This document shows, one piece after another, positions 1 to 64,000 of a stretch of DNA of 64,000 nucleotides. The stretch is from Candidatus Scatosoma sp. (GTDB taxonomy: Bacteria; Bacillota; Clostridia; Christensenellales; Borkfalkiaceae). Within the stretch, counting starts at the first letter, position 1. Each line of letters begins with the position of its first letter. The notes beneath the pieces were generated by a model. The model was not told the DNA's origin and made no database searches. It saw nothing but the letters and a program-made list of their open reading frames with translations. The position numbers were made by a program, and so were the translations under genes. The stretch is from NCBI GenBank assembly GCA_045658805.1, contig JAZOVQ010000053.1, forward strand, positions 10,837-74,836. The letters run 5' to 3'.

Positions 1-228
1 GCCGAATGAAATATCTCCTTAATTTTAATGGGCTCGTCCTCGTACTCCTCGCATAATTTCTCTTTAAACGCCTTGGAAAGCGAAGAAATTTGCGTAATGG
101 TTTTCCCTTGCATTAAGCCTTCGTACAGCTGTTTTGCGCGGAATTTTTTCTCGCCGAGGGATAAAATGAGCGTTTCCAATTCGGCATAGGATAAATCTTG
201 TAAAATCTTTTTTCGCATAACCGTTTTC
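1..228 (-). CDS. rlmN: Radical-SAM 23S rRNA/tRNA A-C2 methyltransferase RlmN, N-terminal fragment (gene continues beyond window start)
   Basis: Not in the ORF track because it runs off the edge. Minus-strand ATG at 228-226 gives MRKKILQDLSYAELETLILSLGEKKFRAKQLYEGLMQGK..., the typical RlmN N-terminal domain. Its position after rsmB matches the Firmicutes priA-def-fmt-rsmB-rlmN order. Confidence 0.7.
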
Positions 229-238
229 CTTGGGATTT

Positions 239-1474
239 TTAGCCGTTTTTACGCAATTTACAAACGTAAAAGCCTGCGCCGTACGCTTGGTCGGGTAAAA
301 ATTGCAGCCCGTATTTTTTACGCTCGTATACTAAGGGGCTGTCTATCTCTTCCAGCGTATATTCGGGGTGCGCTTTTAAGAACTTTGCCACCACGTTATC
401 GTTTTCGCAAGCGAATATGGAACAAGTGGAATAATAGAGCGCGCCGCCCTTTTTCACGTATCTCGAAACGGTATCCAAAATGCCGTTTTGCGCCGTATTT
501 AACGCCGCGAAATCCGTTTGTTTTCTAAAGAGCTTGATATCGGGATTTTCACTGATTGTGCCAAACCCAGAACAGGGCGCGTCGCACAGCACCGCGTCAA
601 ATTTTTCCTCGTAAGCCGCATCGAAAACCGCGCTGTCCTTTTGCATTTCCGTTACGTTTTCCACGCCCATACGCGCCTTATATTGCTTGATAAGCGCAAC
701 TCTATGCTCGTGGAGTTCAAAGGACGTCACTTGCTTACATTTTTTTGCCAGCAATACCGATTTTCCGCCAGGCGCGGCGCAACAATCCAATAAATTTTCG
801 CACGCCGTTACGCAATTGCAAATGGCGATACTGCCCACCGATTGAAAGGTGTATTTTCCCTCGTCAAAACCCTCGTCACGAACGAAATTTTCAAAGATAT
901 AATTATCTTTGAATGGCGTTTGGATATGCGGCTTTTGCAAATAGTTTTCCGCATCCTTTTCAAAGCGTACGGATACCCCTGCCGACTTCGCCGTAGCAAT
1001 CGCCGCCGCTCTATCGCCGTATTCCTTTTTAAGCATAGCGTAGGCAAAATCGGGATAGGATGCCTTGATATGGTCAGCGTTTTTCAACTTTGCCAATTCC
1101 GCTTCCACGTTTTCAAGAGAAAATCTACGCAGGAAAGCATTAACGAAACCGCTTACGCCGCTTTTGCCCAATTTTTTACACAAATCCACCGCGCAATCGG
1201 TGACCATGTACCGCTTTTTGTCCATAAACAAAAGCATGTACAAGGAAATTTTTAAAATGGTTCGCACTGCCAATTTCGGCGCTTTGGGAGCGTATACGCG
1301 AATGCAAAAATCAAAGAAAACGTCGTTTTCTAAAACGCCGTATACAATTTTTACCGTACGGGAGCGGAATTGTTCTTCAATGTACGTATCCGCAATGGCT
1401 TGCTTGAGGTGTGCCCCGTCCGAATACACTTTCGACAAAATTAAAAAGGGATCGTAAACGGGATTGCTTAACAT
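239..1474 (-). CDS. rsmB: 16S rRNA m5C967 methyltransferase RsmB/Sun
   Basis: 411 aa. SAM-MTase motifs CAAPGGKS and DAPCSGFGT follow an N-terminal NusB-like region. Start overlaps the fmt stop by 7 nt. Confidence 0.9.
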   Translation of the reverse strand: MLSNPVYDPFLILSKVYSDGAHLKQAIADTYIEEQFRSRTVKIVYGVLENDVFFDFCIRVYAPKAPKLAVRTILKISLYMLLFMDKKRYMVTDCAVDLCKKLGKSGVSGFVNAFLRRFSLENVEAELAKLKNADHIKASYPDFAYAMLKKEYGDRAAAIATAKSAGVSVRFEKDAENYLQKPHIQTPFKDNYIFENFVRDEGFDEGKYTFQSVGSIAICNCVTACENLLDCCAAPGGKSVLLAKKCKQVTSFELHEHRVALIKQYKARMGVENVTEMQKDSAVFDAAYEEKFDAVLCDAPCSGFGTISENPDIKLFRKQTDFAALNTAQNGILDTVSRYVKKGGALYYSTCSIFACENDNVVAKFLKAHPEYTLEEIDSPLVYERKKYGLQFLPDQAYGAGFYVCKLRKNG

Positions 1475-2418
1475 GAGAACACCTGTCCCTTTTGCGCCTT
1501 TCTACCGTTGATAAAATCACCGCCCGAAATGCGTTTTCCGCCTGCGGCTTGCACTTCCGTCAGCTTGACTGCGCCGTCTTGGCATTTTACCAACAACCCA
1601 CGCTTGGGAGAATCGGACAGTACTTGTCCGCAAACCGCCGTTTGCGCTTCCGCTTCTTCCGCTTCCGTCAACGTCGCTTTTTCCGCGCGATAAACGTTAA
1701 TTTTATTGCCGTCCAGCTCGGTGTACGCCACGGGCGCAGGGTTCATTCCGCGAACGAGATTGATAATTTCAAAACTTTGTTTTGAAAAATTGATTTTCGC
1801 GTGTTCTTTATTGATTTTTCGAACAACCTGCACGTCCTCTTCACCCTGTGGCGTCAACGTGTAATCGTTCGTTTTAAGCATATCTAAAGCGCGTACAATG
1901 AGGCTTGCGCCCACCGCCGACAAACGCTCGGACAGTTCGCCGTACGTTTCCAAAGGCAAAATTTCCGTTTCCTCTACGCAAAGCACGTCGCCGCAATCCA
2001 AACCGAGTTCGGTTTTCATAATCGACACGCCCGTCTTGCTTTCACCCGCCAAAATACAGCTTTGAATAGGCGATGCGCCACGGTATTTCGGCAACAGCCC
2101 TGCGTGAATATTCCATACCCCTTTGGGGAAAAGGTCTAAAACGGCTTGGGTTAAAATTTGCCCATACGCGCAGGTTACCATTAAGTCGGCGCCGAGTGCT
2201 TTGACTGCATCTATTTCGTCACGGATTTTTTCGGGCTGTAATACGGGAATGCCATATTGTTCCGCCGCCGTTTTTACGGGTGGCGGTGTTAAAATGCCTT
2301 TACGCCCCTGCGGTTTATCCACCTGCGTAATTACCCCAACAACCTCAAAGCCGTTGTCTATTATGTTTTTCAAAGCCGCCACCGCAAAATCGGGCGTACC
2401 TGCAAAGATAATTTTCAT
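1468..2418 (-). CDS. fmt: Methionyl-tRNA formyltransferase
   Basis: 316 aa. MKIIFAGTPDFAV start and NIHAGLLPKYRGASPIQ motif. Confidence 0.95.
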   Translation of the reverse strand: MKIIFAGTPDFAVAALKNIIDNGFEVVGVITQVDKPQGRKGILTPPPVKTAAEQYGIPVLQPEKIRDEIDAVKALGADLMVTCAYGQILTQAVLDLFPKGVWNIHAGLLPKYRGASPIQSCILAGESKTGVSIMKTELGLDCGDVLCVEETEILPLETYGELSERLSAVGASLIVRALDMLKTNDYTLTPQGEEDVQVVRKINKEHAKINFSKQSFEIINLVRGMNPAPVAYTELDGNKINVYRAEKATLTEAEEAEAQTAVCGQVLSDSPKRGLLVKCQDGAVKLTEVQAAGGKRISGGDFINGRKAQKGQVFSC

Positions 2419-2787
2419 GTTTGTTTACTCCATACTTTGTAGAGTGATTGTTTTGTCCGCTTTTCGCCTTTTGGCGTATTATATCCGTTACCATGAAACG
2501 AACGGTATCGGGATAGCGTTATCGCTCAACGATCAACATTGTAATATTGAAATATTGGATGCAACGGCACGTTTCTGGAACGCTTGCGCCCATTTGATGG
2601 CTAACGCCATAGTAGCGCAACCTGCGGTTGCTTATTTTAGGTCCATAAATTCTTATGGGCTCTCGCCCATACCCAGGCGAGGCGCCGCCTCTGCACTCCG
2701 CAAGGGACAATGCCCCTTGACCTCTTGCAGTTAAACGAACCGCCCAAGCCGAGGAAACAACACCGTATTGCGATGCTTATACGCTGT
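2419..2787 (-). ncRNA. Candidate structured RNA in an unusually long def-fmt spacer (family not identified)
   Basis: 369 nt without a credible ORF between two genes that are normally adjacent. Minus-strand helices: UAUGGGC-GAGA-GCCCAUA (2654-2671), GCAACC-GCA-GGUUGC (2617-2631), CAAGGG-7nt-CCCUUG (2701-2719) nested inside CUGCA/UGCAG (2691-2695 / 2726-2730), AGGCG/CGCCU (2675-2690) and CCGUU/AACGG (2485-2505). Confidence 0.3.
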
Positions 2788-3240
2788 TTAATTCTTCTCA
2801 ATATGGGTGGCCTTGTCTATATACAACACCCCGTCCAAATGGTCAAGCTCGTGACAAATAGCGCGCGCAAAAAAGCCCTTGGCTTGCATCAAATGCTTTT
2901 CACCGTTACGGTCTTGATAGGAAACCTTAACCTTCATAGGACGGGAAACTATACCGCTTTTACCACGTACCGAAAGACAGCCTTCCCAGCCCATTTGTTC
3001 CCCTTTTTGCATAACGATTACTGGATTGATTAGCTCGTAATAGCCTTCCTCTACGTCTACCACAGCCAAACGGCGCAATACGCCGACCTGCGGAGCCGCA
3101 AGACCTGCGCCTTCTTCCTTTTTCACCGTTTCTTTCATATCGTCCAATAAAAGCCAAAGCTTTTCGTCAAACTCCTCAACAGGAAAACATTTTTGTCTTA
3201 ATACGTCGTCCCCGACCTGCACTACGTTTCGAATTGCCAT
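2788..3240 (-). CDS. def: Peptide deformylase
   Basis: 150 aa. Motifs GAGLAAPQVG, EGCLS and HELDHLDG. Confidence 0.95.
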   Translation of the reverse strand: MAIRNVVQVGDDVLRQKCFPVEEFDEKLWLLLDDMKETVKKEEGAGLAAPQVGVLRRLAVVDVEEGYYELINPVIVMQKGEQMGWEGCLSVRGKSGIVSRPMKVKVSYQDRNGEKHLMQAKGFFARAICHELDHLDGVLYIDKATHIEKN

Positions 3241-3301
3241 CTTCGTTTTCTCCTTTCATTCTCTATCTTTTTCTAATCTTTCTCTAATCTTTCTCTATCG
3301 T

Positions 3302-5476
3302 TTAACTTAAATTGTTGGGGTTCTCTTCCACGCTAATCAACACGTCTCTCGTCCGAGCCGCCGCGCAAATATCATATATCTCCGCAAGCAACGTCGGATC
3401 GCTTAACCGCATTAAAATTTGATAGCGGTATTTGTTTTGCAACCGCTTAATCGGTGCGCGCATTTTATTAAAAAACAAAAACTTTTCAGGGTTATTCGTG
3501 TATAGCTGTTCCATCCCCACATACACTTCACGCAACCCCTCTAACGTTTTTTTATCGTCCTCACCCGTCACCAAAACTCGTACAATTTTTGAAAAAGGCG
3601 GGAATGCCATCGCCGCGCGGAGCGAGATTTCGTTTTCGTAAAATCCCTCATAATCGTATTCCGTCGCGAAGCGTAACACTTCATTTTCGGGATCAAACGT
3701 CTGCAACACAACCTTGCCCTTTTCCTCAGCTCGACCGCTTCGGCCTGCCACCTGCGTAATCAGCTGGAAGGTACGCTCGCCGCTTCGATAATCGGAAAAA
3801 TGCAAGCTCATGTCCGCGTCCAAAATCCCCACCAACGTAACGGACGGGAAATCGTGCCCTTTGGCTATCATTTGCGTGCCGACCAAAATATCCGCTTGTT
3901 TTTCCGCAAATGCTTTTAATATCTTATAATGCCCTTCTTTACCGCTGGTCGTATCGTTATCCATGCGAATAATCCTCGCCGACGGATACAGTTTAGCAAG
4001 CTCCGCAACAATCCTTTGTGTGCCCGTACCTGCGTACGAAAGCTTGACGCCGCCACAATCGGGACAAGCGGTAAGCGGTTCATATTTCATACCGCAATAA
4101 TGGCATTTTAAACAATTTTCTTCTTTGTGATAGGTCAGCGAAACGTCACAAGCCTCGCATTTCGCTACGTAGCCGCATTCCTTGCAAATTACCGTTTGCG
4201 AATATCCCCTGCGGTTTAAAAACAAAATGGCTTGCTTGTCGGCGGCGAGGCATTTTTCCAATTCCTCTTTCAACGCCCACGAAAATGCGGAGTTGTTCCC
4301 TCTTCGCACTTCCCTACGCATATCCGCAATGATAATTTCGGGCAACGGACGTTTGTTGATACGCTTGGTCAACCGAATTAAAGAAAACTCGCCTTCCTGC
4401 GCTCGTTTATACGTTTCCGTAGCAGGCGTTGCACTGCCCAAAACCAGTTTACAACCGTTCTTTTTCGCGCGTAAATACGCAACGTCAAAGGTGTTGTATC
4501 TCGGCGCCGTTTCACTAACGTAGCTGGAATCGTGCTCCTCGTCAACGATGATAACGCCCAGGTTTTCCAGTGGTGCGAAAATAGCGCTTCTTGCACCAAT
4601 GGCAATTTTCGCTTCCCCCGAACGCAAACGCCACCATTCGTCGAAGCGTTCGCCTGCGGAAAGTCCACTGTGTAAAATTGCCGCGTTTTTCCCAAACCTC
4701 GCGCGAAGCTGGGAGAGCATTTGCGGCGTTAAGGAAATTTCGGGAACAAGGAAAATGGAGCTTTTTCCTTCCTTTAAGCATTGGGCTATCAACGTCAAAT
4801 AAATTTCCGTTTTACCGCTGCCCGTAACCCCGTGCAAAAGCTGTACGGTGCGCTTATCCGTTTGAATGGTGTCCACCGCACGCTGTTGATCGTCCGTCAA
4901 AATACGCGTGACTTTTTCGCCCTCTACCGCCTTGTACGGATCGCGCAAAACCTGCTCTCTCGTAATTTCCACATAGCCTTTTTTCTCCAAAGCCGCCACG
5001 CCGCCAGGGAAAATTCCGTTTAAATAGGCGCAATCCGTCTTTCCGTTTTCCGCTAAAAATTCCGCAGCGCCAATTTGGTTTTTCGCCGATTTGACAAGCT
5101 TCATTTCGCTTACGGGTACAAGCAACCGCGCATAATTTCTCGTCAGTTCCCTAACCTTGCCCGTACGCATCTCCGCAGGCAAAAATAACCGCAACACCAA
5201 CGCTTTAGGTACGCGATATCTCGCCGTCAATTTTTCCGCAAGCGCAAGGCATTCCTGGTTAAGCGCAGGCAGTTCGTCGGGACAGGGAATAATTTTTTTC
5301 AAGCGTTCTGTCGGCAAGTCCGAATGCTCTTTCACGCGCATAACAAAACCGGGCACCGTCTTGCCGCCAAAGGGCGCAAACACCCTACTGCCGACCACCG
5401 TGTCCGCATCGCAAAGATAATCGTATATTCTATCCGTTTCACCAGACGCTATATCGACGATTACTTCCGCTATCAT
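3302..5476 (-). CDS. priA: Primosomal replication-restart helicase PriA
   Basis: 724 aa. Walker A GVTGSGKTE, DEEHD box and the Cys-rich zinc insert CKECGYVAKCEACDVSLTYH...CHYCG...CPDCGG. Confidence 0.95.
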   Translation of the reverse strand: MIAEVIVDIASGETDRIYDYLCDADTVVGSRVFAPFGGKTVPGFVMRVKEHSDLPTERLKKIIPCPDELPALNQECLALAEKLTARYRVPKALVLRLFLPAEMRTGKVRELTRNYARLLVPVSEMKLVKSAKNQIGAAEFLAENGKTDCAYLNGIFPGGVAALEKKGYVEITREQVLRDPYKAVEGEKVTRILTDDQQRAVDTIQTDKRTVQLLHGVTGSGKTEIYLTLIAQCLKEGKSSIFLVPEISLTPQMLSQLRARFGKNAAILHSGLSAGERFDEWWRLRSGEAKIAIGARSAIFAPLENLGVIIVDEEHDSSYVSETAPRYNTFDVAYLRAKKNGCKLVLGSATPATETYKRAQEGEFSLIRLTKRINKRPLPEIIIADMRREVRRGNNSAFSWALKEELEKCLAADKQAILFLNRRGYSQTVICKECGYVAKCEACDVSLTYHKEENCLKCHYCGMKYEPLTACPDCGGVKLSYAGTGTQRIVAELAKLYPSARIIRMDNDTTSGKEGHYKILKAFAEKQADILVGTQMIAKGHDFPSVTLVGILDADMSLHFSDYRSGERTFQLITQVAGRSGRAEEKGKVVLQTFDPENEVLRFATEYDYEGFYENEISLRAAMAFPPFSKIVRVLVTGEDDKKTLEGLREVYVGMEQLYTNNPEKFLFFNKMRAPIKRLQNKYRYQILMRLSDPTLLAEIYDICAAARTRDVLISVEENPNNLS

Positions 5477-5507
5477 AGCATTCTCCTTTCCGTTTTTTAG
5501 CTTGCTT

Positions 5508-5549
5508 GGAAAAATGGATTGCCTCGAATATGCGTTATTCGAGGCAATC
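5508..5549 (-). terminator. Rho-independent terminator after rpoZ
   Basis: Perfect 14-bp stem GATTGCCTCGAATA / TATTCGAGGCAATC (5517-5530 / 5536-5549) with a 5-nt loop. On the minus strand it is followed by CATTTTTCC. Confidence 0.8.
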
Positions 5550-5562
5550 AGGTACGTTTTAA

Positions 5563-5784
5563 TTAGTCCTTAGCAATAACAACTTTGCCGTCAGCAATAT
5601 CCTTGCAAGCGGACAAAAGTTCCTTATCTTTACCCGTCGAATCGTGTACGCCGAGGTTCTTTTCCGTTTCAATAATTTGACGAGCGCGTTTTGCCGCAAT
5701 CGTGCAAAGCGCATAACGGCTGATAGGTTCCTCTTCCGTGCCCAATTTTCTAATCATTACGTCTACCGAAGGTTCGTTAATCAT
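5563..5784 (-). CDS. rpoZ: DNA-directed RNA polymerase subunit omega
   Basis: 73 aa. The ...SRYALCTIAAKRARQI... core is typical of RpoZ, and the gene follows gmk as in Firmicutes. Confidence 0.85.
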   Translation of the reverse strand: MINEPSVDVMIRKLGTEEEPISRYALCTIAAKRARQIIETEKNLGVHDSTGKDKELLSACKDIADGKVVIAKD

Positions 5785-5830
5785 AACTTTTCTCTCCTTT
5801 TATATCTTGAAATTTTTATTTTTTTCTTTT

Positions 5831-6391
5831 TTATTTTTCAGCGCAACCCTTGTCGATAATATCACTCAATTCCTGCAAGGCGCGCTCAAACTCATCGTTT
5901 ACCAACACATAATCGTAGGTGTCGCTGTGCGACAGCTCGTATTCTAAACGGGACAATCTGTTTTCAATTTGTTCGTCCGTTTCCGAATTTCTACCCTTTA
6001 AGCGACGGCGCAATTCTTCCAACGACGGGGGCGCCACCATAACCAAAACGCAGTCGGGGAAAAATTTCTTCGCCTGCAACGCCCCTACGACGTCGATTTC
6101 CATAATCACCGATTTGGTCTTTAAGGTTTCCTCTACAAAGGATTTCGGCGTGCCGTAATAATTGCCGAAATGCTCGTCGTATTCCAAAAAATCATTTTCG
6201 TCGATACGGCGCAAAAATTCCTCTTTGCTTAAAAAGAAATAATGCTTGCCGTTGATTTCGCCTTCTCTCGGCGGACGCGTTGTGCAGGAAACGGATTCCA
6301 CAACGTCTTCGCGGCGCTGTATCAACGTCTTTACAAGCGTACCTTTTCCCACCCCCGACGGTCCGGAAACCGCCAACAATACGTGTTTCAT
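5831..6391 (-). CDS. gmk: Guanylate kinase
   Basis: 186 aa. P-loop SGPSGVGKGT plus TTRPPREGE and the guanylate-kinase fold signature. Confidence 0.95.
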   Translation of the reverse strand: MKHVLLAVSGPSGVGKGTLVKTLIQRREDVVESVSCTTRPPREGEINGKHYFFLSKEEFLRRIDENDFLEYDEHFGNYYGTPKSFVEETLKTKSVIMEIDVVGALQAKKFFPDCVLVMVAPPSLEELRRRLKGRNSETDEQIENRLSRLEYELSHSDTYDYVLVNDEFERALQELSDIIDKGCAEK

Positions 6392-6422
6392 AATGCTAAA
6401 CCTCTTTCTTACTATTGCCGTA

Positions 6423-7298
6423 TTATTCTAAATTTTGTACCTGTTCGCGGATTTTTTCTATCTCGTTCTTCAACGCCAAACCGATACGGGTAATGGTTAC
6501 GTCATTGCTCTTTGAGCAGGTCGTGTTTGCTTCTCGGTTGAATTCCTGCACCAAGAAATCGAGTTTTCTTCCCACAATTCCCTCTTCGCAAATGCTTCTA
6601 AATTGTGCAATGTGCGAACGCAATCTCGTCAGCTCTTCGTCAATGTTGCTTCTATCCGCAAACACCGCCACTTCCGTCAGCAAACGCCCTTCGTCCACGG
6701 GAGTATTGGAAAGATATTCCTGTACCCTTGCGGTGAGTTTTGCTCGGTATTCTTCAGCAATTTGCGGTGCGCGTGCGGTTACGTCGTTTACCAAATTTTC
6801 AATGGTTTCCATTCTCGAAAGCATATCCGCTTTCAATTTTGCACCCTCGACGGCACGCATTTCGTTCAGCTTATCCAATGCCGCATTTAAAGCGACCTGC
6901 AAGCCTGCCGTCATTTCCTCGTCCAAGCTTACGCTTTCCTCTTGCTTCAACACTTCGGGATAGCGAAGTACGGAAGTGAGGGTAAGGTCGTCCGTCAAAT
7001 CGGGGAAGGCTTCTTTCAATGCCTTTGCCGCCGCCACGTAGGATGCCGCCAACGCCATATCGGGCGCAAGCGCCGTAGGCCGTTCACGCTTGTCCTTCAA
7101 GCTAACAAATACGTCCGCGTGCCCTCTCGACAGTTTCCCTCTAACGGTGGTACGGATAACGTCTTCGTACGCCGTAAAAATACGCGGCGCTTTAATCGAC
7201 ACGTCCAAATAACGGTTGTTCACCGTTTTAATTTCGCAGGTGATTTCCAAACCGCCCGCTGCATATTCTCCCTTTCCGTAACCCGTCATGCTAAGCAT
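6423..7298 (-). CDS. yicC: YicC/YloC-family stress-induced endoribonuclease
   Basis: The ORF track gives 6423-7337. The likely start is the internal ATG at 7298 (MLSMTGYGKGE..., the canonical YicC N-terminus), preceded by AGAGGAAAAG. The C-terminal DUF1732-like region has EFNREANT. Confidence 0.85.
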   Translation of the reverse strand: MLSMTGYGKGEYAAGGLEITCEIKTVNNRYLDVSIKAPRIFTAYEDVIRTTVRGKLSRGHADVFVSLKDKRERPTALAPDMALAASYVAAAKALKEAFPDLTDDLTLTSVLRYPEVLKQEESVSLDEEMTAGLQVALNAALDKLNEMRAVEGAKLKADMLSRMETIENLVNDVTARAPQIAEEYRAKLTARVQEYLSNTPVDEGRLLTEVAVFADRSNIDEELTRLRSHIAQFRSICEEGIVGRKLDFLVQEFNREANTTCSKSNDVTITRIGLALKNEIEKIREQVQNLE

Positions 7299-7376
7299 AC
7301 GCTTTTCCTCTTTCGTCAACTTAATTTTTAGTTGCAACGCAACCTTATAAAACGCCCCGAAATTTGGGGTTATATC

Positions 7377-7405
7377 ATTATAGCAAATAATTTTAGAAAT
7401 TTCAA
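7377..7405 (-). promoter_or_regulatory. Sigma-70/SigA-type promoter for yicC operon
   Basis: Minus strand TTGAAA (7405-7400), 17 nt, TATAAT (7382-7377). Confidence 0.6.
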
Positions 7406-7488
7406 GTAGTATTACACTTTTTTATTGCCTTTTTTACCATTTTTTTTACATTCCATTCATAAATGAATGGGAGAAGCGCAACCTTAGC

Positions 7489-7520
7489 GCGAAAAACGGC
7501 TTGGCGAAAACCGCCAAGCC
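7489..7520 (-). terminator. Rho-independent terminator after the 7543-9189 lipoprotein gene
   Basis: 9-bp stem GGCTTGGCG / CGCCAAGCC (7498-7506 / 7512-7520), then GTTTTTCGC on the minus strand. Confidence 0.8.
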
Positions 7521-7542
7521 GCCTTGTTTTACGTTGTAAATA

Positions 7543-9189
7543 TCAATTGCCAAAAATGTCACTTGCAGACATATAGGGATGATAAATATCTTCCATCGTA
7601 TTGGGGAAGGTAAATTCGCCCGTGTCTGCATTGTAGGTAAATACGTGCCACGAAGTGCCTACGCCATTGGGAACGTAGAAGGTGTACGCAGGCATCGAGC
7701 CCGAACCCAAATATACGTTAACCGTTGCGCCGCTTGCCGCCAACTCCGTACTATTTCCACTACTACCATCACTACTACCATTCGTGTAATCGTGTACGTA
7801 ATAGGTATATTCACCCGACATTTCCGTAATGGTAATGGTTTCAGGCCCATACGAGCTAGTATCGTCTACGTCCAAATTTGCATTATTGGCAGGATTCTTA
7901 GTGCTGTAATATACATGATACATATCCCCATCCGCTTCGTCTGCATAGAGGTGGGAATCGAGGTCATCAGGATATTGGCCCCACGTCAAAACGATACGCA
8001 TAGAGCCCGTTTGCACTTGGTGGGTGTTGCTGATAACGGCATCGGGAGCCGCAACCGTTTCACCAGGCATAATTTTAATAGCAATAACGATAGAACCGAA
8101 ACGCTCTGCTTCGTCTGCCAAATCACGGTTATCGACAACTTCGCCCGTGTAGTTACCGGGTTCCAAATCGCCCGTTTCATAATAGCCTTTTTCGTCCGTT
8201 TCAACCGTTTTAACAATGTCACCCGTCGTGTTGTTGATACCCTTACGGATATTTACCGTCAAGCGCGCTTCAATAGGCTGGCCCGTGAATGCATCAATAA
8301 CCGTACCTTCCGCAACACCAGCTTCCACTTCTACGTTGTCACCGCCAGTGTAAATGGCTTCGATAACCGAGTTTTGTACCGTTACTTGGTTTGCTACGAT
8401 GTTTACAATTTGCGTAATGGTAACGTAGCCCTCACATTCGATCGTCAATCCGTAGCTACCTGCAGGCAAATTGGTAAAGCTATAATTACCATCTTCGTCA
8501 CTCGTCGTCGAACCGCTAAACAGTAGGCTCAAGCCTTGCAAACTAATCGTTGCGTTTGCCAAGGGGGCGTTGTTAGAATAATTCAAATCGAGATCGGCAA
8601 TGGTAAGTTTACCCGTGAGCGTAGCCGAAGTAGAATCGGGATCGGGTTCGGGATCGGGTTCGGGATCGGGTTCAGGATCGGGTTCAGGATCGGGAGTAGG
8701 ATTCATTTCCACACCTTCGCCGTCCACGTAGCCGTCTGCTACCATGTACCACAAGCCGTTGATTTGAATGCTCGTGGGTTCCTCAGCCACAAGATACCCG
8801 CCAGGGCCAATTACGTAACCGCTTACTTCCACGTCATATTGCAACCGGCCGTCCGTACCCAAATAGCAAACTCTGCCATAGGCAATTTGGAAGCCCGTTT
8901 GCACTTCGCCGTTCTTTACGTAATAAATATCTCCTTCAATTTCAACAAATTCGTCCACTACTTGCAATTTGCCGTCCGCGTCAAAGTGATAATCGCCAAC
9001 TGCTTGATTGGTTGCCATTACGCCGTCCACAAGACAATAAATTGCGCCGTCCTTCACGCTATACGTAATGGTGGGTTCGTGCACTTCGGGCGCGCTGCTC
9101 GTTTCCCCATCGTCACACGCAGTCATGAAGCCCGTGCCCATAAACGCAACCGCAAGAAGCGCCGCTAAAGTTTTTCTAAATTTCGCCAT
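7543..9189 (-). CDS. Secreted lipoprotein with wall-binding-like repeats, (PEPD)n linker, two carboxypeptidase-regulatory-like beta-sandwiches and a DUF2135-like C-terminal domain
   Basis: Start trimmed to the ATG at 9189 (AAGGAGGAAACT upstream), giving MAKFRKTLAALLAVAFMGTGFMTAC|DD with a lipobox. IYYVKNGEVQTGF...YLGTDGRLQ repeats. PEPDPEPDPEPDPEPDPD linker. GNYSFTNLPAGSYGLTIE and GYYETGDLEPGNYTGEVV motifs. The C-terminal RIVLTWGQYPDDLDSHLY...LDVDDTSSYGPETITI resembles DUF2135 from memory. Confidence 0.75.
   Translation of the reverse strand: MAKFRKTLAALLAVAFMGTGFMTACDDGETSSAPEVHEPTITYSVKDGAIYCLVDGVMATNQAVGDYHFDADGKLQVVDEFVEIEGDIYYVKNGEVQTGFQIAYGRVCYLGTDGRLQYDVEVSGYVIGPGGYLVAEEPTSIQINGLWYMVADGYVDGEGVEMNPTPDPEPDPEPDPEPDPEPDPDSTSATLTGKLTIADLDLNYSNNAPLANATISLQGLSLLFSGSTTSDEDGNYSFTNLPAGSYGLTIECEGYVTITQIVNIVANQVTVQNSVIEAIYTGGDNVEVEAGVAEGTVIDAFTGQPIEARLTVNIRKGINNTTGDIVKTVETDEKGYYETGDLEPGNYTGEVVDNRDLADEAERFGSIVIAIKIMPGETVAAPDAVISNTHQVQTGSMRIVLTWGQYPDDLDSHLYADEADGDMYHVYYSTKNPANNANLDVDDTSSYGPETITITEMSGEYTYYVHDYTNGSSDGSSGNSTELAASGATVNVYLGSGSMPAYTFYVPNGVGTSWHVFTYNADTGEFTFPNTMEDIYHPYMSASDIFGN
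8635..8694 (-). repeat. 12-bp tandem repeat (about 5 units) encoding the (PEPD)n linker
   Basis: Plus strand reads gggatcgggttc gggatcgggttc gggatcgggttc aggatcgggttc aggatcggg. Confidence 0.9.
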
Positions 9190-9308
9190 AGTTTCCTCCT
9201 TTTTCTTCCCCGTTTTCGGGAACGCCCCCTGCACATATAACAGGTTGCTATTCTTATTATAGCACGCTTATTTTGCAAAGTCAATACTTTTTTTAAATTT
9301 TACTTCGT

Positions 9309-11326
<2,018 letters not shown>

Positions 11327-11337
11327 TTAAAAACTCC

Positions 11338-13824
11338 TCAAAGCACCGTCAAAGGCGCAAGGTTTGCGGACAGCGATTTGATACCCAATCCCTCAAACGC
11401 CACGTCGACGCTCATGTTCGTTCCCACGCCGCGAACGTTGACGATTGTGCCGTCGCCAAACTTGGGGTGACGCACTTTTACGCCAATTTTAAAACCGCTT
11501 AAATCCTTACCCGCGTTGCTCTTTAACATACTGCTTGCTTTGCCTACGCCGCCGTATACAAATCCACTGGATTTGGTTTGCGAAGCCTGCGCCGTATGCG
11601 CCGTTCTCGTCGGTTGCGCGCTTTGCGCCCCGTAAGTAAACCCACCGTAGGACGAGCTTCCGTAGGAAGAACCGCCATAGCCGTTTCCGTTCCACGTCGA
11701 ACGAGTAACCCCCGACGAGGATCTAGACGAATCCCCATAACTCTTACCATAGGACGAACCGCCGTAAGACGAGCCGCCGTAGGACGAGCCATAGCTGTTT
11801 TTACCGCCGTAACCGTCATTCGACGCGTACCTGCCCCCACCGTACGAGGAATTTCCATAGTTTTCAGGGTCGTCATAATCGCCATAGCCCATCGGCAAAC
11901 GACGGGTTTCTTTGGGTAATTCGACGTGCGAAGAAAGTTCTTTTAAGAAACGAGAACGAGCCGTCGGCTCACGTCTGCCGTACAAATAACGGCTCTTGGA
12001 ACGGGTAAGATACAACCGTTCTTTGGCTCTGGTAATGGCAACATACATCAAGCGGCGTTCCTCTTCCATATCATCGTCGTTATCCACCGCACGGGAAACG
12101 GGCATGATATTTTCTTCCAAACCGCAAATAAATACGCAACGGAATTCCAACCCCTTTACCGCGTGTACGGTGGCAAGAGTAACATAATCGCTATCGTCCA
12201 TTTCGTCCGTATCCGAGGACAAGGTAACTTGGTTAAGATAATCGGTAAGGCTTGCACCAGGGTTAAGCTTAACGTATTCCTCTACCGAATTGATAAATTC
12301 TTCAATATTGGCGCGCTTATTGATACTTTCGTCCGATTCGTCAGCGTACGCTTCACGCATTTGCGTGTCCGCAATAATATTTTTTACCAGCTCGTTGACG
12401 GGCAATTCTAACGAATCAATAATCCAATTTTTGACGAGATTACGGAAATCGAACAGCTTTTGACGGGTTGCGCCCGTAAAGCCGATTTCGTCCAAATCCA
12501 ACAGCGCGTCGTAAAGGGACATTTCATTTTCGTACGCATAATTTTGCAAAGCGTCCACCGTTCTTGCGCCGATACCGCGCTTGGGGAAATTGATAATACG
12601 AAGCACCGCTTCGCTGTCCAAAGGATTGTTTACCAAGCGCAAATACGCAAGCAAATCCTTAATTTCCTTTCTTTCGAAGAACTTGAAACCGCCAAACACT
12701 TTGTAGGGGATACCGTCCCCCGTAAACTCTTGTTCGAAAGAACGCGTCAATGCGTTCAAACGCATCAAAATGGCAAAATCGGAATATTTATACCCTTGAC
12801 GCATCAAGCCTGCAATACATTGCGCAATGTAACGCGCCTCGCCGCTTTCCTCTTCCGTTTCACGAACGGTGGCAGGCTCGCCCTCGTCGTTCTCCGTCCA
12901 AAGCGTTTTGTCTTTACGGTTTCCGTTGTTTTTAATAACGGCGTTGGCAAGCGTCAAAATTTGTTTGGTGGAACGGTAATTTCGCTCCAACTTAAACACT
13001 CTTGCGCCCACGAAATCCTTTTCAAAATGCAATATATTTTCAATTTTCGCACCGCGCCAGCCGTAAATGGACTGGTCGTCGTCACCAACGGCAAACAGGT
13101 TGCCGTGGACGGAAGCGAGAAGCTTGACAATTTCGTATTGAACGGCGTTGGTATCCTGGAACTCGTCTACGAGAATGTAACGGAAACGGCCTCCGAGATA
13201 TTCCCTCGCCTCGCGATTATTTTTCAAAAGCAAACGCGTTTCATTTAAGAGATCGTCAAAATCCAGCGCGTTGTTTTCACGGATATGCTTTTGATATTGT
13301 CTATACACTTTGGTAATATCGTCGATATCGCGGTCCCCTGCGTATTCCTCAGCGTAACGGTCGGGATCAAAACCAAGCATTTTGGCGTTTGCGATATGAT
13401 ATTTGATGCTTTTCAACAGCTTTTCGTCGTCGTAATCACATTCTTGAAAGGACTTTTTGATGATATTATTACGCTCCGTTTCACTGTAAATGGAGAAATT
13501 GGACGAAATACCAGCCTCGGCGGCGTACATACGCAAAATGCGCACGCACATGCTGTGAATGGTGCATACCCAAGAACGGGAAACGTCGGTGATCGCGCTT
13601 AAACGCTCCTTCATTTCGTTGGCGGCCTTGTTGGTGAAGGTAATGGCAAGAATGGCCTCGGACGGCACGCCAAGCTCTTCCACAAGGTACGCAATACGCG
13701 TGGTAAGCACACGGGTTTTACCGCTGCCTGCGCCTGCAAGCACAAGCACCGCGCCTTCCGTTTGAAGCACGGGTTTTAATTGTTCGTCATTTAATTTGTC
13801 TATCAAAGCATCAATATTAACCAT
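11338..13824 (-). CDS. pcrA: ATP-dependent DNA helicase PcrA/UvrD, with an expanded Gly/Ser/Tyr-rich linker before the C-terminal Tudor-like domain
   Basis: 828 aa. Walker A AGAGSGKT, DEFQDTN box and an SF1 helicase core. The pcrA-ligA adjacency is as in Bacilli and Clostridia. Confidence 0.95.
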   Translation of the reverse strand: MVNIDALIDKLNDEQLKPVLQTEGAVLVLAGAGSGKTRVLTTRIAYLVEELGVPSEAILAITFTNKAANEMKERLSAITDVSRSWVCTIHSMCVRILRMYAAEAGISSNFSIYSETERNNIIKKSFQECDYDDEKLLKSIKYHIANAKMLGFDPDRYAEEYAGDRDIDDITKVYRQYQKHIRENNALDFDDLLNETRLLLKNNREAREYLGGRFRYILVDEFQDTNAVQYEIVKLLASVHGNLFAVGDDDQSIYGWRGAKIENILHFEKDFVGARVFKLERNYRSTKQILTLANAVIKNNGNRKDKTLWTENDEGEPATVRETEEESGEARYIAQCIAGLMRQGYKYSDFAILMRLNALTRSFEQEFTGDGIPYKVFGGFKFFERKEIKDLLAYLRLVNNPLDSEAVLRIINFPKRGIGARTVDALQNYAYENEMSLYDALLDLDEIGFTGATRQKLFDFRNLVKNWIIDSLELPVNELVKNIIADTQMREAYADESDESINKRANIEEFINSVEEYVKLNPGASLTDYLNQVTLSSDTDEMDDSDYVTLATVHAVKGLEFRCVFICGLEENIMPVSRAVDNDDDMEEERRLMYVAITRAKERLYLTRSKSRYLYGRREPTARSRFLKELSSHVELPKETRRLPMGYGDYDDPENYGNSSYGGGRYASNDGYGGKNSYGSSYGGSSYGGSSYGKSYGDSSRSSSGVTRSTWNGNGYGGSSYGSSSYGGFTYGAQSAQPTRTAHTAQASQTKSSGFVYGGVGKASSMLKSNAGKDLSGFKIGVKVRHPKFGDGTIVNVRGVGTNMSVDVAFEGLGIKSLSANLAPLTVL

Positions 13825-13903
13825 AACAAAAATATTATAGCATACTTACAACAATTTTGCAAGTGTTGCGCTTGGCAATACGTTTTTTATAAAAGAATTT
13901 TAT

Positions 13904-13933
13904 AAAAAAATCCGCGGAGGCAATCTCCGCAGA
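13904..13933 (-). terminator. Rho-independent terminator after the 13943-14908 gene
   Basis: Minus strand TCTGCGGAG-ATTGC-CTCCGCGGA (9 bp including one G-U pair), followed by T7. Confidence 0.75.
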
Positions 13934-13942
13934 TTTTTATCT

Positions 13943-14908
13943 TTAAAACCTTCGTTCTTTCACGTCACTTTTCCAATAGTTACCACAATAAACACAGCTC
14001 CATTCGTACCGATAACGATATGTCTTCTCCGTTACCTCTTTCGAGTGTTCTACCGTATGGTACACGTCAGCTACCTTGTTCCCTGTTTTGGTTTGTACTT
14101 CTCCCCATTTTTCTTTGCTTTTCCAGCTGTCCGTCGCGGTATATTTTTTCTCTCCGAGAATCACTCGTTTACCCGTCACTATCTTTTTGCATTTTGGACA
14201 TTTGCCGTTGCGATTTTTGGAAACAAGCCACTCCGCTTCCGATTGACCGCCAAGCATCAAAAAGCTTAACACGCCCGCCCACGTAAACTCCAAGCCGTGG
14301 GTTCGTAAAATTTTTACAATTAGAATGACAAGGAATATCCCTGCGCCTACCCCGACCAAAACGCTCCAGTCTATCCCTATGAAGAAAAAGGCAGGAAGCA
14401 TATATACCAATGGAAGATAACTCTTTTTATCGTGGCCGCCCTTCAATACGTAAAACATATTGATTCCCCTAACGAGGTGGATAAACAGCCCCAATCCCAC
14501 TACGGAAATTACGGAAGCGTACGCAACGTTCACCATCAAACACACCGCTGCAACGCCAACCGCCAACGTGGTGAGCAATACGATGATAGAAAAAGATACC
14601 ACAAACCATTTATCGTTGTCCGTAACCTTTAAAAGCAGTAAATCCAAGGGCAAAAACATAAACAAAAACACCGCCATTAAGCCTATGGATAAATCCTCCG
14701 CGTATATTGCGCTCGCGTTTTTCGTATTGAAAATTCCGTCGAAAACAATACCCAGCACTCCTCCGGAAGCTTCTTGCTTAAAAAGGTATAAAAGTCCAAT
14801 AATCGTAGGCAAAAACAGGCAATAGGCAACCAGCCTTACCACCTCTCTCCCTTTCCTGCCCTCGGCTTCATAAAAGAATTTTCGCACGCTTTCTCTTATC
14901 TTTTGCAT
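13943..14908 (-). CDS. Polytopic membrane protein with C-terminal zinc-ribbon (unknown function)
   Basis: 321 aa, about 6 hydrophobic helices, then a cytoplasmic tail with CPKCKK...(about 55 aa)...CVYCGN. GAGGAG SD and its own promoter and terminator. Confidence 0.7.
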   Translation of the reverse strand: MQKIRESVRKFFYEAEGRKGREVVRLVAYCLFLPTIIGLLYLFKQEASGGVLGIVFDGIFNTKNASAIYAEDLSIGLMAVFLFMFLPLDLLLLKVTDNDKWFVVSFSIIVLLTTLAVGVAAVCLMVNVAYASVISVVGLGLFIHLVRGINMFYVLKGGHDKKSYLPLVYMLPAFFFIGIDWSVLVGVGAGIFLVILIVKILRTHGLEFTWAGVLSFLMLGGQSEAEWLVSKNRNGKCPKCKKIVTGKRVILGEKKYTATDSWKSKEKWGEVQTKTGNKVADVYHTVEHSKEVTEKTYRYRYEWSCVYCGNYWKSDVKERRF

Positions 14909-14994
14909 TTCATTTTCTCCTCATTCCCTCATACGTAATTTCACAAATGCCCCAGTCTTTTTTAAACGGACTCTTTTATAGTAATTTTAAAACT

Positions 14995-15023
14995 ATTTTA
15001 CCACACTTTGGGGCAATTGTCAA
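14995..15023 (-). promoter_or_regulatory. Extended -10 promoter for the 13943-14908 gene
   Basis: Minus strand TTGACA (15023-15018), 17 nt, TGgTAAAAT (-10 at 15000-14995). Confidence 0.6.
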
Positions 15024-15059
15024 TGGGTTGAAAATTTTTATTACCCTTAAAAATGCAAC

Positions 15060-15476
15060 CTATGCCTTGCTGTCTAAAACTTCAAATTCGCATTCCCGTC
15101 TAAAGCGTTCAAGCGCACGCAAATACCGCTCGCTTAAGCTTAAATTGTAACGCTGTTTTTCTTCGTACGACAATCCGTCGTAATAAGCCTTGTCGGTAAG
15201 CCGACCGATTGCATCGCTCACTTCGCCCTCGGAAAGGAGCAGTTCTTTCACTTTGAGATAAAAATCGTCCTGCTTTTCGCCTGCTATTTTTGCCGAGACC
15301 TGCGTTTTAAAAAACTGGCTTGCTTTGCTTTCGTTAAGACCATGCTCCCTGGCTTTTTCTTTTTTCTCGTGCATTTCCTCTTGGCAATCCGACCAAAATC
15401 CGCTTTTCATGCGCGTTTTTGCAAGCCTTGCTTCTTCTCTTAACGTACGTGCCGCCACCTTTACAGTTTCCGCCAT
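15060..15476 (-). CDS. Hypothetical helical, charged 138-aa protein
   Basis: AAAGGAGAGG SD before the ATG. No motif recognised. Sits between rpsU and the membrane zinc-ribbon gene. Confidence 0.55.
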   Translation of the reverse strand: MAETVKVAARTLREEARLAKTRMKSGFWSDCQEEMHEKKEKAREHGLNESKASQFFKTQVSAKIAGEKQDDFYLKVKELLLSEGEVSDAIGRLTDKAYYDGLSYEEKQRYNLSLSERYLRALERFRRECEFEVLDSKA

Positions 15477-15515
15477 AACCTCTCCTTTTTAATCATTTCT
15501 CGACAATTTTCGCAA

Positions 15516-15541
15516 ACAAAAAAGCTCGCTTTCGCGAGCTC
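15516..15541 (-). terminator. Rho-independent terminator after rpsU
   Basis: Minus strand AGCTCGC-GAAA-GCGAGCT, followed by TTTTTTG. Confidence 0.8.
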
Positions 15542-15547
15542 TTTCTT

Positions 15548-15724
15548 TTAGTTTCTGCTTCTCTTTCTTGCAGCTTCCGACTTCTTCTTTCTTCTTACGG
15601 AAGGTTTTTCATAAAATTCCTTCTTACGAAGATCGCCGATGATACCGTCACGAGAGCATTTTCTCTTAAAACGACGCAATGCGCTTTCTACGTTTTCGTT
15701 TTCACCTACTTTAACCGTGGACAT
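15548..15724 (-). CDS. rpsU: 30S ribosomal protein S21
   Basis: Start trimmed to [55 protein letters not shown], a canonical S21 sequence. Confidence 0.9.
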
Positions 15725-15768
15725 TCTTTTCACCTGCCTTTGCCGATGCATTTATTGATTACCACGTA

Positions 15769-15797
15769 ATTATAGCAATTTGAAAGTTTTATGTCAA
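15769..15797 (-). promoter_or_regulatory. Consensus SigA promoter for rpsU
   Basis: Minus strand TTGACA (15797-15792), 17 nt, TATAAT (15774-15769). Confidence 0.65.
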
Positions 15798-15918
15798 GTC
15801 TTTTTTTGCCGTTTTTGCAACCTTTTTCCGCTTTTTTATTCTTTTTTCCTTTCCCGAAAAAAAGTATTTGTCAGCTTTTGACGATTACCGTCAAAATTTG
15901 TAGAAAAGCTTTTCCGCC

Positions 15919-16551
15919 TTATTCTACCTGCTCGAAATCTTCAGCGGGGTGCTTGCACCACGGGCACACGAAATCGGCGGGAAGCTCCTCACCCTCGTGC
16001 GTATAACCGCAAATTTTACAAACCCATTTATGCGTTTTCTTTTCGCCTTCCGCCGCCGCGTCCGTTTTTGCCGCGGGCTTGGGTTTGATATTTTTCAAAT
16101 AATATTCATACGAAACCGAAGGCTCGTCGGAAAGCTTTTTCGCTTCCGTTACTTCCGCCACGAACAGCGTATGCGTGCCGTAATCGTAATGATCAATAAC
16201 TTTCGCGCTCATTACAGCGTTGGCGCAATCGGAAAGATAATTTAAACCGTTTTCCGTCTTTGCATAGCTGCCGCCTGCAAATTTGTCCACGTCCCTGCCC
16301 GATGCAAAACCAAATTGTTTAAACACGTCAAACGGCGTCTTTTCCGTCAAGACGGATACGTTTAATACCCCCGTCGCGCGCAAAAGCGATTCGGAATAAT
16401 TCGCTTTATTAACAAACACTACGATACGGTTAGGCTTATCCGTCAACATCATTACCGTATTGACAATACAGCCGTTTTGTTTTTGTCCATCCGTCGTCGT
16501 CAACATAAACAATCCGTACGTTAATTTGTACATCGCTTCACGTTCAATCAT
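15919..16551 (-). CDS. Flavin-reductase-domain / rubredoxin fusion (high-molecular-weight rubredoxin type)
   Basis: An FMN-binding split-barrel flavin reductase-like N-terminal domain is fused to a C-terminal rubredoxin WVCKICGYTHEGEELPADFVCPWCKHPAEDFE. Likely start is the ATG at 16551, 9 nt after AAGGAG (the ORF track starts at 16569). Confidence 0.85.
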   Translation of the reverse strand: MIEREAMYKLTYGLFMLTTTDGQKQNGCIVNTVMMLTDKPNRIVVFVNKANYSESLLRATGVLNVSVLTEKTPFDVFKQFGFASGRDVDKFAGGSYAKTENGLNYLSDCANAVMSAKVIDHYDYGTHTLFVAEVTEAKKLSDEPSVSYEYYLKNIKPKPAAKTDAAAEGEKKTHKWVCKICGYTHEGEELPADFVCPWCKHPAEDFEQVE

Positions 16552-16575
16552 ATCATTACGCTCCTTCAAAGCTTT

Positions 16576-16938
16576 TTATTTGTTTTTCCACGCGCCGTGC
16601 AAATTGCAATACGCATACACAGCCACAACCTTTTCCCCTTCGCCAAGCGCGAACTTCACTACGGGCGCCGCGCCTGCTTGCAAGGTTTTCACTTCGTAAC
16701 CGTTTTCCTTTTCAACGGCTACCCATTCGATAAGATGCTCCGCCGTCATCGGGTGCGTTACACTGCCCACCGATACCGTCACTTCGCTGCCGGCCACCGT
16801 AACTACGGGTACGTGCTTTTCTACCGCCGCGTCCGTCGTATCAGGTATAACTTCCGTCCAACCATCCAATTTTTTTATTTCGCTTAACGACAGCAACGTC
16901 TTGCCACATTTATCACATTTGTATATTCTTAAAGCCAT
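16576..16938 (-). CDS. Superoxide reductase (desulfoferrodoxin/neelaredoxin family)
   Basis: 120 aa. Centre-II ligand pattern EKHVPV, HPMTAEHLIEW and CNLHGAW. The N-terminal domain keeps only one CxxC (YKCDKCG), so a complete desulforedoxin FeCys4 site is not supported. Confidence 0.9.
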   Translation of the reverse strand: MALRIYKCDKCGKTLLSLSEIKKLDGWTEVIPDTTDAAVEKHVPVVTVAGSEVTVSVGSVTHPMTAEHLIEWVAVEKENGYEVKTLQAGAAPVVKFALGEGEKVVAVYAYCNLHGAWKNK

Positions 16939-16984
16939 AATTTTTTTCCTCCTGTTATCCTTAATAGGATTTAATCTTATTTAG

Positions 16985-17013
16985 ATTATAACATATAATT
17001 TAACGTATGTCAA
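16985..17013 (-). promoter_or_regulatory. Consensus SigA promoter of the superoxide reductase operon, with an overlapping inverted repeat
   Basis: Minus strand TTGACA (17013-17008), 17 nt, TATAAT (16990-16985). The inverted repeat ATTATA-ACA-TATAAT (16985-16999) overlaps the -10. Confidence 0.65.
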
Positions 17014-17072
17014 CAGTTTTTGTAAAATTTCTCAAAAAAATTTATTGCGTTGGTTTTTAGCTTTATCGGTTG

Positions 17073-17879
17073 TTAATTGCAGCCGTATTTATACAGCAAT
17101 TCCTCGACGTATTGTAAAGCGTCAAGAAGCTCGGTTTCCGTTTGATAATCCTTTTGATAGGCCTCCAATAAAATAGCGCCGTCAAACCCGACGTCTTTCA
17201 GGCGTTTGATAAGAGTGGCAAAATCGAACGAACCCTTTCCAGGCAGGCACATTTTGCCCATATCGTCAATATCGGAAACGTGCGCGTACGCTATGCGCGA
17301 GGACATTTCGTTGAGATATTCCTCATAACCAAACCCCGAAATGCGCGCTTGCTTAATATCCAAAACCCCTCGTAAATCGGGGACGTATTTGATCATTTCG
17401 TTAAACACGCCAGGGCGGTTATAGGTGGACCATTCGACGTTTTCCAAGCACAGCGTTACGCCGTCGCGTTGACAAGCGTCAAAGACCTCGGCAAGCCCCT
17501 TGCCCATTCTTTCAAAATTGTCGTTGGCAGGATTGCGCGCCGCGCGTTTGTATCTCGCCGTTCCGTGAAAGGTATAATAGGGCGCGCCTAAAATTTTCGC
17601 CGCCGTACTCACCTTTTTCAGCATAGCAAACGCGTCCGCTTTTACCCGCGCATGCTCGGCAAACAGCTGCGGCTCGAAATGGGAATTTAAAATATGCACC
17701 GAGTTCACGAAAACGTCACCCTTGCGCTGTAATAACAATTCGGCAAAATCCTGCTCGTATTCGCAATAGGACGTAAGGAAAACCTCGGCGGTTTTCACCC
17801 CCGAATCCGCTAAATACGCCAAAGCGTCCTCATTGTTTCGCCGTAAAAACAGCGACGCTGTCGATATCCCTGCGCGCAT
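17073..17879 (-). CDS. Sugar phosphate isomerase/epimerase (xylose-isomerase-like TIM barrel) family protein
   Basis: 268 aa. The general AP-endonuclease-2 / xylose isomerase-like TIM pattern (…YYTFHG…, …LCLENV…, …HVSD…, …LLEAY). Substrate unknown. Confidence 0.7.
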   Translation of the reverse strand: MRAGISTASLFLRRNNEDALAYLADSGVKTAEVFLTSYCEYEQDFAELLLQRKGDVFVNSVHILNSHFEPQLFAEHARVKADAFAMLKKVSTAAKILGAPYYTFHGTARYKRAARNPANDNFERMGKGLAEVFDACQRDGVTLCLENVEWSTYNRPGVFNEMIKYVPDLRGVLDIKQARISGFGYEEYLNEMSSRIAYAHVSDIDDMGKMCLPGKGSFDFATLIKRLKDVGFDGAILLEAYQKDYQTETELLDALQYVEELLYKYGCN

Positions 17880-17896
17880 ACTTCCTCTCCGCTACG

Positions 17897-18427
17897 TTAG
17901 TCGATATAATACACTCGGTTTTCCTTTCTCGGCTTCACCGCAGGAATTTCACCGTCGGGATAACCAATAATACAATTACCGATCCCCTCGTATTCCCCTT
18001 CAATACCCAAGTTTTTCAAAAACGCTTTCCATTCAGGCTTTTCAAAAGTTTCTTTGGCTCTATGAATCCAACAGCTGCCCAAACCCAAAGCGTTTGCGGC
18101 AAGCATCATATTTTCCATTACAAGCGAGCCGTCGTACACGTACGTATGCGCGCTCTTATCCGCCAAAACCACCAACACTACGGGTGCGCCGTAAAAAGGA
18201 TCGCGGCGGCCGAAAGGATCGGCGCCGGCGTTTATCTTCGACAATTCGTCACGAATTTCTTTGTTGGTAACTGCCAAAATGATAGGCGCTTGCTTATTCA
18301 GCCCCGACGGAGCATGAAGACCTGCTTGGATAATTTGTTCGATAAGCGCCTTATCGACGGGCTTATCGGTGTATTTTTTCACGCTAACGCGCGAAAGCAT
18401 ATTTTGCAACACAACGTTTTCTTGCAT
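17897..18427 (-). CDS. Nitroreductase family protein
   Basis: 176 aa. RVSVKKYTDKPV N-terminal motif and LGLGSCWI core, typical of the FMN nitroreductase fold. Confidence 0.85.
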   Translation of the reverse strand: MQENVVLQNMLSRVSVKKYTDKPVDKALIEQIIQAGLHAPSGLNKQAPIILAVTNKEIRDELSKINAGADPFGRRDPFYGAPVVLVVLADKSAHTYVYDGSLVMENMMLAANALGLGSCWIHRAKETFEKPEWKAFLKNLGIEGEYEGIGNCIIGYPDGEIPAVKPRKENRVYYID

Positions 18428-18438
18428 ACCGCTCTCCT

Positions 18439-18900
18439 TTATTTTTTATATTCCATATCGGCAGGCGTCCAATTTTGCAACACTTCGCACATGGCTTTGC
18501 CTTCCGCTTTTGCACCAACCAAATCGTGATCGAGATAATTGCCGCATTCCTCTTTCTTGTTGCCAGGAATATCCCCCTCAAAATCACGCACCATAGCAAA
18601 CGCGTTTTTCGTCAACGTAATGGCGTCCGCATAGCTCACTTTATCACGGAGTAAGACGTAAAAACCCGTTCTACAACCCATCGGACCTACGTAAATTACG
18701 TCATCCGCCCATTGGCTGTTTCTTGCGTACGTAGCGAAAATATGCTCTATCGTATGCGCGGCGCTCGGCGAAAGATAATCCCCACCGTTGGGCAGCTTCA
18801 TACGCACGTCGTAGGTCACTACGTCCCCGTCGATACGCGAAACGTACATACCTCTTTCAAGCAAATCGTGATTGACGGTAAAGCTTGCTATCTTCTTCAT
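18439..18900 (-). CDS. luxS: S-ribosylhomocysteine lyase
   Basis: Start trimmed to MKKIASFTVNHDLL. Metal site HTIEHIFATY and GPMGCRTGFY. Confidence 0.95.
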   Translation of the reverse strand: MKKIASFTVNHDLLERGMYVSRIDGDVVTYDVRMKLPNGGDYLSPSAAHTIEHIFATYARNSQWADDVIYVGPMGCRTGFYVLLRDKVSYADAITLTKNAFAMVRDFEGDIPGNKKEECGNYLDHDLVGAKAEGKAMCEVLQNWTPADMEYKK

Positions 18901-18948
18901 ATTCTTCTCCTCTTTGCGCAATTTCACTTCCGTTTTTAAACATGATTT

Positions 18949-19935
18949 TTAAAATAAACCCTTAAATGCAGGGGGCAGGGGCGAGGTTATCGAAATAATT
19001 TCGCCCGTATCGGGGTGCATAAATTCCAACCTCGAAGCATGCAATCCCAAACGCCCAATGGGGGTTTTAGGGTGCCCGTATTTTTCATCGCCTACTACGG
19101 GCGTATTCATTGTTTGCATGTGTACACGAATTTGATTTTTTCTGCCCGTGTCGATTTTCACCTTCAACAAAGCGTATCCGTTGCCTGTTTTCACCGTTTC
19201 ATAATGCGTAATTGCCTTTTGTCCCGACGGGTCTTGCGTCGAATACATTAAATGGTTTTTATTCTCCTTTAAATAGCTGGTAATCGTACCGGATTTTTCA
19301 GCGGGAACTCCCTCAACCAAAGCGTGATATTCACGCGCGCTAACCAATTCATTCCACTTCATTTTCATTTTAGAATGAATTTTGATATCCTTCGCAAACA
19401 CCAAAACACCCGACGTTTCTTTGTCTATGCGGTGCAACAAAAAGGGACGGGAGCTTTTATCGCGCGCTTGGAAATGAGCCAAAAGCTGTGCGTATGCGCT
19501 GTCCGTTTCCGTATCGCTTTCCACCGAAAGCAAACCAACGGGTTTATCAACGGCAATAAAATCGTTATCCTCGTATAAAATTTTCAAAGAAAATCTCGGT
19601 GCGCGAGCAGGCGCGGCCTTTTTCACCGCCATTCTCGGCGCTTTCATAGGCTCTGGTGCTTCCCCTTCCTTAACGGGACGCTTGGAAAGCTTCACTTCGT
19701 CGTCCTTTGCAAGCGGAAAGTTATACTGCGTAACCACGCTTCCGTTGACAAGCACCTGCCGACGGACAAGCAAAGATTTTACGTTGTTTCTCGACGTATT
19801 GCATTTGCGGAGCAAAAACTCCATCAGCTCGTCACTGTGGTTCACTTTATACGTTGCCGAGGGCTTTGCTTGCACTTCATCTCGTACCTGCCCCCTACGT
19901 ACGCCTTGTTTTTCACCTCTACGTTGCATAACCAT
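18949..19935 (-). CDS. RluA-family pseudouridine synthase with N-terminal S4 domain
   Basis: 328 aa. S4-like LLVRRQVLVNGSVV and the catalytic motif HRIDKETSGVLVFAKD. Confidence 0.9.
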   Translation of the reverse strand: MVMQRRGEKQGVRRGQVRDEVQAKPSATYKVNHSDELMEFLLRKCNTSRNNVKSLLVRRQVLVNGSVVTQYNFPLAKDDEVKLSKRPVKEGEAPEPMKAPRMAVKKAAPARAPRFSLKILYEDNDFIAVDKPVGLLSVESDTETDSAYAQLLAHFQARDKSSRPFLLHRIDKETSGVLVFAKDIKIHSKMKMKWNELVSAREYHALVEGVPAEKSGTITSYLKENKNHLMYSTQDPSGQKAITHYETVKTGNGYALLKVKIDTGRKNQIRVHMQTMNTPVVGDEKYGHPKTPIGRLGLHASRLEFMHPDTGEIISITSPLPPAFKGLF

Positions 19936-19949
19936 TCCTCTTTATATCC

Positions 19950-20645
19950 TTAACAACAATGTATAAAATGCGCAAAAATTTTACGGCTTTTCGCATCCAC
20001 GTCAAAGGAGCGTTCAGGATGCCATTGCACACCCACAAAATATCTGCGTCCAGGCATATAAACCGCCTCAATGATACCGTCCGCCGCCTGCGCCATAATT
20101 TCCAAACCTTCGCCAAGCTTTTTCACCGCTTGGTGGTGCCAACTGTTAATGGCAATGCTATCCTCTTCTAACACTCCGTAAAAAGGCGTTCCGTGCATAA
20201 TGGAAATATCATGCGAAGTCTCGGTATGCGGATGTTCTTGACGGTGTACAAGCGTCGTTTGAATGGACGCATTAAGGTCTTGATACAACGAACCGCCCAA
20301 CGCTACGTTTAAAAATTGCATACCGCGGCAAACCCCTAAAATGGGCTTTTTGGAAGCAAAAATGCGCCCGAAAGCCAAGCTTTCAAATTCATCTCGAAGC
20401 GGTTGAATTTGTCCGCATAAATCGGTTTTTTCCTCACCGTACAAAGCAGGCGAAACGTCCTCTCCGCCGATAAATATAAAACCGTCGCACAACCCGACAA
20501 AGCGGTCGATATTTTCCACTTCCTTGGTATAAGGCAAAGCGATTACCATGCCGCCCGAAAGTTCAATTGCGTGCACGTATTCCTGCGGAATAAAGGATTT
20601 TCCTTCGCTGTCCACCGCCGCAATAATACCTATCATTTTTTTCAT
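19950..20645 (-). CDS. Class-I glutamine amidotransferase / peptidase C26 (gamma-glutamyl-GABA hydrolase-like)
   Basis: 231 aa. Nucleophile elbow GVCRGMQFLN and WHHQAV. Confidence 0.85.
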   Translation of the reverse strand: MKKMIGIIAAVDSEGKSFIPQEYVHAIELSGGMVIALPYTKEVENIDRFVGLCDGFIFIGGEDVSPALYGEEKTDLCGQIQPLRDEFESLAFGRIFASKKPILGVCRGMQFLNVALGGSLYQDLNASIQTTLVHRQEHPHTETSHDISIMHGTPFYGVLEEDSIAINSWHHQAVKKLGEGLEIMAQAADGIIEAVYMPGRRYFVGVQWHPERSFDVDAKSRKIFAHFIHCC

Positions 20646-20720
20646 ATCTAATTTCTTCTCCCTCTATACTTTCCTTCAAAGAAAAGTATACCGCATTTTC
20701 GAAATTTTGTCAATGCAAAA

Positions 20721-20754
20721 ATAAAAAAAAGCGGTTGTTTTTTACAACAACCGC
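20721..20754 (-). terminator. Rho-independent terminator after the P-type ATPase gene
   Basis: 9-bp stem GCGGTTGTT / AACAACCGC (20731-20739 / 20746-20754), followed by T8 on the minus strand. Confidence 0.8.
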
Positions 20755-20765
20755 CCTTCTTTTTA

Positions 20766-23378
20766 TCAGTTACCAGCCTTAATCAAGCCAAACGCTTTTG
20801 CAAGCTCCATTACCACAAGGGGAACAAGCGTTAAACCCAACCCCAAGAGATACATTTGCCAAGGCAACGTAATCAAGCCGAAAGCAATGCCGACAGGAGT
20901 GAACAACACCAACGCTACCAATGCAAAGGATACCAACGCCGCCAAATTCAACGTGCGGTTACCAAAGAAGCCAATTTTGAACAGCGATTTGTCCGAACGC
21001 ATATTGTACGCCTGCACAATTTGCGACAACGCAAGCGTCATAAATGCCAACGTTTGACCGCCTTCAAGGCTGTCGGTATACCACCTGCCAACCTTAAACG
21101 CAATCAACGACAACGCGCCGAACATAATACCCAAAAGCACTACTCTCACACCCAAACCGTGCGCAAAAATGCCCTCGTTTTTGGGTTTGGGCTTGCGTTG
21201 CATTACGTCGCTTTCCACCGCTTCCATACCAAGCGCAATAGCAGGCAAACTGTCCGTTACAAGGTTTATCCACAACAATTGCATGGACAACAACGGCGTA
21301 ACGTGCCATAACAACATTGCCGTAAATACCGTTACCACTTCACCGATATTCGTACCCAACAAGAAGCCGACTACTTTGCGAATGTTTGCGTAAATACCGC
21401 GCCCTTGCTTTACCGCCTCTACAATCGTTGCAAAGTTATCGTCCGTTAACGTCATATCCGCCGCGCCCTTGGCTACGTCCGTACCCGTAATACCCATAGC
21501 GCAACCGATGTCCGCCGCCTTTAATGCAGGCGCGTCGTTTACACCGTCCCCCGTCATGGATACCACTTTACCTTTTCTCTGCCAAGCCTTTACGATACGG
21601 ATTTTATTTTCAGGCGAAACACGCGCGTATACGGAAATACTTTCCACAGCGAGGTCCAATTCCTCTTCGCTCATTGCGTCCAATTCCGCGCCCGTAATCG
21701 CCTTATCACCGTCCAATAAAATGCCCAATTCTTTTGCAATTGCCGATGCGGTTACAACGTGGTCGCCCGTAATCATAACAGGTTTAATACCTGCTTCACG
21801 GCATACGCGCACCGCTTCCTTGGCTTCGGCTCTAGGAGGGTCAATCATACCCACAAGCCCCATAAACGTCAAGCCGTTTTCCAAGCTTTCGCTCGTCAAG
21901 GTTTCAGGAATTTCTTCAATTTCCTTATACCCAACTGCCAAAACACGCAAGGCGTTGGCGCTCATTTCTTCACAAACCTTGCCAGCCGTCACAAAATCAC
22001 CGATAGCGCAACGCTTTTCCATAACGTCAAACGCGCCCTTAACGATAACAATTTTCTTGCCGTCAATTACGTTAATGGTACTCATTAACTTACGGTCGGA
22101 ATCGAAAGGCAAACCGCCCAAGCGAGGATACGTTTCGTTTAAAGCGTCCTTATACAAGCCGTTTTTATACGCCGCGTATACAATTGCCGTTTCGGTGGGA
22201 TCGCCAAGATGCGTTTCCTTTCCGTCCTCTACCACAACCGAGCCGTCACAACACAGCGTACCATACGTAAGCAATTTTTTCACGCTGTCGGCAACGTCCG
22301 AAGTAACGTCCGCCACGCCTTCACCGTCCACGTACGTTTTGACAAGCGTCATACGGTTCATCGTCAACGTACCCGTTTTGTCCGAACAAATAATGGACGC
22401 GCTGCCCAACGTTTCTACCGCAGGCAAACGGCGAATAATTGCGTTCTTTTTTACCATGCGCTGTACACCGATAGAAAGCACGATAGTGACAATGGCAGGC
22501 AAGCCTTCAGGGATTGCCGATACCGCCAAAGATACCGCCGTCATGAAAATTTCCAACGGGGGAATATCATTCAATATACCGATAAGGAAAATAACCGCGC
22601 ACGCGCCAAGCGCCAAGAAACCAAGATATTTCCCAAGCTTCGCCAGCTTTTGCTGTAAAGGCGTTTGCGTATTGTCTTCGCCCGCCAACAAATTGGCAAT
22701 TTTACCCATTTCGGTATCCATACCCGTAGCCGTTACCACAGCCGTTGCCGTACCGTAGGTGATACTGCACCCAGAGAAAACCATATTGTGTCTATCCCCT
22801 AAAGGCGCGTCCTCTTTTACCTCTGCCAAAGCATCCTTTTCGCTGGGAACGGATTCCCCCGTCAACGCCGATTCCTCACTCTTTAAGCTAATGCTTTTAA
22901 GCAATCTTGCATCGGCAGGCACAAAATCCCCTGCTTCCAACAAAATAATATCCCCAGGCACAAGCTCACTGGCATCAACAAACTGTTCCTTGCCGTTTCG
23001 TATCACGCGCGCGTGCGGCGCGGACATATTTTTTAATGCATCCAACGCTTTTTCCGCTTTGCTTTCCTGCGCTACGCCCATTACCGCGTTCAAAACGACA
23101 ATAAGCAAAATCAATGCAGGTTCGAAAAATTCTTTAGGATTTTTCTCGATACAAGCAATAACAAAGGAAACGCCTGCTGCCAACAGCAAAATGATAATCA
23201 TTACGTCCTTAAACTGCTCGAAAAAGCGTTGCAAATTGCTCTTTTTCTTCTTTTCACGCAGTTTGTTTTCGCCATATTTTGCACGCTTTTGCGCAATTTG
23301 TTCGTCGGTCAAGCCAACGGCAACGTTGCTTTCAAAATGCCGCAAAATTGTTTCTTCATTGTTACAATGCGCTTTCAT
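20766..23378 (-). CDS. P2-type cation-transporting ATPase (Ca2+/Mn2+ pump-like)
   Basis: 870 aa. ICSDKTGTLT phosphorylation site, TGDGVNDAPALK, TM4 IPEGLPA and TM6 NLVTDSLPA, typical of the SERCA/PMR1-like P2A class. Confidence 0.95.
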   Translation of the reverse strand: MKAHCNNEETILRHFESNVAVGLTDEQIAQKRAKYGENKLREKKKKSNLQRFFEQFKDVMIIILLLAAGVSFVIACIEKNPKEFFEPALILLIVVLNAVMGVAQESKAEKALDALKNMSAPHARVIRNGKEQFVDASELVPGDIILLEAGDFVPADARLLKSISLKSEESALTGESVPSEKDALAEVKEDAPLGDRHNMVFSGCSITYGTATAVVTATGMDTEMGKIANLLAGEDNTQTPLQQKLAKLGKYLGFLALGACAVIFLIGILNDIPPLEIFMTAVSLAVSAIPEGLPAIVTIVLSIGVQRMVKKNAIIRRLPAVETLGSASIICSDKTGTLTMNRMTLVKTYVDGEGVADVTSDVADSVKKLLTYGTLCCDGSVVVEDGKETHLGDPTETAIVYAAYKNGLYKDALNETYPRLGGLPFDSDRKLMSTINVIDGKKIVIVKGAFDVMEKRCAIGDFVTAGKVCEEMSANALRVLAVGYKEIEEIPETLTSESLENGLTFMGLVGMIDPPRAEAKEAVRVCREAGIKPVMITGDHVVTASAIAKELGILLDGDKAITGAELDAMSEEELDLAVESISVYARVSPENKIRIVKAWQRKGKVVSMTGDGVNDAPALKAADIGCAMGITGTDVAKGAADMTLTDDNFATIVEAVKQGRGIYANIRKVVGFLLGTNIGEVVTVFTAMLLWHVTPLLSMQLLWINLVTDSLPAIALGMEAVESDVMQRKPKPKNEGIFAHGLGVRVVLLGIMFGALSLIAFKVGRWYTDSLEGGQTLAFMTLALSQIVQAYNMRSDKSLFKIGFFGNRTLNLAALVSFALVALVLFTPVGIAFGLITLPWQMYLLGLGLTLVPLVVMELAKAFGLIKAGN

Positions 23379-23449
23379 ATTTTTCCTACTCCTTTTGAGT
23401 GTTTTTACCTTAATATATATGTTTCAACTGTCAAGTATCCGCTTTTTTA

Positions 23450-23483
23450 CAAAAAAATCCAAGCGAGTTGGCTACGCTTGGAT
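23450..23483 (-). terminator. Leader terminator (putative expression platform) between the riboswitch-like element and the ATPase gene
   Basis: 9-bp stem ATCCAAGCG / CGCTTGGAT (23457-23465 / 23475-23483), followed by T-run 23456-23451 on the minus strand. About 70 nt upstream of the ATPase ATG. Confidence 0.7.
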
Positions 23484-23526
23484 ATCTTTTTTGTGTATAG
23501 AAACCCCGTATAGCCTTTCAGTTATA

Positions 23527-23610
23527 CGTAAGTCTCGCAATTTAAAACAAGCCAGATGCAACATCGAGTTTGTTGACTTGTTCCGCTAACGCGGTTACTA
23601 CTCCCTTACG
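23527..23610 (-). promoter_or_regulatory. yybP-ykoY (Mn2+) riboswitch-like aptamer
   Basis: Minus strand CGUAAG-GGAGUAG-UAA-CCGC GUUA GCGG-AACAAG-[CAACA..UGUUG hairpin]-CUUGUU-UUAAAUUGCGAGA-CUUACG. The closing helix, the GGAGUAG 5' loop and the GCGAGAC 3' element match my memory of the family (L. lactis: AAAGG GGAGUAG ... AGCAAGA CCUUU). It has its own promoter and a downstream terminator, and it precedes a cation ATPase, a known context. Confidence 0.55.
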
Positions 23611-23620
23611 GAATACAATC

Positions 23621-23649
23621 ATTATAGCACGCTCGTAGACGATTGTCAA
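23621..23649 (-). promoter_or_regulatory. Consensus SigA promoter driving the riboswitch-like leader and ATPase
   Basis: Minus strand TTGACA (23649-23644), 17 nt, TATAAT (23626-23621). Confidence 0.7.
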
Positions 23650-23700
23650 TTGCTTTTTGAGAAAATTGGTAATTTTCGCCTAATTTTTACAAAAGAGAAA

Positions 23701-24978
23701 TTACATTTCTACGATACGCTTGTTTTTACGGCTTTCTTCTGCCGCATAAACGAGCAAATGGCTGTTAATCGAATCTTCCAACAAGGTGATAGACATCGAG
23801 CTCTTTTCGCCGTTTAAATAACGTACGAGATCGTGCATAATGCCGTAATCGCCGCCGCTGTGTCCACCGTACATTGCTTTGTTGACAATTTGTTTGGAAA
23901 GGTCAATCACTTCTTCTACGTAGGAAACGCTTTCGTGACGATATTGACGGTAAACAAATTTGTTTTCTTCCAATTTACCTTCAATTTCGCCTGCCGTACC
24001 TACGATATGTACGTAACGGTCGGGACGAACGGTGCTGCAAGAAAGCGTAAACGCCGCTACGCTGCCGTCCTCAAAATCCACAATCAAATTTTGTCTATCC
24101 ACTACGTCGCCGTCGCAAAGGAATGCGCATTTGCCGTAATCGTGACGGCGCAAAAAGGCTTCCTTTTCTTCTTTGGTAACTTCGTTGTAAGGTTTGTTCA
24201 TGCTATCCCAAACCAAGAAAGGCATCGTATCGTTGTTGAAATACAAATCCACCGCGTTATAACGGCAGGTTTCCTTATGAGGACAATCGAAACAGAATTC
24301 GGTTGCGTCCTTGGGTTGATTTTCCTTCACGAAGAAGCAACGGTGCCCGAAGCTGGAAACGGATTTAATTTTAGAATCCGCACGAAGCCAGCAAATAAGG
24401 TCCATATCGTGACAGCATTTTGCAAGCAAAATGGGGCTGCCGCATTCCGATTCCTTATTCCACTTCCCTCTAATATAGCTGGAAAGGTAATGAGGAACCC
24501 AAACGTGTTCGTTCATTTCCATGGAAATAATTTTGCCGAGTTTGCCTTCCGCAACCATGCTCTTTACTTGCTTGTAGAAAGGGCTGTAACGAAGCACGTG
24601 GCATACGAAAACCATACAACCGTTTTGTTTTGCCAAGCGTTCGATATCGCGCAATTCGTTTTCCTTGGAAACGATAGGCTTTTCGATAAGCATGTGATGT
24701 TTGGACGCCAAAATTTCCATTGCCGTTTGGTAATGGATTTGTTCCATCGTTGCGTTGATAACGATATCCGCTTCAACACCCGAAGCTACAAAATCAGCGT
24801 ATGCGGAAAAAAGCTGCCCGTCCGATAAAGAGTATCTTTCTTTGGCTACTTGCAATTTATAAGCGTTGGGATCAATGATCGCAACCACTTCCACTTCGTT
24901 AGGTTCATCTAAAGAATAATCCGCGTAAACTTGACCGCGGTTGCCGTAACCGACAATGGCAATTTTAATTTTTTTCAT
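23701..24978 (-). CDS. Gfo/Idh/MocA-family NAD(P)-dependent oxidoreductase (cytoplasmic, long form)
   Basis: Start trimmed to MKKIKIAIVGYGNRG (Rossmann GxGxxG) after AGAGAAGGAA. No signal peptide. It is the last gene of the ABC/surface-protein gene string. Confidence 0.85.
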   Translation of the reverse strand: MKKIKIAIVGYGNRGQVYADYSLDEPNEVEVVAIIDPNAYKLQVAKERYSLSDGQLFSAYADFVASGVEADIVINATMEQIHYQTAMEILASKHHMLIEKPIVSKENELRDIERLAKQNGCMVFVCHVLRYSPFYKQVKSMVAEGKLGKIISMEMNEHVWVPHYLSSYIRGKWNKESECGSPILLAKCCHDMDLICWLRADSKIKSVSSFGHRCFFVKENQPKDATEFCFDCPHKETCRYNAVDLYFNNDTMPFLVWDSMNKPYNEVTKEEKEAFLRRHDYGKCAFLCDGDVVDRQNLIVDFEDGSVAAFTLSCSTVRPDRYVHIVGTAGEIEGKLEENKFVYRQYRHESVSYVEEVIDLSKQIVNKAMYGGHSGGDYGIMHDLVRYLNGEKSSMSITLLEDSINSHLLVYAAEESRKNKRIVEM

Positions 24979-25098
24979 ATATATTCCTTCTCTCTTTAAC
25001 AGGTTTGGGAAAGCCGACAAGCGGCTCTCCCTCGCCTTGTCCTTTACTGCATTTGATTATCTTTTGTAATTTTTTCAAATCCACAAAATAAGTGTTGC

Positions 25099-28000
25099 TT
25101 AGTCTTCCTTCTTTTTCTTCAAAAGCGCAACTGCTGCCATACCAAGTGCCAATGCGCCGCCCGTAAGACCGGTTACCGTACCCATACAGCCAGCTTTCGT
25201 ACCGCCGTTGTTGTCGTCAGCGTTATCGTCTGCATTGTCGTCGTCAGCATTTTCGTTGTTTTCGCTATCCGTAGCTTCGTTTTCATCGTCCGAAGTGTCT
25301 TCTTCGTCGGGCATTTCGCCGCCGTTGTTTTGAGGTACTTCTTCAAGCGCGGTTTCAAACGCTTCAACTGCCGCTTCTACTTCTTCAACCGTTTCAGCTG
25401 CTTCGATAGCCGCTTTTGCCGCTGTAAACAAGTCGTTAATCAATTCAACGTTGTCTTCGCTGTAAAGATCGAAATCGATATCTCTCTTCAAATCGTTTAC
25501 AGTTTCGTTTGCCGTTTCTTTAGCTGCTGCAAGTTCTTCCGCTTCAAGTTGGTCAACCGTCTTCACTTCGTCCAAATCCGCTTTTGCCGATGCAACCAAA
25601 GCTTCTACGTCAGCTTGTGCCGTCACATTGTCAAGAGCCGCTATAAACGTTTCAATGATGCCTGCTCTAACAGCCGCTTCTTCGTCGTTGTAAACGCCGT
25701 CTGCTCTATATGCTTCTACGTCAGCAACTGCCGCCGTAATTACGTCTTCTCTCGTTACAAGTCCGTCAATAGCCGTTTTTGCCGTAGCCACTGCGTTTGC
25801 AATAGCTTCAAGGTCCGCAGCTGCTGCAACGCCAGCAACGCCAGCCGCTACAAGTTCAGCCTTTTGCGCCGCTTGTTCGTCCATGTAAACTACGTCAGCC
25901 TTGTAAGTTTCAATTTCAGCAACTGCCGCTTGCTTGTCGTTTGCAAGTTCTTCATCAGCGTATTGAGCTGCCGTCTTAAGCGCGTCGATTGCCGCTTTCG
26001 TGTTTTCGATAATTACGTCTACTTCGCTGTTGTTTGCTGCATTTGCAATTGCTTCTTGAGCCGCTGTGATAATGCTTACTCTTTCCGCTTCTTCCGCGTC
26101 ACGGAACATACCTGCTTTATAATCGTTAAGTTGGGCAGCCGCATAATCTGCATAGGTTACGTAACCGAGATCGGTCTTGTAAAGCACGATGTCTTCAGCC
26201 ACTTCATACATAATATATACGGGGTTGCCGTTGATACCAATCAAGGTCGTCATTGCTCTCGTGGGGAACAACGTACCTGCAGGAATGGTAATGCTTTGAA
26301 GTTCGTCTGCCGTAAGGAATACTTGGAATGCATAATAGCCTACGCCTTCTTCACCCAAGTTGAACAAACCATAATAGCCAACCAAGCCTTCCAAACCGTT
26401 CAACAAAATGGTTTCGCTGAACTTGTTATCGAAATAATAGTTGGGGTTTACGGCAAGCTCCGTGCCGTCGCCGTAATAATCGTCACCCTCGAAGGAGATA
26501 CCGAAATAGCCGCAAACGCCGTCGTGGCCTTGTACGTATTTAACCGATTCAATCTTTACTTGTGCAGTGGATTCGATACCGTATGCAAAACCAGATTGCG
26601 TGGTTACGTAGGAAGCGCCTGCGCGGTACACTACGTCACCCGTGTGTTGCAAGTAACCATGGCTGGGGATAAGCGCGCCTTCCATAATGGTTACGGACGT
26701 AGCCTTGGAAAGACCGTTTGCAACTGCCGCTTCCAAATTGTCCTTGCCCATCGACAAGTGCAACGTGATTATGTGGTCAGGTTCGCCTGCATCCAAATCG
26801 TATGCGTTGTCATAGAAAGCAACACAGCCAAGTTCTCTTAACGTCTTGTCACCAAATTTAACGTGATCGAAGAAGCCAAGCTTGTCAAACAATTCCGCCA
26901 AGCTGCTACCGTCGTCCGCCGTGTATGCAACATTGTCCATTCTTTCGGTCCAATCAGCATCGCCGATGGTAACGCGCAAGATCAAGTTACCCGTATTCAT
27001 GTAGAAGTCTTCAATTCTTGCGATGAATGCCGAATCTTTGGTTTCATAATATTCAGCCGCCGTCAACAAATTGTCGATACGTGCTTTTGCGTCCGCTACG
27101 ATTTCCTCAATCTTCGTTGCGTTTTCAGCCGTTGCAAGCTGTTCTTTTGCCGTTGCTACAATCGTTGCTCTTTCAGCCGCTTGTTCTTCACGGAAATAGC
27201 CTTCAGCCGATTTGTATGCATCCAATCCTTCCGAAGCAATAGCCACTGCTTCCGCTTTGGTTTGCAATCCGTCAATAGCTGCTTTTGCATCTGCAAGCTC
27301 TGCATTTACGTCCTCAATGGTCAATGCGTCCTTGATAGCAACCAAGCCTGCTTCCACCAATGCCGCGCGTTCAGCCACTTGTTCAACGAAATATTCTACT
27401 TCTGCTTTGTATGCTTCAAGTTCAGCTTTTGCAGCGTCTTTTGCCGCGCCAAGTGCCGCATTTTCTTCCGCTGCATATTCACCTTCCGTCTTCAAAAGGT
27501 TGATTTGCGCCGTTGCGTTTGCGAAGATAGAATCAATCAATTCCTGCGTGTCAGCTTCGTTCATTGCCACTTTTGCTTCCGCTACGATAGCAAGTCTTTG
27601 TGCTTCTTCCGCTTCACGGAACATGCCTGCTTTGTAAAGTTCAAGTTCCAATCCCTTTTGTTCTGCATAACCAGAGAAAGAGATAAATTCGTCGCCGACT
27701 TTATAGAATACCACGTCTTCCGTCGTTACGTACACTTCTCTCGAACCCGTCGAAAGTGCGTTGTAGGAAGGGATTTGACAGCCTGCCAAAATGGTAATTT
27801 TGGTTGCCGTTAAACCTGCGGTGGTACGGACAGCAATTGCGCCCTTGTTGCCCCATACGTTAAGGAAAGCTTCGTTGGAGGAACCAATTGCTACGTCGTT
27901 AATCAATACGTGCGTATAGAAGTTGGTGTTTACAAGGAAATCCTCAACGCTTTTAACGTCGCCGCCATAATTATCAAGCGTTTCGGGATAATCGTGCGTA

Positions 28001-29118
28001 CCAAGCTTAAAGATAGTGAAATTGTCCGCTTCGGAACCAGATACCTTTACCGAAGTGATTTCCGTAGCCGTTTCCACGTAAGGTTTCGCCCACGTACCAT
28101 CGTTTTGTTTATAGAAGGTTACGTCTTCCTGCGTTTCATACATCATGTATACGGGGTTGCCGTTTACTTCAAACAAGCTGGTCATTGCTTGTGCAGGGAA
28201 CAACGTACCTGCGGGAATGGTAATCGCTTGCGCGTCTGCTTCAGGCGTACGAATTACGAACGAGAAGTAGCCTGCGCCATCAGCACCAAGGTTGTACAAA
28301 CCATAAGGTTCAACCTTACCTGCAACGCCGTCAATCAAAATGGTGTTTGCGTAACGGTTTGCCGTGTATACGCTCGATTGATAGTTGGTTTGATTGATTT
28401 CCCTTTGTTGACCGTTGCCTGCATAGTCGTCACCCTTCAAGGAGATACCAAAATATGCATTGCCATACGTAGCGTCCCAGCTGGTTACGTAATCCATCGC
28501 TTCTACTTCCGTTTTACCTACGGACATAATACCGTACGCTACGTCCGAATTCGTCGCAACGAAATCGCAACCTGCGCGGTATACGGTTGCCGTCGTATCG
28601 CCTTGCAAATAAGCATGGCTAGGGATAAGCGCGCCTTCTTTAACCGTCAAGCAGGTATTTGCACTAATGCCTGCAGCCGTTGCAGCCGCCATATTTTCGC
28701 TACCCATTGCAAGGGGAATCGTAATCGTATAATCGGGCTCGCCAGAGTTTAACCAATAAATGTTATCGTAACAAGCCGTGCACCCCCATTCCGCCAAGGT
28801 CTTTCCGCCGATTTCAATGTGGTTAAAGAAATCCAAGCCTCTAAGTGCGCCAGCCAAGTCCCCCGCACCTGCGTAAGACTGTTGACTTTCGCCCGTCCAG
28901 TCGCATTCGCCAAGCGTCAAACGGATTTCAAAGTTACCGTTGCCGTGCCAACCTGCTACACGTCCGAGCATTGCAATATTTTTCGTAGAATAGCTTACTT
29001 CTTCCGCATTTACAGTTACGGTGTTGTCAGGAGCGGAAGTTGCACACGCCGTTGCGCCTGCGCCAACGCCTACAACTGCGCACAAACCCGCTAAAAATAA
29101 TTTATTAAACTTTCTCAT
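25099..29118 (-). CDS. 1339-aa cell-surface protein: lipobox signal, duplicated unknown-module region, Ala/Glu helical repeat modules, acidic tail, C-terminal Cys + TM + KKKK anchor
   Basis: N-terminus MRKFNKLFLAGLCAVVGVGAGATAC. Residues about 35-480 and about 700-990 are paralogous, for example GALIPSHAYL / GALIPSHGYL and ITIPAGTLFPAQAM...NGNPVYMMYE / ITIPAGTLFPTRAM...NGNPVYIMYE. FIVAR-like helical units such as AKAAIDGLQTKAE and TKAAIDALKTAAQ. C-terminus ...DDNADDNNGGTKAGCMGTVTGLTGGALALGMAAVALLKKKKED. Confidence 0.8.
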   Translation of the reverse strand: MRKFNKLFLAGLCAVVGVGAGATACATSAPDNTVTVNAEEVSYSTKNIAMLGRVAGWHGNGNFEIRLTLGECDWTGESQQSYAGAGDLAGALRGLDFFNHIEIGGKTLAEWGCTACYDNIYWLNSGEPDYTITIPLAMGSENMAAATAAGISANTCLTVKEGALIPSHAYLQGDTTATVYRAGCDFVATNSDVAYGIMSVGKTEVEAMDYVTSWDATYGNAYFGISLKGDDYAGNGQQREINQTNYQSSVYTANRYANTILIDGVAGKVEPYGLYNLGADGAGYFSFVIRTPEADAQAITIPAGTLFPAQAMTSLFEVNGNPVYMMYETQEDVTFYKQNDGTWAKPYVETATEITSVKVSGSEADNFTIFKLGTHDYPETLDNYGGDVKSVEDFLVNTNFYTHVLINDVAIGSSNEAFLNVWGNKGAIAVRTTAGLTATKITILAGCQIPSYNALSTGSREVYVTTEDVVFYKVGDEFISFSGYAEQKGLELELYKAGMFREAEEAQRLAIVAEAKVAMNEADTQELIDSIFANATAQINLLKTEGEYAAEENAALGAAKDAAKAELEAYKAEVEYFVEQVAERAALVEAGLVAIKDALTIEDVNAELADAKAAIDGLQTKAEAVAIASEGLDAYKSAEGYFREEQAAERATIVATAKEQLATAENATKIEEIVADAKARIDNLLTAAEYYETKDSAFIARIEDFYMNTGNLILRVTIGDADWTERMDNVAYTADDGSSLAELFDKLGFFDHVKFGDKTLRELGCVAFYDNAYDLDAGEPDHIITLHLSMGKDNLEAAVANGLSKATSVTIMEGALIPSHGYLQHTGDVVYRAGASYVTTQSGFAYGIESTAQVKIESVKYVQGHDGVCGYFGISFEGDDYYGDGTELAVNPNYYFDNKFSETILLNGLEGLVGYYGLFNLGEEGVGYYAFQVFLTADELQSITIPAGTLFPTRAMTTLIGINGNPVYIMYEVAEDIVLYKTDLGYVTYADYAAAQLNDYKAGMFRDAEEAERVSIITAAQEAIANAANNSEVDVIIENTKAAIDALKTAAQYADEELANDKQAAVAEIETYKADVVYMDEQAAQKAELVAAGVAGVAAAADLEAIANAVATAKTAIDGLVTREDVITAAVADVEAYRADGVYNDEEAAVRAGIIETFIAALDNVTAQADVEALVASAKADLDEVKTVDQLEAEELAAAKETANETVNDLKRDIDFDLYSEDNVELINDLFTAAKAAIEAAETVEEVEAAVEAFETALEEVPQNNGGEMPDEEDTSDDENEATDSENNENADDDNADDNADDNNGGTKAGCMGTVTGLTGGALALGMAAVALLKKKKED

Positions 29119-29163
29119 TGTTTATTTCCTAATCCTTATTTTTATTATTCAGCAACGTATTGC

Positions 29164-30927
29164 TTATTTTTTAGGCCAAACGCCTTCGCCCGTTTCCGCC
29201 AAGGAAGCGTTGACAAGCGTACCATTTGCTTGCAAGCCCGTGAATACTTCTTTCATTTGATCGGTATCACCGATAAACAATGCATAGGAATATTCAAGAG
29301 GTACAAAGTCGATCATTTTACGTTGAATACCAGGGTTGATATAGCTGTAATTGATGGTCGAATAGCTAGGAACCAACTGCGATTCGTCAAACGAGAAATA
29401 ACCCGTGTGATATTTACGGTTGGTTTCTTCTTGGAAGTAGCTAGTAGATTTACGTCCGCGCGATGCGATATATCTATCTGCATTGGGCAAACAAATACCT
29501 ACACCCCACTTGTTTTCGTTTACAAACGCGCACCAGCCGCCGTTTACCATTTTACCTTTGATACCGTAATAATATTCAGAGCCAACAACCTGCGTTTTGC
29601 TTTCTTTAATTTCGCATCTACCGTTTTGTTCGCCTACTTCTTTATCGAAGATAACCCCTTGCTTGGTTTCGCAATAGAAATAATTTAAGGGATATGCGAA
29701 ATAGGTTGCGGGCGTTTCCTGCATGGATACGGATACGCCGTCTACCCCCGTGAATTGCGAGAAATCGGTGTACAAGTTGTCTACCATCAAAGCGCCGCTT
29801 TCATCGAAGTAATAGGTTACTTCCATATAGCCGTTAGCTTGAATGTTGGTGTAGAAGAACCATTCCTGCCCTTTCATCTTTACGTAAAGCTTGTCGCTTG
29901 CGTATTCATAATCGATGATTTGAGGGGTATGACCGCCGAAGTCGCCGCACTGAATGGGGTTGTAGATAGGCTTGCCCGTTTCCGTGATACCTTGATAATA
30001 CGAATCCTTATCTTCGGGATCATAATCGGGCAAGTAGCCGTTTTCGTCACTAACGTTCAAATAATAGGAAGGTTGTACTTCACGGCCAAGGTCGTAAATG
30101 TTAACCAAGTTTACGCAATCGCTGCCTACCTGCGATACGAAATCGGGATCGACGTCACGGTCAATACAAATGTTACCATCGCTGTCCATATATTCGTATA
30201 CGTCGTCTTCCAACTTTTCAAGGTAGGTGATACAGCCGCCGTAATAAGGCGAGGTACCAACTCTCGACGAGCCGTCGCTTACGTACCATTCTTCCACCGT
30301 GTTCAAGGTACGATCGGAAATGCTTGCCGAATTGAACTTGAACGTACCCGTTTTGGTCGAGTCTACGTTTTGGAAAGAAATGGATACAAGCGTCTTTTCA
30401 TATGCGCCTTGCGCACCGATACGGAATGCGTCCAAGAAGGTCTTAAATTCCGTTTCGCCTGCCGCAATGAAGAACTTTTCCGAGTTGGTTACGCTGGGAT
30501 CTTCGTTGCTTTCATAATTGATATAGCCAACCAAGTCTACGTCCGTTTCAATATCCAGCTTCAAGTAATTTTTATTTTTCAAATTACTGCTGATTTCATA
30601 GGTCACGCAACCATTTGCTTGAGGATTTTCGGGTTCATATTGCGCAAGCGTTTTTTCCGTGCCGTCGGAGAACACTTTGGTAAACTTATAATTTTCCAAG
30701 GTGTAAGGCGCGGAACTTACGCCGTCAAACAAGGGGTTTCCCAAAGGCGAAACCTCGTCTTTGGGGAGTTCCTCGTTGGTAATATTGTTGTTACCCGAAT
30801 TGTTATTACCCGTCGAATTGTTATTGCCGGTGCCGTCGCCCGTCGTGTCGCCGCAAGCGGCCATGGATACAGACAACAAGCCTGCAAGCAATAAGCAACT
30901 TACTTTTTTAAAAATTTCTTTTTTCAT
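29164..30927 (-). CDS. 587-aa lipoprotein of unknown family
   Basis: MKKEIFKKVSCLLLAGLLSVSMAAC|GDTTG lipobox, then an Asn-rich linker (GNNNSTGNNNSGNNN). No catalytic motif recognised. Only 1 nt separates it from the upstream gene stop. Confidence 0.75.
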   Translation of the reverse strand: MKKEIFKKVSCLLLAGLLSVSMAACGDTTGDGTGNNNSTGNNNSGNNNITNEELPKDEVSPLGNPLFDGVSSAPYTLENYKFTKVFSDGTEKTLAQYEPENPQANGCVTYEISSNLKNKNYLKLDIETDVDLVGYINYESNEDPSVTNSEKFFIAAGETEFKTFLDAFRIGAQGAYEKTLVSISFQNVDSTKTGTFKFNSASISDRTLNTVEEWYVSDGSSRVGTSPYYGGCITYLEKLEDDVYEYMDSDGNICIDRDVDPDFVSQVGSDCVNLVNIYDLGREVQPSYYLNVSDENGYLPDYDPEDKDSYYQGITETGKPIYNPIQCGDFGGHTPQIIDYEYASDKLYVKMKGQEWFFYTNIQANGYMEVTYYFDESGALMVDNLYTDFSQFTGVDGVSVSMQETPATYFAYPLNYFYCETKQGVIFDKEVGEQNGRCEIKESKTQVVGSEYYYGIKGKMVNGGWCAFVNENKWGVGICLPNADRYIASRGRKSTSYFQEETNRKYHTGYFSFDESQLVPSYSTINYSYINPGIQRKMIDFVPLEYSYALFIGDTDQMKEVFTGLQANGTLVNASLAETGEGVWPKK

Positions 30928-30928
30928 G

Positions 30929-33625
30929 TTATACCCCCGTTTCGATCGAAATCATACGGATTGCAATTTCCTTACCGAGGAAGCCTAAATGAACTTTACC
31001 CAAATAGGAACCGATATATTCGGTAGGAATAACGATCGTTGCAGTAGACCATTCGTAATCTGCCATTTGACTGTCAATCGCGAAATTAAGCGCTGCATAC
31101 GCTTTGTTGCCTTCGTCAGGGTTGCCCGTAGCTTTGTTGGTGAAGCCTGCGGTGAAATCAAGCGTATTTACGTCCGTCTTGTTTTGATATACGATCTTAA
31201 TTTCGGTTACGCCCGTCAACAATACGTTTTGCGTCGTATGAGGAATGGAAAGATGTTCGCTCATAAGTTGCGAAATACCGATATAAAGCGCTGCGGACAA
31301 TTTTTCCTTCGTAGGATCCTTCTTGAAGATGGACGCCTTCAATACGCTATCATATTCGTACGTATTCGTGATTTCCCAATCCCACGTCTTATAAATATCG
31401 TTATAAGATTCGTAGAAAGGCAAGCCCGTTTCGCCTGCGGTGTAATCGATGCTCTTAAGCAATACTCTGCCCGTACCTTCGAAGGTCAAGCGGATTGCTT
31501 CTACCGAGCCGCGTTCGTTACGTTTAAGAGGTACGCTTACGCTGTTGTTGATACCCTTTTGTTCGGTATCCAATGCATATACGTAATCGGAAGTGAATTC
31601 GCCGTTAATCTTAAATGCAACCGATACAGCCGTTACGTTAGAATCGGGATACAAATAATATTGAAGCACTGCGTTGCCGTAGCCGTCGGTCGTACCCTTA
31701 TACGTTCTGTCAGCCGACGTTACGGTTGCGCCGCTTTCGGATACTTTGAACAACGTACCGCTTCTATTGCTTTCAAAGCTTACGTCTACCTTGTCCGTAG
31801 AAGCCAAACCGAAACAGTATTTATCGTTGAGGTTGACGCCTACCGAATCGTAAGGCATAAATTCGGACATTTGAATGTTCTCAATCAACAATGCGTTGTC
31901 CACGCCGACGGACTTGTAAACAATTTCAATCTTGGAAAGCGTGCCTTCCATACCATATTTGCCATACAAGTTTGCCGTGTAGGTCTTGCTTTCTTTCATG
32001 CGTTGCGCTACGGCAATGTCCGCCGTTACGGGGATACCAATGTTGTTATATATACGTACCGTTATCTTGCCTGCATAGCCATAGTTACGCAAGGTAATTT
32101 CCAAAGTGGTCAAGTCACTCAAATCAATCACTTTTTCATCGGGAACGGTCAAGGTGAAGCCGCTGGACGGATTGCCCTGCGCTCTGCCTGCCACTTCGTT
32201 GTTTGCGTGGAAAAGCAAACCGTTGCTCGTTTGAAGCACTTGCGCGTCGCCGTTTACGCCCGTTACGGTGTTGCGGTTTTTAGGGAATACAAGCCCTTGG
32301 GGATCTTCCGCTTGTTCCGCAGACACAGCTTCAAGCGTTTGTTCGCTGGTGTTTGCTGCGTCGGTGAGCGCTTGTTGCACTTCGCCGCTATCCTCTACCA
32401 CAACTTCGTGTGCAATACCTTCAATTGCCTTAATCAAGAATACGTTGGACCAATCGTCCTCGTTTTCATTTTTATAATTTACTTGGAAACGGAAGGTTGC
32501 AAGATAAGGCGAGGTACCCCAAATGGAATAACCGTTTTTATACACTTCGTAGAAGTTGAAATCAACGTACGTCCATTCGGCTTCTTCCGCCATTTCAATT
32601 TGGTCGTCGCGAAGCGCGATACCGCTGCCAACGCCGCTACCCGTATAGTTGGGATAACAGAAATCCTGCGTGTACGTTGCGCCCGTTTCCGAATAGATAT
32701 TGTTTTCGGCATCAAGCATTGCCGTGAAGTAAGCGTTTACTTCCGCCGCCTTACCAAGGTTTTTAAACCAAACGCGAATGGTTTGCGATTGCGTGATATC
32801 CAATGCCAAGCAAAGCTCTACGTAACCGTCACCGTATTTGGGTTGATAACCAAAGTTTACGTACGTACACTTTTCTTCCACTGCGCCGGTGGGATATTCG
32901 GTAATAACGTCGTAGCTTTCTACCCAACCTTCCGATTCTACGATATTGCCGCTTGCGTCCGTCGACGTCGAACCGATGTACGCTACGAGATAATCGCTAA
33001 GGCTGCTGGAAGGCAATTCCCCTTCTTCGGTGTGGTCACTCATATAAATACCAGCCGAACGCTTTATGTGCAAAGCGGTGTTGCCTGCAATAGGATTGTT
33101 GTAATCAAATGCGGAAGTATATTCGCTGTCCAAATAGGAACCGAGATACTTAAAGCCTTCTACAAGAGACGCGTCTTCTTCCACTTTATCGCCTTTGAAA
33201 ACCAATTCCTCTCTAACAAGCGCGCCGTTTACGTAATAGGAAACCGTATATTGTTCAACCCATTTCGCATACAAGGTCATATCCCCTTCTACGCGGTCGT
33301 TTTTGAAATCCCAAGGTTCGGTGCAAGCCGCGTCCTTATACCAGCCGTAAACCTGCAAATTGTCGGGGTTTTCGTCCGAAATGTACACTTTAGGTCTGGA
33401 TACGCGCTTACCGATGCTTACCACCTTGTCTTTGACAAGGTTGGTAGCAAAGGTCGTATTTACGTCAAATTTAATGGTTGCCGAGGTTGCGGGCGTATCA
33501 AGCGAAACTTCGCTGGACGTAGATTGCTCGTTGCCCGTCGTGTCGCCGCAAGCGGTTGCCGCAGCCGTCACACCAATCAGCATTGCCACGCTCAAAAGCG
33601 CTGTCAATAATTTTTTCTTTCTCAT
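30929..33625 (-). CDS. 898-aa lipoprotein with Listeria-Bacteroides (flg_new) repeat and unknown beta-rich domains
   Basis: MRKKKLLTALLSVAMLIGVTAAATAC|GDTTG lipobox, with the same CGDTTG junction as the next gene. flg_new signature VYGWYKDAACTEPWDFKNDRVEGDMTLYAKW. Confidence 0.75.
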   Translation of the reverse strand: MRKKKLLTALLSVAMLIGVTAAATACGDTTGNEQSTSSEVSLDTPATSATIKFDVNTTFATNLVKDKVVSIGKRVSRPKVYISDENPDNLQVYGWYKDAACTEPWDFKNDRVEGDMTLYAKWVEQYTVSYYVNGALVREELVFKGDKVEEDASLVEGFKYLGSYLDSEYTSAFDYNNPIAGNTALHIKRSAGIYMSDHTEEGELPSSSLSDYLVAYIGSTSTDASGNIVESEGWVESYDVITEYPTGAVEEKCTYVNFGYQPKYGDGYVELCLALDITQSQTIRVWFKNLGKAAEVNAYFTAMLDAENNIYSETGATYTQDFCYPNYTGSGVGSGIALRDDQIEMAEEAEWTYVDFNFYEVYKNGYSIWGTSPYLATFRFQVNYKNENEDDWSNVFLIKAIEGIAHEVVVEDSGEVQQALTDAANTSEQTLEAVSAEQAEDPQGLVFPKNRNTVTGVNGDAQVLQTSNGLLFHANNEVAGRAQGNPSSGFTLTVPDEKVIDLSDLTTLEITLRNYGYAGKITVRIYNNIGIPVTADIAVAQRMKESKTYTANLYGKYGMEGTLSKIEIVYKSVGVDNALLIENIQMSEFMPYDSVGVNLNDKYCFGLASTDKVDVSFESNRSGTLFKVSESGATVTSADRTYKGTTDGYGNAVLQYYLYPDSNVTAVSVAFKINGEFTSDYVYALDTEQKGINNSVSVPLKRNERGSVEAIRLTFEGTGRVLLKSIDYTAGETGLPFYESYNDIYKTWDWEITNTYEYDSVLKASIFKKDPTKEKLSAALYIGISQLMSEHLSIPHTTQNVLLTGVTEIKIVYQNKTDVNTLDFTAGFTNKATGNPDEGNKAYAALNFAIDSQMADYEWSTATIVIPTEYIGSYLGKVHLGFLGKEIAIRMISIETGV

Positions 33626-33640
33626 TTTTCAATACCCTTT

Positions 33641-34552
33641 TTATAATTTTAAGCCTGCGGCAAATTCGCCACTCTTGAAATACTTCATCGAAATAACCGT
33701 CGTAAGAATCAAAGGCAAGGAAGCAATGAAATACATTGCATACGCCGCGCCGTATTTGATTTCACCCGTTGCTACCGACGAATACATAATGGTCGTAATC
33801 GTTTGGTTGTTGTCCATAATCAAACTTGCCCACAAATATTCGTTATAGATACCCGAGAAGCAACCCACGAAATAATACAATACAATGGGAAGCGCCAAAG
33901 GAAGCGTAATTTTCGTGAACAAAACCAAATCGTTTGCGCCGTCCAATCTCGCGCTCTCGTACAGGGATTTGGGCTGTTGACTGAAGAAAGTTCTAAACAG
34001 GAACATACCCGTAACCTGCGCGCCGCCGACCATGGGAAGCAAATAGCCGAAATAGCTATCCCCTACGCCGAAGGTGTCGCGGATAAGAGGAATCAAAATA
34101 GGATAACCGATGATCGAAGGCACCAAAAGCACCGAAATGAACATCATGAAGATAAATTCTTTAAAATAGAAATTCTTCGTTACCAAGATATACGCCAAAA
34201 GTGCGCTGATTGCCGTTTCCAAAATAGCGCCGATAAGCGCAATCAAAATCGTCTTCCAATAGAAGGGCGACAGTACGCTCCAGGCTTTGGAGAAGTTTTC
34301 TTTTGCCGCTTGACCGATTTCCGATAAAATGGGGAAGCTAAACGCGTCTACCTTTACTTGCTCGTCAAGCTTGAACGAGTTGATTACCGTCAAGAACAAA
34401 GGCAAGAAGGAGAACAGCAAGCAAAAGATAACCACGACGAGGATAATCGTTTGCGCCAACGGTTTTTCGTGGGGCATACGCAAGCCTTTCGTCTTAGGAA
34501 GCTTTGCGGGCTTGGTAGGCATGGTGTTTTCGTATTGTTGTACGTTTTCCAT
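33641..34552 (-). CDS. Carbohydrate (CUT1-type) ABC transporter permease, MalG-like
   Basis: 303 aa, 6 TM. EAA loop YESARLDGANDLVLFTKITLPLALP. Confidence 0.9.
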   Translation of the reverse strand: MENVQQYENTMPTKPAKLPKTKGLRMPHEKPLAQTIILVVVIFCLLFSFLPLFLTVINSFKLDEQVKVDAFSFPILSEIGQAAKENFSKAWSVLSPFYWKTILIALIGAILETAISALLAYILVTKNFYFKEFIFMMFISVLLVPSIIGYPILIPLIRDTFGVGDSYFGYLLPMVGGAQVTGMFLFRTFFSQQPKSLYESARLDGANDLVLFTKITLPLALPIVLYYFVGCFSGIYNEYLWASLIMDNNQTITTIMYSSVATGEIKYGAAYAMYFIASLPLILTTVISMKYFKSGEFAAGLKL

Positions 34553-34553
34553 A

Positions 34554-37163
34554 TTACAAATCCTCCCCCATCGTTTCTTTTTTCTGGATCTTGAAGTTTG
34601 CGGCTACCGCAACAAACAAGAACAAGAAGATAAGCGTTGCGTAAGCACTGGCTTTACCGTAATCGCCGTGAATCATCATGGTTGTATACATCGTTTCTAC
34701 CGGCGTCGTCGTACCTGTCGAGGCAAGTATGTACGTTCTTGCATAGTTTTGTACGGACGCGATAAACGTCATGATGAAGATATACTTAATTTGAGGCATA
34801 ATCAAAGGAATGTCAATGGACACGAAACGCTTTACTATGCCCAAGCCTTCCAATCTGCCTGCTTCGTGATATTCGGACGGGATATTCATCATACCGCCGT
34901 AGAAAATCAAGTAACCGCCGACAAACGGGAAGCTCATGAAGATCAACGCCCAACGCGCGTAATCGGTATTCGTCAAGAATTCGATAGGAACGTCCGCGCC
35001 GATCAATTGGTTCAAGACACCCGTGTTGCCATAGATACCCGTACGCCAAATCAACATCGTTGCCATGCTGGGAATAATGCTGGGAATGAACATCAACGAA
35101 CGAATCCAGTTGGACGCCACTTTGTTTCTAATCAAAATCAAAAGGAAGGCAAAAATCAACGGAGGTACGATACAGAGCACCAAGTCGAATACCAAGAAGA
35201 ACAACATGTTTTTGATAGACAACCAGAAGCTGGGCTCGTTAAGTACCTTGATATAGTTCGCAAAATCGTTCCATATCCAAGCAGGTTTTTCCTGCGTGTA
35301 ATCGAAGAAGGACATTGAAATTGCGCCGATTGCTTCATAATAACAGAACATGAACAACAACGCAATGAAGAAGCTCATCGCCAAATAGATTTTCTTGTTC
35401 TTCTTCAAGTCTTTTTGAATTTCTTTCACTTTGTACAAGGTGCGTTCGTTCTTGGTTGCCAAGGTAAACCAAACGCAAAGCAATGCAACTACAATGGCAA
35501 GCACGAGGAAGGTGAAGAACAAAAATTGCGTCAACGATTTGTTTTCAAACTGTTCGGGTTGATAGGTACATGCATACAAGGTGTTGGTGGTGTTTGCACT
35601 CCAGTCAACGTTGGTGACCTGTCTTAAAACGTGCGTCACTTTGTTGTCCTTGTCCCCCGTCAACGTAATGATATCAAAGTCCGCATCAAAGGTGTGCGTC
35701 ATTTGATAATTAGCCATATCGTTGAGATTCACGATAGAAACCGTTTGTTCGTTTTCAAAACGCAAATACAGGGTATTTGCAAAATCGTTAATCGACAAAC
35801 CGTTGCCAAACGTGCTAAACTTTCTGTTTTCGCCAATGTCTACGGAAGTGATCTTCGTTGCGATATCGCTAAGGAAGGAACCGCTTTCCGCTACGTCAAT
35901 TGCACTCTTGTTTACGCTGTACAGCGAGCCGTCTAAATTGTCGGCGTAATATACCGCTTTATTCTTCTTCGAATATACGATACCGCTGATATTGCTGTCA
36001 CCAGGATACAAAATGGAATAATATTGCGAATCCACGTACTGTCTGTCTACGAGCAAGTTTCTCGAAGCGCTGTCGTACGATTCGCACCAAGGATTTTCGG
36101 CAACGAAAGTTTCGCTAATAGCGTCTTTTGCCTTATCCTTTGCATTCTTATTTTCTCGGTTATATTTGGTGGTGGTTACAAGCGTTTTATACACGTTGGA
36201 AAGAGTTTCTCCGTCCGCCGCCGCAAGTTCCGCCTCGGTAAGCGTATTGCCTGCATGCGCACTAAGCAATGCGCGGAAATGGTCCGCATACGCCTGCGCT
36301 TCCACTTCCTTATCGCGTCCAGCATCATAATATTGCTTTACGTTATCCAAATAATCGAATTCTTCGCCGTTTTCGTCGATATAATCCGCGAGCGTAAGGC
36401 TAAGTCTTACGATACCGCCGCCGTTTTTAAACAGGTAAATGGATTCTTGAGTGGCAACGAAGGACAAAACCCCCGTCTTTGCCGACGTCAACGGTACAAT
36501 TTTTTGCGCCGTATCCGTTGCGCCTTCCAAATCGAGATCCCAAAGCTGTTTCTTCTTATTTGCACCGACCTTCAAGTTTTCAATATCGAAACGATAGACG
36601 TAATAATTGTTATCCGATTGCAAAATCAATGCGTATAACAAGCCGCCTTGGTCGTCGTAGCCTTTCAAATTCAGCTTACCCGTTTGTGCGGTAGCCAAGC
36701 AATAATCGTCCGTTACGCTCAAGGAAACGCCGTTGTCGATAAGCTTGAAAATGTTACCGTTACCGTCCACCATGAGGTAATAATCCTCGCCGTTTTTACC
36801 CGTAACATACTTCGCGCTCCATTGGTTTAAACTGCCTTCCAAAAGCTTGTCATAATCGCCTTTTTCTTTCAATTTATCCGAAATTTTCGAAAGCGCAAAC
36901 GTTGACAACTGTTCATCTGTGAACGTGTCAAAACGATACATTGCGGTCTCCGTCAAAAGGAAATAATCCTCGCCGTTTTCCCCTTCTACCAACGATTTAA
37001 TCTGTTCGTTGTTCCCAAGCGCTTCCATTTCTTTGCTTGTGGGAATCAATACGCCGAACAAAACCGTTAAAAGGGTAAAAAGAGCAAGAAGCACGGATAA
37101 CACAAGCACCGTGTTTCTTGCTTTTTTCTTATCTTGATTTGTTATGCCTACTGCCATGGGCAT
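34554..37163 (-). CDS. Carbohydrate ABC transporter permease (MalF-like) fused to a large N-terminal extracytoplasmic beta-propeller-like domain
   Basis: 869 aa. TM1 (about aa 18-40), a roughly 500-aa ectodomain with recurring blade-like strands (GEDYFLLTETAMYRF, GEDYYLMVDGNGNIFKL, NNYYVYRFDIENL, ESIYLFKNGGGIVRLSL, KAVYYADNLDGSLYSVN, NTLYLRFENEQTVSIVNL), TM2, then a canonical 6-TM core with EAA loop HEAGRLEGLGIVKRFVSIDIPLIMP. Confidence 0.85.
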   Translation of the reverse strand: MPMAVGITNQDKKKARNTVLVLSVLLALFTLLTVLFGVLIPTSKEMEALGNNEQIKSLVEGENGEDYFLLTETAMYRFDTFTDEQLSTFALSKISDKLKEKGDYDKLLEGSLNQWSAKYVTGKNGEDYYLMVDGNGNIFKLIDNGVSLSVTDDYCLATAQTGKLNLKGYDDQGGLLYALILQSDNNYYVYRFDIENLKVGANKKKQLWDLDLEGATDTAQKIVPLTSAKTGVLSFVATQESIYLFKNGGGIVRLSLTLADYIDENGEEFDYLDNVKQYYDAGRDKEVEAQAYADHFRALLSAHAGNTLTEAELAAADGETLSNVYKTLVTTTKYNRENKNAKDKAKDAISETFVAENPWCESYDSASRNLLVDRQYVDSQYYSILYPGDSNISGIVYSKKNKAVYYADNLDGSLYSVNKSAIDVAESGSFLSDIATKITSVDIGENRKFSTFGNGLSINDFANTLYLRFENEQTVSIVNLNDMANYQMTHTFDADFDIITLTGDKDNKVTHVLRQVTNVDWSANTTNTLYACTYQPEQFENKSLTQFLFFTFLVLAIVVALLCVWFTLATKNERTLYKVKEIQKDLKKNKKIYLAMSFFIALLFMFCYYEAIGAISMSFFDYTQEKPAWIWNDFANYIKVLNEPSFWLSIKNMLFFLVFDLVLCIVPPLIFAFLLILIRNKVASNWIRSLMFIPSIIPSMATMLIWRTGIYGNTGVLNQLIGADVPIEFLTNTDYARWALIFMSFPFVGGYLIFYGGMMNIPSEYHEAGRLEGLGIVKRFVSIDIPLIMPQIKYIFIMTFIASVQNYARTYILASTGTTTPVETMYTTMMIHGDYGKASAYATLIFLFLFVAVAANFKIQKKETMGEDL

Positions 37164-37190
37164 ACCCCCGTAAAAGTATTACTTTTTTTA

Positions 37191-37231
37191 CTGTACGCTT
37201 TAAAGGCGGCAATCGCCTTTAAAGCGTACAG
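37191..37231 (-). promoter_or_regulatory. Perfect 18-bp intercistronic stem-loop between the solute-binding protein and permease genes
   Basis: CTGTACGCTTTAAAGGCG (37191-37208), 5-nt loop, CGCCTTTAAAGCGTACAG (37214-37231). On the coding (minus) strand it is followed by an A-run, not a U-run, so it is not a canonical terminator. Confidence 0.7.
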
Positions 37232-37243
37232 AACTGCTATCTA

Positions 37244-39034
37244 TTACAAGTTGTAGTTAGGATCCTTCCAGAAGTTTTCAGGCCACTTGTTGGAAGCAAC
37301 GAACGTCAACATATCAAAGTCAACAGCTTCCGACCACTTCACTGCAAACGTTTCAGGAATCAATACTTGGCTGTCGGAAAGACCAGTCATCAAAAGGTTA
37401 CGCCAGCATTCGGTAATGCAGCCTCTCGTCTTTTCCAAACCGTTTACGTATCTAACGCCCCAGGTAAGGAAGGGGTTAGCGTCAACGTCGCCGTTGAAGG
37501 AAATGGTTTCGTTGCTTGCTTCGAAGTATGCTTTCCATTCTGCAGGGATAACAACGAGGTTGTTCTTAACCGAGGACAAGCCCTTAGGTACGTCGTTGTT
37601 TGCGGCCAAGCCCTTGTAGTAAATGGTTTGACCATAAGGCGACATAACGAACTTAATGAAGTCTTTGTTCAATTCGTTTTGTTCAGCATCGCCCAAGTGA
37701 TTGATAATGGAAAGGAAACCGCCGTTACCACCGATGTCACGGGTAATCGTCGTATCAGGAACGATCTTTTCACCCACTTTGTCACCAGAGGTGTACGTAC
37801 CAGAAATCATTTGAGGATAATCGAAGTAACCAACGTCGAAGCCAGTAGCGTTCGATTTTTCATAATTGATACCGAAGCCTTGATAATCCAAAATGATTTG
37901 AGGGGAAGCTTTACCGTCGCTTTGCGTTTCGAACTTATCGCGAAGCTCGCCAAATTCGGTGCTGGAAACGTCCTTCATCAAAACGCCCTTCATCTTTGCA
38001 AGCTGACTTACGAAATCACGATATACTTCGCTGGTGAAACCAACGTAGCCAGGGCCGAAGGAACAATCTTCTTCAAAGAGAATGTTCAACATCTTTGCAT
38101 AACGGGGACCGTAACCGCTGTTAAGTTCAACAACGTCTTCCGTTTCGTCATAGTTAGCCCAAACGCTGTTCTTGTCGCCGCCCATGATGTATTGATAGAA
38201 TTGACGATAGTAATAGTCGCCATATACACGAAGCAACCAGCTGAATTGCAAGGATTCTACACTTGCAGCCGTAAGGGAGATACCCAAAGGATTGCTGTAG
38301 TCTGCTGCTTGCATTGCTTTAGAAAGTGCGATAAGGTCGTCCCAGGTTTCAGGATAGCCAACTTCGCCGGAAGCGTTCGTGTAACCCTTTGCGCCTGCTT
38401 CTTCCAAAGCAACTTCGTTTACGAACCAGCACGTTTGCATGATTTCGGAGTTCAAAATGATACTCTTGCCGCTGGTATCAGCTTCTTTGGTGGTGTAAGC
38501 TGCTTTTTCAAGTACGCTGGACCATTGAACGTTTTCACCACAGTAAGGGTTGTAGGACGCAATTGCCGAGTACATATCGATACAGTAGGAATACGTAGAG
38601 GTGTAACCAAGGTTACCTTCAACGATATCCCAATCGGTGTTGGGGTTAACCAATTCCGAGTTCAAGTTTTGGGAATACGAAGAACCTGCATATTGGGTGT
38701 TGATGTTTACTTGAACAGCGCCACCTTGCAATCTTTCATATTCATCTTTCAACGCGCGCCAGCCGCTTTGCGTACCTTCAAAGTCCAAGCAAACGTCAAC
38801 TTTACCAGAATATTGCTTGATCGAAGAAACGTCAGGCAAATAATCTGCGTTGAAGCCTGCGCCAAGGTCGTTAACAGACAAAGGCTGCGTCGAGATCATG
38901 TTGCTGTTGCCCGTGCTGCCGCTGCTGTCTTGCGAGTTGCCACCCGAGCTTGCGCTGCTGCCGCTGTCGCACGCCGCCAATACCGTCGTGCAAGAAAGAG
39001 CAAGAGCCAAGAACATAGTTAATTTCTTTTTCAT
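37244..39034 (-). CDS. Extracellular solute-binding lipoprotein (ABC, family-1 sugar type, long form)
   Basis: Start trimmed to the ATG at 39034 (AAGGAGGAATTT upstream), giving MKKKLTMFLALALSCTTVLAAC|DSGSS with a lipobox. First gene of the permease operon. About 596 aa mature, longer than typical 420-450 aa sugar SBPs. Confidence 0.85.
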   Translation of the reverse strand: MKKKLTMFLALALSCTTVLAACDSGSSASSGGNSQDSSGSTGNSNMISTQPLSVNDLGAGFNADYLPDVSSIKQYSGKVDVCLDFEGTQSGWRALKDEYERLQGGAVQVNINTQYAGSSYSQNLNSELVNPNTDWDIVEGNLGYTSTYSYCIDMYSAIASYNPYCGENVQWSSVLEKAAYTTKEADTSGKSIILNSEIMQTCWFVNEVALEEAGAKGYTNASGEVGYPETWDDLIALSKAMQAADYSNPLGISLTAASVESLQFSWLLRVYGDYYYRQFYQYIMGGDKNSVWANYDETEDVVELNSGYGPRYAKMLNILFEEDCSFGPGYVGFTSEVYRDFVSQLAKMKGVLMKDVSSTEFGELRDKFETQSDGKASPQIILDYQGFGINYEKSNATGFDVGYFDYPQMISGTYTSGDKVGEKIVPDTTITRDIGGNGGFLSIINHLGDAEQNELNKDFIKFVMSPYGQTIYYKGLAANNDVPKGLSSVKNNLVVIPAEWKAYFEASNETISFNGDVDANPFLTWGVRYVNGLEKTRGCITECWRNLLMTGLSDSQVLIPETFAVKWSEAVDFDMLTFVASNKWPENFWKDPNYNL

Positions 39035-39179
39035 AAATTCCTCCTTGTGCATGCAAAGGTTCGCTTTGCATACTCTTTGTTTTTTTCTTTTTATATACCC
39101 CCGCCATACGCCCGCATTTGGCAAAATGTACACGTAGCGCATACGCGTACGCACGACAAGAATATAATACCTTGCATTT

Positions 39180-39208
39180 ATTATACAACAAATCTTCTAT
39201 TTTGTCAA
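39180..39208 (-). promoter_or_regulatory. Consensus SigA promoter for the ABC/surface-protein operon
   Basis: Minus strand TTGACA (39208-39203), 17 nt, TATAAT (39185-39180). The leader is about 140 nt. Confidence 0.6.
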
Positions 39209-39331
39209 TACGAAATCTTATCCCCTTTGTCACATTTTTTGCCATAATTACCCCTCATTGGCACTATTTTCACAATTTTTGTCATGTTTTATTAAAAATA
39301 TCATATTTCTTGCAGTTTTTTACAATATATA

Positions 39332-39359
39332 TTGACATTTTAATTTTTTATGTTACAAT
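39332..39359 (+). promoter_or_regulatory. Promoter of the AraC-type regulator (predicts a leaderless mRNA)
   Basis: TTGACA (39332-39337), 16 nt, TACAAT (39354-39359). The ATG is at 39366, 7 nt after the -10, and there is no Shine-Dalgarno. Confidence 0.55.
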
Positions 39360-39365
39360 AAAGCC

Positions 39366-40175
39366 ATGGAACAGACAAAACAGTATTCAAACGAAAATCC
39401 TTTATACGAGCATCTTGCGGACAATCCCTTTTATTTGTTCTTAAAGAAAGAGAGTTTTTTCTTTCACATTCCGCATTATCACGAAAGCCTGGAATTTGTG
39501 TATATGCTTAAAGGCAGCACTACGGTGCATTTGGGCAGCGAAACGTACACCTTGACAAAAGGCGACGCTTTTTTATGCAATTCGCAACAGGTGCATTTTT
39601 ACGAAAACCAAGACCCCGACAAGATCGGTATCGTTGTGGTTTTAAGCAATAAATACACGCATAATTTCCGTGAACTGTGCAAAAATGCCACTCTCCCTTC
39701 TTTCCTCACCGATAAGAAGGCGAACGTGGAACTTTGTACGCTGCTTCAAAATTGGTTGGACTACAAGGATAGAACTTTCCTCACCGATTGCGCTTTTGCC
39801 AATTTGTTGCTCGATAAGCTGATTAAGCTGTACGGGTTTGTGGACGCGGACGAGGTGGATACCTTAAACACCACCGCCATCGCGTTTATCAATTATATCC
39901 AAGAAAATTATCATTTGGATCTTTCCTTGGAAACCGCTGCCGAGCATTTTGGATATTCCAAAGAATATTTCTCTAAAAAATTTAAACAAATTGTGGGAAA
40001 AAATTTCCTCTCCCTTTTGAACAGTATTCGATTGCAAAAGGCCGTTGAGTTACTCAACGATCCCGATAAAAAATACACCTTTAACGAGGTATGCGCAAAA
40101 TGCGGTTTTAACAATTCCGCTTCCTTGTATCGACATTTGAAAAAGGTCAAGCAAGCCAACCCTCGTCTCCAATAA
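39366..40175 (+). CDS. AraC-family transcriptional regulator (cupin sensor + HTH)
   Basis: 269 aa. N-terminal cupin (FHIPHYHESLEFVYMLKG) and C-terminal AraC HTH (FGYSKEYFSKKFKQIVGKNF...CGFNNSASLYRHLKK). Only plus-strand gene, divergent from the ABC operon. Confidence 0.9.
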   Translation: MEQTKQYSNENPLYEHLADNPFYLFLKKESFFFHIPHYHESLEFVYMLKGSTTVHLGSETYTLTKGDAFLCNSQQVHFYENQDPDKIGIVVVLSNKYTHNFRELCKNATLPSFLTDKKANVELCTLLQNWLDYKDRTFLTDCAFANLLLDKLIKLYGFVDADEVDTLNTTAIAFINYIQENYHLDLSLETAAEHFGYSKEYFSKKFKQIVGKNFLSLLNSIRLQKAVELLNDPDKKYTFNEVCAKCGFNNSASLYRHLKKVKQANPRLQ

Positions 40176-40186
40176 ACCACGAAAAA

Positions 40187-40216
40187 AGCAACCCGCAAAG
40201 GTTGCTCTTTTTTTCT
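40187..40216 (+). terminator. Rho-independent terminator after the AraC gene (possibly bidirectional)
   Basis: Stem AGCAACC / GGTTGCT (40187-40193 / 40200-40206), then CTTTTTTT. An A-run on the other side would serve the convergent minus-strand transcript. Confidence 0.75.
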
Positions 40217-40285
40217 CCTCGTAAATAAAATGCTCGAAAAAAATTAGCGTGACGCTCGGTTAAGAGCATCACGCTATTGTTTTTG

Positions 40286-40411
40286 TTACTGACCGAAATT
40301 TTCAGGGAATTCGGGCATATCCGTGGTATTGTCGTTCAACGAAGTGCGAACGATATCTTCGGTAGAGAAGAAAACCAATTCCAATTCAACATTTTCATAC
40401 ATTTTTTTCAT
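40286..40411 (-). CDS. Unannotated 41-codon ORF immediately downstream of the 1964-aa gene
   Basis: Below the ORF-track size cutoff. The stop of the giant gene (TAA 40427-40425) is embedded in TAAGGAGG, and the ATG follows 8 nt later at 40411. Translation: MKKMYENVELELVFFSTEDIVRTSLNDNTTDMPEFPENFGQ (acidic, no Cys, no signal peptide). Confidence 0.5.
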   Translation of the reverse strand: MKKMYENVELELVFFSTEDIVRTSLNDNTTDMPEFPENFGQ

Positions 40412-40424
40412 TTGATTTTCCTCC

Positions 40425-43400
40425 TTAACCCACGCAAATTACCGCTTGACCAGGTTGCAACGTAACGCTACCGGAAACCACTTGATAAGGTTGTTCCGCC
40501 GTACCTACGCCGTAGCCGATAAGATAGCATACGCTACCCGAAGCCGTTACCGAAGGCGTTGCCTTCAAATCACACGTATCCGCGTTGGTGTACATCGTGA
40601 TCGTCTTCGAGCCGTTGGAAAGCGTCGTCGTTAACAATTCTTTACTGCTGTTATAATCTCTCGTCTTCAACTTGTAACCATTGAAGATGCTTTGAATTAC
40701 TTCAAATTGCGATGCCGCCTTTTGCGCCGCATTGTAATAGGAATAGCCCGACGTTGCATTGTTACCGATGCCGTTACCATAACCGTTACCATCGAAGCCA
40801 ACCATGGAAGCCGCCAATTCGGTTACAATGGGGAAGTAACAGAACCAAGAATAGCCTGCTACGTTATGCGCAGCTGCGTACAACATAGCCATATACAAAT
40901 CTTGTTCCGTCAACTTACCTTCCGTACCCTTGTTTTGCGTATGCGCAGTAATTGCTTGATAGAATTTAATATCGCCGCTTACAACAGCGTTCGTACCGTT
41001 GCCGTACAATTCTTCAAACGTCGACTTATATCTATCCGTGCTGTCACCCATTGCGTGACTGGTATAGATGTCAACGTAGAGATAATCAAGCTCGGTATAC
41101 TTCAACCAGTTGGTAAGATAATCGTTATAATTCCAAATGGTCGAGAAGCCTACGTTCTTTTGATACAAACATGCAAGGAAGAAAGGTTCGTTGCCGTTTG
41201 CCTTGGAAAGACCAAGTTCAGCGCAAGCCGCTTTCAACGCCTTAACCGTATACCCTACGTTTTGAACTTCGTTTCTTTCAGGTTCGTCTTTAAGCGAGAA
41301 ACCGTAGAATGCAGGATGTTGTACATATTCAGCAAAACCCGCGCGCGATTTAATTACGTTTGCAACCTGCGATTGAGAGCTTGCTTCCTTGGACAATTGA
41401 TAGAACGCTTCGTCACAAACGATTACCTTCATACCAAGCGTCCAAGCGGTATCCATAACGTATTTCAAACGGCTAGTATGCCATACGTCGTCCGTTTCAA
41501 AAGAAGCAATACTGCCTTCGTTAATCAAAAGGATATTGTTGCCCATTGCCTTCAATCTCGCTGCGTGCGCAGGGAGTTCATCAGGAGAAGTCCAATCGGT
41601 TGCATTTGCTTCGTTAGGCGACCAACCCGTGTCCTTGTTATAATATACGAAATATTCGTCATCCGAAGTCAAGATAGTACCCTGGTCGTCAATGTAATAA
41701 TTGCCAGACGTGGAAATACCAAGCGTCTTCATTTGCGATTCGGTGAACTTGTACAAGCCGCTGTACATTGCCTTATAGCTGAATACAGGCTTCACTTCTA
41801 CCGTTGCAAAGCTTGCGCTGGTTGCAGAAGTCTTAAATTCGTCATAATAGGAATATGCCGTAACCGTTACGTTGTGTTGACCTACAACTTCCGTCGTGTA
41901 GGAAAGTTCTTCGTCAGCCATTACGATAACGCCGTCACGATAATCGTTGTCGTCTTTTACAAGGTAATAATCGGCATTTTCTACCGCTTCCCAGGTTACG
42001 TAGTAACCCATACCTTGCGATACAACGGGCGTTGCAAGCTTCGTGTTACCAACGTTGTTGCCAAGCTCGTCACTCGTCTTGATCGTTTCAAGAATTGCTA
42101 CGCAATCTGCAAGAGTGCCAAGGTCGCCGTCCAAAATACCGTTCATTGCTTCCTCAACAACCTCTTCTACCTTTGCTTTATGCAAATCGGTATAAACGTC
42201 GCTGTTAAGATAGTTTTTCAAGAACGCAGAGTAGTATTTAAGGGTTTCGTTTTCGTCATAATCGGAAAGCATGAACGAAATGCTCAAGCCGTTCGTGGTC
42301 ATTCTATAACCGCTTACAACGTATACGCTATTACCGATAACTACGCTGGAATTGTAACCTGCAACGATACGGAAACCATTGATAACCAACGCTTCTACCG
42401 AACCGCTTTCTACCGTAATGGTTACTACCGAGCCGTTTTTCGTAATTGCCAATTGATAATTGCCCACTTTATCCGCAGTTTGACTTACGTTCAAGTCTTC
42501 GTCGATCGTAATATCAGCAACGCTGTTTACGTAATCGATAACCGATTCAGGTCTTTCGTTTGCTTTATAAGCCAACGTTGCAACTTCGTAAACGCTTCTT
42601 GCGTTTTCAGCAGGGTTATACGGCGTATAAACGTAACCCGTTTCGCCGTTGGAATAGTTAAGTTTCAAATAGCCTCTTGCCGACATAGAACGCGCGTATT
42701 GCGCAGGACTAATATTTACAAGCGCCGCTACGTACGTCCACGTGTCGCCCGATTGCGAGCTCCACGTGCTAGTAGGTACGTCTACAAAATAGCCAGCAGG
42801 GAAGGTTGTATGTACAAAATCAATATCACCGCTGAGATAATTGGTGGGAACGATAAGCGTACCTGCGCCTGCAATTAAGCCGTTGTTTACACCATAGGTG
42901 TATGCGTTGCCGTCAACGTCCACAAGGAAACGAAGACCGCTCTTGCCCGTAGCTCTTACAGCTGCACCATCGCGCATCTTAAAGCCAATCCATACGGGAT
43001 ACAACGTCGTATCCCCCGTCAACGTATATTCGTAACCAGCAGGATACAAATCGGGAACGGTGTTGATATCCGTCGTCCAACCTGCAAATACGTTGCCCGT
43101 TTGTCCATAAGTGTATGCATCCAATTCGGGAAGTGCGTACTTCCAAGCCGTTTCAGTGCTAAGCACTTCGCTGCCGTCATGAAGGGTAAGGGTATGTCTT
43201 TCTTCCCCTTCCGTCATACCAGGATCGCTGATACGAATACCGTTTGCAACCTGCGACGTGGTCGTAAATACCAATCTATTCGCATAAGGAGCATAGTCCA
43301 TGTACGTACCAGCAAGCGTATACGTTCTCTTCGTGAAATTACCGTCGATATCAGCATATACTTCTACCGTACCGTTGGACGCATCGATAAGCTTATAACC

Positions 43401-46319
43401 AAGCGTTACGCGATAAGTTACACCCTTTTCGAGACCCGTGCCGTTGTCATTGTATTCAAATGCGTCGATGTTACCATCGTTTTCGCCGGTATTGTAAGCA
43501 CTGGGGTGGCTGAAGAATTGAACACACTTATTGGTAGAGCCCGGACGATAGAGGTATATTCTCCAGCCGAAGCAATAGGACGAGTTTTGACCGTGGGTAG
43601 ACGTTACGACGTTCAACGTCGTATATTCACCTTGCGCGGAAACGTCGTTAGAACCAAGGTTCAAGGACATATCAAAAGTAATAGAGAAAGAATCCGACGT
43701 ATTATAACCATAGAAGTTGGTCGCTTGGTCTACGTAGAGATAACCCTTTTCAAATGCCGCCGAGAGCGGATATCCCGTGTTGTACAAATCGGACAAAACA
43801 TAATTATTTTCGTACGAGGGCATCGTAGCGTTGCCCAAATCGCCCTGTCTTACCCATACGCCGTTTTCATTGAGGAAGGTTACGTCCTCTTCCACTACGA
43901 AACAGGTCTTGTTGTTTGCATCTTCACGATATGCGTTGGTAGGGATTTGTGCGCCCTTCTTAATTACCACTTTGTTTGCAGGCGCCGCCGTACCAGCGGG
44001 CAAATAGCTTGCAAACGAACCAATTCTAGTCCAAATGTTGAGATATGCGTCACCGCCTGCCGCAGGTGCCGCGCTTACTCTCTTACCGTCAATTTCAACA
44101 AAATTGAAGAAGTGTACACTGCTTACTCTGTCTTGTACCTTAATGGTATCGCCGTTGGGATAATCGTGGTTGGTCAAATGCACGATCAAGAAGCCTTCAG
44201 AATATTCAAGCTTAGAAATATTCGTTTCGGTTTCCGTGAAATCGTGCGCCGTATATACAGCGTTTACAACGATGTCGTCACCCGTAAGCGTGTAGCTTTC
44301 CCATACCGCTTTATAGCCGTCTTTTTCAGGAACTGCAGGAATTTCACCGTCCATACCGTTCGATTTGGTATACGTACGGGTTGCAACGGTTGCGCCGTCC
44401 GCAACGAAAGTGATTTTACCTTGTTTTTCCCAGTTTGCTTCCACGTTATCGCTCATACGGATAAAGGTCACTTCTTCCGTCGTTACGTAGAAAACTTGCG
44501 TGCCGTTTTTCGCGTATGCCAACGAAGGGAATTGCGCGCCTGCACGGATTACAATCTTATTTGCCGTTCTTGCTTCGCCGGGAATATGTACGGCAAAGTT
44601 GTGACCAACGAATTTGTTGATCCACATCCAGTCTTCACTCGCTCTCGATGCGCCGTAATTGTTATACATCGAACGAAGCGTGAAACCGTCTACGATAATG
44701 TTATCAAAAAGGTTAAGCGCCAACACTTTTTCAGCGGAAACACCGATATTGTAGGTACTTGCGTTGTTGTCGTTGGGCGCGGGATAGTCGCTGTTGCTCA
44801 AGTTTACGTTGATAACGTTGCTCGATCTACCGTATTGAAGCAAGGTAACTTCGGTATCGAAATCCCCTTCAGGAATGTATTTTTCCCAAACGCCTTGATC
44901 GTTTTTAACGAAGGTAACGTCCTCTTTGGTTTCGTACACTTCTCTATCGCCCGTCACAAGCGCATTGTACGTAGGAAGTTGACAGCCTGCCAAAACGGTA
45001 ATTTTGGTCGCGTTGTTGTCGCCGGGACGGAAGGTGAAATAACCATAGTTACCCCATACGTTCAAGAACGCTTCGCCAGGCATTGCCAAAGGTTGATCGT
45101 CAATCAATACGTGCGAAAGGAAGTTTTCGCTTTGCGCGTAATATTTAGCCGATTGTGCGCCGCCTGCATAGGTATTGGGAGCGGAGCTGTAATTGCTGCC
45201 TGCAATTGCAATACCGGCAAACGCGTCGCCGCTGTCACCGAACATTCTAACGTCCGAAACGTCCGCTGCAATGGTTACAAGAGGCTTTTGCCACGAACCG
45301 TCCGGTTGTTTATAGAACGTTACGTCCGTTTTCGTTTCATAGAACATGTAAACGGGGTTGCCGTTGAACGCGAACATGTTGTTCATTGCATACGAAGGGA
45401 AATACGTACCTGCAGGAATGAAGATTTCTTCGCTTTCTTCTTCCATTGCGCGGATTACGAAAGAGTAGAACCCTTTACCCTTGGTGCCGAGGTTGAACAA
45501 ACCGTAAGCTTCCGTTTTAGAAGCTACGCCATCTACCAAAATCTTGCTTGCGTAATGGTTGCCCATAAATTCGGACGATTGATATTGCGCTCTGTTGAAT
45601 TCCGTTTGGTCGCTAATTGCCGCATAGTCGTCACCCTTCAAGGATACGCCGAGGTATGAGTTGCCGTACGTAGCGTCCCAACCGGTTACGTAATCGATTG
45701 CTTGCACGTCCGTTTTACCAATGATTTTGATGCCGTAAGCAACGCCCGACGACGCCATGGTATAATCACAGCCAGCGCGATAAACGGTTGCCGTTTTATC
45801 CCCCATCAAATAACCATAGCTGGGGATTATCGCGCCTTCCAAAATGGTCGCAAACGTGCCGCCGCCGATACCCGCCGCCGACGCCGCCGTCATGTTATCT
45901 CTACCCATGGAAAGGTGCAACGTAATCATGTAGCTCGGTTCTTGATTATTCAAGTCTACGCCGTTGTCGTAGCAGGTGGTACAACCCCATTCTGCCAACG
46001 TCTTATCACCAAGCTTAATGTGATTAAAGAAATCCATGTTTCTAAGCACCCAAGGCATATCGTGTTCGCCTTGATAGGTAATGGTGCCCTTTTGCGAGCC
46101 CCAATCCGCTTCACCAAGCGTAATGTTCATGGTGAAGTTACCGTTGCCGTACCAGCCAGCAACACGCGCGCCCATTGCCACGTCTTTCGTCGTGTACGTT
46201 TCAGCCGCTTGCGCTGTCGTGATTGCGCCAGGTCCAGAGAACACGATGCCGAAGCAAAGCGCGATGCTCATTACCAAGCCCATCAACACGGTAAGTACTG
46301 TTTTTCTTACTCTTGTCAT
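40425..46319 (-). CDS. 1964-aa secreted multidomain protein: 5 copies of the unknown module, 2 flg_new repeats, beta-sandwich domains, FN3-like domain, C-terminal TIM-barrel glycosidase-like region
   Basis: Signal peptide MTRVRKTVLTVLMGLVMSIALCFGIVFSGPGAITTAQA|AE. The N-terminal about 430 aa are paralogous to the 1339-aa protein (VAGWYGNGNF...LGEADW, DFFNHIKLGDKTLAEWGCTTCYDN, NGNPVYMFYE). flg_new signatures DGYKAVWESYTLTGDDIVVNAVYT and FAGWTTDINTVPDLYPAGYEYTLTGDTTLYPVW. The C-terminal region has FYGFSLKDEPE and GNEPFFLACLY strands, only weakly clan GH-A-like. Confidence 0.85.
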   Translation of the reverse strand: MTRVRKTVLTVLMGLVMSIALCFGIVFSGPGAITTAQAAETYTTKDVAMGARVAGWYGNGNFTMNITLGEADWGSQKGTITYQGEHDMPWVLRNMDFFNHIKLGDKTLAEWGCTTCYDNGVDLNNQEPSYMITLHLSMGRDNMTAASAAGIGGGTFATILEGAIIPSYGYLMGDKTATVYRAGCDYTMASSGVAYGIKIIGKTDVQAIDYVTGWDATYGNSYLGVSLKGDDYAAISDQTEFNRAQYQSSEFMGNHYASKILVDGVASKTEAYGLFNLGTKGKGFYSFVIRAMEEESEEIFIPAGTYFPSYAMNNMFAFNGNPVYMFYETKTDVTFYKQPDGSWQKPLVTIAADVSDVRMFGDSGDAFAGIAIAGSNYSSAPNTYAGGAQSAKYYAQSENFLSHVLIDDQPLAMPGEAFLNVWGNYGYFTFRPGDNNATKITVLAGCQLPTYNALVTGDREVYETKEDVTFVKNDQGVWEKYIPEGDFDTEVTLLQYGRSSNVINVNLSNSDYPAPNDNNASTYNIGVSAEKVLALNLFDNIIVDGFTLRSMYNNYGASRASEDWMWINKFVGHNFAVHIPGEARTANKIVIRAGAQFPSLAYAKNGTQVFYVTTEEVTFIRMSDNVEANWEKQGKITFVADGATVATRTYTKSNGMDGEIPAVPEKDGYKAVWESYTLTGDDIVVNAVYTAHDFTETETNISKLEYSEGFLIVHLTNHDYPNGDTIKVQDRVSSVHFFNFVEIDGKRVSAAPAAGGDAYLNIWTRIGSFASYLPAGTAAPANKVVIKKGAQIPTNAYREDANNKTCFVVEEDVTFLNENGVWVRQGDLGNATMPSYENNYVLSDLYNTGYPLSAAFEKGYLYVDQATNFYGYNTSDSFSITFDMSLNLGSNDVSAQGEYTTLNVVTSTHGQNSSYCFGWRIYLYRPGSTNKCVQFFSHPSAYNTGENDGNIDAFEYNDNGTGLEKGVTYRVTLGYKLIDASNGTVEVYADIDGNFTKRTYTLAGTYMDYAPYANRLVFTTTSQVANGIRISDPGMTEGEERHTLTLHDGSEVLSTETAWKYALPELDAYTYGQTGNVFAGWTTDINTVPDLYPAGYEYTLTGDTTLYPVWIGFKMRDGAAVRATGKSGLRFLVDVDGNAYTYGVNNGLIAGAGTLIVPTNYLSGDIDFVHTTFPAGYFVDVPTSTWSSQSGDTWTYVAALVNISPAQYARSMSARGYLKLNYSNGETGYVYTPYNPAENARSVYEVATLAYKANERPESVIDYVNSVADITIDEDLNVSQTADKVGNYQLAITKNGSVVTITVESGSVEALVINGFRIVAGYNSSVVIGNSVYVVSGYRMTTNGLSISFMLSDYDENETLKYYSAFLKNYLNSDVYTDLHKAKVEEVVEEAMNGILDGDLGTLADCVAILETIKTSDELGNNVGNTKLATPVVSQGMGYYVTWEAVENADYYLVKDDNDYRDGVIVMADEELSYTTEVVGQHNVTVTAYSYYDEFKTSATSASFATVEVKPVFSYKAMYSGLYKFTESQMKTLGISTSGNYYIDDQGTILTSDDEYFVYYNKDTGWSPNEANATDWTSPDELPAHAARLKAMGNNILLINEGSIASFETDDVWHTSRLKYVMDTAWTLGMKVIVCDEAFYQLSKEASSQSQVANVIKSRAGFAEYVQHPAFYGFSLKDEPERNEVQNVGYTVKALKAACAELGLSKANGNEPFFLACLYQKNVGFSTIWNYNDYLTNWLKYTELDYLYVDIYTSHAMGDSTDRYKSTFEELYGNGTNAVVSGDIKFYQAITAHTQNKGTEGKLTEQDLYMAMLYAAAHNVAGYSWFCYFPIVTELAASMVGFDGNGYGNGIGNNATSGYSYYNAAQKAASQFEVIQSIFNGYKLKTRDYNSSKELLTTTLSNGSKTITMYTNADTCDLKATPSVTASGSVCYLIGYGVGTAEQPYQVVSGSVTLQPGQAVICVG

Positions 46320-46443
46320 GTTATCCTCCTATAGATTCTACTTTGACTTTTTGTTCAAATTTTTGCAATTGGCCGATAAAACTCCGTCTGCAGCGCAACG
46401 AAAAACGTCTTATCAGCCCTGACTTATTATTAAGTCCTAATAA

Positions 46444-46472
46444 ATTTTATCAAAAAAAGAAAAACCTGTCAA
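46444..46472 (-). promoter_or_regulatory. Promoter of the 1964-aa gene
   Basis: Minus strand TTGACA (46472-46467), 17 nt, TAAAAT (46449-46444). The leader is about 118 nt. Confidence 0.55.
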
Positions 46473-46703
46473 TCTAAAACGAAGCGAGAAATCTTACATT
46501 TTTTGTGGAAATTATATATAATTTTTGTCATTTTTAGGTTATTTGTTTCATTTCTTGTCTTTTTATTGTTTCCGTTTACACAAAACTTGCATTTTCGCTC
46601 CTTGTTTCCATAAGCAAAACAAGCCTTTACGTATAAGGAAAAAACAGCGAAAAACAAGGAAAAATTGCGTTGCGCCGCTGCGGTTATTCTCGTAAATACG
46701 TAT

Positions 46704-46770
46704 GCTTTTTCGGCGAAAATTATGCAAATGGCACGGAGCAGGTATGCGTTGAACGCTTTTTCGGCGAAAA
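46704..46770. repeat. Two copies of a 16-mer containing the palindrome TTTTCG-G-CGAAAA, 51 bp apart (candidate operator pair)
   Basis: GCTTTTTCGGCGAAAA at 46704-46719 and 46755-46770. Both are preceded by TATGC. About 235-300 bp upstream of the promoter of the giant gene. Confidence 0.5.
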
Positions 46771-46798
46771 ATAAAGACGCGGTTTTAGCAACCACGCC
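46766..46798 (-). terminator. Probable terminator after the 46910-47326 lipoprotein gene
   Basis: Minus-strand stem 46798-46790 / 46784-46776 (9 bp including two G-U pairs that only pair on this strand), followed by TTTATTTTT. Confidence 0.5.
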
Positions 46799-46909
46799 TT
46801 ATTAATTTTGTTTGCCGCCGTTCCCCCCAATTAAGCCCAGCGCCACGAAAATAGCAAGCGAACAGCCAATTTTCTCATAAAAGATTTTGCCTTGCCAACG
46901 TTAAAAAAT

Positions 46910-47326
46910 TCATTCCCCTTTTGCACTCAACAAATCATCAAAGGGTTTTACCATATCACTGTCAAAATAGCTATATTGAACGTTATTGTAGCTTTTTGAT
47001 TCCAGCCAACTCGATTCTCCAAGAAGCGAAGCGAACAACCATATCACCAAATTGTATTCTTCTTGCTCCTGCATTGCTTGCGCTTCTTCTATCGTATTGT
47101 AAATGTGAAAATAGATTGCATATTCGCTCTCCTCATTGGGCTTTGCGGATACCATACAAAAGCCGAGGTCTTCATAATCCGAGTGAAAAACAACATATCC
47201 CGCCTCCGAATACGCCTGCGCAATTTCTTCGCAAGTTACCTGCGCCGTACCTGTTGCTTGATTACAAGATGATAATCCACCTGCTGTACAAATCAACAAT
47301 ACTATTGCTATAACAAACTTTCGCAT
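46910..47326 (-). CDS. Small lipoprotein, unknown function
   Basis: Start trimmed to MRKFVIAIVLLICTAGGLSSC|NQ (lipobox) after GAGGAGAAAAAT. Confidence 0.7.
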   Translation of the reverse strand: MRKFVIAIVLLICTAGGLSSCNQATGTAQVTCEEIAQAYSEAGYVVFHSDYEDLGFCMVSAKPNEESEYAIYFHIYNTIEEAQAMQEQEEYNLVIWLFASLLGESSWLESKSYNNVQYSYFDSDMVKPFDDLLSAKGE

Positions 47327-47419
47327 ATTTTTCTCCTCGCCCAACCACGGGAATTTTTCCCACCGTTTTGCAACGTACACTTTAAGGCAGGTCGCCCTGC
47401 CTTAAAGATTTATGCTATA

Positions 47420-48844
47420 TTATTTTCTTTGCAAAACCACCAACACTTCACAATGTTTTGTATTCGGGAACATATCGTAGGGCTGGATTTTGTCAATAGC
47501 GTAATATCCGTCCAAAACTGCATCCTCCGCCAAGCCCTCGTAGGCAGGATTTTTTACAAGCTCGCCCTCTTTTTCAATAAGACGTCCCGTCAAAATCCCC
47601 AAATCCCTTGCCAACGTTGCAGGGTTACAGCTAATCAAAGTCAATTTGGGAATACCGCTTTCCAACAATGCTTTGGTTACGCTGCGCGCAATACCAGCGC
47701 GGGGCGGATCTAAAATTAAGCGCACCTTTTCATCGCGTTCCTTTTCCAACACCGACGGCAGTTTTTCTTCCACGTAACCGCAAATATTGGTCATGTTTAA
47801 CAAACCGTTTTTCAGCTTTAACGAATCGGCACACTTCACCGCTTCAGGCTCTAGCTCAATACCATACACGCGCTTCGCTTTTTTCGCAAGCATCGCGGTG
47901 AGCAAACCGCCGCCCGAATACGCGTCGACAACCACTTCGTCACCCATTTCACAAACGGTTTTCAAAGCGTCCTTATACAGCTTCGTGCGCACGCCTTCGT
48001 TGACCTGCAAGAAGGTGGCAGGGCCTGCTTCATACACAATTCCTTGTTCTTCCGCTTCAAAAATCCCCCTACCATGTACGAGTTGAAACTCTTTTCCAAG
48101 GATAACGTTGGTATCCTCGTCGTTAAAATTGAGATACAAACTAAAGGTGGGGAAAATCTCGGACAACAGCCCTATAAGGTAAGGCAAATTGGGCAATTCG
48201 CGTTTTGCCGTAACGATAGTCACGATAAACTTTCCGCCGATTTCACGCGCAACGATATGGCGAATAGAACCTTTCTTCGTTTCCTCGTCATAGCCCTTTA
48301 CGGCGCATTCCGTCATATAGCGTTTCACCGTCGCCATCAATTTTTCCGACCATTCGGGATGAATAGCGCACGACGTAATAGGCACGATACGGTGGCTGTG
48401 TTCCGCATAAAATCCAATAACGGTATTGCCGTCCTTATCACGGCCGACAGGCACCTGCAATTTGTTGCGATAGCCATATTGTAAATCACTTTTAATCGCC
48501 AAAGGCACCGCCGTATTGATACCGCCTATTTTTCTAAGCGAATCCTTTACAACGTTGCTCTTATGCGCCAACTGCGCAGGATAATCTAAATGCTGTAAAC
48601 AGCAACCTCCGCAACGGGAGAATACGGGACATTTCGGGCGCACGCGTTCCTCAGCGGGGGTTAAAATTTCCTCCACTTTGCCATAGCCGATATTCCCTTT
48701 CACTTTGAGCACTTTAAAACGAACCTTCTCGCCAGGTAAACAAGCAGGCACGAAAAAAGTAACCCCTTCGTGCCTGATGATGCCTTCGCCATTTGTACCT
48801 ATTGCATCTGTCGTGGCACAAATTATATCGTTTTTCTCTATCAT
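47420..48844 (-). CDS. rlmD: 23S rRNA (uracil-C5)-methyltransferase, RumA/RlmD family (TRAM + Fe-S + SAM MTase)
   Basis: Start trimmed to MIEKNDIICATT (AAGGAGGGGAAT upstream). TRAM domain, Fe-S Cys cluster CPVFSRCGGCCLQHL and the catalytic ISCNPATLARD. Confidence 0.9.
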   Translation of the reverse strand: MIEKNDIICATTDAIGTNGEGIIRHEGVTFFVPACLPGEKVRFKVLKVKGNIGYGKVEEILTPAEERVRPKCPVFSRCGGCCLQHLDYPAQLAHKSNVVKDSLRKIGGINTAVPLAIKSDLQYGYRNKLQVPVGRDKDGNTVIGFYAEHSHRIVPITSCAIHPEWSEKLMATVKRYMTECAVKGYDEETKKGSIRHIVAREIGGKFIVTIVTAKRELPNLPYLIGLLSEIFPTFSLYLNFNDEDTNVILGKEFQLVHGRGIFEAEEQGIVYEAGPATFLQVNEGVRTKLYKDALKTVCEMGDEVVVDAYSGGGLLTAMLAKKAKRVYGIELEPEAVKCADSLKLKNGLLNMTNICGYVEEKLPSVLEKERDEKVRLILDPPRAGIARSVTKALLESGIPKLTLISCNPATLARDLGILTGRLIEKEGELVKNPAYEGLAEDAVLDGYYAIDKIQPYDMFPNTKHCEVLVVLQRK

Positions 48845-48906
48845 ATTCCCCTCCTTATCCGGTTTTCTAACCAAACGAGGTATAAAAATTCTTGCTCCTA
48901 TCCTAC

Positions 48907-49431
48907 TTACTTTTTCGTAATTCGTTTTACCAACATATATACGGCAAACCGCCATTTATACATACAGTAATCATATATAACGAAGAAAATGGAACCGCCG
49001 ATTAGCAATACCCACCAAATATATTCGTCTAAAAAGCTGACCGAAGTGGTCATGCCAAACACAAACCGCCACACCAAGTACATCGTCACGTCAAACCATA
49101 TCGCCTTAATTGCACACGCCACCCAACGATTGATACGCACCCGAAGCTGTAATTCGTTGACAAGCGGGTGCAACCCGAAAAACATAATGAAGGGTAACAA
49201 ATCGAAAAAACGCGCCGCGTTGAAAATTAAGGATAAAATCGTCGTTGCGAAATACGCCAAAACGTAGCCTACGTAGCTTTGCTTGGAAAGCGGCAGCATC
49301 AACGCCACAGCCGCCATTAAATAGCCCGTAAACAGCAATAACTCCGAATATACCCCCACCGTTAAGAAAATGGTTGCAATTGCACATGCAAGCGAAGATA
49401 ATGCTATTTCGTACGCCGATATCTTTCTCAT
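48907..49431 (-). CDS. Integral membrane protein (about 5 TM), unknown function
   Basis: Start trimmed to MRKISAYEIALSSLACAIATIFLTVGV. Hydrophobic throughout, with a basic C-terminus KRITKK. Confidence 0.6.
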   Translation of the reverse strand: MRKISAYEIALSSLACAIATIFLTVGVYSELLLFTGYLMAAVALMLPLSKQSYVGYVLAYFATTILSLIFNAARFFDLLPFIMFFGLHPLVNELQLRVRINRWVACAIKAIWFDVTMYLVWRFVFGMTTSVSFLDEYIWWVLLIGGSIFFVIYDYCMYKWRFAVYMLVKRITKK

Positions 49432-49506
49432 CGTGTAAGCTCCAAAGTGACTGAAAATAGGTGTTTTACAACAATCGCCAAGGGGTATACCCCTTGCCTT
49501 CAACCT

Positions 49507-50124
49507 TTAACGGCAGCCGCAGCAAAGGCTGAACAAACAATCTATACAAAGATAGGTGTAGCAACAGGAAATACAGTTTGCACAGGTGCCGCCCATTTGG
49601 TCGTCCATACCGCCGCCGTAAGAGGGGTTGGAATAGGGGTTTTGCGCCTGCTGGTGCGCCGCTTGCTGTTGATAATCGTTCTTCGCGTTCAGCTTGCCGT
49701 ATGCAATGCGATATTTTTGGTTGGACGGATCCATTTGCATAGCAATTTCCAATTGCTTTTTGCTGTCGTTCGTCCAGTTTTTCTTATAGAAAACTACCGC
49801 TTGCAAATAATGCCATTCCGCCGAGCGTTCGTTGAAATCGTCTAACTTCGCCTGCGCTTCCGCCACTTTGTTTTCTTTCAAAAGCGAAGTGATTTCTTCA
49901 AAGGAAGATTGGCCTTCGGTGTTTTCACTCTTTTCCTTTCTCTCCGCCATAATTTCCTTATAAGCAACTTCCAGCTTCGTCAACATTCTCGCCGCTTCGT
50001 TGCCAGCTTCCCCGTCTAACCATCTATCTTCGCTGTATTTGGCTTTCAGCTCGCGATATCTTTCGGCAATTTCTTCGTCCGTTGCCGCTTCGGTTAGATT
50101 GAGAAGTTCGTAATAATTTTCCAT
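49507..50124 (-). CDS. J-domain-like protein lacking HPD, with TPR-like middle and Cys-rich hydrophobic C-terminus
   Basis: N-terminus YYELLNLTEAATDEEIAERYRELKAKYSEDRW, i.e. J-domain helices I-II but SED in place of HPD. C-terminus GGTCANCISCCYTYLCIDCLFSLCCGCR. Confidence 0.7.
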   Translation of the reverse strand: MENYYELLNLTEAATDEEIAERYRELKAKYSEDRWLDGEAGNEAARMLTKLEVAYKEIMAERKEKSENTEGQSSFEEITSLLKENKVAEAQAKLDDFNERSAEWHYLQAVVFYKKNWTNDSKKQLEIAMQMDPSNQKYRIAYGKLNAKNDYQQQAAHQQAQNPYSNPSYGGGMDDQMGGTCANCISCCYTYLCIDCLFSLCCGCR

Positions 50125-50207
50125 TTTAGCTCCCTTTCGGTTTTCCCCGAAATCATTTTTCTTTACTTATGTTTTACAATGCCTTCAAATGTTTGACGGC
50201 TTCGTTT

Positions 50208-51098
50208 TTATTCCGTTTTAGTATCCGTCTTTTGCGAATTTTTATCCCGATTGCACTTACAGCTGCCAAACATAACGCGCTTGGTCGTTGCAGGCAAGCC
50301 TCGCAGCAAAATATTATCCGATAAATCCCTGTTGAAACGGAAACTTATCTGGGATAAATTTTCACGGATATCAAAGAATATGGCGTTGAAAACGTACTGC
50401 ACTTCCTCGCCTTTTTCGCAGGTTAGCGCCACGCGGCTATCCGCGCCATACGCCAATACGAAGGGGTTGTACGCGCCCTTTTTCTTGTCTTTATCATAAT
50501 CGTCCAACGCGTCGATAAGATAAATCCATTTCCCAATTGCATAGAACAAATTGCGGGTAAATTCCGTCGCTTTTTCACCCAATACATAATCGGAAAATTC
50601 CGCAAGCATCGTTGCGGTGGCGTCCGCCGCCCTATCCACGCTGTCCGTTTTCGATTGTTCAACGTCCTCTTGGTTTGCAAGGTTTTCCCGAACAATGCGC
50701 TCCACTTCGGGATACAGCTTTTTCACCCGTTTCATGCCCTTTTTAAACCACAAACGCTTACCGCGCCCACGGTCGCCGTCACGGATATCGTCGGTATATT
50801 TATAATACACCAAAGCGGTATTTAACGCGCCCAGCTGTCTGGTCAGCTCGTCCACGTTTGCCATTTGCCGAGAACGAATACAATGCGTTAAACAATGCTG
50901 TTTTTCAATGGTAACGTCCACGCCGAGAATATTATGCAAAATAACGGATAAAAAAGTCACGTCGTAGGAAAGCCCCATACGCGCGGTATTTCCGCACACT
51001 TCGGCAATTCCCTTGCACAGTCCGCAGTACATCGCTTTGTACAACGTATCGTCTTTTATATACAAATACGGCGTATCCGTACGAATGTACCCGAACAT
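50208..51098 (-). CDS. DUF5685-family protein
   Basis: Start trimmed to MFGYIRTDTPYLYIKDDTLYKAMYCGLCKGI (GAGGAGAGT upstream). This N-terminus matches my memory of DUF5685. Confidence 0.7.
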   Translation of the reverse strand: MFGYIRTDTPYLYIKDDTLYKAMYCGLCKGIAEVCGNTARMGLSYDVTFLSVILHNILGVDVTIEKQHCLTHCIRSRQMANVDELTRQLGALNTALVYYKYTDDIRDGDRGRGKRLWFKKGMKRVKKLYPEVERIVRENLANQEDVEQSKTDSVDRAADATATMLAEFSDYVLGEKATEFTRNLFYAIGKWIYLIDALDDYDKDKKKGAYNPFVLAYGADSRVALTCEKGEEVQYVFNAIFFDIRENLSQISFRFNRDLSDNILLRGLPATTKRVMFGSCKCNRDKNSQKTDTKTE

Positions 51099-51252
51099 AC
51101 TCTCCTCACTTTTCGCGTTGTTCACGCAAACGTATTATAGCACAGCCCTTTTGCCAAAAGCAAGCAGGCGCAATCCGCTTTTCCCGTGTTCACGCAAAAT
51201 AACCAATTTGTTCACACGCCTTACAAAAACACGGAGTATTTTTTTCTTTCCC

Positions 51253-52788
51253 TTACTTTTTCGCGTCAGGACTGGGCACGATATTGCCATCAGCGAAGCT
51301 CAAAATCAACTCGGACATTTTCGCAAGGTCGTTGGAAACAACCGTCTTGAAACGCAAGGGACGATAGCGCAAATCAAGCAAGCTCTTGGGCGGCTTCATT
51401 GCCGTCAACAAATTCAATCTCTTAATGCCCTTGAAGCTGTCCTTAACGTCGTTGCCCGACAATGCGTACAATACGTCTTGAGGGAATTTATAAGGGTTAG
51501 CGGTAGAAAGCACTACAACGGGCGTCTTGTCCTTTTCGTTTTCTTTCTCTCTCGCTTGTTTATATTGTTCGTATACCGCCAACGCAACCCCCGTATGGGT
51601 ATCCATTGCATAGCCGTATTCTTCGAAAATTTCGTACATGGCTTCTACGGTCATGTCCTCGCTTGCAAAACCGCCGAAGAATTCCTTGTCCAAAATCGCC
51701 TTTTCCGCCGTCGTAATGGAATATTCTTTGTCCTTTGCAAGCTGTTCCATACGCTTTGCGGTAAGCTCTGCGTTTCTGCCGCTAATTTCAAAGAGCAATC
51801 TTTCCAAGTTGGAAGACACCAAAATATCCATCGAGGGCGACATAGTACGGAAGAAGTTTCTCTTTACGTCGTACACGCCTTTGGAGAAGAAGTCTGCCAA
51901 TACTTTGTTGCGGTTGGAAGCGCAAACCAATCTTCTAACGGGCAAGCCCATTTGCTTTGCGTACCAGCCTGCAAGAATATCCCCGAAGTTACCCGTAGGC
52001 ACTACGAAATCAATTGCGTCGCCCATTTGAATTTGCTCGGACGTCCACAAATCGAGATATGCTGAGAAATAATAGGCAATTTGCGGCGCAAGACGACCGA
52101 AGTTAATCGAGTTTGCGCTGGAAAGACGCACTTTCTTTTCCGCAAGCTTTTTATTAAATTCTTCGGAAGCGAACAGCTTTTTAACTGCGCGCTGGCAATC
52201 ATCAAAGTTACCGCGCACTGCGGAAACGCAAACGTTGTTACCGTCTTGAATGCACATTTGCAAACGCTGCATTTTTGCAACGCCTTCGTCGGGATAGAAT
52301 ACCGCCACTTTGGTGCCGGGCACGTCACGGAAGCCTTCCAACGCCGCTTTACCAGTATCACCGCTGGTTGCTGCCAAAATTAAAATTTCATCATCAACGC
52401 CCGTCACTTCGCAGCTCTTTTTTAAGAGATAGGGAAGCACGGTAAGCGCCATATCTTTAAACGCACAGGTAGGTCCGTGGAAAAGTTCCAAAACGAACAA
52501 ACCGCCGTCAATTTTCACAAGGGGAACGGGATCGTTGCCTTCGAAGGAAGAATATGCCTTTTCACAAATTTCCTTCAAATAATCCGCGCCGAGTTCTTCA
52601 GCGAGATACTTACCCAACACAAACGCCGCGCGTTCGGGATAATTCATCTCCGCCATCATTTCCATTTCTTCTTGGGAAATGGTCGGGAAGGTTTCAGGAA
52701 CGTACAAACCGCCGTTTTTTGCAAGACCTTGCACAATCGCTTGCGCGCCCGTTACTCTTTCACCGCCTCTCGTACTGATAAAATACAT
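51253..52788 (-). CDS. thrC: Threonine synthase (long form)
   Basis: 511 aa. MYFISTRGG start and the PLP-lysine motif CAFKDMAL. Confidence 0.95.
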   Translation of the reverse strand: MYFISTRGGERVTGAQAIVQGLAKNGGLYVPETFPTISQEEMEMMAEMNYPERAAFVLGKYLAEELGADYLKEICEKAYSSFEGNDPVPLVKIDGGLFVLELFHGPTCAFKDMALTVLPYLLKKSCEVTGVDDEILILAATSGDTGKAALEGFRDVPGTKVAVFYPDEGVAKMQRLQMCIQDGNNVCVSAVRGNFDDCQRAVKKLFASEEFNKKLAEKKVRLSSANSINFGRLAPQIAYYFSAYLDLWTSEQIQMGDAIDFVVPTGNFGDILAGWYAKQMGLPVRRLVCASNRNKVLADFFSKGVYDVKRNFFRTMSPSMDILVSSNLERLLFEISGRNAELTAKRMEQLAKDKEYSITTAEKAILDKEFFGGFASEDMTVEAMYEIFEEYGYAMDTHTGVALAVYEQYKQAREKENEKDKTPVVVLSTANPYKFPQDVLYALSGNDVKDSFKGIKRLNLLTAMKPPKSLLDLRYRPLRFKTVVSNDLAKMSELILSFADGNIVPSPDAKK

Positions 52789-53075
52789 AATTTTTCACCT
52801 ACCTTTATTGCGTATTCCGTTTCCCAAACGCCGCAAAACCAGCCGTTGCTTTTTCTTTGGTACACTCGCTTTCCCTATGTTTTGGAAAAACGGAATTCTT
52901 TAATATTTTTAAACGCGCAAAAGCAACAGTCGAGCCGACTGTCCTCAACGCAATTCTTCAATTCCCACTCTTATCATTTGCCGACAAGCGGCAGGCGTCC
53001 ACAACCGATACAACGGATACAAACGCCGTATCACATACGTGTATACGCATACGATACGCGCACACGCGCACGATT

Positions 53076-53110
53076 GAAAAAAAGCCGAACGAAAAGAGCC
53101 CCGCTCGGCT
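53076..53110 (-). terminator. Probable terminator after the 53169-53576 gene
   Basis: Minus strand AGCCGA...TCGGCT (53110-53105 / 53088-53083), followed by T7. The loop is large, so confidence is only moderate. Confidence 0.55.
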
Positions 53111-53168
53111 ATTCCCCCAATGCGTAGCAAACCCCAACAAAAATGCAGGGATTAAACCAATTTAAAAA

Positions 53169-53576
53169 TTAAAGATACTTGGTAACGAAATCAGGCAATT
53201 CTTCCTTCGCAGCCGAAATGGAAACGGTGATAGTAATGCTGGTATCTTTCGCAACTTTGTCAAGCATGTAGAAGAAAGCAGCCAATTCCTGAACGGGTTT
53301 GCCTGCGATACGAACAACGCCGTCAATGAAAACGTATTCGTTGTCGTTGTTGCCTGCGATAACGCCCTTGATAAAGCCGCAAAGAGCAGCTTCGCCAGCA
53401 ACGTCAAATTCGCTTACGTCGATAAAACGTACGTCACGTTCCAAATCATACATACCGCGCTTACTGTCGGTGATAAAGATAAGATGGCCTTTTGCCTCTT
53501 TCACAGCTTCGTTAGCCGCGTCAATCATCATTTTTGTCTTACCGGTACCTTTTGCGCCGTAAATAACTTTAATCAT
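53169..53576 (-). CDS. Stand-alone 135-aa P-loop NTPase, unknown function
   Basis: Walker A GAKGTGKT at residues 7-14 and a Walker-B-like YVFIDG. GGGAGGATTTTATT SD. No partner gene nearby. Confidence 0.7.
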   Translation of the reverse strand: MIKVIYGAKGTGKTKMMIDAANEAVKEAKGHLIFITDSKRGMYDLERDVRFIDVSEFDVAGEAALCGFIKGVIAGNNDNEYVFIDGVVRIAGKPVQELAAFFYMLDKVAKDTSITITVSISAAKEELPDFVTKYL

Positions 53577-53720
53577 AATAAAATCCTCCCAGATTTTGTC
53601 TTACTACACCCAAGAAAAAAGGTTAATTTTCTTGGTTTCCTATAGTGTATCAAATTTTTCAACGAATTTCAATACTTTTTTGAAAATTTTTCCTCGTTTT
53701 TGAAAAAATTTTTTTCTAAA

Positions 53721-53763
53721 CGGGAAAAGTAGGGCTTTTTGCTGCTATAACCCTATTTTCCCG
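53721..53763 (-). terminator. Probable terminator after the 1759-aa LRR gene
   Basis: 13-bp stem with a 1-nt bulge (CGGGAAAATAGGG / CCCTACTTTTCCCG on the minus strand), then TTTAGAAAAAAATTTTTT. Confidence 0.55.
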
Positions 53764-53781
53764 CATTGTTTTATATGCCAT

Positions 53782-56700
53782 TTAGGTAATACTAAACCCA
53801 AACGTACCCGTTGCAGTAGTCGAATACATGCGTACCGCAATATAATATGTCTGACCAGCCGTTAACGTATACGTAAGTTTAAATTGGCGATTGCCTGCAG
53901 TATCGTCATCGGTTTTCAACTCCACTTGCCCTGCACTGTAGAGATGTACATACGTATCACAACTCTCGCTGCCGCTCGATTGAATAGTATAGCTTTTGGT
54001 TACCGTAGGAGTGAAACAATAATATATCTTTTCCCCCGCCTCGTCGACAACGGCTGTATACCTTCCCGTTGTCACTTCTATCGCGCGGCCAAAAGAAGAG
54101 CCGTCAAACCAAGCCAAATACGCTTCTTCCGATTCAAACCAGTTTGCATAAAGCGTGGTATCATCCTGCACGTAATACGGCGAAGCGAGTGCTGCACCAG
54201 TGAATTCTGCATCACTGTACCAACCGCCAAACCAATATCCTTCTTTTTCAGGAATAGGCAACTCGATAGCCACTTTTGTAACCACGTCATCTATTTCCTC
54301 TCCGCCGTTGGTTTCAAAGCGGTAGGTGTATTCACCGCACCCCCAATATACGGGACGATTAGACGAATTCCAAGAACTATTCCATCCGCTTAAAGCGCTT
54401 TCAGCCTCGCAATAAATGGTTAATTTGCTACAACTAGAGAACGCATTCTTAGCGATATTGGTCACTGTATCCTCTAAGAAAATATATGTTAAGCTTGAAC
54501 ATCCAGTAAATGCACCTTCACCAATTGAGGTAACAAAATCGCTCAGCACCACATTAGACAAATTGACACATTGATAAAATGCAAAATCACCAATAGAGGT
54601 TACAAAATCCCCCATCACTACGCTCGTCAAATTGGTGCATCCAGCAAACGCCGATTTTCTAATACTCCTTATAGAATTTGATAACGTAACACTTGTCAAC
54701 TTGGTATAATTGTAAAACGCCGCAAAAGAAATTTCCGTCATGGTTTCAGGAAAAATAACCTCCGATACCAGTTGATTGTTGAAATATAAATCACCGCCGT
54801 TGTGGATAGGATTTGCGCGTGCATTCTTGAAGCGAATAGAACACCAATCCTCAACCTCGCCGTTATAATATACATTTGCCAAACTTGTACAGTCAGTAAA
54901 AGCCTCTTCGTCAATAAACGTTGTCGTTTGGCTCAACTCTACGCTCGTTAAACCGCTGCAATAAGCAAATGCATACGTGCCAATGCTCGTTACCGAATCA
55001 GGGATAACAATTTCCGTTAAGCTAGCGCAATAAGCAAACGCATATGCGCCAATGCTTTCGCATACACATTCTTCTTCAAATTCCACGCTGGCAATTTTCG
55101 GCGCGTAACTAGACGAAGTGTTAGGAGCGAACAAATACGCAGGAATTTTCGGTACGTTTACCCCTATCGTTACCGCAATACCATCCCCGTTTTTACCAGC
55201 ATTATAGAAGACACCATTAGACGCCGCAAAATCCGCAAGCTCCGTAGCATTAAATTCAATTTCCGTTAATGCTGTACAGCCACTAAATGCATAAGTACCA
55301 ATCGCTGTTACATTTTCATGGATAACTAAACCCGTTAAGCCACTGCAACCACTAAATGCATAAGTACCAATTGTTGTTACGCTATCAGGGATATCCACTC
55401 TTGTTAAACCTCTGCAATTATAGAACGCATAGCTGCCAATCTTGGTGATATCATCGGGAAGCTCCACATTCGTCAAGCCACTGCAATTATAGAATGCACC
55501 ATAAAGGATTTCCCCGCCCGTTATCGTTACCTCTTGTAAGGACGCAGGTATATAATAGGTAGAAGACGTCGTGCTACTTAAACTAGAACCATAATAGGAT
55601 TGCGAGGTTGCTGTCCCGCCTACATAACTACCCGTCCCAAATATGTATCCGAACGGATATTGATAAGCGGCACTTGCTGTTACCCCAGCTTTTGCGCCTA
55701 CAAATGGTAACGTTATTTCCGTTAAACCGCTACATCTAGAGAATGCAGAACCACCAATACTAGTTACATTGTCAGGAACAACCAAACTTGTCAAGCCACT
55801 GCACCCAGAGAATGCAGAATTACCAATAGTCGTTACATGTTCGGGAATTTCAATACTCGTCAACCCACTACAATTATAGAACGCATTACCGCCAACCATG
55901 GTTACACTGTCGGGAATTTCAATACTCGTCAACCCACTACAATTATAAAAGGTCTGCGCCCCAATACTAATTACGCTGTCGGGAAGAATCACGCTCGTCA
56001 AACCAGTACAATTTTGGAACGCAGAAGCACCTATTCCCCCACCCGTAACAATTACACTCCTTAAGGAAGAAGGAATATAATAATAGTAGTATTTACCGTC
56101 ATAGTATTGATAGGTTGTACCGCTGACCGCTGAAATATCCGATTTAGCCGTATACCCAAAGATATATCCCAAAACCGCTTGGTAGCCCGTTGCAAATTCA
56201 CTTACCCCTACGAAAGGCAAGGTAATTTCCGTCAAACCACTACACCCGTAGAACGTAAAAGCGCCAATCGTGGTTACGCTGTCGGGAATAACAATTTCCG
56301 TTAAGCTAGCGCAATAAGCAAACGCATATTCGCCAATGCTTTCGCATACACATTCTTCTTCAAATTCTACGCCGACAATTTTCGGCGCATAACTAGAAGT
56401 GGAGGTGTAAGGATAGAACAAATACGCAGGAATTTTTTTGACGTTTGCACCAATGGTTATCTCAACGCCATTACCATTTTTACCTGTGTTGTAGAACGTA
56501 TAATTCGATGAAGTTAAATCTGCACATTCCGTTGCATTAAATTCAATTTCCGTTACCCCTTGCGTATTGTAAAATGCATACTTCCCAATTGAGGTTACGT
56601 CATCGTGAATAACAATGCTCGTCAAGCTAGCACAGCCAGCGAACGCATAAGGGCGAATAGCGGTTATAGAGCTAGGAACAACAAGCTCCGTTACCAGTTC

Positions 56701-59061
56701 GTTATCCACATACAAATTCTTTGCGTAATACAAGGGGTTCGCATAAGAATCGCCAAACGAAATACCGCACCACGCCTCTATATCGCCTTGATAGGATACC
56801 CCTGCCAAGCGACTACAATTATTAAACGCATTGGTTCCAACCGAGGTTACACTGTCAGGGATAACCACACTCTTCAAGTTACTGCAACCATAGAAGGCCG
56901 AACCGCCAATTGCGGTTACACCATCGGGAATTTCCATACTCGTCAAACTACTACAATTATAGAATGCCGCGCCGTCAATTCTAGGGACATCATCAGGAAG
57001 AACCACATTTGTCAATCTGTTACACCCATAGAATGCCCCATAAAGAATATCACCGCCCGTTATCGTTACTTTCTTTAAGGAAGTAGGAATATAATAGGTA
57101 GTAGACGTTGTGCTACTTGCGCTAGAGCCATAATAGTATTGCGAAACTGCCGTCCCGCCTACATAATTACCCGTCCCAAATATGTATCCGAACGGATATT
57201 GATAGGTAGAACCTAAGGTTACCCCTGCTTTTGCTCCCACAAACGGCAACGTAATCTCTTCCAATCCACTGCATCCAGAGAACGCACAATTAGCAATCGA
57301 GGTGACGTTATCAGGAATTTCCATACTCGTCAAACTACTACAATTTTTAAACGCCTCATAACCAATTGCGGTTACCCCATTGCCAATGACTACACTCGCC
57401 AAATTACCACAACCAGAGAATGCATACTGGCCAATTGAAGTTACCGTATTAGGGATACGTACGCTGGTCAGTGCCTTGTCTTTAAACGTTGAATCCGCAA
57501 TAGACAATACAGGCAAGCCATTGTACGTTTGAGGGATGTTTACTTCCGTTTCCGCGCCATAATACCCTATTACTTTATAGCCGCCTTGCACCATTTCATA
57601 CGCCAAGCCCAAAGTGGGATTACGCCATTTCGCATACAAGCAAACGTCGCCTATATCCGTAATTTCAGTCACCTGAACGGTATAGTCCGCATCAAGATAC
57701 CAGCCCATAAATTCGCTATCTTGTTTTGTGGGCGCACTTAAAGCATACGGCAATTGCGCCGTCGTAAAGCTTGTTGGATTGTCCTTATGATTAAACGCTT
57801 CGTTTAATTCGTAGGAAACCATATAAGTGTTTGGCGTAAAGCGAGCCGTAAGCGTCATGTCCGCCGTAACAATATGCCCTGCGAAGCTCCATTTTTCTTC
57901 ACCAAAATACCAGCCAGCAAAGGTATAACCTGCAGGCGCATTGATTTCCTCAGGCGAAACTGCCTTTTCGCCGTTGGTTACCGATTGCGTAAAGCTTTCT
58001 TCGCCGTTGTTGGGATTAAACGTCACGGTATGTACCGTCTTAGGCGGCGCAAGCACTGTTTGCGTTGTACCGTCAGTGTACGTCACAACGAAATTGCCGT
58101 CAGCATTTATCGTTATCGATTGAATGCCTACGCCCGTTGCACCAGGCGCCCCTTGAGGACCAGTTTCACCGTCGGCACCGTCCGAGCCATTTTGACCATT
58201 TTGTCCATCGGCACCAGTAGCTTTTACACCGAGCGAAGTCCACGTTTCGCCATTGTCATAGGAAACGTACCAATAATTATCCTCGCCAATTTTTAATTGC
58301 GGCGTGATACCATCTTCGCCGTCCTCACCGTCTTCACCGTCGGAACCGTCCACGCCGTCACGTCCATCCGAGCCGTCTTGACCGTCCGAGCCATCCACGC
58401 CGTCACGGCCATCCGAACCGTCTTGACCATCCGAACCGTCTTCGCCGTCTTTTCCATCTTCACCAGTTGCTTTTACACCAAGCGAAATCCACGTTTCACC
58501 CTCGTCATAAGAAACGTACCAATAATTATCCTCGCCAATTTTCAATTGCGGAGTGATACCGTCTTCGCCATCCTCACCGTCTTGTCCGTCGGAACCGTCC
58601 ACGCCGTCACGGCCGTCCGAGCCGTCTTGTCCATCCGAGCCATCCACGCCGTCACGACCATCCGAGCCGTCTTCACCGTCGGAACCGTCCGAGCCATTTT
58701 GACCATTTTGTCCGTCGGCACCAGTTGCTTTTACGCCAAGCGAAGTCCACGTCACCCCATTGTCATAGGAAACGTACCAATAATTATCCGCACCGATAAT
58801 CAATTTCGGGGTAATACCATCAACGCCGTCTTGTCCATCCGAACCATCTACACCGTCAACGCCGTCACGACCGTCCGAGCCATCACGCCCATCCGAACCA
58901 TCTACACCGTCACGGCCATCCGAGCCAGCATCCCCTTTTTCGCCTTGAATACCTTGCTCGCCTTGAGGGCCTTGGACCACTTCATCTTCGCAAGCCGCAA
59001 AGCCAAATGCAGCCGTTCCAATACACAAGCACGCCAATAAAGAAATTAGAAGTTTTTTCAT
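53782..59061 (-). CDS. 1759-aa surface lipoprotein: acidic collagen-like Gly-X-Y tracts, flg_new repeats, long BspA-type leucine-rich-repeat array, C-terminal pre-peptidase (PPC)-like domain
   Basis: MKKLLISLLACLCIGTAAFGFAAC|E lipobox. GPQGEQGIQGEKGDAGSDGRDGVDGSDG... tracts. GYTFAGWYFGEEKW...MTLTARF. Dozens of IPDSVTSIGxxAFxxCSxLTSV units (LRR_5/BspA type). C-terminal YYCFTPTVTKSYTIQSSGSESCDTYVHLYS...GQTYYIAVRMYS. Confidence 0.9.
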   Translation of the reverse strand: MKKLLISLLACLCIGTAAFGFAACEDEVVQGPQGEQGIQGEKGDAGSDGRDGVDGSDGRDGSDGRDGVDGVDGSDGQDGVDGITPKLIIGADNYWYVSYDNGVTWTSLGVKATGADGQNGQNGSDGSDGEDGSDGRDGVDGSDGQDGSDGRDGVDGSDGQDGEDGEDGITPQLKIGEDNYWYVSYDEGETWISLGVKATGEDGKDGEDGSDGQDGSDGRDGVDGSDGQDGSDGRDGVDGSDGEDGEDGEDGITPQLKIGEDNYWYVSYDNGETWTSLGVKATGADGQNGQNGSDGADGETGPQGAPGATGVGIQSITINADGNFVVTYTDGTTQTVLAPPKTVHTVTFNPNNGEESFTQSVTNGEKAVSPEEINAPAGYTFAGWYFGEEKWSFAGHIVTADMTLTARFTPNTYMVSYELNEAFNHKDNPTSFTTAQLPYALSAPTKQDSEFMGWYLDADYTVQVTEITDIGDVCLYAKWRNPTLGLAYEMVQGGYKVIGYYGAETEVNIPQTYNGLPVLSIADSTFKDKALTSVRIPNTVTSIGQYAFSGCGNLASVVIGNGVTAIGYEAFKNCSSLTSMEIPDNVTSIANCAFSGCSGLEEITLPFVGAKAGVTLGSTYQYPFGYIFGTGNYVGGTAVSQYYYGSSASSTTSTTYYIPTSLKKVTITGGDILYGAFYGCNRLTNVVLPDDVPRIDGAAFYNCSSLTSMEIPDGVTAIGGSAFYGCSNLKSVVIPDSVTSVGTNAFNNCSRLAGVSYQGDIEAWCGISFGDSYANPLYYAKNLYVDNELVTELVVPSSITAIRPYAFAGCASLTSIVIHDDVTSIGKYAFYNTQGVTEIEFNATECADLTSSNYTFYNTGKNGNGVEITIGANVKKIPAYLFYPYTSTSSYAPKIVGVEFEEECVCESIGEYAFAYCASLTEIVIPDSVTTIGAFTFYGCSGLTEITLPFVGVSEFATGYQAVLGYIFGYTAKSDISAVSGTTYQYYDGKYYYYYIPSSLRSVIVTGGGIGASAFQNCTGLTSVILPDSVISIGAQTFYNCSGLTSIEIPDSVTMVGGNAFYNCSGLTSIEIPEHVTTIGNSAFSGCSGLTSLVVPDNVTSIGGSAFSRCSGLTEITLPFVGAKAGVTASAAYQYPFGYIFGTGSYVGGTATSQSYYGSSLSSTTSSTYYIPASLQEVTITGGEILYGAFYNCSGLTNVELPDDITKIGSYAFYNCRGLTRVDIPDSVTTIGTYAFSGCSGLTGLVIHENVTAIGTYAFSGCTALTEIEFNATELADFAASNGVFYNAGKNGDGIAVTIGVNVPKIPAYLFAPNTSSSYAPKIASVEFEEECVCESIGAYAFAYCASLTEIVIPDSVTSIGTYAFAYCSGLTSVELSQTTTFIDEEAFTDCTSLANVYYNGEVEDWCSIRFKNARANPIHNGGDLYFNNQLVSEVIFPETMTEISFAAFYNYTKLTSVTLSNSIRSIRKSAFAGCTNLTSVVMGDFVTSIGDFAFYQCVNLSNVVLSDFVTSIGEGAFTGCSSLTYIFLEDTVTNIAKNAFSSCSKLTIYCEAESALSGWNSSWNSSNRPVYWGCGEYTYRFETNGGEEIDDVVTKVAIELPIPEKEGYWFGGWYSDAEFTGAALASPYYVQDDTTLYANWFESEEAYLAWFDGSSFGRAIEVTTGRYTAVVDEAGEKIYYCFTPTVTKSYTIQSSGSESCDTYVHLYSAGQVELKTDDDTAGNRQFKLTYTLTAGQTYYIAVRMYSTTATGTFGFSIT
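58140..58971 (-). repeat. Coding tandem repeat: three units of about 250-260 bp (collagen-like tract + conserved 32-aa beta segment)
   Basis: Near-identical DNA blocks start near 58261, 58510 and 58768 (gaaacgtaccaataattatcc...). They encode ITP(K/Q)L(I/K)IG(A/E)DNYWYVSYD(N/E)G(V/E)TW(T/I)SLGVKATG, flanked by G-x-D triplets. Confidence 0.85.
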
Positions 59062-59105
59062 ACTACTACTCCAAATTTTTAATATAAAATATTAAAGATA
59101 GTTTT

Positions 59106-59134
59106 ATTCTACCACTTTTTCCAAGCTTTGTCAA
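59106..59134 (-). promoter_or_regulatory. Extended -10 promoter of the 1759-aa LRR gene
   Basis: Minus strand TTGACA (59134-59129), 17 nt, TGgTAGAAT (-10 at 59111-59106). The direct repeat AATGTTTATATAAA occurs at 59133-59146 and 59157-59170, overlapping and just upstream of the -35. Confidence 0.6.
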
Positions 59135-59182
59135 TGTTTATATAAATATTTACATAAATGTTTATATAAAACGCCGAAAAGT

Positions 59183-59223
59183 AAAAAAACACCGCGCGGA
59201 AGGCACAAAGCATTCCGCGCGGT
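59183..59223 (-). terminator. Rho-independent terminator after the aminotransferase gene
   Basis: 11-bp stem ACCGCGCGGAA / TTCCGCGCGGT (59191-59201 / 59213-59223), followed by GTTTTTTT on the minus strand. Confidence 0.85.
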
Positions 59224-59267
59224 TATGTACACTCTCACTCAGTTTTTAAAAAAGCGTAGTCAAAAGC

Positions 59268-60467
59268 TTATTTCAAAGCTTCAACAAAGCGTTTAATACG
59301 CTTCAAGCCCTCTTCGATATCCGCCTCGGACAACGCGTAGGACAAGCGAATGCAATCATCCGCGCCGAACGAAATACCAGGGATTGTCGCAACCTTTTCC
59401 GCTTCCAACAACGCATCGGCAAAGGCAATAGAGCCGTCAATTTTCTTATCGCCGTAGCACTTGCCGTACAATTTATCAAGCACCATCATAACGTAGAATG
59501 CGCCATCGGGTTCCACCGCGGTAACGCCGTCAATTTCGGCAATAAGCTTCAACAATTTTGCTCTGCGTCCGTCGAAAACCTTAACCATAGCGGCAATTTC
59601 TTCTTCGGGAGCGTTCAAAGCTTCCAAAGTAGCGCATTGCGAAATGGAGCAAGCGTTAGACGTAGCGTGGCTTTGGAAGGAATCGATTGCCTTTGCAACG
59701 TCCTTCGGCGCAGCCAAATACCCAATTCTCCAACCCGTCATGGCATAAGTCTTGGACACGCCGTTAACGGTAATGGTCAAATCCTGCATTTTTTCACTGC
59801 ACTTTGCGATAGAGAACGCTTTTACGCCGTTATAGCAAAGCTTTTCATAAATTTCATCGGCAAGCACGAAAATTTCCGCTTCTTCGCACACTTTCGCAAT
59901 TTCGCGAACTTCCGCTTCGGTATACACCGCACCCGTGGGGTTGGAAGGCGAATTGAAAATTAACATCTTGGTTTTGGGCGTAATAGCCGCTTTCAATTCC
60001 TCCGCGGTGAACTTGAATTTATTTTCCTTTTTACAATTAATATATACGGGCGTACCGCCGCAAACCTTAACCACTTCGGGATAAGTCAACCAATAGGGCG
60101 CAGGGATAATAACTTCGTCCCCCTCTTCCAAAACCGCATAGCAAGCGTTGAAAATGGAATGCTTTGCACCATTGGAAACGATAATTTGAGAAGGCTCGTA
60201 GGTAAGCCCGTTATCCTTTTGGAATTTTTCACAAATTGCCTTTCTCAAAGACAACATACCCGACGAGGGGGTGTATTTGGTCTGCCCGTTATCCAAAGCC
60301 GCTTTCGCCGCGTCAATAATATGTTCTGGGGTGTTGAAATCGGGTTCGCCGACGCCAAAAGAAACGACGGGTTCCCCTGCCGCTTTCATTGCCTTTGCCT
60401 TTGCCGAAATTGCCAAAGTAAGCGAAGGCGCAATTGCCGACATTCTCGATGCCACTCTATTTTTCAT
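59268..60467 (-). CDS. Class-I PLP-dependent aminotransferase (aspartate aminotransferase-like)
   Basis: Start trimmed to MKNRVASRMSAIAPSLT. PLP-lysine motif NGVSKTYAMTGWRIGY. Confidence 0.9.
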   Translation of the reverse strand: MKNRVASRMSAIAPSLTLAISAKAKAMKAAGEPVVSFGVGEPDFNTPEHIIDAAKAALDNGQTKYTPSSGMLSLRKAICEKFQKDNGLTYEPSQIIVSNGAKHSIFNACYAVLEEGDEVIIPAPYWLTYPEVVKVCGGTPVYINCKKENKFKFTAEELKAAITPKTKMLIFNSPSNPTGAVYTEAEVREIAKVCEEAEIFVLADEIYEKLCYNGVKAFSIAKCSEKMQDLTITVNGVSKTYAMTGWRIGYLAAPKDVAKAIDSFQSHATSNACSISQCATLEALNAPEEEIAAMVKVFDGRRAKLLKLIAEIDGVTAVEPDGAFYVMMVLDKLYGKCYGDKKIDGSIAFADALLEAEKVATIPGISFGADDCIRLSYALSEADIEEGLKRIKRFVEALK

Positions 60468-60635
60468 AGGTAAAATCTCCTCTTGTTTTTTGCTTGTTTT
60501 TCTTTGCTTTCTATTGTACATTTTTTTTACAAAGAAAGCAAGTGCAAATATGGGTGTTTTTATAAAAAATATCGAAAATGTTAAACAAAAACCGCTTAGC
60601 TATTCGTTTTTTAAATTGACTTTATCAACAAAATG

Positions 60636-60666
60636 AAAAAGGGAGTGCGTAAGCCCTCCCTTTTTG
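60636..60666 (-). terminator. Probable terminator after the partial LRR gene
   Basis: Stem AGGGAG / CTCCCT (60640-60645 / 60656-60661), with T-runs on both strands. Confidence 0.55.
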
Positions 60667-60685
60667 TTTGTTTTATCATATCACA

Positions 60686-63600
60686 TTACAATTTATACCA
60701 ATAATAATCGCAGTAAGTTGATTTGAAATAGGTTGCATTAGTATTGAAATTGCTTACATCTGTCCTCCCACCAGATGTTTGATTTTGCCAATTATCCACA
60801 TTCTTAGTTCTATACCAAGTAGATGTACCATTGATATGCAATCTATTCAATCCAGAATCATAAAATGCATATCTCTCAATAAATTTTACACTCTCGGGAA
60901 GCACTACACTCTTCAAGTTTCTGCTACCACAGAATGCATAAGCACCAATCGTGGTTACACCATCAGGAATAATAAATTCCGTTGCAGTCTTTCCTATAGC
61001 ATATTGTATGAAAAGCATTCCGTCTTTACTATACAAATTTCCATCGACATCTTTATATACACTATTATTTTCGCTTACTTCTATATTCATCAAGCTACTG
61101 CAACCATTAAACACATTAGAAGCAATTGTGGTTACACTATCAGGAATAACTATACACGTCAAACTACTGCAAAAAGCGAACGCCGCATCACCAATTGTGG
61201 TTACGCCGTTAGGAATTTCCACACTCGTTAAGCTAATGCAATATATGAATGCATAATTACCAATGCTTTCGCACACGCTTCCTTCTTCAAAGTCTACGCT
61301 GATAACATTAGGAGACGTAGAATTGTCACTCTTCTTGTACGGATAGAATAAATATGCAGGAATCGTCTTTACGTTTGCACCTATCGTCACTTTGATACCA
61401 TCTGCGTTTTTGCCTACATTATAGAACACACCATTTTCATTTATTAAGTCCTGACATTCCGTTGCATTATATTGCATTTCCGTCAACGCTGTACAGCTAG
61501 AGAACGCATAAGAACCAATCGTAGTTACACTGTCGCCAATTACCACGCTCGTGAAGCTATAGCATTTAGCGAATGCATATTCCCCAATCGTAGTCACGCT
61601 GTTGGGAATAACTATACTTGTCAAACTTCCGCAATCATAAAATGCAAATTGATTAATTTTTGTGATATAAGAAGGCAAAACCAAATCGATTTCCGTTCCT
61701 GAGTATCCAACCAAAATTTTTTCTTCACCGTCCGTGCAAATAATATATCCGTTATCGTTGAACAATTGACTTTCGATTATACCACTCTCGCTGTTATATA
61801 CTGTCACCGCATAATATCCTATCCAACCATTATCTTCCGACCCTTTCGTTATTGTAATAAACGGCGATTTATTGACCACTTCTGCAAGCCTATAGCACCC
61901 ATAGAACGCCCCATTACCAATTGTGGTTACGTTATCGGGGATAACCACACTCGTCAAGCTATCGCAATCTTGGAACGCCCGACCACTAATCGTGGTTACA
62001 CCATCGGGAACAACCAGTTCCGTCACCAACTCATCGTTTACATATAAATTCTTTGCATACCAAAAGGGCGTGGCATCCGTAGAATTAGCAAACGTAATAT
62101 TGCACCATGCAGCAAGATCCGTAATATACACACTCGTTAAAGCAGTACAATTTTGAAACGCCCCATAATTAATAGTCGTTACGCTATCAGGAATAGCTAT
62201 ACTTGTCAAGCTACTACATCCACTAAATGCATAATCACCAATTAAGGTTATACCGTCCCCCATATCCACGCTCGTCAATCCGCTACAATCGCGGAATGCC
62301 CCATAACCAAGCATTGTTGCTGATGTGATTGTTACTTTTTTTAGCGATGCGGGAAGATTTTTATTATCATAGAAAATATAACCAAAAGCAGGGTTGTTGC
62401 CATCCCTGTCACTTCCTACAAACGGAAGTGTTATTTCCGTTAATGCATCGCACCCACAAAACGCCTGATTTTCAATCAAGGTAACACTGTCAGGGATAAC
62501 AATGCTCGTCAAACCACTGCAATAAGCGAACGCAGAAGAACCAATCGTGGTTACACTGTCGGGAATTTCCACGCTTGTCAAGCTACTGCAATTATGGAAC
62601 GCATAATCGCCAATTATTGTTACACTGTCGCCAATAACCACGCTCGTCAAGCTATCACAACCAGAGAACGCATTATCACCAATCGTGGTTACACTGTCGG
62701 GGATTACCACGCTCGTCAAGCTATCGCAATAAGCGAACGCATAATTACCAATGCTTTCACATACGCTTCCTTCTTCAAATTCTACACTGAGAATTTTAGG
62801 GGAATAACTACTATTATTATAAGGGTAGAACAAATACGCAGGAATTTTCTTTACGTTTGCGCCTATCGTTACCGTAATACCACTTCCGTTTTTACCTGCG
62901 GAAGAGAATACGGCATTATTATAGGTCAAATCCGCGCATTCCGTTGCGTTATATTGGATTGCAGTCAATGCCGTACAGTCATAAAATGCCTGTTCACCAA
63001 TCGAAGTTACGCTGTCAGGGATAACCATGCTCGTCAAGCTACTGCATCCTGAGAACGCATGAGAAGCAATTGAGGTTACGCTGTCGCCGATTACCACGCT
63101 TGTCAAGCTATCGCAATTATAGAACGCATCATAACCAATCGAAGTTACGCTGTCGGGGATTACCACGCTCGTCAAGCTACTGCACCAAGAGAACGCAGAA
63201 GTACCAATCGTAGTTACGCTGTCGCCGATTACCACGCTCGTCAAGCTATCGCAATTATAGAACGCCCTATCACCAATCGTAGTTACACTGTTACCAATTA
63301 CCACGCTCGTCAAACTATAGCAATCATAGAACGCATAAGTACCAATCGTGGTTACGTTATCGCCGATTACCACGCTCGTCAAGTTATCGCAATAATAGAA
63401 CGCCCTATAAGCAATAGCTGTTATAGCTCTCTCCTCATAATTTGCGGGAATACTTAATGTAGTTATCGTTTTATCTTTCAGCCCTGTCACCGTATAGGTG
63501 CCATTGTTCAACGAGAAAGAAAGAATAGCATCAACCGAAACACCGCAACGAGAACAATTTTCATTGGTAAAATCATGTCCAATAGCAGGAATTTCCACTC

Positions 63601-64000
63601 TTGTATTATACGTACAATCTCTATTCCAGCACGCTTGGTACGCTTCCCAGCCTGCTTCGGTACAGGTGGGCGCTTGCGCTTCATGCCACAACAAGTTATG
63701 CCCCGTTGCAGGCAAAATGTGTTTTTCCAACAACACTACGCCGCACGAGGAGCAATATTTACCCATCGTGTGCCCATCCTCGGTACAAGTTTGCAAAACC
63801 AAAGGTTCTTCCACTACGGTATGCCCCGTAGCCACCAACGTTTCTTGTTTTTCCTGCGCCACACCGTCACAATCTAAACAATCGGGGTTCACACACACGT
63901 AACGAACGTAGCCTTCCGTAGTACACGTAGGCTCTACACGTTGCGTTTCCGACCAAATATGCGCGCTGTTATCATATACAATGGTCACTTCGTACGGCAC
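60686..64000 (-). CDS. BspA-type leucine-rich-repeat surface protein, C-terminal 1104 aa (N-terminus outside window), with Cys-rich repeats upstream of the LRR array
   Basis: The open frame reaches the window edge. Repeated IPDSVTTIGxxAFxxCxSLTSVVI units. Cassettes are paralogous to the 53782-59061 gene (for example NATECADLT...GKNGSGITVTIGANVKKIPAYLFYPY). The N-terminal visible part has PTCTExG...C..CG...PA(T/I)GH repeats. Confidence 0.9.
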   Translation of the reverse strand: MPYEVTIVYDNSAHIWSETQRVEPTCTTEGYVRYVCVNPDCLDCDGVAQEKQETLVATGHTVVEEPLVLQTCTEDGHTMGKYCSSCGVVLLEKHILPATGHNLLWHEAQAPTCTEAGWEAYQACWNRDCTYNTRVEIPAIGHDFTNENCSRCGVSVDAILSFSLNNGTYTVTGLKDKTITTLSIPANYEERAITAIAYRAFYYCDNLTSVVIGDNVTTIGTYAFYDCYSLTSVVIGNSVTTIGDRAFYNCDSLTSVVIGDSVTTIGTSAFSWCSSLTSVVIPDSVTSIGYDAFYNCDSLTSVVIGDSVTSIASHAFSGCSSLTSMVIPDSVTSIGEQAFYDCTALTAIQYNATECADLTYNNAVFSSAGKNGSGITVTIGANVKKIPAYLFYPYNNSSYSPKILSVEFEEGSVCESIGNYAFAYCDSLTSVVIPDSVTTIGDNAFSGCDSLTSVVIGDSVTIIGDYAFHNCSSLTSVEIPDSVTTIGSSAFAYCSGLTSIVIPDSVTLIENQAFCGCDALTEITLPFVGSDRDGNNPAFGYIFYDNKNLPASLKKVTITSATMLGYGAFRDCSGLTSVDMGDGITLIGDYAFSGCSSLTSIAIPDSVTTINYGAFQNCTALTSVYITDLAAWCNITFANSTDATPFWYAKNLYVNDELVTELVVPDGVTTISGRAFQDCDSLTSVVIPDNVTTIGNGAFYGCYRLAEVVNKSPFITITKGSEDNGWIGYYAVTVYNSESGIIESQLFNDNGYIICTDGEEKILVGYSGTEIDLVLPSYITKINQFAFYDCGSLTSIVIPNSVTTIGEYAFAKCYSFTSVVIGDSVTTIGSYAFSSCTALTEMQYNATECQDLINENGVFYNVGKNADGIKVTIGANVKTIPAYLFYPYKKSDNSTSPNVISVDFEEGSVCESIGNYAFIYCISLTSVEIPNGVTTIGDAAFAFCSSLTCIVIPDSVTTIASNVFNGCSSLMNIEVSENNSVYKDVDGNLYSKDGMLFIQYAIGKTATEFIIPDGVTTIGAYAFCGSRNLKSVVLPESVKFIERYAFYDSGLNRLHINGTSTWYRTKNVDNWQNQTSGGRTDVSNFNTNATYFKSTYCDYYWYKL

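Follow-up and report, generated by a model that had tools for sequence, protein, structure and literature searches.

The cluster at positions 23701 to 46472 of the window (the whole 64-kb stretch of DNA that was analysed) is probably a Gram-positive polysaccharide-utilisation-type cassette of uncultured gut Clostridia, Candidatus Scatosoma and its relatives, that catches an extracellular glycan, cuts it and imports the products. The cassette is made of undescribed protein families but belongs to a kind of system that is already known, and we regard it as a lead for new enzyme families rather than as a new kind of system. Its features are as follows.

23701..24978, minus strand: cytoplasmic Gfo/Idh/MocA oxidoreductase, 425 aa from ATG (Pfam GFO_IDH_MocA and C-terminal domains)
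25099..29118, minus strand: 1339-aa surface protein with signal peptide and C-terminal anchor
29164..30927, minus strand: 587-aa lipoprotein (lipo587), lipobox MAAC, predicted jelly-roll (residues ~80-205) and beta-super-sandwich (~210-587)
30929..33625, minus strand: 898-aa lipoprotein, lipobox ATAC, Flg_new at residues 50-121, then ~770 aa without a family
33641..34552, minus strand: 303-aa MalG/UgpE/GlcU-like ABC permease (Pfam/NCBIfam)
34554..37163, minus strand: 869-aa ABC permease, TM1 at residues 22-40, ~505-aa ectodomain (41-546), then BPD_transp_1 core
37244..39034, minus strand: 596-aa lipoprotein, lipobox LAAC, candidate solute-binding protein
39180..39208, minus strand: promoter of the seven-gene string, TTGACA-17-TATAAT, 12/12 consensus
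39332..39359, plus strand: divergent promoter of the AraC gene, 11/12 with TG
39366..40175, plus strand: AraC-family regulator, cupin sensor domain and HTH_18 (Pfam/NCBIfam)
40245..40276, minus strand: intrinsic terminator, 13-bp stem and T-run, ending the unit of giant and small ORF
40286..40411, minus strand: 41-codon ORF, acidic, without signal peptide, 13 nt downstream of the giant
40425..46319, minus strand: 1964-aa secreted giant
40665..41789, minus strand: glycoside-hydrolase-like (β/α)8 barrel of the giant (AF2, Foldseek)
44880..46208, minus strand: N-module of the giant, common to the 1339-aa protein
46444..46472, minus strand: the giant's own promoter, 11/12, extended -10, with its -35 at coordinate 46472

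The nine ORFs described in the original prediction are all present at their coordinates in the window sequence. That prediction had placed one consensus promoter at the head of a tightly packed minus-strand string, and we found the 12/12 promoter, a scan of the string interior that gave no terminator-like site above the shuffled-sequence level, and the predicted content and order: the 596-aa lipoprotein, the ectodomain permease, the MalG-like permease, the 898-aa, 587-aa and 1339-aa proteins and the Gfo/Idh/MocA oxidoreductase. With corrected starts, the intergenic gaps are 80, 1, 15, 1, 45 and 120 nt in string order. The predicted range of 1 to 80 nt therefore stands only if the oxidoreductase starts at TTG 25020, which makes the final gap 78 nt, and not with its probable start at ATG 24978, which gives 425 aa against 424 aa in the relative L004. 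For the binding-protein gene, GTG 39154 was replaced as the start by ATG 39034, which lies behind a GGAGG site and makes the product 596 aa long (589 aa in the orthologues). The giant and the 41-codon ORF form a separately transcribed unit, as had been proposed, with its own promoter and terminator, and the small ORF is kept in L001-3, L009 and L023 at 62-68% identity. A further giant, of BspA-LRR/collagen type, lies 7 kb from the locus.

The AraC-type sensor, encoded divergently upstream of the string as predicted, would turn on the single promoter, and this promoter would drive a CUT1-type ABC importer composed of a lipoprotein binding protein and two permeases. The best NCBIfam matches of both BPD_transp_1 permeases are the sugar importers GlcU, UgpE and MalG. 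The larger one has the predicted ectodomain of about 500 aa (~505 aa, residues 41-546), and its orthologues give scattered sub-threshold matches, several of them to six-bladed beta-propeller Pfam families. The 596-aa lipoprotein is a candidate binding protein identified mainly by its position, its gene being always the first of the cassette in the relatives compared. Its match to Pfam SBP_bac_1 is sub-threshold (E 0.0035, 17.8 bits, cut-off 26), and a profile of 18 orthologues run against the PDB reached sugar-binding proteins at E~0.9 only, with no significant PDB relative.

The statement that the locus has no ABC ATPase gene holds over the whole 64-kb window, where tblastn with the MalK-type ATPases of relatives found none and no LSGGQ signature was present. 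It is well known that importer ATPases in Firmicutes are shared and encoded elsewhere. MalK-type ATPase genes adjoin the cassette in four relatives (L027, L029, L030 and L032). We consider the missing gene ordinary; the ATPase is presumably a shared one of MalK/MsmX type encoded elsewhere in the genome.

Conservation in relatives had been named as a check on the original prediction, and on running it we found the order of the core string kept in about 30 species-level gut MAGs at 30-83% identity, the carriers being Ca. Scatosoma, other Clostridia and some Bacilli. The AraC gene is divergent from the cassette and adjoins it in most relatives. Of about 20 loci where linkage could be assessed, only about 8 have the giant next to the operon, and at least one genome encodes it elsewhere. 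A GH38 gene follows the oxidoreductase gene in five loci, and no other gene is linked as often in the Scatosoma branch; the window itself has no GH38. These GH38 neighbours point to mannose-containing glycans in that branch. One distant branch has GH78-like and GH95 genes as neighbours of the cassette. Since the accessory glycoside hydrolases differ between branches, no single substrate follows. In the relatives, the GH38, GH78-like or GH95 enzymes may also finish the imported oligosaccharides.

A Gram-positive polysaccharide utilisation locus (gpPUL) is defined by a carbohydrate transport system, a transcriptional regulator and at least one polysaccharide-degrading enzyme (PMC5320581). The cassette holds two sugar-type permeases with a lipoprotein in the binding-protein position, and a divergent AraC gene; on these two points the architecture of regulator, CUT1 importer and surface proteins is of the gpPUL type, as had been claimed. 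For the enzyme, there is no CAZy-type family match and there are two proteins with glycoside-hydrolase-like predicted folds. The gpPULs of Roseburia and Eubacterium rectale (Sheridan et al. 2016, PMC5320581) likewise combine an AraC-type regulator, an ABC sugar importer and large multi-domain proteins that are secreted or anchored, and their ATPase is often outside the locus, as it is here. They are recognised by enzymes of CAZy families and CBMs, however, whereas the proteins of this locus have no CAZy-type Pfam match, and the two dedicated lipoproteins and the permease with the ~505-aa ectodomain are not described gpPUL features. The Sus-like PULs of Bacteroidota follow the same logic, with surface lipoproteins and an endo-enzyme encoded together with a transporter and a sensor-regulator, but they use SusC/SusD and an outer membrane; the cassette encodes an ABC importer of a cell without an outer membrane, and no locus protein has a Pfam match to a TonB-dependent receptor or SusD.

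Judged by lipobox, signal peptide and TM topology, five proteins lie on the outer side of the membrane or beyond it. Assignment of the surface proteins to a characterised family was the other check named beforehand, and searches of Pfam, NCBIfam and the PDB (sequence and profile) gave no characterised CAZy or adhesin family for the 587-, 898-, 1339- and 1964-aa proteins, the sole match being one Flg_new repeat. Neither of the two checks went against the prediction. The four add up to 4,788 residues, so the claim that about 4,800 codons are functionally dark stands as regards sequence families; it does not stand for the two proteins with predicted carbohydrate-active folds. In the preferred reading, the two surface lipoproteins and the tail-anchored stalk protein would be co-expressed with the importer and, together with the separately transcribed 1964-aa secreted enzyme, would capture and cut the extracellular glycan. 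The C-terminal barrel of the giant would be the most likely depolymerase, with lipo587 as a further candidate for an enzyme or a glycan binder. Binding the substrate or passing it on would most likely fall to the 898-aa lipoprotein, the N-modules and the permease ectodomain.

The last processing of the imported oligosaccharides would fall to the NAD-dependent Gfo/Idh/MocA enzyme in the cytoplasm. Kinship of this protein to NAD-dependent glycosidases and 3-keto-glycoside enzymes had been suggested and was borne out, the nearest solved relative being a GH188 NAD+-dependent sulfoquinovosidase (PDB 8qc2, E 1.6e-17; PMC10755693) and sugar 3-dehydrogenases being also among the matches. The two proteins have in common the Gfo/Idh/MocA fold with an NAD-binding Rossmann domain and the region of the catalytic His and, in the alignment, the motifs EKP, EH and KCCHxxDL, but only the N-terminal half (residues 5-214) aligns and the oxidoreductase has an inserted Cys4 motif (C229-x2-C232-x5-C238...C284) that is invariant in 20 orthologues. 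The protein could instead be an ordinary sugar or inositol dehydrogenase that channels an imported monosaccharide into central metabolism, and neither an NAD-dependent glycosidase nor a 3-keto-glycoside enzyme, a reading that we take very seriously even if we stop just short of calling it probable. It agrees with the confinement of the GH188 alignment to those residues, with the lack in the string of a linked gene for a sugar-phosphate-isomerase-type lyase, and with the absence of the sulfonate-binding residues of GH188, R166 and K172 (PMC11465081), which are V and S in the oxidoreductase (EHRFPFLHK aligns with EHVWVPHYLSS). The NCBIfam matches to dehydrogenases (UDP-GlcNAc 3-dehydrogenase, IolG and levoglucosan dehydrogenase) are equally weak, far below their cut-offs. 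Against an ordinary dehydrogenase are the shared motifs of a nearest solved relative that is a glycosidase, and the position of the gene as the conserved last one of a glycan cassette that otherwise has no cytoplasmic glycosidase in this genome.

The giant begins with a signal peptide, the N-module (38-480) and related beta-rich repeats (480-830); then come further domains, Flg_new-like repeats among them, an FN3-like domain (1425-1510), the (β/α)8 barrel (1511-1885) and a C-terminal beta-sandwich. What had been described as a weak TIM-barrel-like region is a confidently predicted barrel (AF2 pLDDT 85.3) with 283 Foldseek matches at E<=1e-3, and the best matches listed are glycoside hydrolases and related carbohydrate-active (β/α)8-barrel enzymes, except for one uncharacterised exported protein; TM-scores to solved glycoside hydrolases are 0.3-0.5. 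The barrel family comprises 595 unannotated clusters, with many stand-alone members of ~450-520 aa, one of them encoded beside GH78 and AraC genes. No Pfam threshold is reached by any family, and a few members have marginal matches to GH42 or DUF4434. The fold with its C-terminal β-sandwich is that of clan GH-A (GH39, GH30, GH42, GH51; Pfam DUF4434), as are an acidic x-E-P ending β4, Tyr/His after β6 (D1750/Y1752/H1755 in the giant) and a Trp on β8. Clan GH-A has N-E-P, with the acid/base Glu, at β4 and a nucleophile Glu at β7, however, whereas the giant has D1678-E1679-P1680, invariant in 72 remote relatives at ~20% identity, and H1793-T1794-Q1795. There is no acidic residue at the end of β7 (KFYQAI followed by T-A-H-T-Q-N), and the T-Q is also kept in a 27%-identical relative (P0235). 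Classical retaining hydrolysis is therefore unsupported, and the barrel could be non-catalytic.

In GH20, GH123 and related enzymes that rely on substrate assistance, an Asp-Glu pair closes β4 and β7 has no nucleophile. The invariant D1678-E1679 would thus suit a substrate-assisted enzyme of N-acetylhexosaminidase or endo-N-acetylglucosaminidase type, in a more specific form of the main explanation where the cassette harvests N-glycans or other glycans with HexNAc or mannose, of host, plant or fungal origin, and a cytoplasmic GH38 trims the imported mannosides. The GH38 alpha-mannosidase as commonest linked gene of the Scatosoma branch fits this, but the window is without GH38, the linked genes of other branches are GH78-like and GH95, the best 50 Foldseek matches include no structure of GH18, GH20, GH84, GH85 or GH123, and β6 offers the nearly invariant D1750 as a possible second catalytic residue. 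We consider this more specific form unlikely.

For lipo587, which has 144 homologues, none of them named, the predicted model (AF2 pLDDT 87.6) suggests a candidate glycan-active enzyme or binder. Its best Foldseek match is a GH174 structure (8jd7_A, E 3.5e-7, TM 0.34/0.38, probability 1.00), followed by LacZ domain 5 and mutarotase folds. The GH174 endo-alpha-1,3-L-fucanases (Fun174A, Fun174Sb; PDB 8jd7, 9k1g) are, like lipo587, secreted β-sandwich proteins, and Planctomycetota hold some GH174 members as well as relatives of the lipo587 C-domain, for which hhalign gives homology at 99.9% to a widespread family that has no annotation. The likeness to the GH174 structures is a distant one, with TM 0.34-0.40, rmsd 8.6-9.2 Å and 10-12% identity, and hmmsearch of all PDB chains, including 8jd7 and 9k1g, with profiles of lipo587 and its distant relatives (A1, A3) gave no GH174 chain at E<=10. 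The substrates of GH174 are marine sulfated fucans, whereas the lineage of lipo587 lives in animal guts. About 58 positions of lipo587 are invariant, many of them polar, and include the acids D279, E283 and E404; the critical residues of GH174 are D119, E120 and E218 (PMC11943901).

The 898-aa lipoprotein has Flg_new in 21/21 orthologues, no other match, and no relation to the other family-less proteins of the locus. The 1339-aa protein consists of a signal peptide, an N-module (42-473), a spacer, a partial N-module (687-981), a second spacer and an acidic tract, both spacers being alanine/glutamate-rich and predicted from sequence to be helical, and ends in the motif GC.G[ST]V.GL, a TM helix and a KKKKED anchor. 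That it is a lipoprotein was ruled out by the signal-peptidase-I type signals and conserved C-terminal anchor of the orthologues; these C-termini (GC.G[ST]V.GL, hydrophobic helix, KKK(K)E[DN]) have no LPXTG in the protein or its orthologues. The N-module shared with the giant (53% identity) recurs 1-4 times in many relatives.

Such repeated modules with long helical spacers between them and a membrane anchor would also suit adhesins or surface-architecture stalks whose distal binding modules fasten the cell to its host, to feed particles or to other microbes, with a lectin-like, non-catalytic barrel and β-sandwich and an importer for an unrelated small-molecule nutrient. The absent β7 nucleophile, Flg_new repeats typical of surface proteins, the BspA-LRR/collagen giant 7 kb off and the lack of a GH family match agree with this, but we find it improbable given the strict gene order and 1-nt gaps, the joint conservation of these genes and the sugar-type permeases in about 30 genomes, the recurrence of GH38, GH78, GH95 and MalK genes beside the cassette, the active-site look of the invariant D-E-P, Tyr and Asp of the 595-cluster barrel family, and its many stand-alone members of ~450-520 aa, which are not adhesin-like.

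Within the polysaccharide-utilisation reading, the idea that the lipoproteins form a complex with the permease ectodomain is speculative. There is a slim chance that the cassette is an unrecognised Gram-positive counterpart of the Bacteroidota 'utilisome', a stable surface complex capturing, cutting and importing a glycan, where both dedicated lipoproteins and the binding protein would dock on the ~505-aa and possibly β-propeller ectodomain of the permease. If so, CAZy would gain at least four families (the 595-cluster D-E-P barrel, the lipo587 β-sandwich, the 898-aa lipoprotein and the N-module), and the barrel would work by a non-classical mechanism without a β7 nucleophile.

The ORF listing gives exactly the set of genes named in the original prediction, which had read the locus as resembling a polysaccharide utilization locus. 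In the list below, gene coordinates are from the ORF listing and the operon and AraC promoters are from a promoter scan.

23701-25020, minus strand, oxidoreductase ORF
25099-29118, minus strand, 1339-aa protein
29164-30927, minus strand, 587-aa protein (lipo587)
30929-33625, minus strand, 898-aa protein (lipo898)
33641-34552, minus strand, 303-aa permease
34554-37163, minus strand, 869-aa permease
37244-39154, minus strand, 636-codon ORF (binding protein, SBP)
39208-39180, minus strand, operon promoter, a perfect TTGACA-17-TATAAT
39332-39359, plus strand, AraC promoter, 11/12
39366-40175, plus strand, AraC gene
40276-40245, minus strand, terminator with a 13-bp stem, after a 41-codon ORF
40425-46319, minus strand, 1964-aa protein (the giant)
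46472-46444, minus strand, the giant's own promoter, 11/12 with an extended -10

Inspection of the intergenic DNA showed that the true start of the binding-protein gene is the ATG at 39034, preceded by a GGAGG site; the resulting protein of 596 aa agrees with its 589-aa orthologues. For the oxidoreductase the probable start codon is the ATG at 24978. Within the seven-gene string no terminator-like sites were found above the level of shuffled sequence. The giant has a separate promoter and is followed, 13 nt downstream, by the 41-codon ORF (40286-40411, minus strand) and then by the strong terminator, and the locus therefore consists of three transcription units. The product of the 41-codon ORF is acidic and has no signal peptide, is conserved in related genomes at 62-68% identity (L001:15908-16030, also L009 and L023) with the consensus MKKxYENxxxxxxFFxxEDIVxTSxNDNxxxMPEFPExF, and accompanies the giant also in genomes that encode the giant apart from the operon. 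Chromosomal housekeeping genes (P-type ATPase, pseudouridine synthase, tRNA methyltransferase, PriA, LigA, PcrA) flank the locus. A mobile-element origin was dismissed because composition is uniform and mobility genes are absent. Just upstream of the operon -35 lies a 19-nt direct repeat (TTGTCACATTTTTTGCCAT / TTTTCACAATTTTTGTCAT, at 39227-39245 and 39267-39285, 40 nt apart). By its position it might bind an AraC-type activator; we do not claim it as an operator, since its core is unconserved in the equivalent regions of 11 relatives, and it may be a chance occurrence. A GC-rich hairpin (gtgcatgcaaaggttcgctttgcatac, 39048-39075) is present in the operon's 5' leader, which runs for about 140 nt from the promoter to the start codon of the binding-protein gene.

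Homologs of the giant (about 106) and of lipo587 (144) all come from metagenome-assembled genomes (MAGs) of uncultured Clostridia, and all are named 'hypothetical'. Scanning species-representative genomes with a lipo587 profile identified 69 loci, which include Ca. Scatosoma, other Clostridia, and MAGs labelled 'Bacilli'/Erysipelotrichaceae and Oscillospiraceae, with ruminants, horse, chicken and human as hosts. When these loci were searched by tblastn with the window proteins, the gene order SBP, long permease, permease, lipo898, lipo587 proved intact in about 30 of them (lipo898 is missing in three), and a 1339-aa-type surface protein, the oxidoreductase and a divergent AraC are usually present. 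The giant is next to the cassette in eight loci, on the upstream side in four and on the downstream side in the other four; MAG RGIG3912 encodes it on another contig amid housekeeping genes, with the operon elsewhere. A lack of co-conservation in relatives would have refuted the prediction; co-conservation thus stands for the seven-gene string, and only in part for the giant. As a well-defined group of about eight genes, the cassette recurs in about 30 species. Little is known about the feeding of uncultured Christensenellales-like Clostridia, a group found widely in the guts of ruminants, horses, chickens and humans. A solitary lipo587 paralogue (L037-L045 and L077, e.g. L037:9767-11383) of about 520-590 aa and 38-44% identity is encoded in MAGs that also bear the cassette, without transporter context and in uninformative neighborhoods (an SDR gene is adjacent in L077).

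Pfam and NCBIfam gave no match for the 1339-, 587- and 1964-aa proteins, and the sole match of the 898-aa protein is one Flg_new repeat. When 22 giants and 21 orthologues of lipo898 were scanned one by one against Pfam, the matches were limited to Flg_new, a small Gp6_2nd β-domain and, at marginal scores, five to DUF4434. Searches of the PDB by sequence and by profile gave no useful match for the giant, lipo587, lipo898 or the binding protein, or for alignments of these, and in hhalign comparisons of lipo898 with lipo587 and the giants the likeness is confined to signal peptides. The surface proteins had been predicted to fall outside well-characterised CAZy or adhesin families, and this holds across the Pfam, NCBIfam and PDB searches; judged by sequence, none of the extracellular parts appears to belong to a described family. 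At least four large protein families of the cassette are without annotation, one of them with hundreds of members across bacteria.

The C-terminus of the giant (residues 1425-1964) was modeled with a pLDDT of 85.3 as an FN3-like domain, a (β/α)8 barrel and a β-sandwich. Foldseek returned 283 matches at E<=1e-3; the top matches listed (GH13, GH39, GH30, PslG, GH51, BT_1012 and GH35 among them; TM values 0.3-0.5) are all glycoside hydrolase (GH) or related carbohydrate-active (β/α)8 barrels, the sole exception being an uncharacterised exported protein. When the invariant barrel residues were mapped onto the strands of the model, D1678-E1679-P1680 fell at the end of β4, the acid/base position of clan GH-A, D1750, Y1752 and H1755 followed β6, W1825 lay on β8, and H-T-Q occupied the end of β7, where clan GH-A carries its nucleophile. 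A word-indexed homology search found nine matches only, and the family is seen only by exhaustive profile search, which reached 595 clusters at a cut-off of E<=1e-3, with 273 still matching at E<=1e-10; among the members are many stand-alone proteins of about 450-520 aa. All of the 72 sequences sampled, at about 20% identity, keep the D-E-P motif and the β6 Tyr. Pfam assigned these 72 remote members two marginal GH42 and two marginal DUF4434 matches, NCBIfam gave none, and all names in public sources are 'hypothetical'. The barrel belongs to a large family of GH-like proteins that is undescribed, whose putative active site is conserved and whose predicted catalytic arrangement is non-classical. 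Enzymes of GH20 and GH123, which have an Asp-Glu pair and lack the nucleophile, act on N-acetylhexosaminides by substrate-assisted catalysis. By analogy, this suggests that the giant barrel could act in the same way; none of the GH20/GH123-type substrate-assisted families is among its top 50 Foldseek matches.

An AlphaFold2 model of lipo587, built from a 38-sequence alignment (pLDDT 87.6), shows a jelly-roll and a large β-super-sandwich. Its top Foldseek matches are GH174 endo-α-1,3-fucanases (E 3.5e-7), with LacZ domain 5 and galactose mutarotases ranked next, at TM values of only 0.34-0.40. By hhalign (99.9%, E 3e-33) the C-domain is a homolog of an unannotated family that occurs in Planctomycetota, Verrucomicrobiota and others and shares with it the motifs DLGREIQQSYY, WNPVQAGD and ELPAVY. 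A bridge to GH174 through the Planctomycete and Verrucomicrobial relatives failed by sequence, though these are true lipo587 homologs: neither the lipo587 profile nor that of the distant relatives reached the GH174 chains. No Pfam model covers the C-domain family, and the distant relatives match Pfam only in appended LamG domains. With neither a sequence link nor a Pfam model, lipo587 is therefore no more than a possible GH174 member. Planctomycetota proteins (L051:9743-14449, L055:9683-14230, L063:9935-12019) join a β-sandwich of the lipo587 type to long Gly/Thr/Ser-rich repeats and a C-terminal hydrophobic segment. The domain in L063 is fused to LamG, a fusion that fits a secreted glycan-active role for the family. 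Both the lipo587 and barrel families have carbohydrate-active predicted folds and clear candidate catalytic residues, and they are practical targets for the discovery of new glycoside hydrolase families and a new substrate specificity.

The oxidoreductase is a Gfo/Idh/MocA protein (Pfam). Its best solved relative (residues 5-214, E 1.6e-17) is 8qc2, a GH188 NAD+-dependent sulfoquinovosidase (PMC10755693); other PDB matches include glucuronide-3-dehydrogenase, 1,5-anhydrofructose reductase and DgpA. The alignment with 8qc2 conserves the EKP, EH and KCCHxxDL motifs. The sulfonate-binding residues of GH188, R166 and K172 (PMC11465081), are replaced by V and S, and the oxidoreductase is therefore not a sulfoquinovosidase; sulfoquinovose use was rejected on the same ground. 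The enzyme may be a glycosidase or a dehydrogenase. A C-x2-C-x5-C...C motif at residues 229-284, inserted in the C-terminal domain with a marginal WhiB Pfam match, is invariant in 20/20 orthologues, as are C121, C126, C179 and C188-C189, and may form a Zn or Fe-S site.

Among the 68 ORFs surveyed in the flanks of cassettes in relatives, a GH38 α-mannosidase is the commonest; its six genes stand immediately behind the oxidoreductase gene in five loci. In three distant loci the gene after lipo587 encodes a GH78-like protein, with GH95 too in one of these, and GH106, GH35 and lacto-N-biose phosphorylase occur once or twice each. These variable accessory enzymes are in keeping with a conserved core for capture and import that has been adapted to different glycans, and the linked GH38 points to mannose-containing glycans as the substrate in the Scatosoma branch. 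MalK-type ATPases adjoin the cassette in four loci; the window itself contains no ABC ATPase gene. Firmicutes CUT1 systems commonly share an MsmX/MalK ATPase, so that absence from the locus is normal.

A gpPUL is defined by a transporter, a regulator and a polysaccharide-degrading enzyme (PMC5320581). The window locus has the transporter and the regulator, and for the enzyme it shows predicted GH-like folds without a family match; by this analogy the cassette would work like a gpPUL. It has dedicated surface lipoproteins, as in the Sus paradigm, but differs from both systems in a permease with a large ectodomain and in extracellular parts that all lie outside described families. For the discovery of CAZymes and transporters in an uncultured gut lineage the cassette is a good lead with clear limits; it is no new category of system.

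Lipoboxes are present in the SBP, lipo898 and lipo587. In the 869-aa permease TM1 (residues 22-40) is followed by an ectodomain of about 505 aa and the BPD_transp_1 core; its orthologues give differing sub-threshold matches, several to six-bladed propeller families, which are only a hint of a propeller-type fold. This permease and the tightly coupled lipoproteins could reveal how glycan capture is organized at the Gram-positive membrane. The 1339- and 1964-aa proteins are paralogous at the N-terminus, where they have a module of about 440 aa in common (53% identity), present in a second copy within the 1339-aa protein and in 1-4 copies in many relatives. In the 1339-aa protein the modules alternate with long alanine/glutamate-rich spacers, predicted from sequence to be helical. 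Its C-terminal tail (25099-25200, minus strand) consists of G-C-x-G-[ST]-[VL]-x-G-[LF], about 17 hydrophobic residues and KKK(K)E[DN] (KKKKED in the window), and is kept in orthologues P0069-P0093. With its conserved Cys it looks like a sorting or anchoring signal; no NCBIfam CTERM model fits it, and an LPXTG anchor was ruled out by the motif, GC.G[ST]V.GL.

In a distant branch of the cassette a conserved protein of about 670-825 aa is encoded directly upstream of the binding-protein gene (L028:3-2117, L031:23-2032, L033:1812-4577, L035:963-3437, L036:208-1959); it has no Pfam match and adds a further unannotated family to those linked with the cassette. Unrelated to this locus is a separate 1759-aa surface giant at 53782-59061 (minus strand), which has collagen triple-helix repeats, DUF4988, eight BspA-type LRR_5 blocks and three Flg_new repeats.

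Follow-up and report, generated by a model that had tools for sequence, protein, structure and literature searches.

Candidatus Scatosoma sp., a gut member of the Clostridia that has not been cultured, encodes two giant surface proteins built with a shared domain of about 135-155 aa, which, judged from its sequence, represents an extracellular domain family not yet catalogued. We propose, with confidence that stands evenly balanced, that this module is a non-catalytic, likely glycan-binding (CBM-like) target-recognition unit of a Gram-positive polysaccharide-utilisation locus (gpPUL), where we infer both the binding and the flow of substrate.

Two giant proteins carry ten copies of one module

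The window (the whole stretch of 64,000 nucleotides that was analysed) encodes protein A (1964 aa, 40425..46319) and protein B (1339 aa, 25099..29118) on the reverse strand (-), as do all features of the two proteins given below, and the ORFs and translations used for them in an earlier sequence-only reading of this DNA check out. In protein A, a signal peptide is followed by five modules, more uncharacterised domains and, at the C-terminus, a TIM barrel resembling those of glycoside hydrolases, together with a beta-sandwich; no membrane anchor of its own was recognisable. Protein B begins with a signal peptide, modules 1-3, three helical repeats of ~65-75 aa and modules 4-5, and continues through further helical repeats and an acidic tract to a C-terminal Cys-containing membrane anchor, read from its sequence as ...KAGCMGTVTGLTGGALALGMAAVALLKKKKED (25102..25221).

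The sequence-only reading had counted roughly ten module copies across both proteins, and a profile of 73 modules located exactly five in each, 131-156 aa long. An independent 'far' profile (229 modules, all from other proteins; Z = 1e6) recovered all ten, seven of them at 59-106 bits, with far weaker scores for three copies of a first type (25.1, 38.7 and 23.2 bits). Since an independent profile recovers them at much lower scores, the first-type copies are, by these profile matches, genuine but strongly diverged members.

In protein A, module 1 (aa 39-194, 45738..46205) is such a diverged first-type copy, placed by profile matches, and carries VAGWYGNGNF, LGEADW, DFFNHI, KTLAEWGCTTCYDN and ATILEGAIIPS. 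Its scores are 11.2 bits (A2 profile) and 25.1 bits ('far' profile), and it is ~59-61% identical to its closest A-type relatives (P0040, P0039 and P0001), other relatives being lower. Module 2 (aa 197-345, 45285..45731; IFIPAGTYFPS...NGNPVYMFYETKTDVTFYK) matches the A2 profile at 143 bits, the copy itself being included in that profile, and the 'far' profile at 69.3 bits. It is followed by module 3 (aa 346-480, 44880..45284), the copy used for the AlphaFold2 model, and by module 4 (aa 483-632, 44424..44873), which scores 100 bits to the module profile. Module 5 (aa 693-824, 43848..44243; VVIKKGAQIPT...EEDVTFL; 87 bits with the A2 profile, 95 bits with the 'far' profile) extends ~40 nt further than the start at 43889 given previously. 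Between modules 4 and 5, reading of the sequence delimits a 60-aa insert (aa 633-692, 44244..44423). By eye this insert, which is kept in orthologues, resembles the Listeria-Bacteroides (Flg_new) repeat; Pfam gave no significant Flg_new match on protein A.

Protein B opens with the first-type module 1 (aa 41-195, 28534..28998; 38.7 bits, 'far' profile), followed by module 2 (aa 197-345, 28084..28530; 152 bits) and module 3 (aa 346-480, 27679..28083; 143 bits with the A2 profile, 106 bits with the 'far' profile). Beyond the helical repeats, module 4 (aa 696-843, 26590..27033; 23.2 bits, 'far' profile) is a second first-type copy, and with module 5 (aa 848-988, 26155..26577; 120 bits) the module-2 type occurs again.

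Within one protein the copies share just 20-30% identity and are position-specific. Their common signature, x[IV]x[IVL]xxG[ATC]x[IFL]P[STA], matches four times in A and four times in B, against means of 0.000 (A) and 0.0005 (B) in 2000 residue shuffles, and [ED][DE][IV][TV][FL] matches three times in each protein versus ~0.06 expected. Two of the three first-type copies miss the strict pattern by one residue (ATILEGAIIPS in A, LTVKEGALIPS in B). The sequence-only reading had named lack of conservation beyond its own examples as grounds for dismissing the signature, which is instead kept family-wide, with G at 94% and P at 98% over 308 modules. Its view that each module ends in the signature needs correcting, as the signature forms the third-to-last strand pair and EDVTF the last major strand.

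A larger unit of the first two modules had also been described as occurring three times. BLASTP aligned A1-472 with B1-473 at 52.5% identity and A38-366 with B687-1011, a match that takes in B module 4, at 41%; these two matches place the unit at three sites. In the third copy the motifs originally quoted are loosely kept (IGDADW, GFFDHV, KTLRELGCVAFYDN). The 14-mer ACGGGGTTGCCGTT, reported as a trace of this paralogy in the DNA, is present exactly at 45352-45365 in A module 2, at 28151 in B module 2 and at 26219 in B module 5, with 0 occurrences expected.

The module as a whole is absent from the domain catalogues searched

The module had been called unrecognised, a label that a significant Pfam hit would have overturned; every one of the ten window copies stays below all Pfam thresholds. 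That description holds for the whole module, which is uncatalogued, but not for its signature part (~50 of ~140 residues), which resembles Pfam PF21515 (Gp6_2nd), which is domain II (residues 105-170) of gp6, a wedge protein of the phage T4 baseplate. With the ten window modules searched singly, Gp6_2nd matched A module 4 alone, at 16.4 bits (E 0.0079; cut-off 27) over module residues 100-143, with no match at all on the nine others. Its threshold was passed in a few distant relatives, among them P0054 (34.3 bits, within module 808-959), and 7 of 25 long family members matched at E<=1e-3, one long member reaching a summed E of 1.4e-12. The 66 positions of the model cover just the last ~50 of the ~140 module residues, and hhalign and hmmsearch aligned the signature to T4 gp6 residues 122-155, with an hhalign probability of 17%. 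In baseplate wedge (gp6/J-like) proteins Gp6_2nd is accompanied by the Gp6-like_1st and Gp6 C-terminal domains. None of the other gp6 domains was found by Pfam in A or B; T4 gp6 itself shows five. By these alignments, the C-terminal sub-structure of the module may have a recognisable known relative in Gp6_2nd, through a weak link.

Other searches returned nothing: NCBIfam on whole A and B or on the 73 family modules (seven of the ten window copies among them), PHROGs on the same 73 modules, and profile searches of PDB sequences. Across A, B, the ten modules and the 73 family modules, Pfam CBM families all stayed below threshold, and neither Flg_new nor any Ig-like (Big) family reached it on the ten or the 73; the lone Ig-like entry among the latter was Big_13 (E 0.11, 1/73).

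Predicted structures of the module and of the C-terminal domain of protein A

The AlphaFold2 model of A module 3 is confident (pLDDT 92.5, pTM 0.88) and predicts an independent fold, composed mostly of beta-strands plus three short helices. Foldseek comparison of this model with PDB and BFVD revealed no match with E<0.6 and no TM above 0.41; the top non-significant alignment was to an MG domain of E. coli alpha-2-macroglobulin (TM 0.41, E 1.8, probability <=0.18). The C-terminal third of the module is predicted to form a gp6-domain-II-like beta-hairpin pair that bears the signature. Among polar and aromatic positions, conservation is highest at D (98%), Y (90%), N (80%) and W (53%), which lie in predicted loops rather than strand cores; from this secondary structure they are probably surface exposed.

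The C-terminal domain of protein A (aa 1482-1964, 40428..41876), which no Pfam family matches, was modelled by AlphaFold2 as a (beta/alpha)8 barrel plus a beta-sandwich (pLDDT 72.3). Its top Foldseek matches in the PDB were GH5 (4qfu), GH140 (8t9w/5msy), GH30, GH39, GH13 and GH66 structures (E ~2e-9, probability 1.0, TM ~0.45), and a D-E-P following a beta-strand is invariant. On fold only, and in a model of medium confidence, these 483 aa resemble clan GH-A and related glycosidases, suggesting a putative glycosidase.

The module family and its genomic neighbourhood

An exhaustive profile search recovered ~270 clusters (50% identity); each protein carries 1-10 modules in tandem, and the median start of the first lies near residue 41. 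A simple heuristic based on hydrophobicity assigns a signal-peptide-like N-terminus to ~150 of 176 Met-starting family proteins, and a C-terminal TM segment with a basic tail is present in 105/178; many are made of modules plus an anchor and nearly nothing else. Flg_new is the commonest co-occurring domain (17 of 42 family proteins), LRR_5 co-occurs as well, and some relatives carry dockerins or Glyco_hydro_65C. The few members with an organism name are all from MAGs of uncultured gut Clostridia (Ca. Scatosoma, Christensenellales-like). Among orthologues of A the modules are 59-65% conserved, versus 61% for the catalytic domain, and among those of B they are 50-73% conserved, versus 30-47% for the helical linkers. 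This last difference suggests that B has spacers of its own and that its modules behave as functional heads.

Between the genes for A and B lies a conserved operon (29164..39154, -), delineated by Pfam, lipoboxes and synteny, which encodes a 636-aa solute-binding-protein-like lipoprotein, ABC permeases of 869 and 303 aa (BPD_transp_1) and two further lipoproteins, one of 898 aa with Flg_new and one of 587 aa; the 869-aa permease has a ~560-aa extracytoplasmic extension. An AraC-family regulator (Cupin_2 + HTH_18 by Pfam; 39366..40175, +) is divergent from the ABC operon, and a GFO/IDH/MocA oxidoreductase gene (23701..25020, -; Pfam, synteny) lies directly downstream of B. The latter is conserved in the cluster and found also at the loci of distant family members. 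MAGs of Ca. Scatosoma, Christensenellaceae and other Clostridia show the same gene order at no fewer than 12 loci. The combination that marks a gpPUL, in which glycoside hydrolase, ABC sugar importer and transcriptional regulator are encoded together, is found here, with the glycoside hydrolase identity of A given by fold only: within 23 kb lie two BPD_transp_1 permeases, the SBP-like lipoprotein, AraC and the GH-like protein A. Several extracytoplasmic parts encoded at the locus match no curated family: the three lipoproteins (636, 587 and 898 aa), the GH-like domain of A, the permease with its ~560-aa outer extension and the Cys-containing C-terminal anchor signal.

Gene context was further sampled in eight distant family members and one closely related clade. 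The hint in the sequence-only reading that the module co-occurs with ABC importers is borne out, a sugar-type (CUT1-like) importer lying beside the gene in the close relatives and in seven of the eight distant members, in which its genes (SBP_bac_1, BPD_transp_1 permeases and/or MalK-type ATPases) are within 10 kb. The usual order at the distant loci is SBP-perm-perm-[module protein], with permeases of ordinary length (282-314 aa) except at the P0089 locus (901 aa). GFO_IDH_MocA and AraC genes each occur near 4/8 distant members, other glycosidase or sugar genes in their vicinity being GH29, GH2, GH36, GH13, GH38, GH78 and rhaM, and several loci hold two to three module proteins each.

Discussion

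Under the glycan-binding proposal, protein A would act as a secreted multimodular glycosidase whose five N-terminal modules grip the polymer. The capture role would fall to protein B, tethered by its C-terminal membrane anchor, spaced from the membrane by its helical repeats and presenting the same module triad beside the ABC importer, which would take in the released oligosaccharides for cytoplasmic processing, with the GFO/IDH/MocA enzyme included. The M1-M2-M3 triads of A and B are 52.5% identical, which would be expected if enzyme and capture protein recognise one target. As a counterpoint, tandem arrays of up to ten copies are no less typical for stalk or adhesin domains than for CBMs, and neither sequence (Pfam) nor fold (Foldseek PDB/BFVD) searches returned a likeness to a known CBM. 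More tentatively, and somewhat short of an even chance, the module may found a new carbohydrate- or otherwise ligand-binding family with a fold absent from the PDB, marking a whole glycan-utilisation system of uncurated extracytoplasmic parts whose substrate would be invisible to CAZyme annotation.

The tandem arrays placed right after the signal peptide, the compact beta-rich domain predicted for every copy and the co-occurrence of other surface-protein repeats (Flg_new and LRR_5) would also suit stalk or spacer domains that bind no ligand and, in the manner of tandem Ig-like, Rib or Big arrays, carry the catalytic or other functional parts outward across the cell wall. We consider this unlikely, as the weakly similar copies within a protein are position-specific and each position is 50-70% conserved among orthologues, at a level that equals that of the catalytic domain and exceeds that of the B helical linkers, which already give spacing. 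Furthermore, the many family proteins made of modules plus anchor have nothing else to project, and the D/Y/N/W residues located in loops are conserved. It is decidedly unlikely that the modules mediate protein-protein assembly instead, docking A and B onto the transporter (e.g. the 869-aa permease extension), the neighbouring lipoproteins or each other to build a surface uptake complex. The tight and conserved adjacency to permease genes is consistent with such docking, as are the triad that A, devoid of a recognisable anchor, has in common with anchored B and the fact that the one remote similarity that could be detected points to a domain of T4 gp6, a component of a protein assembly. However, apart from P0089, the distant members keep their modules next to permeases that presumably have no extension, and the dockerin-bearing relatives already own a dedicated assembly module.

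The same gp6 similarity bears on whether the module is new at all. A highly diverged Gp6_2nd-containing domain, known CBM or Ig-like beta-sandwich beyond the reach of profiles would account for the match of Gp6_2nd to the signature region, the above-threshold score of P0054 and the alignment to T4 gp6 122-155. We regard this as improbable, given the sub-threshold scores of all window copies, the low hhalign probability and the partial coverage of the module, together with a confident model that has no PDB or BFVD neighbour at E<0.6 and empty PDB sequence profile searches. That A and B are phage-derived receptor-binding or baseplate proteins, for which nothing beyond the weak Gp6_2nd similarity speaks, is scarcely credible: signal peptides and membrane anchors are present, PHROGs was empty for the 73 modules and BFVD gave no structural match. 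Phage origin is effectively refuted by the context, which is chromosomal, with the housekeeping genes PriA, LigA, PcrA and threonine synthase and a sugar-transport operon, and Pfam scans that covered 23 ORFs of the window revealed no gene family of phages.

For gut Clostridia known just from metagenomes, annotation is nearly all by homology, and an enzyme, binding proteins and a surface module that escape Pfam, NCBIfam and PDB leave such a locus invisible to CAZyme-based diet prediction. The module offers an alignable handle for locating these loci and for choosing binding and structure constructs, and could possibly define a new CBM family along with a new glycosidase family. Even if merely structural, it would remain a useful domain definition for very large 'hypothetical' surface proteins.

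Comparison with known systems

Compared with Gp6_2nd, the module signature aligns to gp6 ITIPRGTRFLAYAKD..NPYNFVSREDVIAIR, the common pattern being a hydrophobic strand, a Gly turn, a strand, a loop and two more strands, and the module counterpart reading I-x-I-x-A-G-x-x-F-P-S...Y-x-T-x-E-D-V-T-F. This likeness spans about one third of the module, whose N-terminal ~90 residues have no counterpart, and the modules sit in secreted or anchored bacterial proteins at sugar-uptake loci, whereas gp6 belongs to phage tails. Flg_new (PF09479, Listeria-Bacteroides repeat), likewise a surface-protein repeat of gut Bacillota, is found in the same proteins but is unrelated in sequence and shorter (~65 aa versus ~140 aa), and does not match the modules. 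Ig-like and macroglobulin-type arrays share the bead-like tandem arrangement; the three short helices and the conserved loop cluster of the module are absent in generic Ig-like domains.

Glycan-binding parallels are provided by the SusE/F-type SGBPs of Bacteroidota and by the CBM-bearing surface proteins of Ruminococcus and Eubacterium gpPULs. The module differs from CBMs in showing no sequence or structure similarity to those in Pfam or PDB, which leaves it a putative binder, and in reaching ten copies in a protein, which is unusual among CBMs. What it shares with these systems is a beta-rich unit of ~140 aa, arranged in tandem N-terminal to a GH-like catalytic domain and present also on a separate cell-anchored protein encoded within a transporter operon, with dockerin-bearing relatives.

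A recurring module in two giant proteins

Comparison by BLASTP of protein A (1964 aa; minus-strand ORF 40425-46319) with protein B (1339 aa; minus-strand ORF 25099-29118) revealed 52.5% identity between A1-472 and B1-473 and 41% identity between A38-366 and B687-1011, together with weaker, out-of-register matches (24-29%) that point to an internal repeat. Module limits of ~135-150 aa were first set by an HMM of seven obvious copies, and a second profile, built from 73 modules drawn from A, B and their relatives, resolved exactly five modules in each protein (minus strand throughout): aa 39-194, 197-345, 346-480, 483-632 and 693-824 in A, and aa 41-195, 197-345, 346-480, 696-843 and 848-988 in B. 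The sequence-only reading, which had described a recurring module common to both giants, was thereby borne out, and its placement of the copies in A also stood, except that A module 5 ends at nt 43848 and not at 43889.

The signature x[IV]x[IVL]xxG[AT]x[IFL]P[ST], located near the C-terminal end of the module, was matched four times in A and four times in B, compared with ~0 expected from 2000 shuffles, and was followed downstream by a [ED][DE]V[TV]F-type motif three times in each protein (~0.06 expected). The signature is thus truly recurrent; it had been attributed to every copy, which holds for most of them, while two of the first-type copies (the diverged A module 1, B module 1 and B module 4) are one residue off the strict pattern. 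The 14-mer ACGGGGTTGCCGTT occurs at exactly the three sites originally reported (26219-26232, 28151-28164 and 45352-45365), every one within a module-2-type copy. Modules 4 and 5 of A are separated by a 60-aa insert (44244-44423, aa 633-692, minus strand; GYKAVWESYTLTGDDIVVNAVYTA), which on visual inspection looks like a Listeria-Bacteroides (Flg_new) repeat and was not significant in Pfam.

Spread and architecture of the module family

A word-indexed search with A1-828 retrieved only 35 proteins; Pfam domains were absent from all of them, and the few named entries were hypothetical proteins of "Clostridia bacterium" MAGs. The metagenome-scale HMM scan proposed in the sequence-only reading, carried out as an exhaustive profile search of 1.84 billion cluster representatives, yielded 270 clusters at E ≤ 1e-3, of which 173 passed E ≤ 1e-10 and 80 passed E ≤ 1e-30; A and B are themselves cluster singletons, both from one NCBI contig. 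Among 178 sequences used for architecture (A and B together with the family proteins retrieved), the number of module copies ranged from 1 to 10, the median start of the first module was at about residue 41, and a simple hydrophobicity heuristic indicated a signal-peptide-like N-terminus in ~150 of the 176 proteins starting with Met. A C-terminal hydrophobic stretch or TM with a basic tail was present in 105 of the 178, and 62 of these tailed proteins possess a Cys at the TM start. LPXTG was found in none of the 178; a few carry SPxTGD-type motifs instead. Few kinds of Pfam domain co-occur with the module: Flg_new (17 of 42 and 2 of 25 family proteins), Dockerin_1, Glyco_hydro_65C, LRR_5, Y_phosphatase3 and Metallophos. 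A genome scan with a tight module-2 alignment detected this type in Candidatus Scatosoma, Christensenellaceae and unclassified Clostridia MAGs, with record titles naming goat, roe-deer and sheep gut samples and one fecal MAG; the genus name Scatosoma originates in a chicken-gut MAG study (PMC8035907).

Conservation counted over 308 modules (numbering of A module 3) was highest at T7, L27, D31 (98%), Y32 (90%), N75 (80%), W77 (53%), G100 (94%), F103, P104 (98%), Y117 (87%) and F125, with D31/Y32 and N75/W77 located in predicted loops of the AlphaFold2 model of A module 3.

Library and fold searches

The module had been called unrecognised, and HMM scans against Pfam, NCBIfam, PHROGs and PDB sequences placed no window copy above threshold. 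Whole A and B gave no useful match in Pfam or NCBIfam besides a weak one on A to Gp6_2nd (PF21515), domain II of the phage T4 baseplate wedge protein gp6; nine of the ten window modules, individually scanned, had no match in Pfam, the 73 family modules had none in NCBIfam or PHROGs, and the 7- and 73-sequence profiles matched PDB sequences at chance level only. Weak matches to the AC_1 autochaperone in 6 of the 73 modules (best E 9e-4) were taken as noise. Structure prediction for A module 3 from the 73-sequence alignment gave a confident AlphaFold2 model (pLDDT 92.5, pTM 0.88) of ten short strands and three short helices, for which Foldseek found no PDB chain at E < 0.6 and nothing significant in BFVD; the best TM in the PDB, a non-significant 0.41, was to an alpha-2-macroglobulin MG domain. 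Likewise, the papers searched contained no description of the module or mention of its motifs. No catalogue entry covers the whole ~140-aa module: the family is absent from Pfam, NCBIfam, PHROGs, PDB and BFVD, and apparently so is the fold.

The C-terminal third of the module nonetheless bears a likeness to Gp6_2nd. In A module 4, the match covers module residues 100-143, i.e. the signature, and scores 16.4 bits (cut-off 27), and sub-threshold matches were found in 10 of the 73 family modules. Since the threshold is passed inside modules of more distant relatives, the link is not noise: residues 909-963 of family protein P0054 score 34.3 bits (21 bits for residues 549-602 of P0047), in both cases within the C-terminal third of a module, and 7 of 25 long members match the Pfam model, the best with a whole-protein E of 1.4e-12. 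In T4 gp6, where the Pfam domain spans residues 105-170, the signature aligns with ITIPRGTRFLAYAKD..NPYNFVSREDVIAIR in both hhalign (E ~1.5e-3, probability 17%) and hmmsearch (13.3 bits, search of one sequence). From these alignments we conclude that a gp6-domain-II-like hairpin pair makes up the last ~50 module residues, via remote homology or a shared motif. A phage origin, raised by these matches, was excluded by the genomic context.

A putative glycosidase-like domain in A and a probable stalk in B

The last 483 residues of A (aa 1482-1964; 40428-41876, minus strand) had only 13 homologues in the word-indexed search and no match in Pfam, NCBIfam or PDB sequences. Their predicted structure (pLDDT 72.3) consists of alternating beta/alpha units and a beta-sandwich, and the top Foldseek matches were all glycosidases (GH5 4qfu/3kzs, GH140 8t9w/5msy, GH30, GH39, GH13 and GH66; E ~2e-9, probability 1.0, TM ~0.45). 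An invariant D-E-P follows a strand and is reminiscent of the clan GH-A acid/base motif. The model suggests a glycosidase-like TIM barrel plus beta-sandwich that possibly represents an unclassified GH family.

In B, three Ala/Glu-rich helical repeats of ~65-75 aa (27034-27678, aa 481-695, minus strand) and a further three or four ahead of an Asp/Asn-rich acidic tract (25222-26154, aa 989-1299, minus strand), probably form a stalk joining the module groups and the anchor; each repeat begins Y[KR]A...Y..E.A..R. The sorting-like C-terminal signal (25102-25221, aa ~1300-1339, minus strand), also found at the C-termini of family proteins P0003-P0125, comprises G-C-x-G-[ST]-[VI]-x-G, ~20 hydrophobic residues and a terminal KKK(K)ED/EN. 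No NCBIfam model matches B, this signal included, which is reminiscent of Cys-containing xxx-CTERM signals such as MYXO-CTERM.

Association with sugar importers

The interval separating A from B encodes a divergent AraC regulator, a 636-aa lipoprotein (37244-39154), an 869-aa permease (34554-37163), a 303-aa permease, and lipoproteins of 898 aa (30929-33625) and 587 aa (29164-30927), and a cytoplasmic GFO/IDH/MocA oxidoreductase directly follows B. Within the cluster all three lipoproteins are conserved, and each carries a Cys lipobox. The 636-aa protein, without a Pfam match or a match to any SBP family, is solute-binding-like as judged from its gene position and lipobox; the 898-aa protein has a single Flg_new repeat only, the 587-aa protein no match at all, and PDB sequence searches with the three returned nothing besides the Flg_new-type stretch. 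The 869-aa permease comprises one TM helix, a ~560-aa extracytoplasmic extension that matched no family, and BPD_transp_1 at aa 673-854; the extension is kept in related MAGs, and the locus of the distant family protein P0089 (L031) has a similar 901-aa permease.

The co-occurrence with ABC importers that had been suggested was borne out in related MAGs and in most of the distant family members sampled. Related MAGs keep the order A-AraC-SBP-like-permease-permease-Flg lipoprotein-lipoprotein-B-GFO at 12 or more loci, and in the genomic contexts of eight distant family members, sugar-type ABC importer genes lie within 10 kb of the module gene in seven, most commonly as SBP-permease-permease-[module protein]; the eighth adjoins two GH38 mannosidases. 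GFO_IDH_MocA and AraC each occur in four of these eight loci, enzymes nearby include GH29, GH2, GH36, GH13, GH78 and rhaM, and two or three module proteins are encoded at some of the loci. Up to three surround SBP-permease-permease in L026 and L029 (GCA_054296525.1 JAZSXO010000031.1), where Pfam recognises the SBP as SBP_bac_1; those of L029 have 5, 10 and 6 copies, one with a dockerin as well, and adjoin GH29, GH2 and GFO/IDH/MocA genes.

The remaining window is ordinary chromosome (PriA, LigA, PcrA, threonine synthase, P-type ATPase) with two module-unrelated giant surface proteins, one of 1759 aa (53782-59061; collagen triple-helix repeats, DUF4988, many BspA-type LRR_5 and three Flg_new repeats) and one of >1103 aa (60686-64000; LRR_5-rich, extending past the window end). 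With the exception of the AraC gene, family-supported long ORFs are nearly all on the minus strand. GC skew is negative across the whole window, with a monotonic drop in cumulative skew, and the pattern fits a single replichore in which genes strongly favour one strand.

Function of the modules

Of the clues to module function, linkage to sugar import is the strongest, and we give an even chance to the modules being CBM-like glycan-binding units in a Gram-positive polysaccharide-utilisation locus. A, a putative enzyme, and B, an anchored protein, have an M1-M2-M3 triad (modules 1-3) in common, as would be expected if both recognise one target. A purely structural stalk is unlikely, given that among orthologues the A modules (59-65% identity) are as conserved as the putative catalytic domain (61%) and the B modules (50-73%) more so than the helical linkers (30-47%), and that B already owns spacers in its helical repeats and acidic tract, all of which argues for functional heads.

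With importer genes so close, the modules might instead be protein-docking units of the uptake complex, which we regard as slightly less probable than a stalk. Slimmer still is the chance that the module belongs, in diverged form, to a known family: the Gp6_2nd matches are the nearest approach to one, and the likeness to T4 gp6 domain II is limited to the last ~50 of ~140 module residues. The module provides a solid new domain definition and, under the favoured glycan-binding reading, would mark a largely unannotated glycan-utilisation system. A CBM-like role would not be conceptually surprising. Although the module family itself is uncatalogued, non-catalytic accessory modules are a well-known kind, both on glycosidases and on the surface capture proteins that sugar-uptake loci encode.
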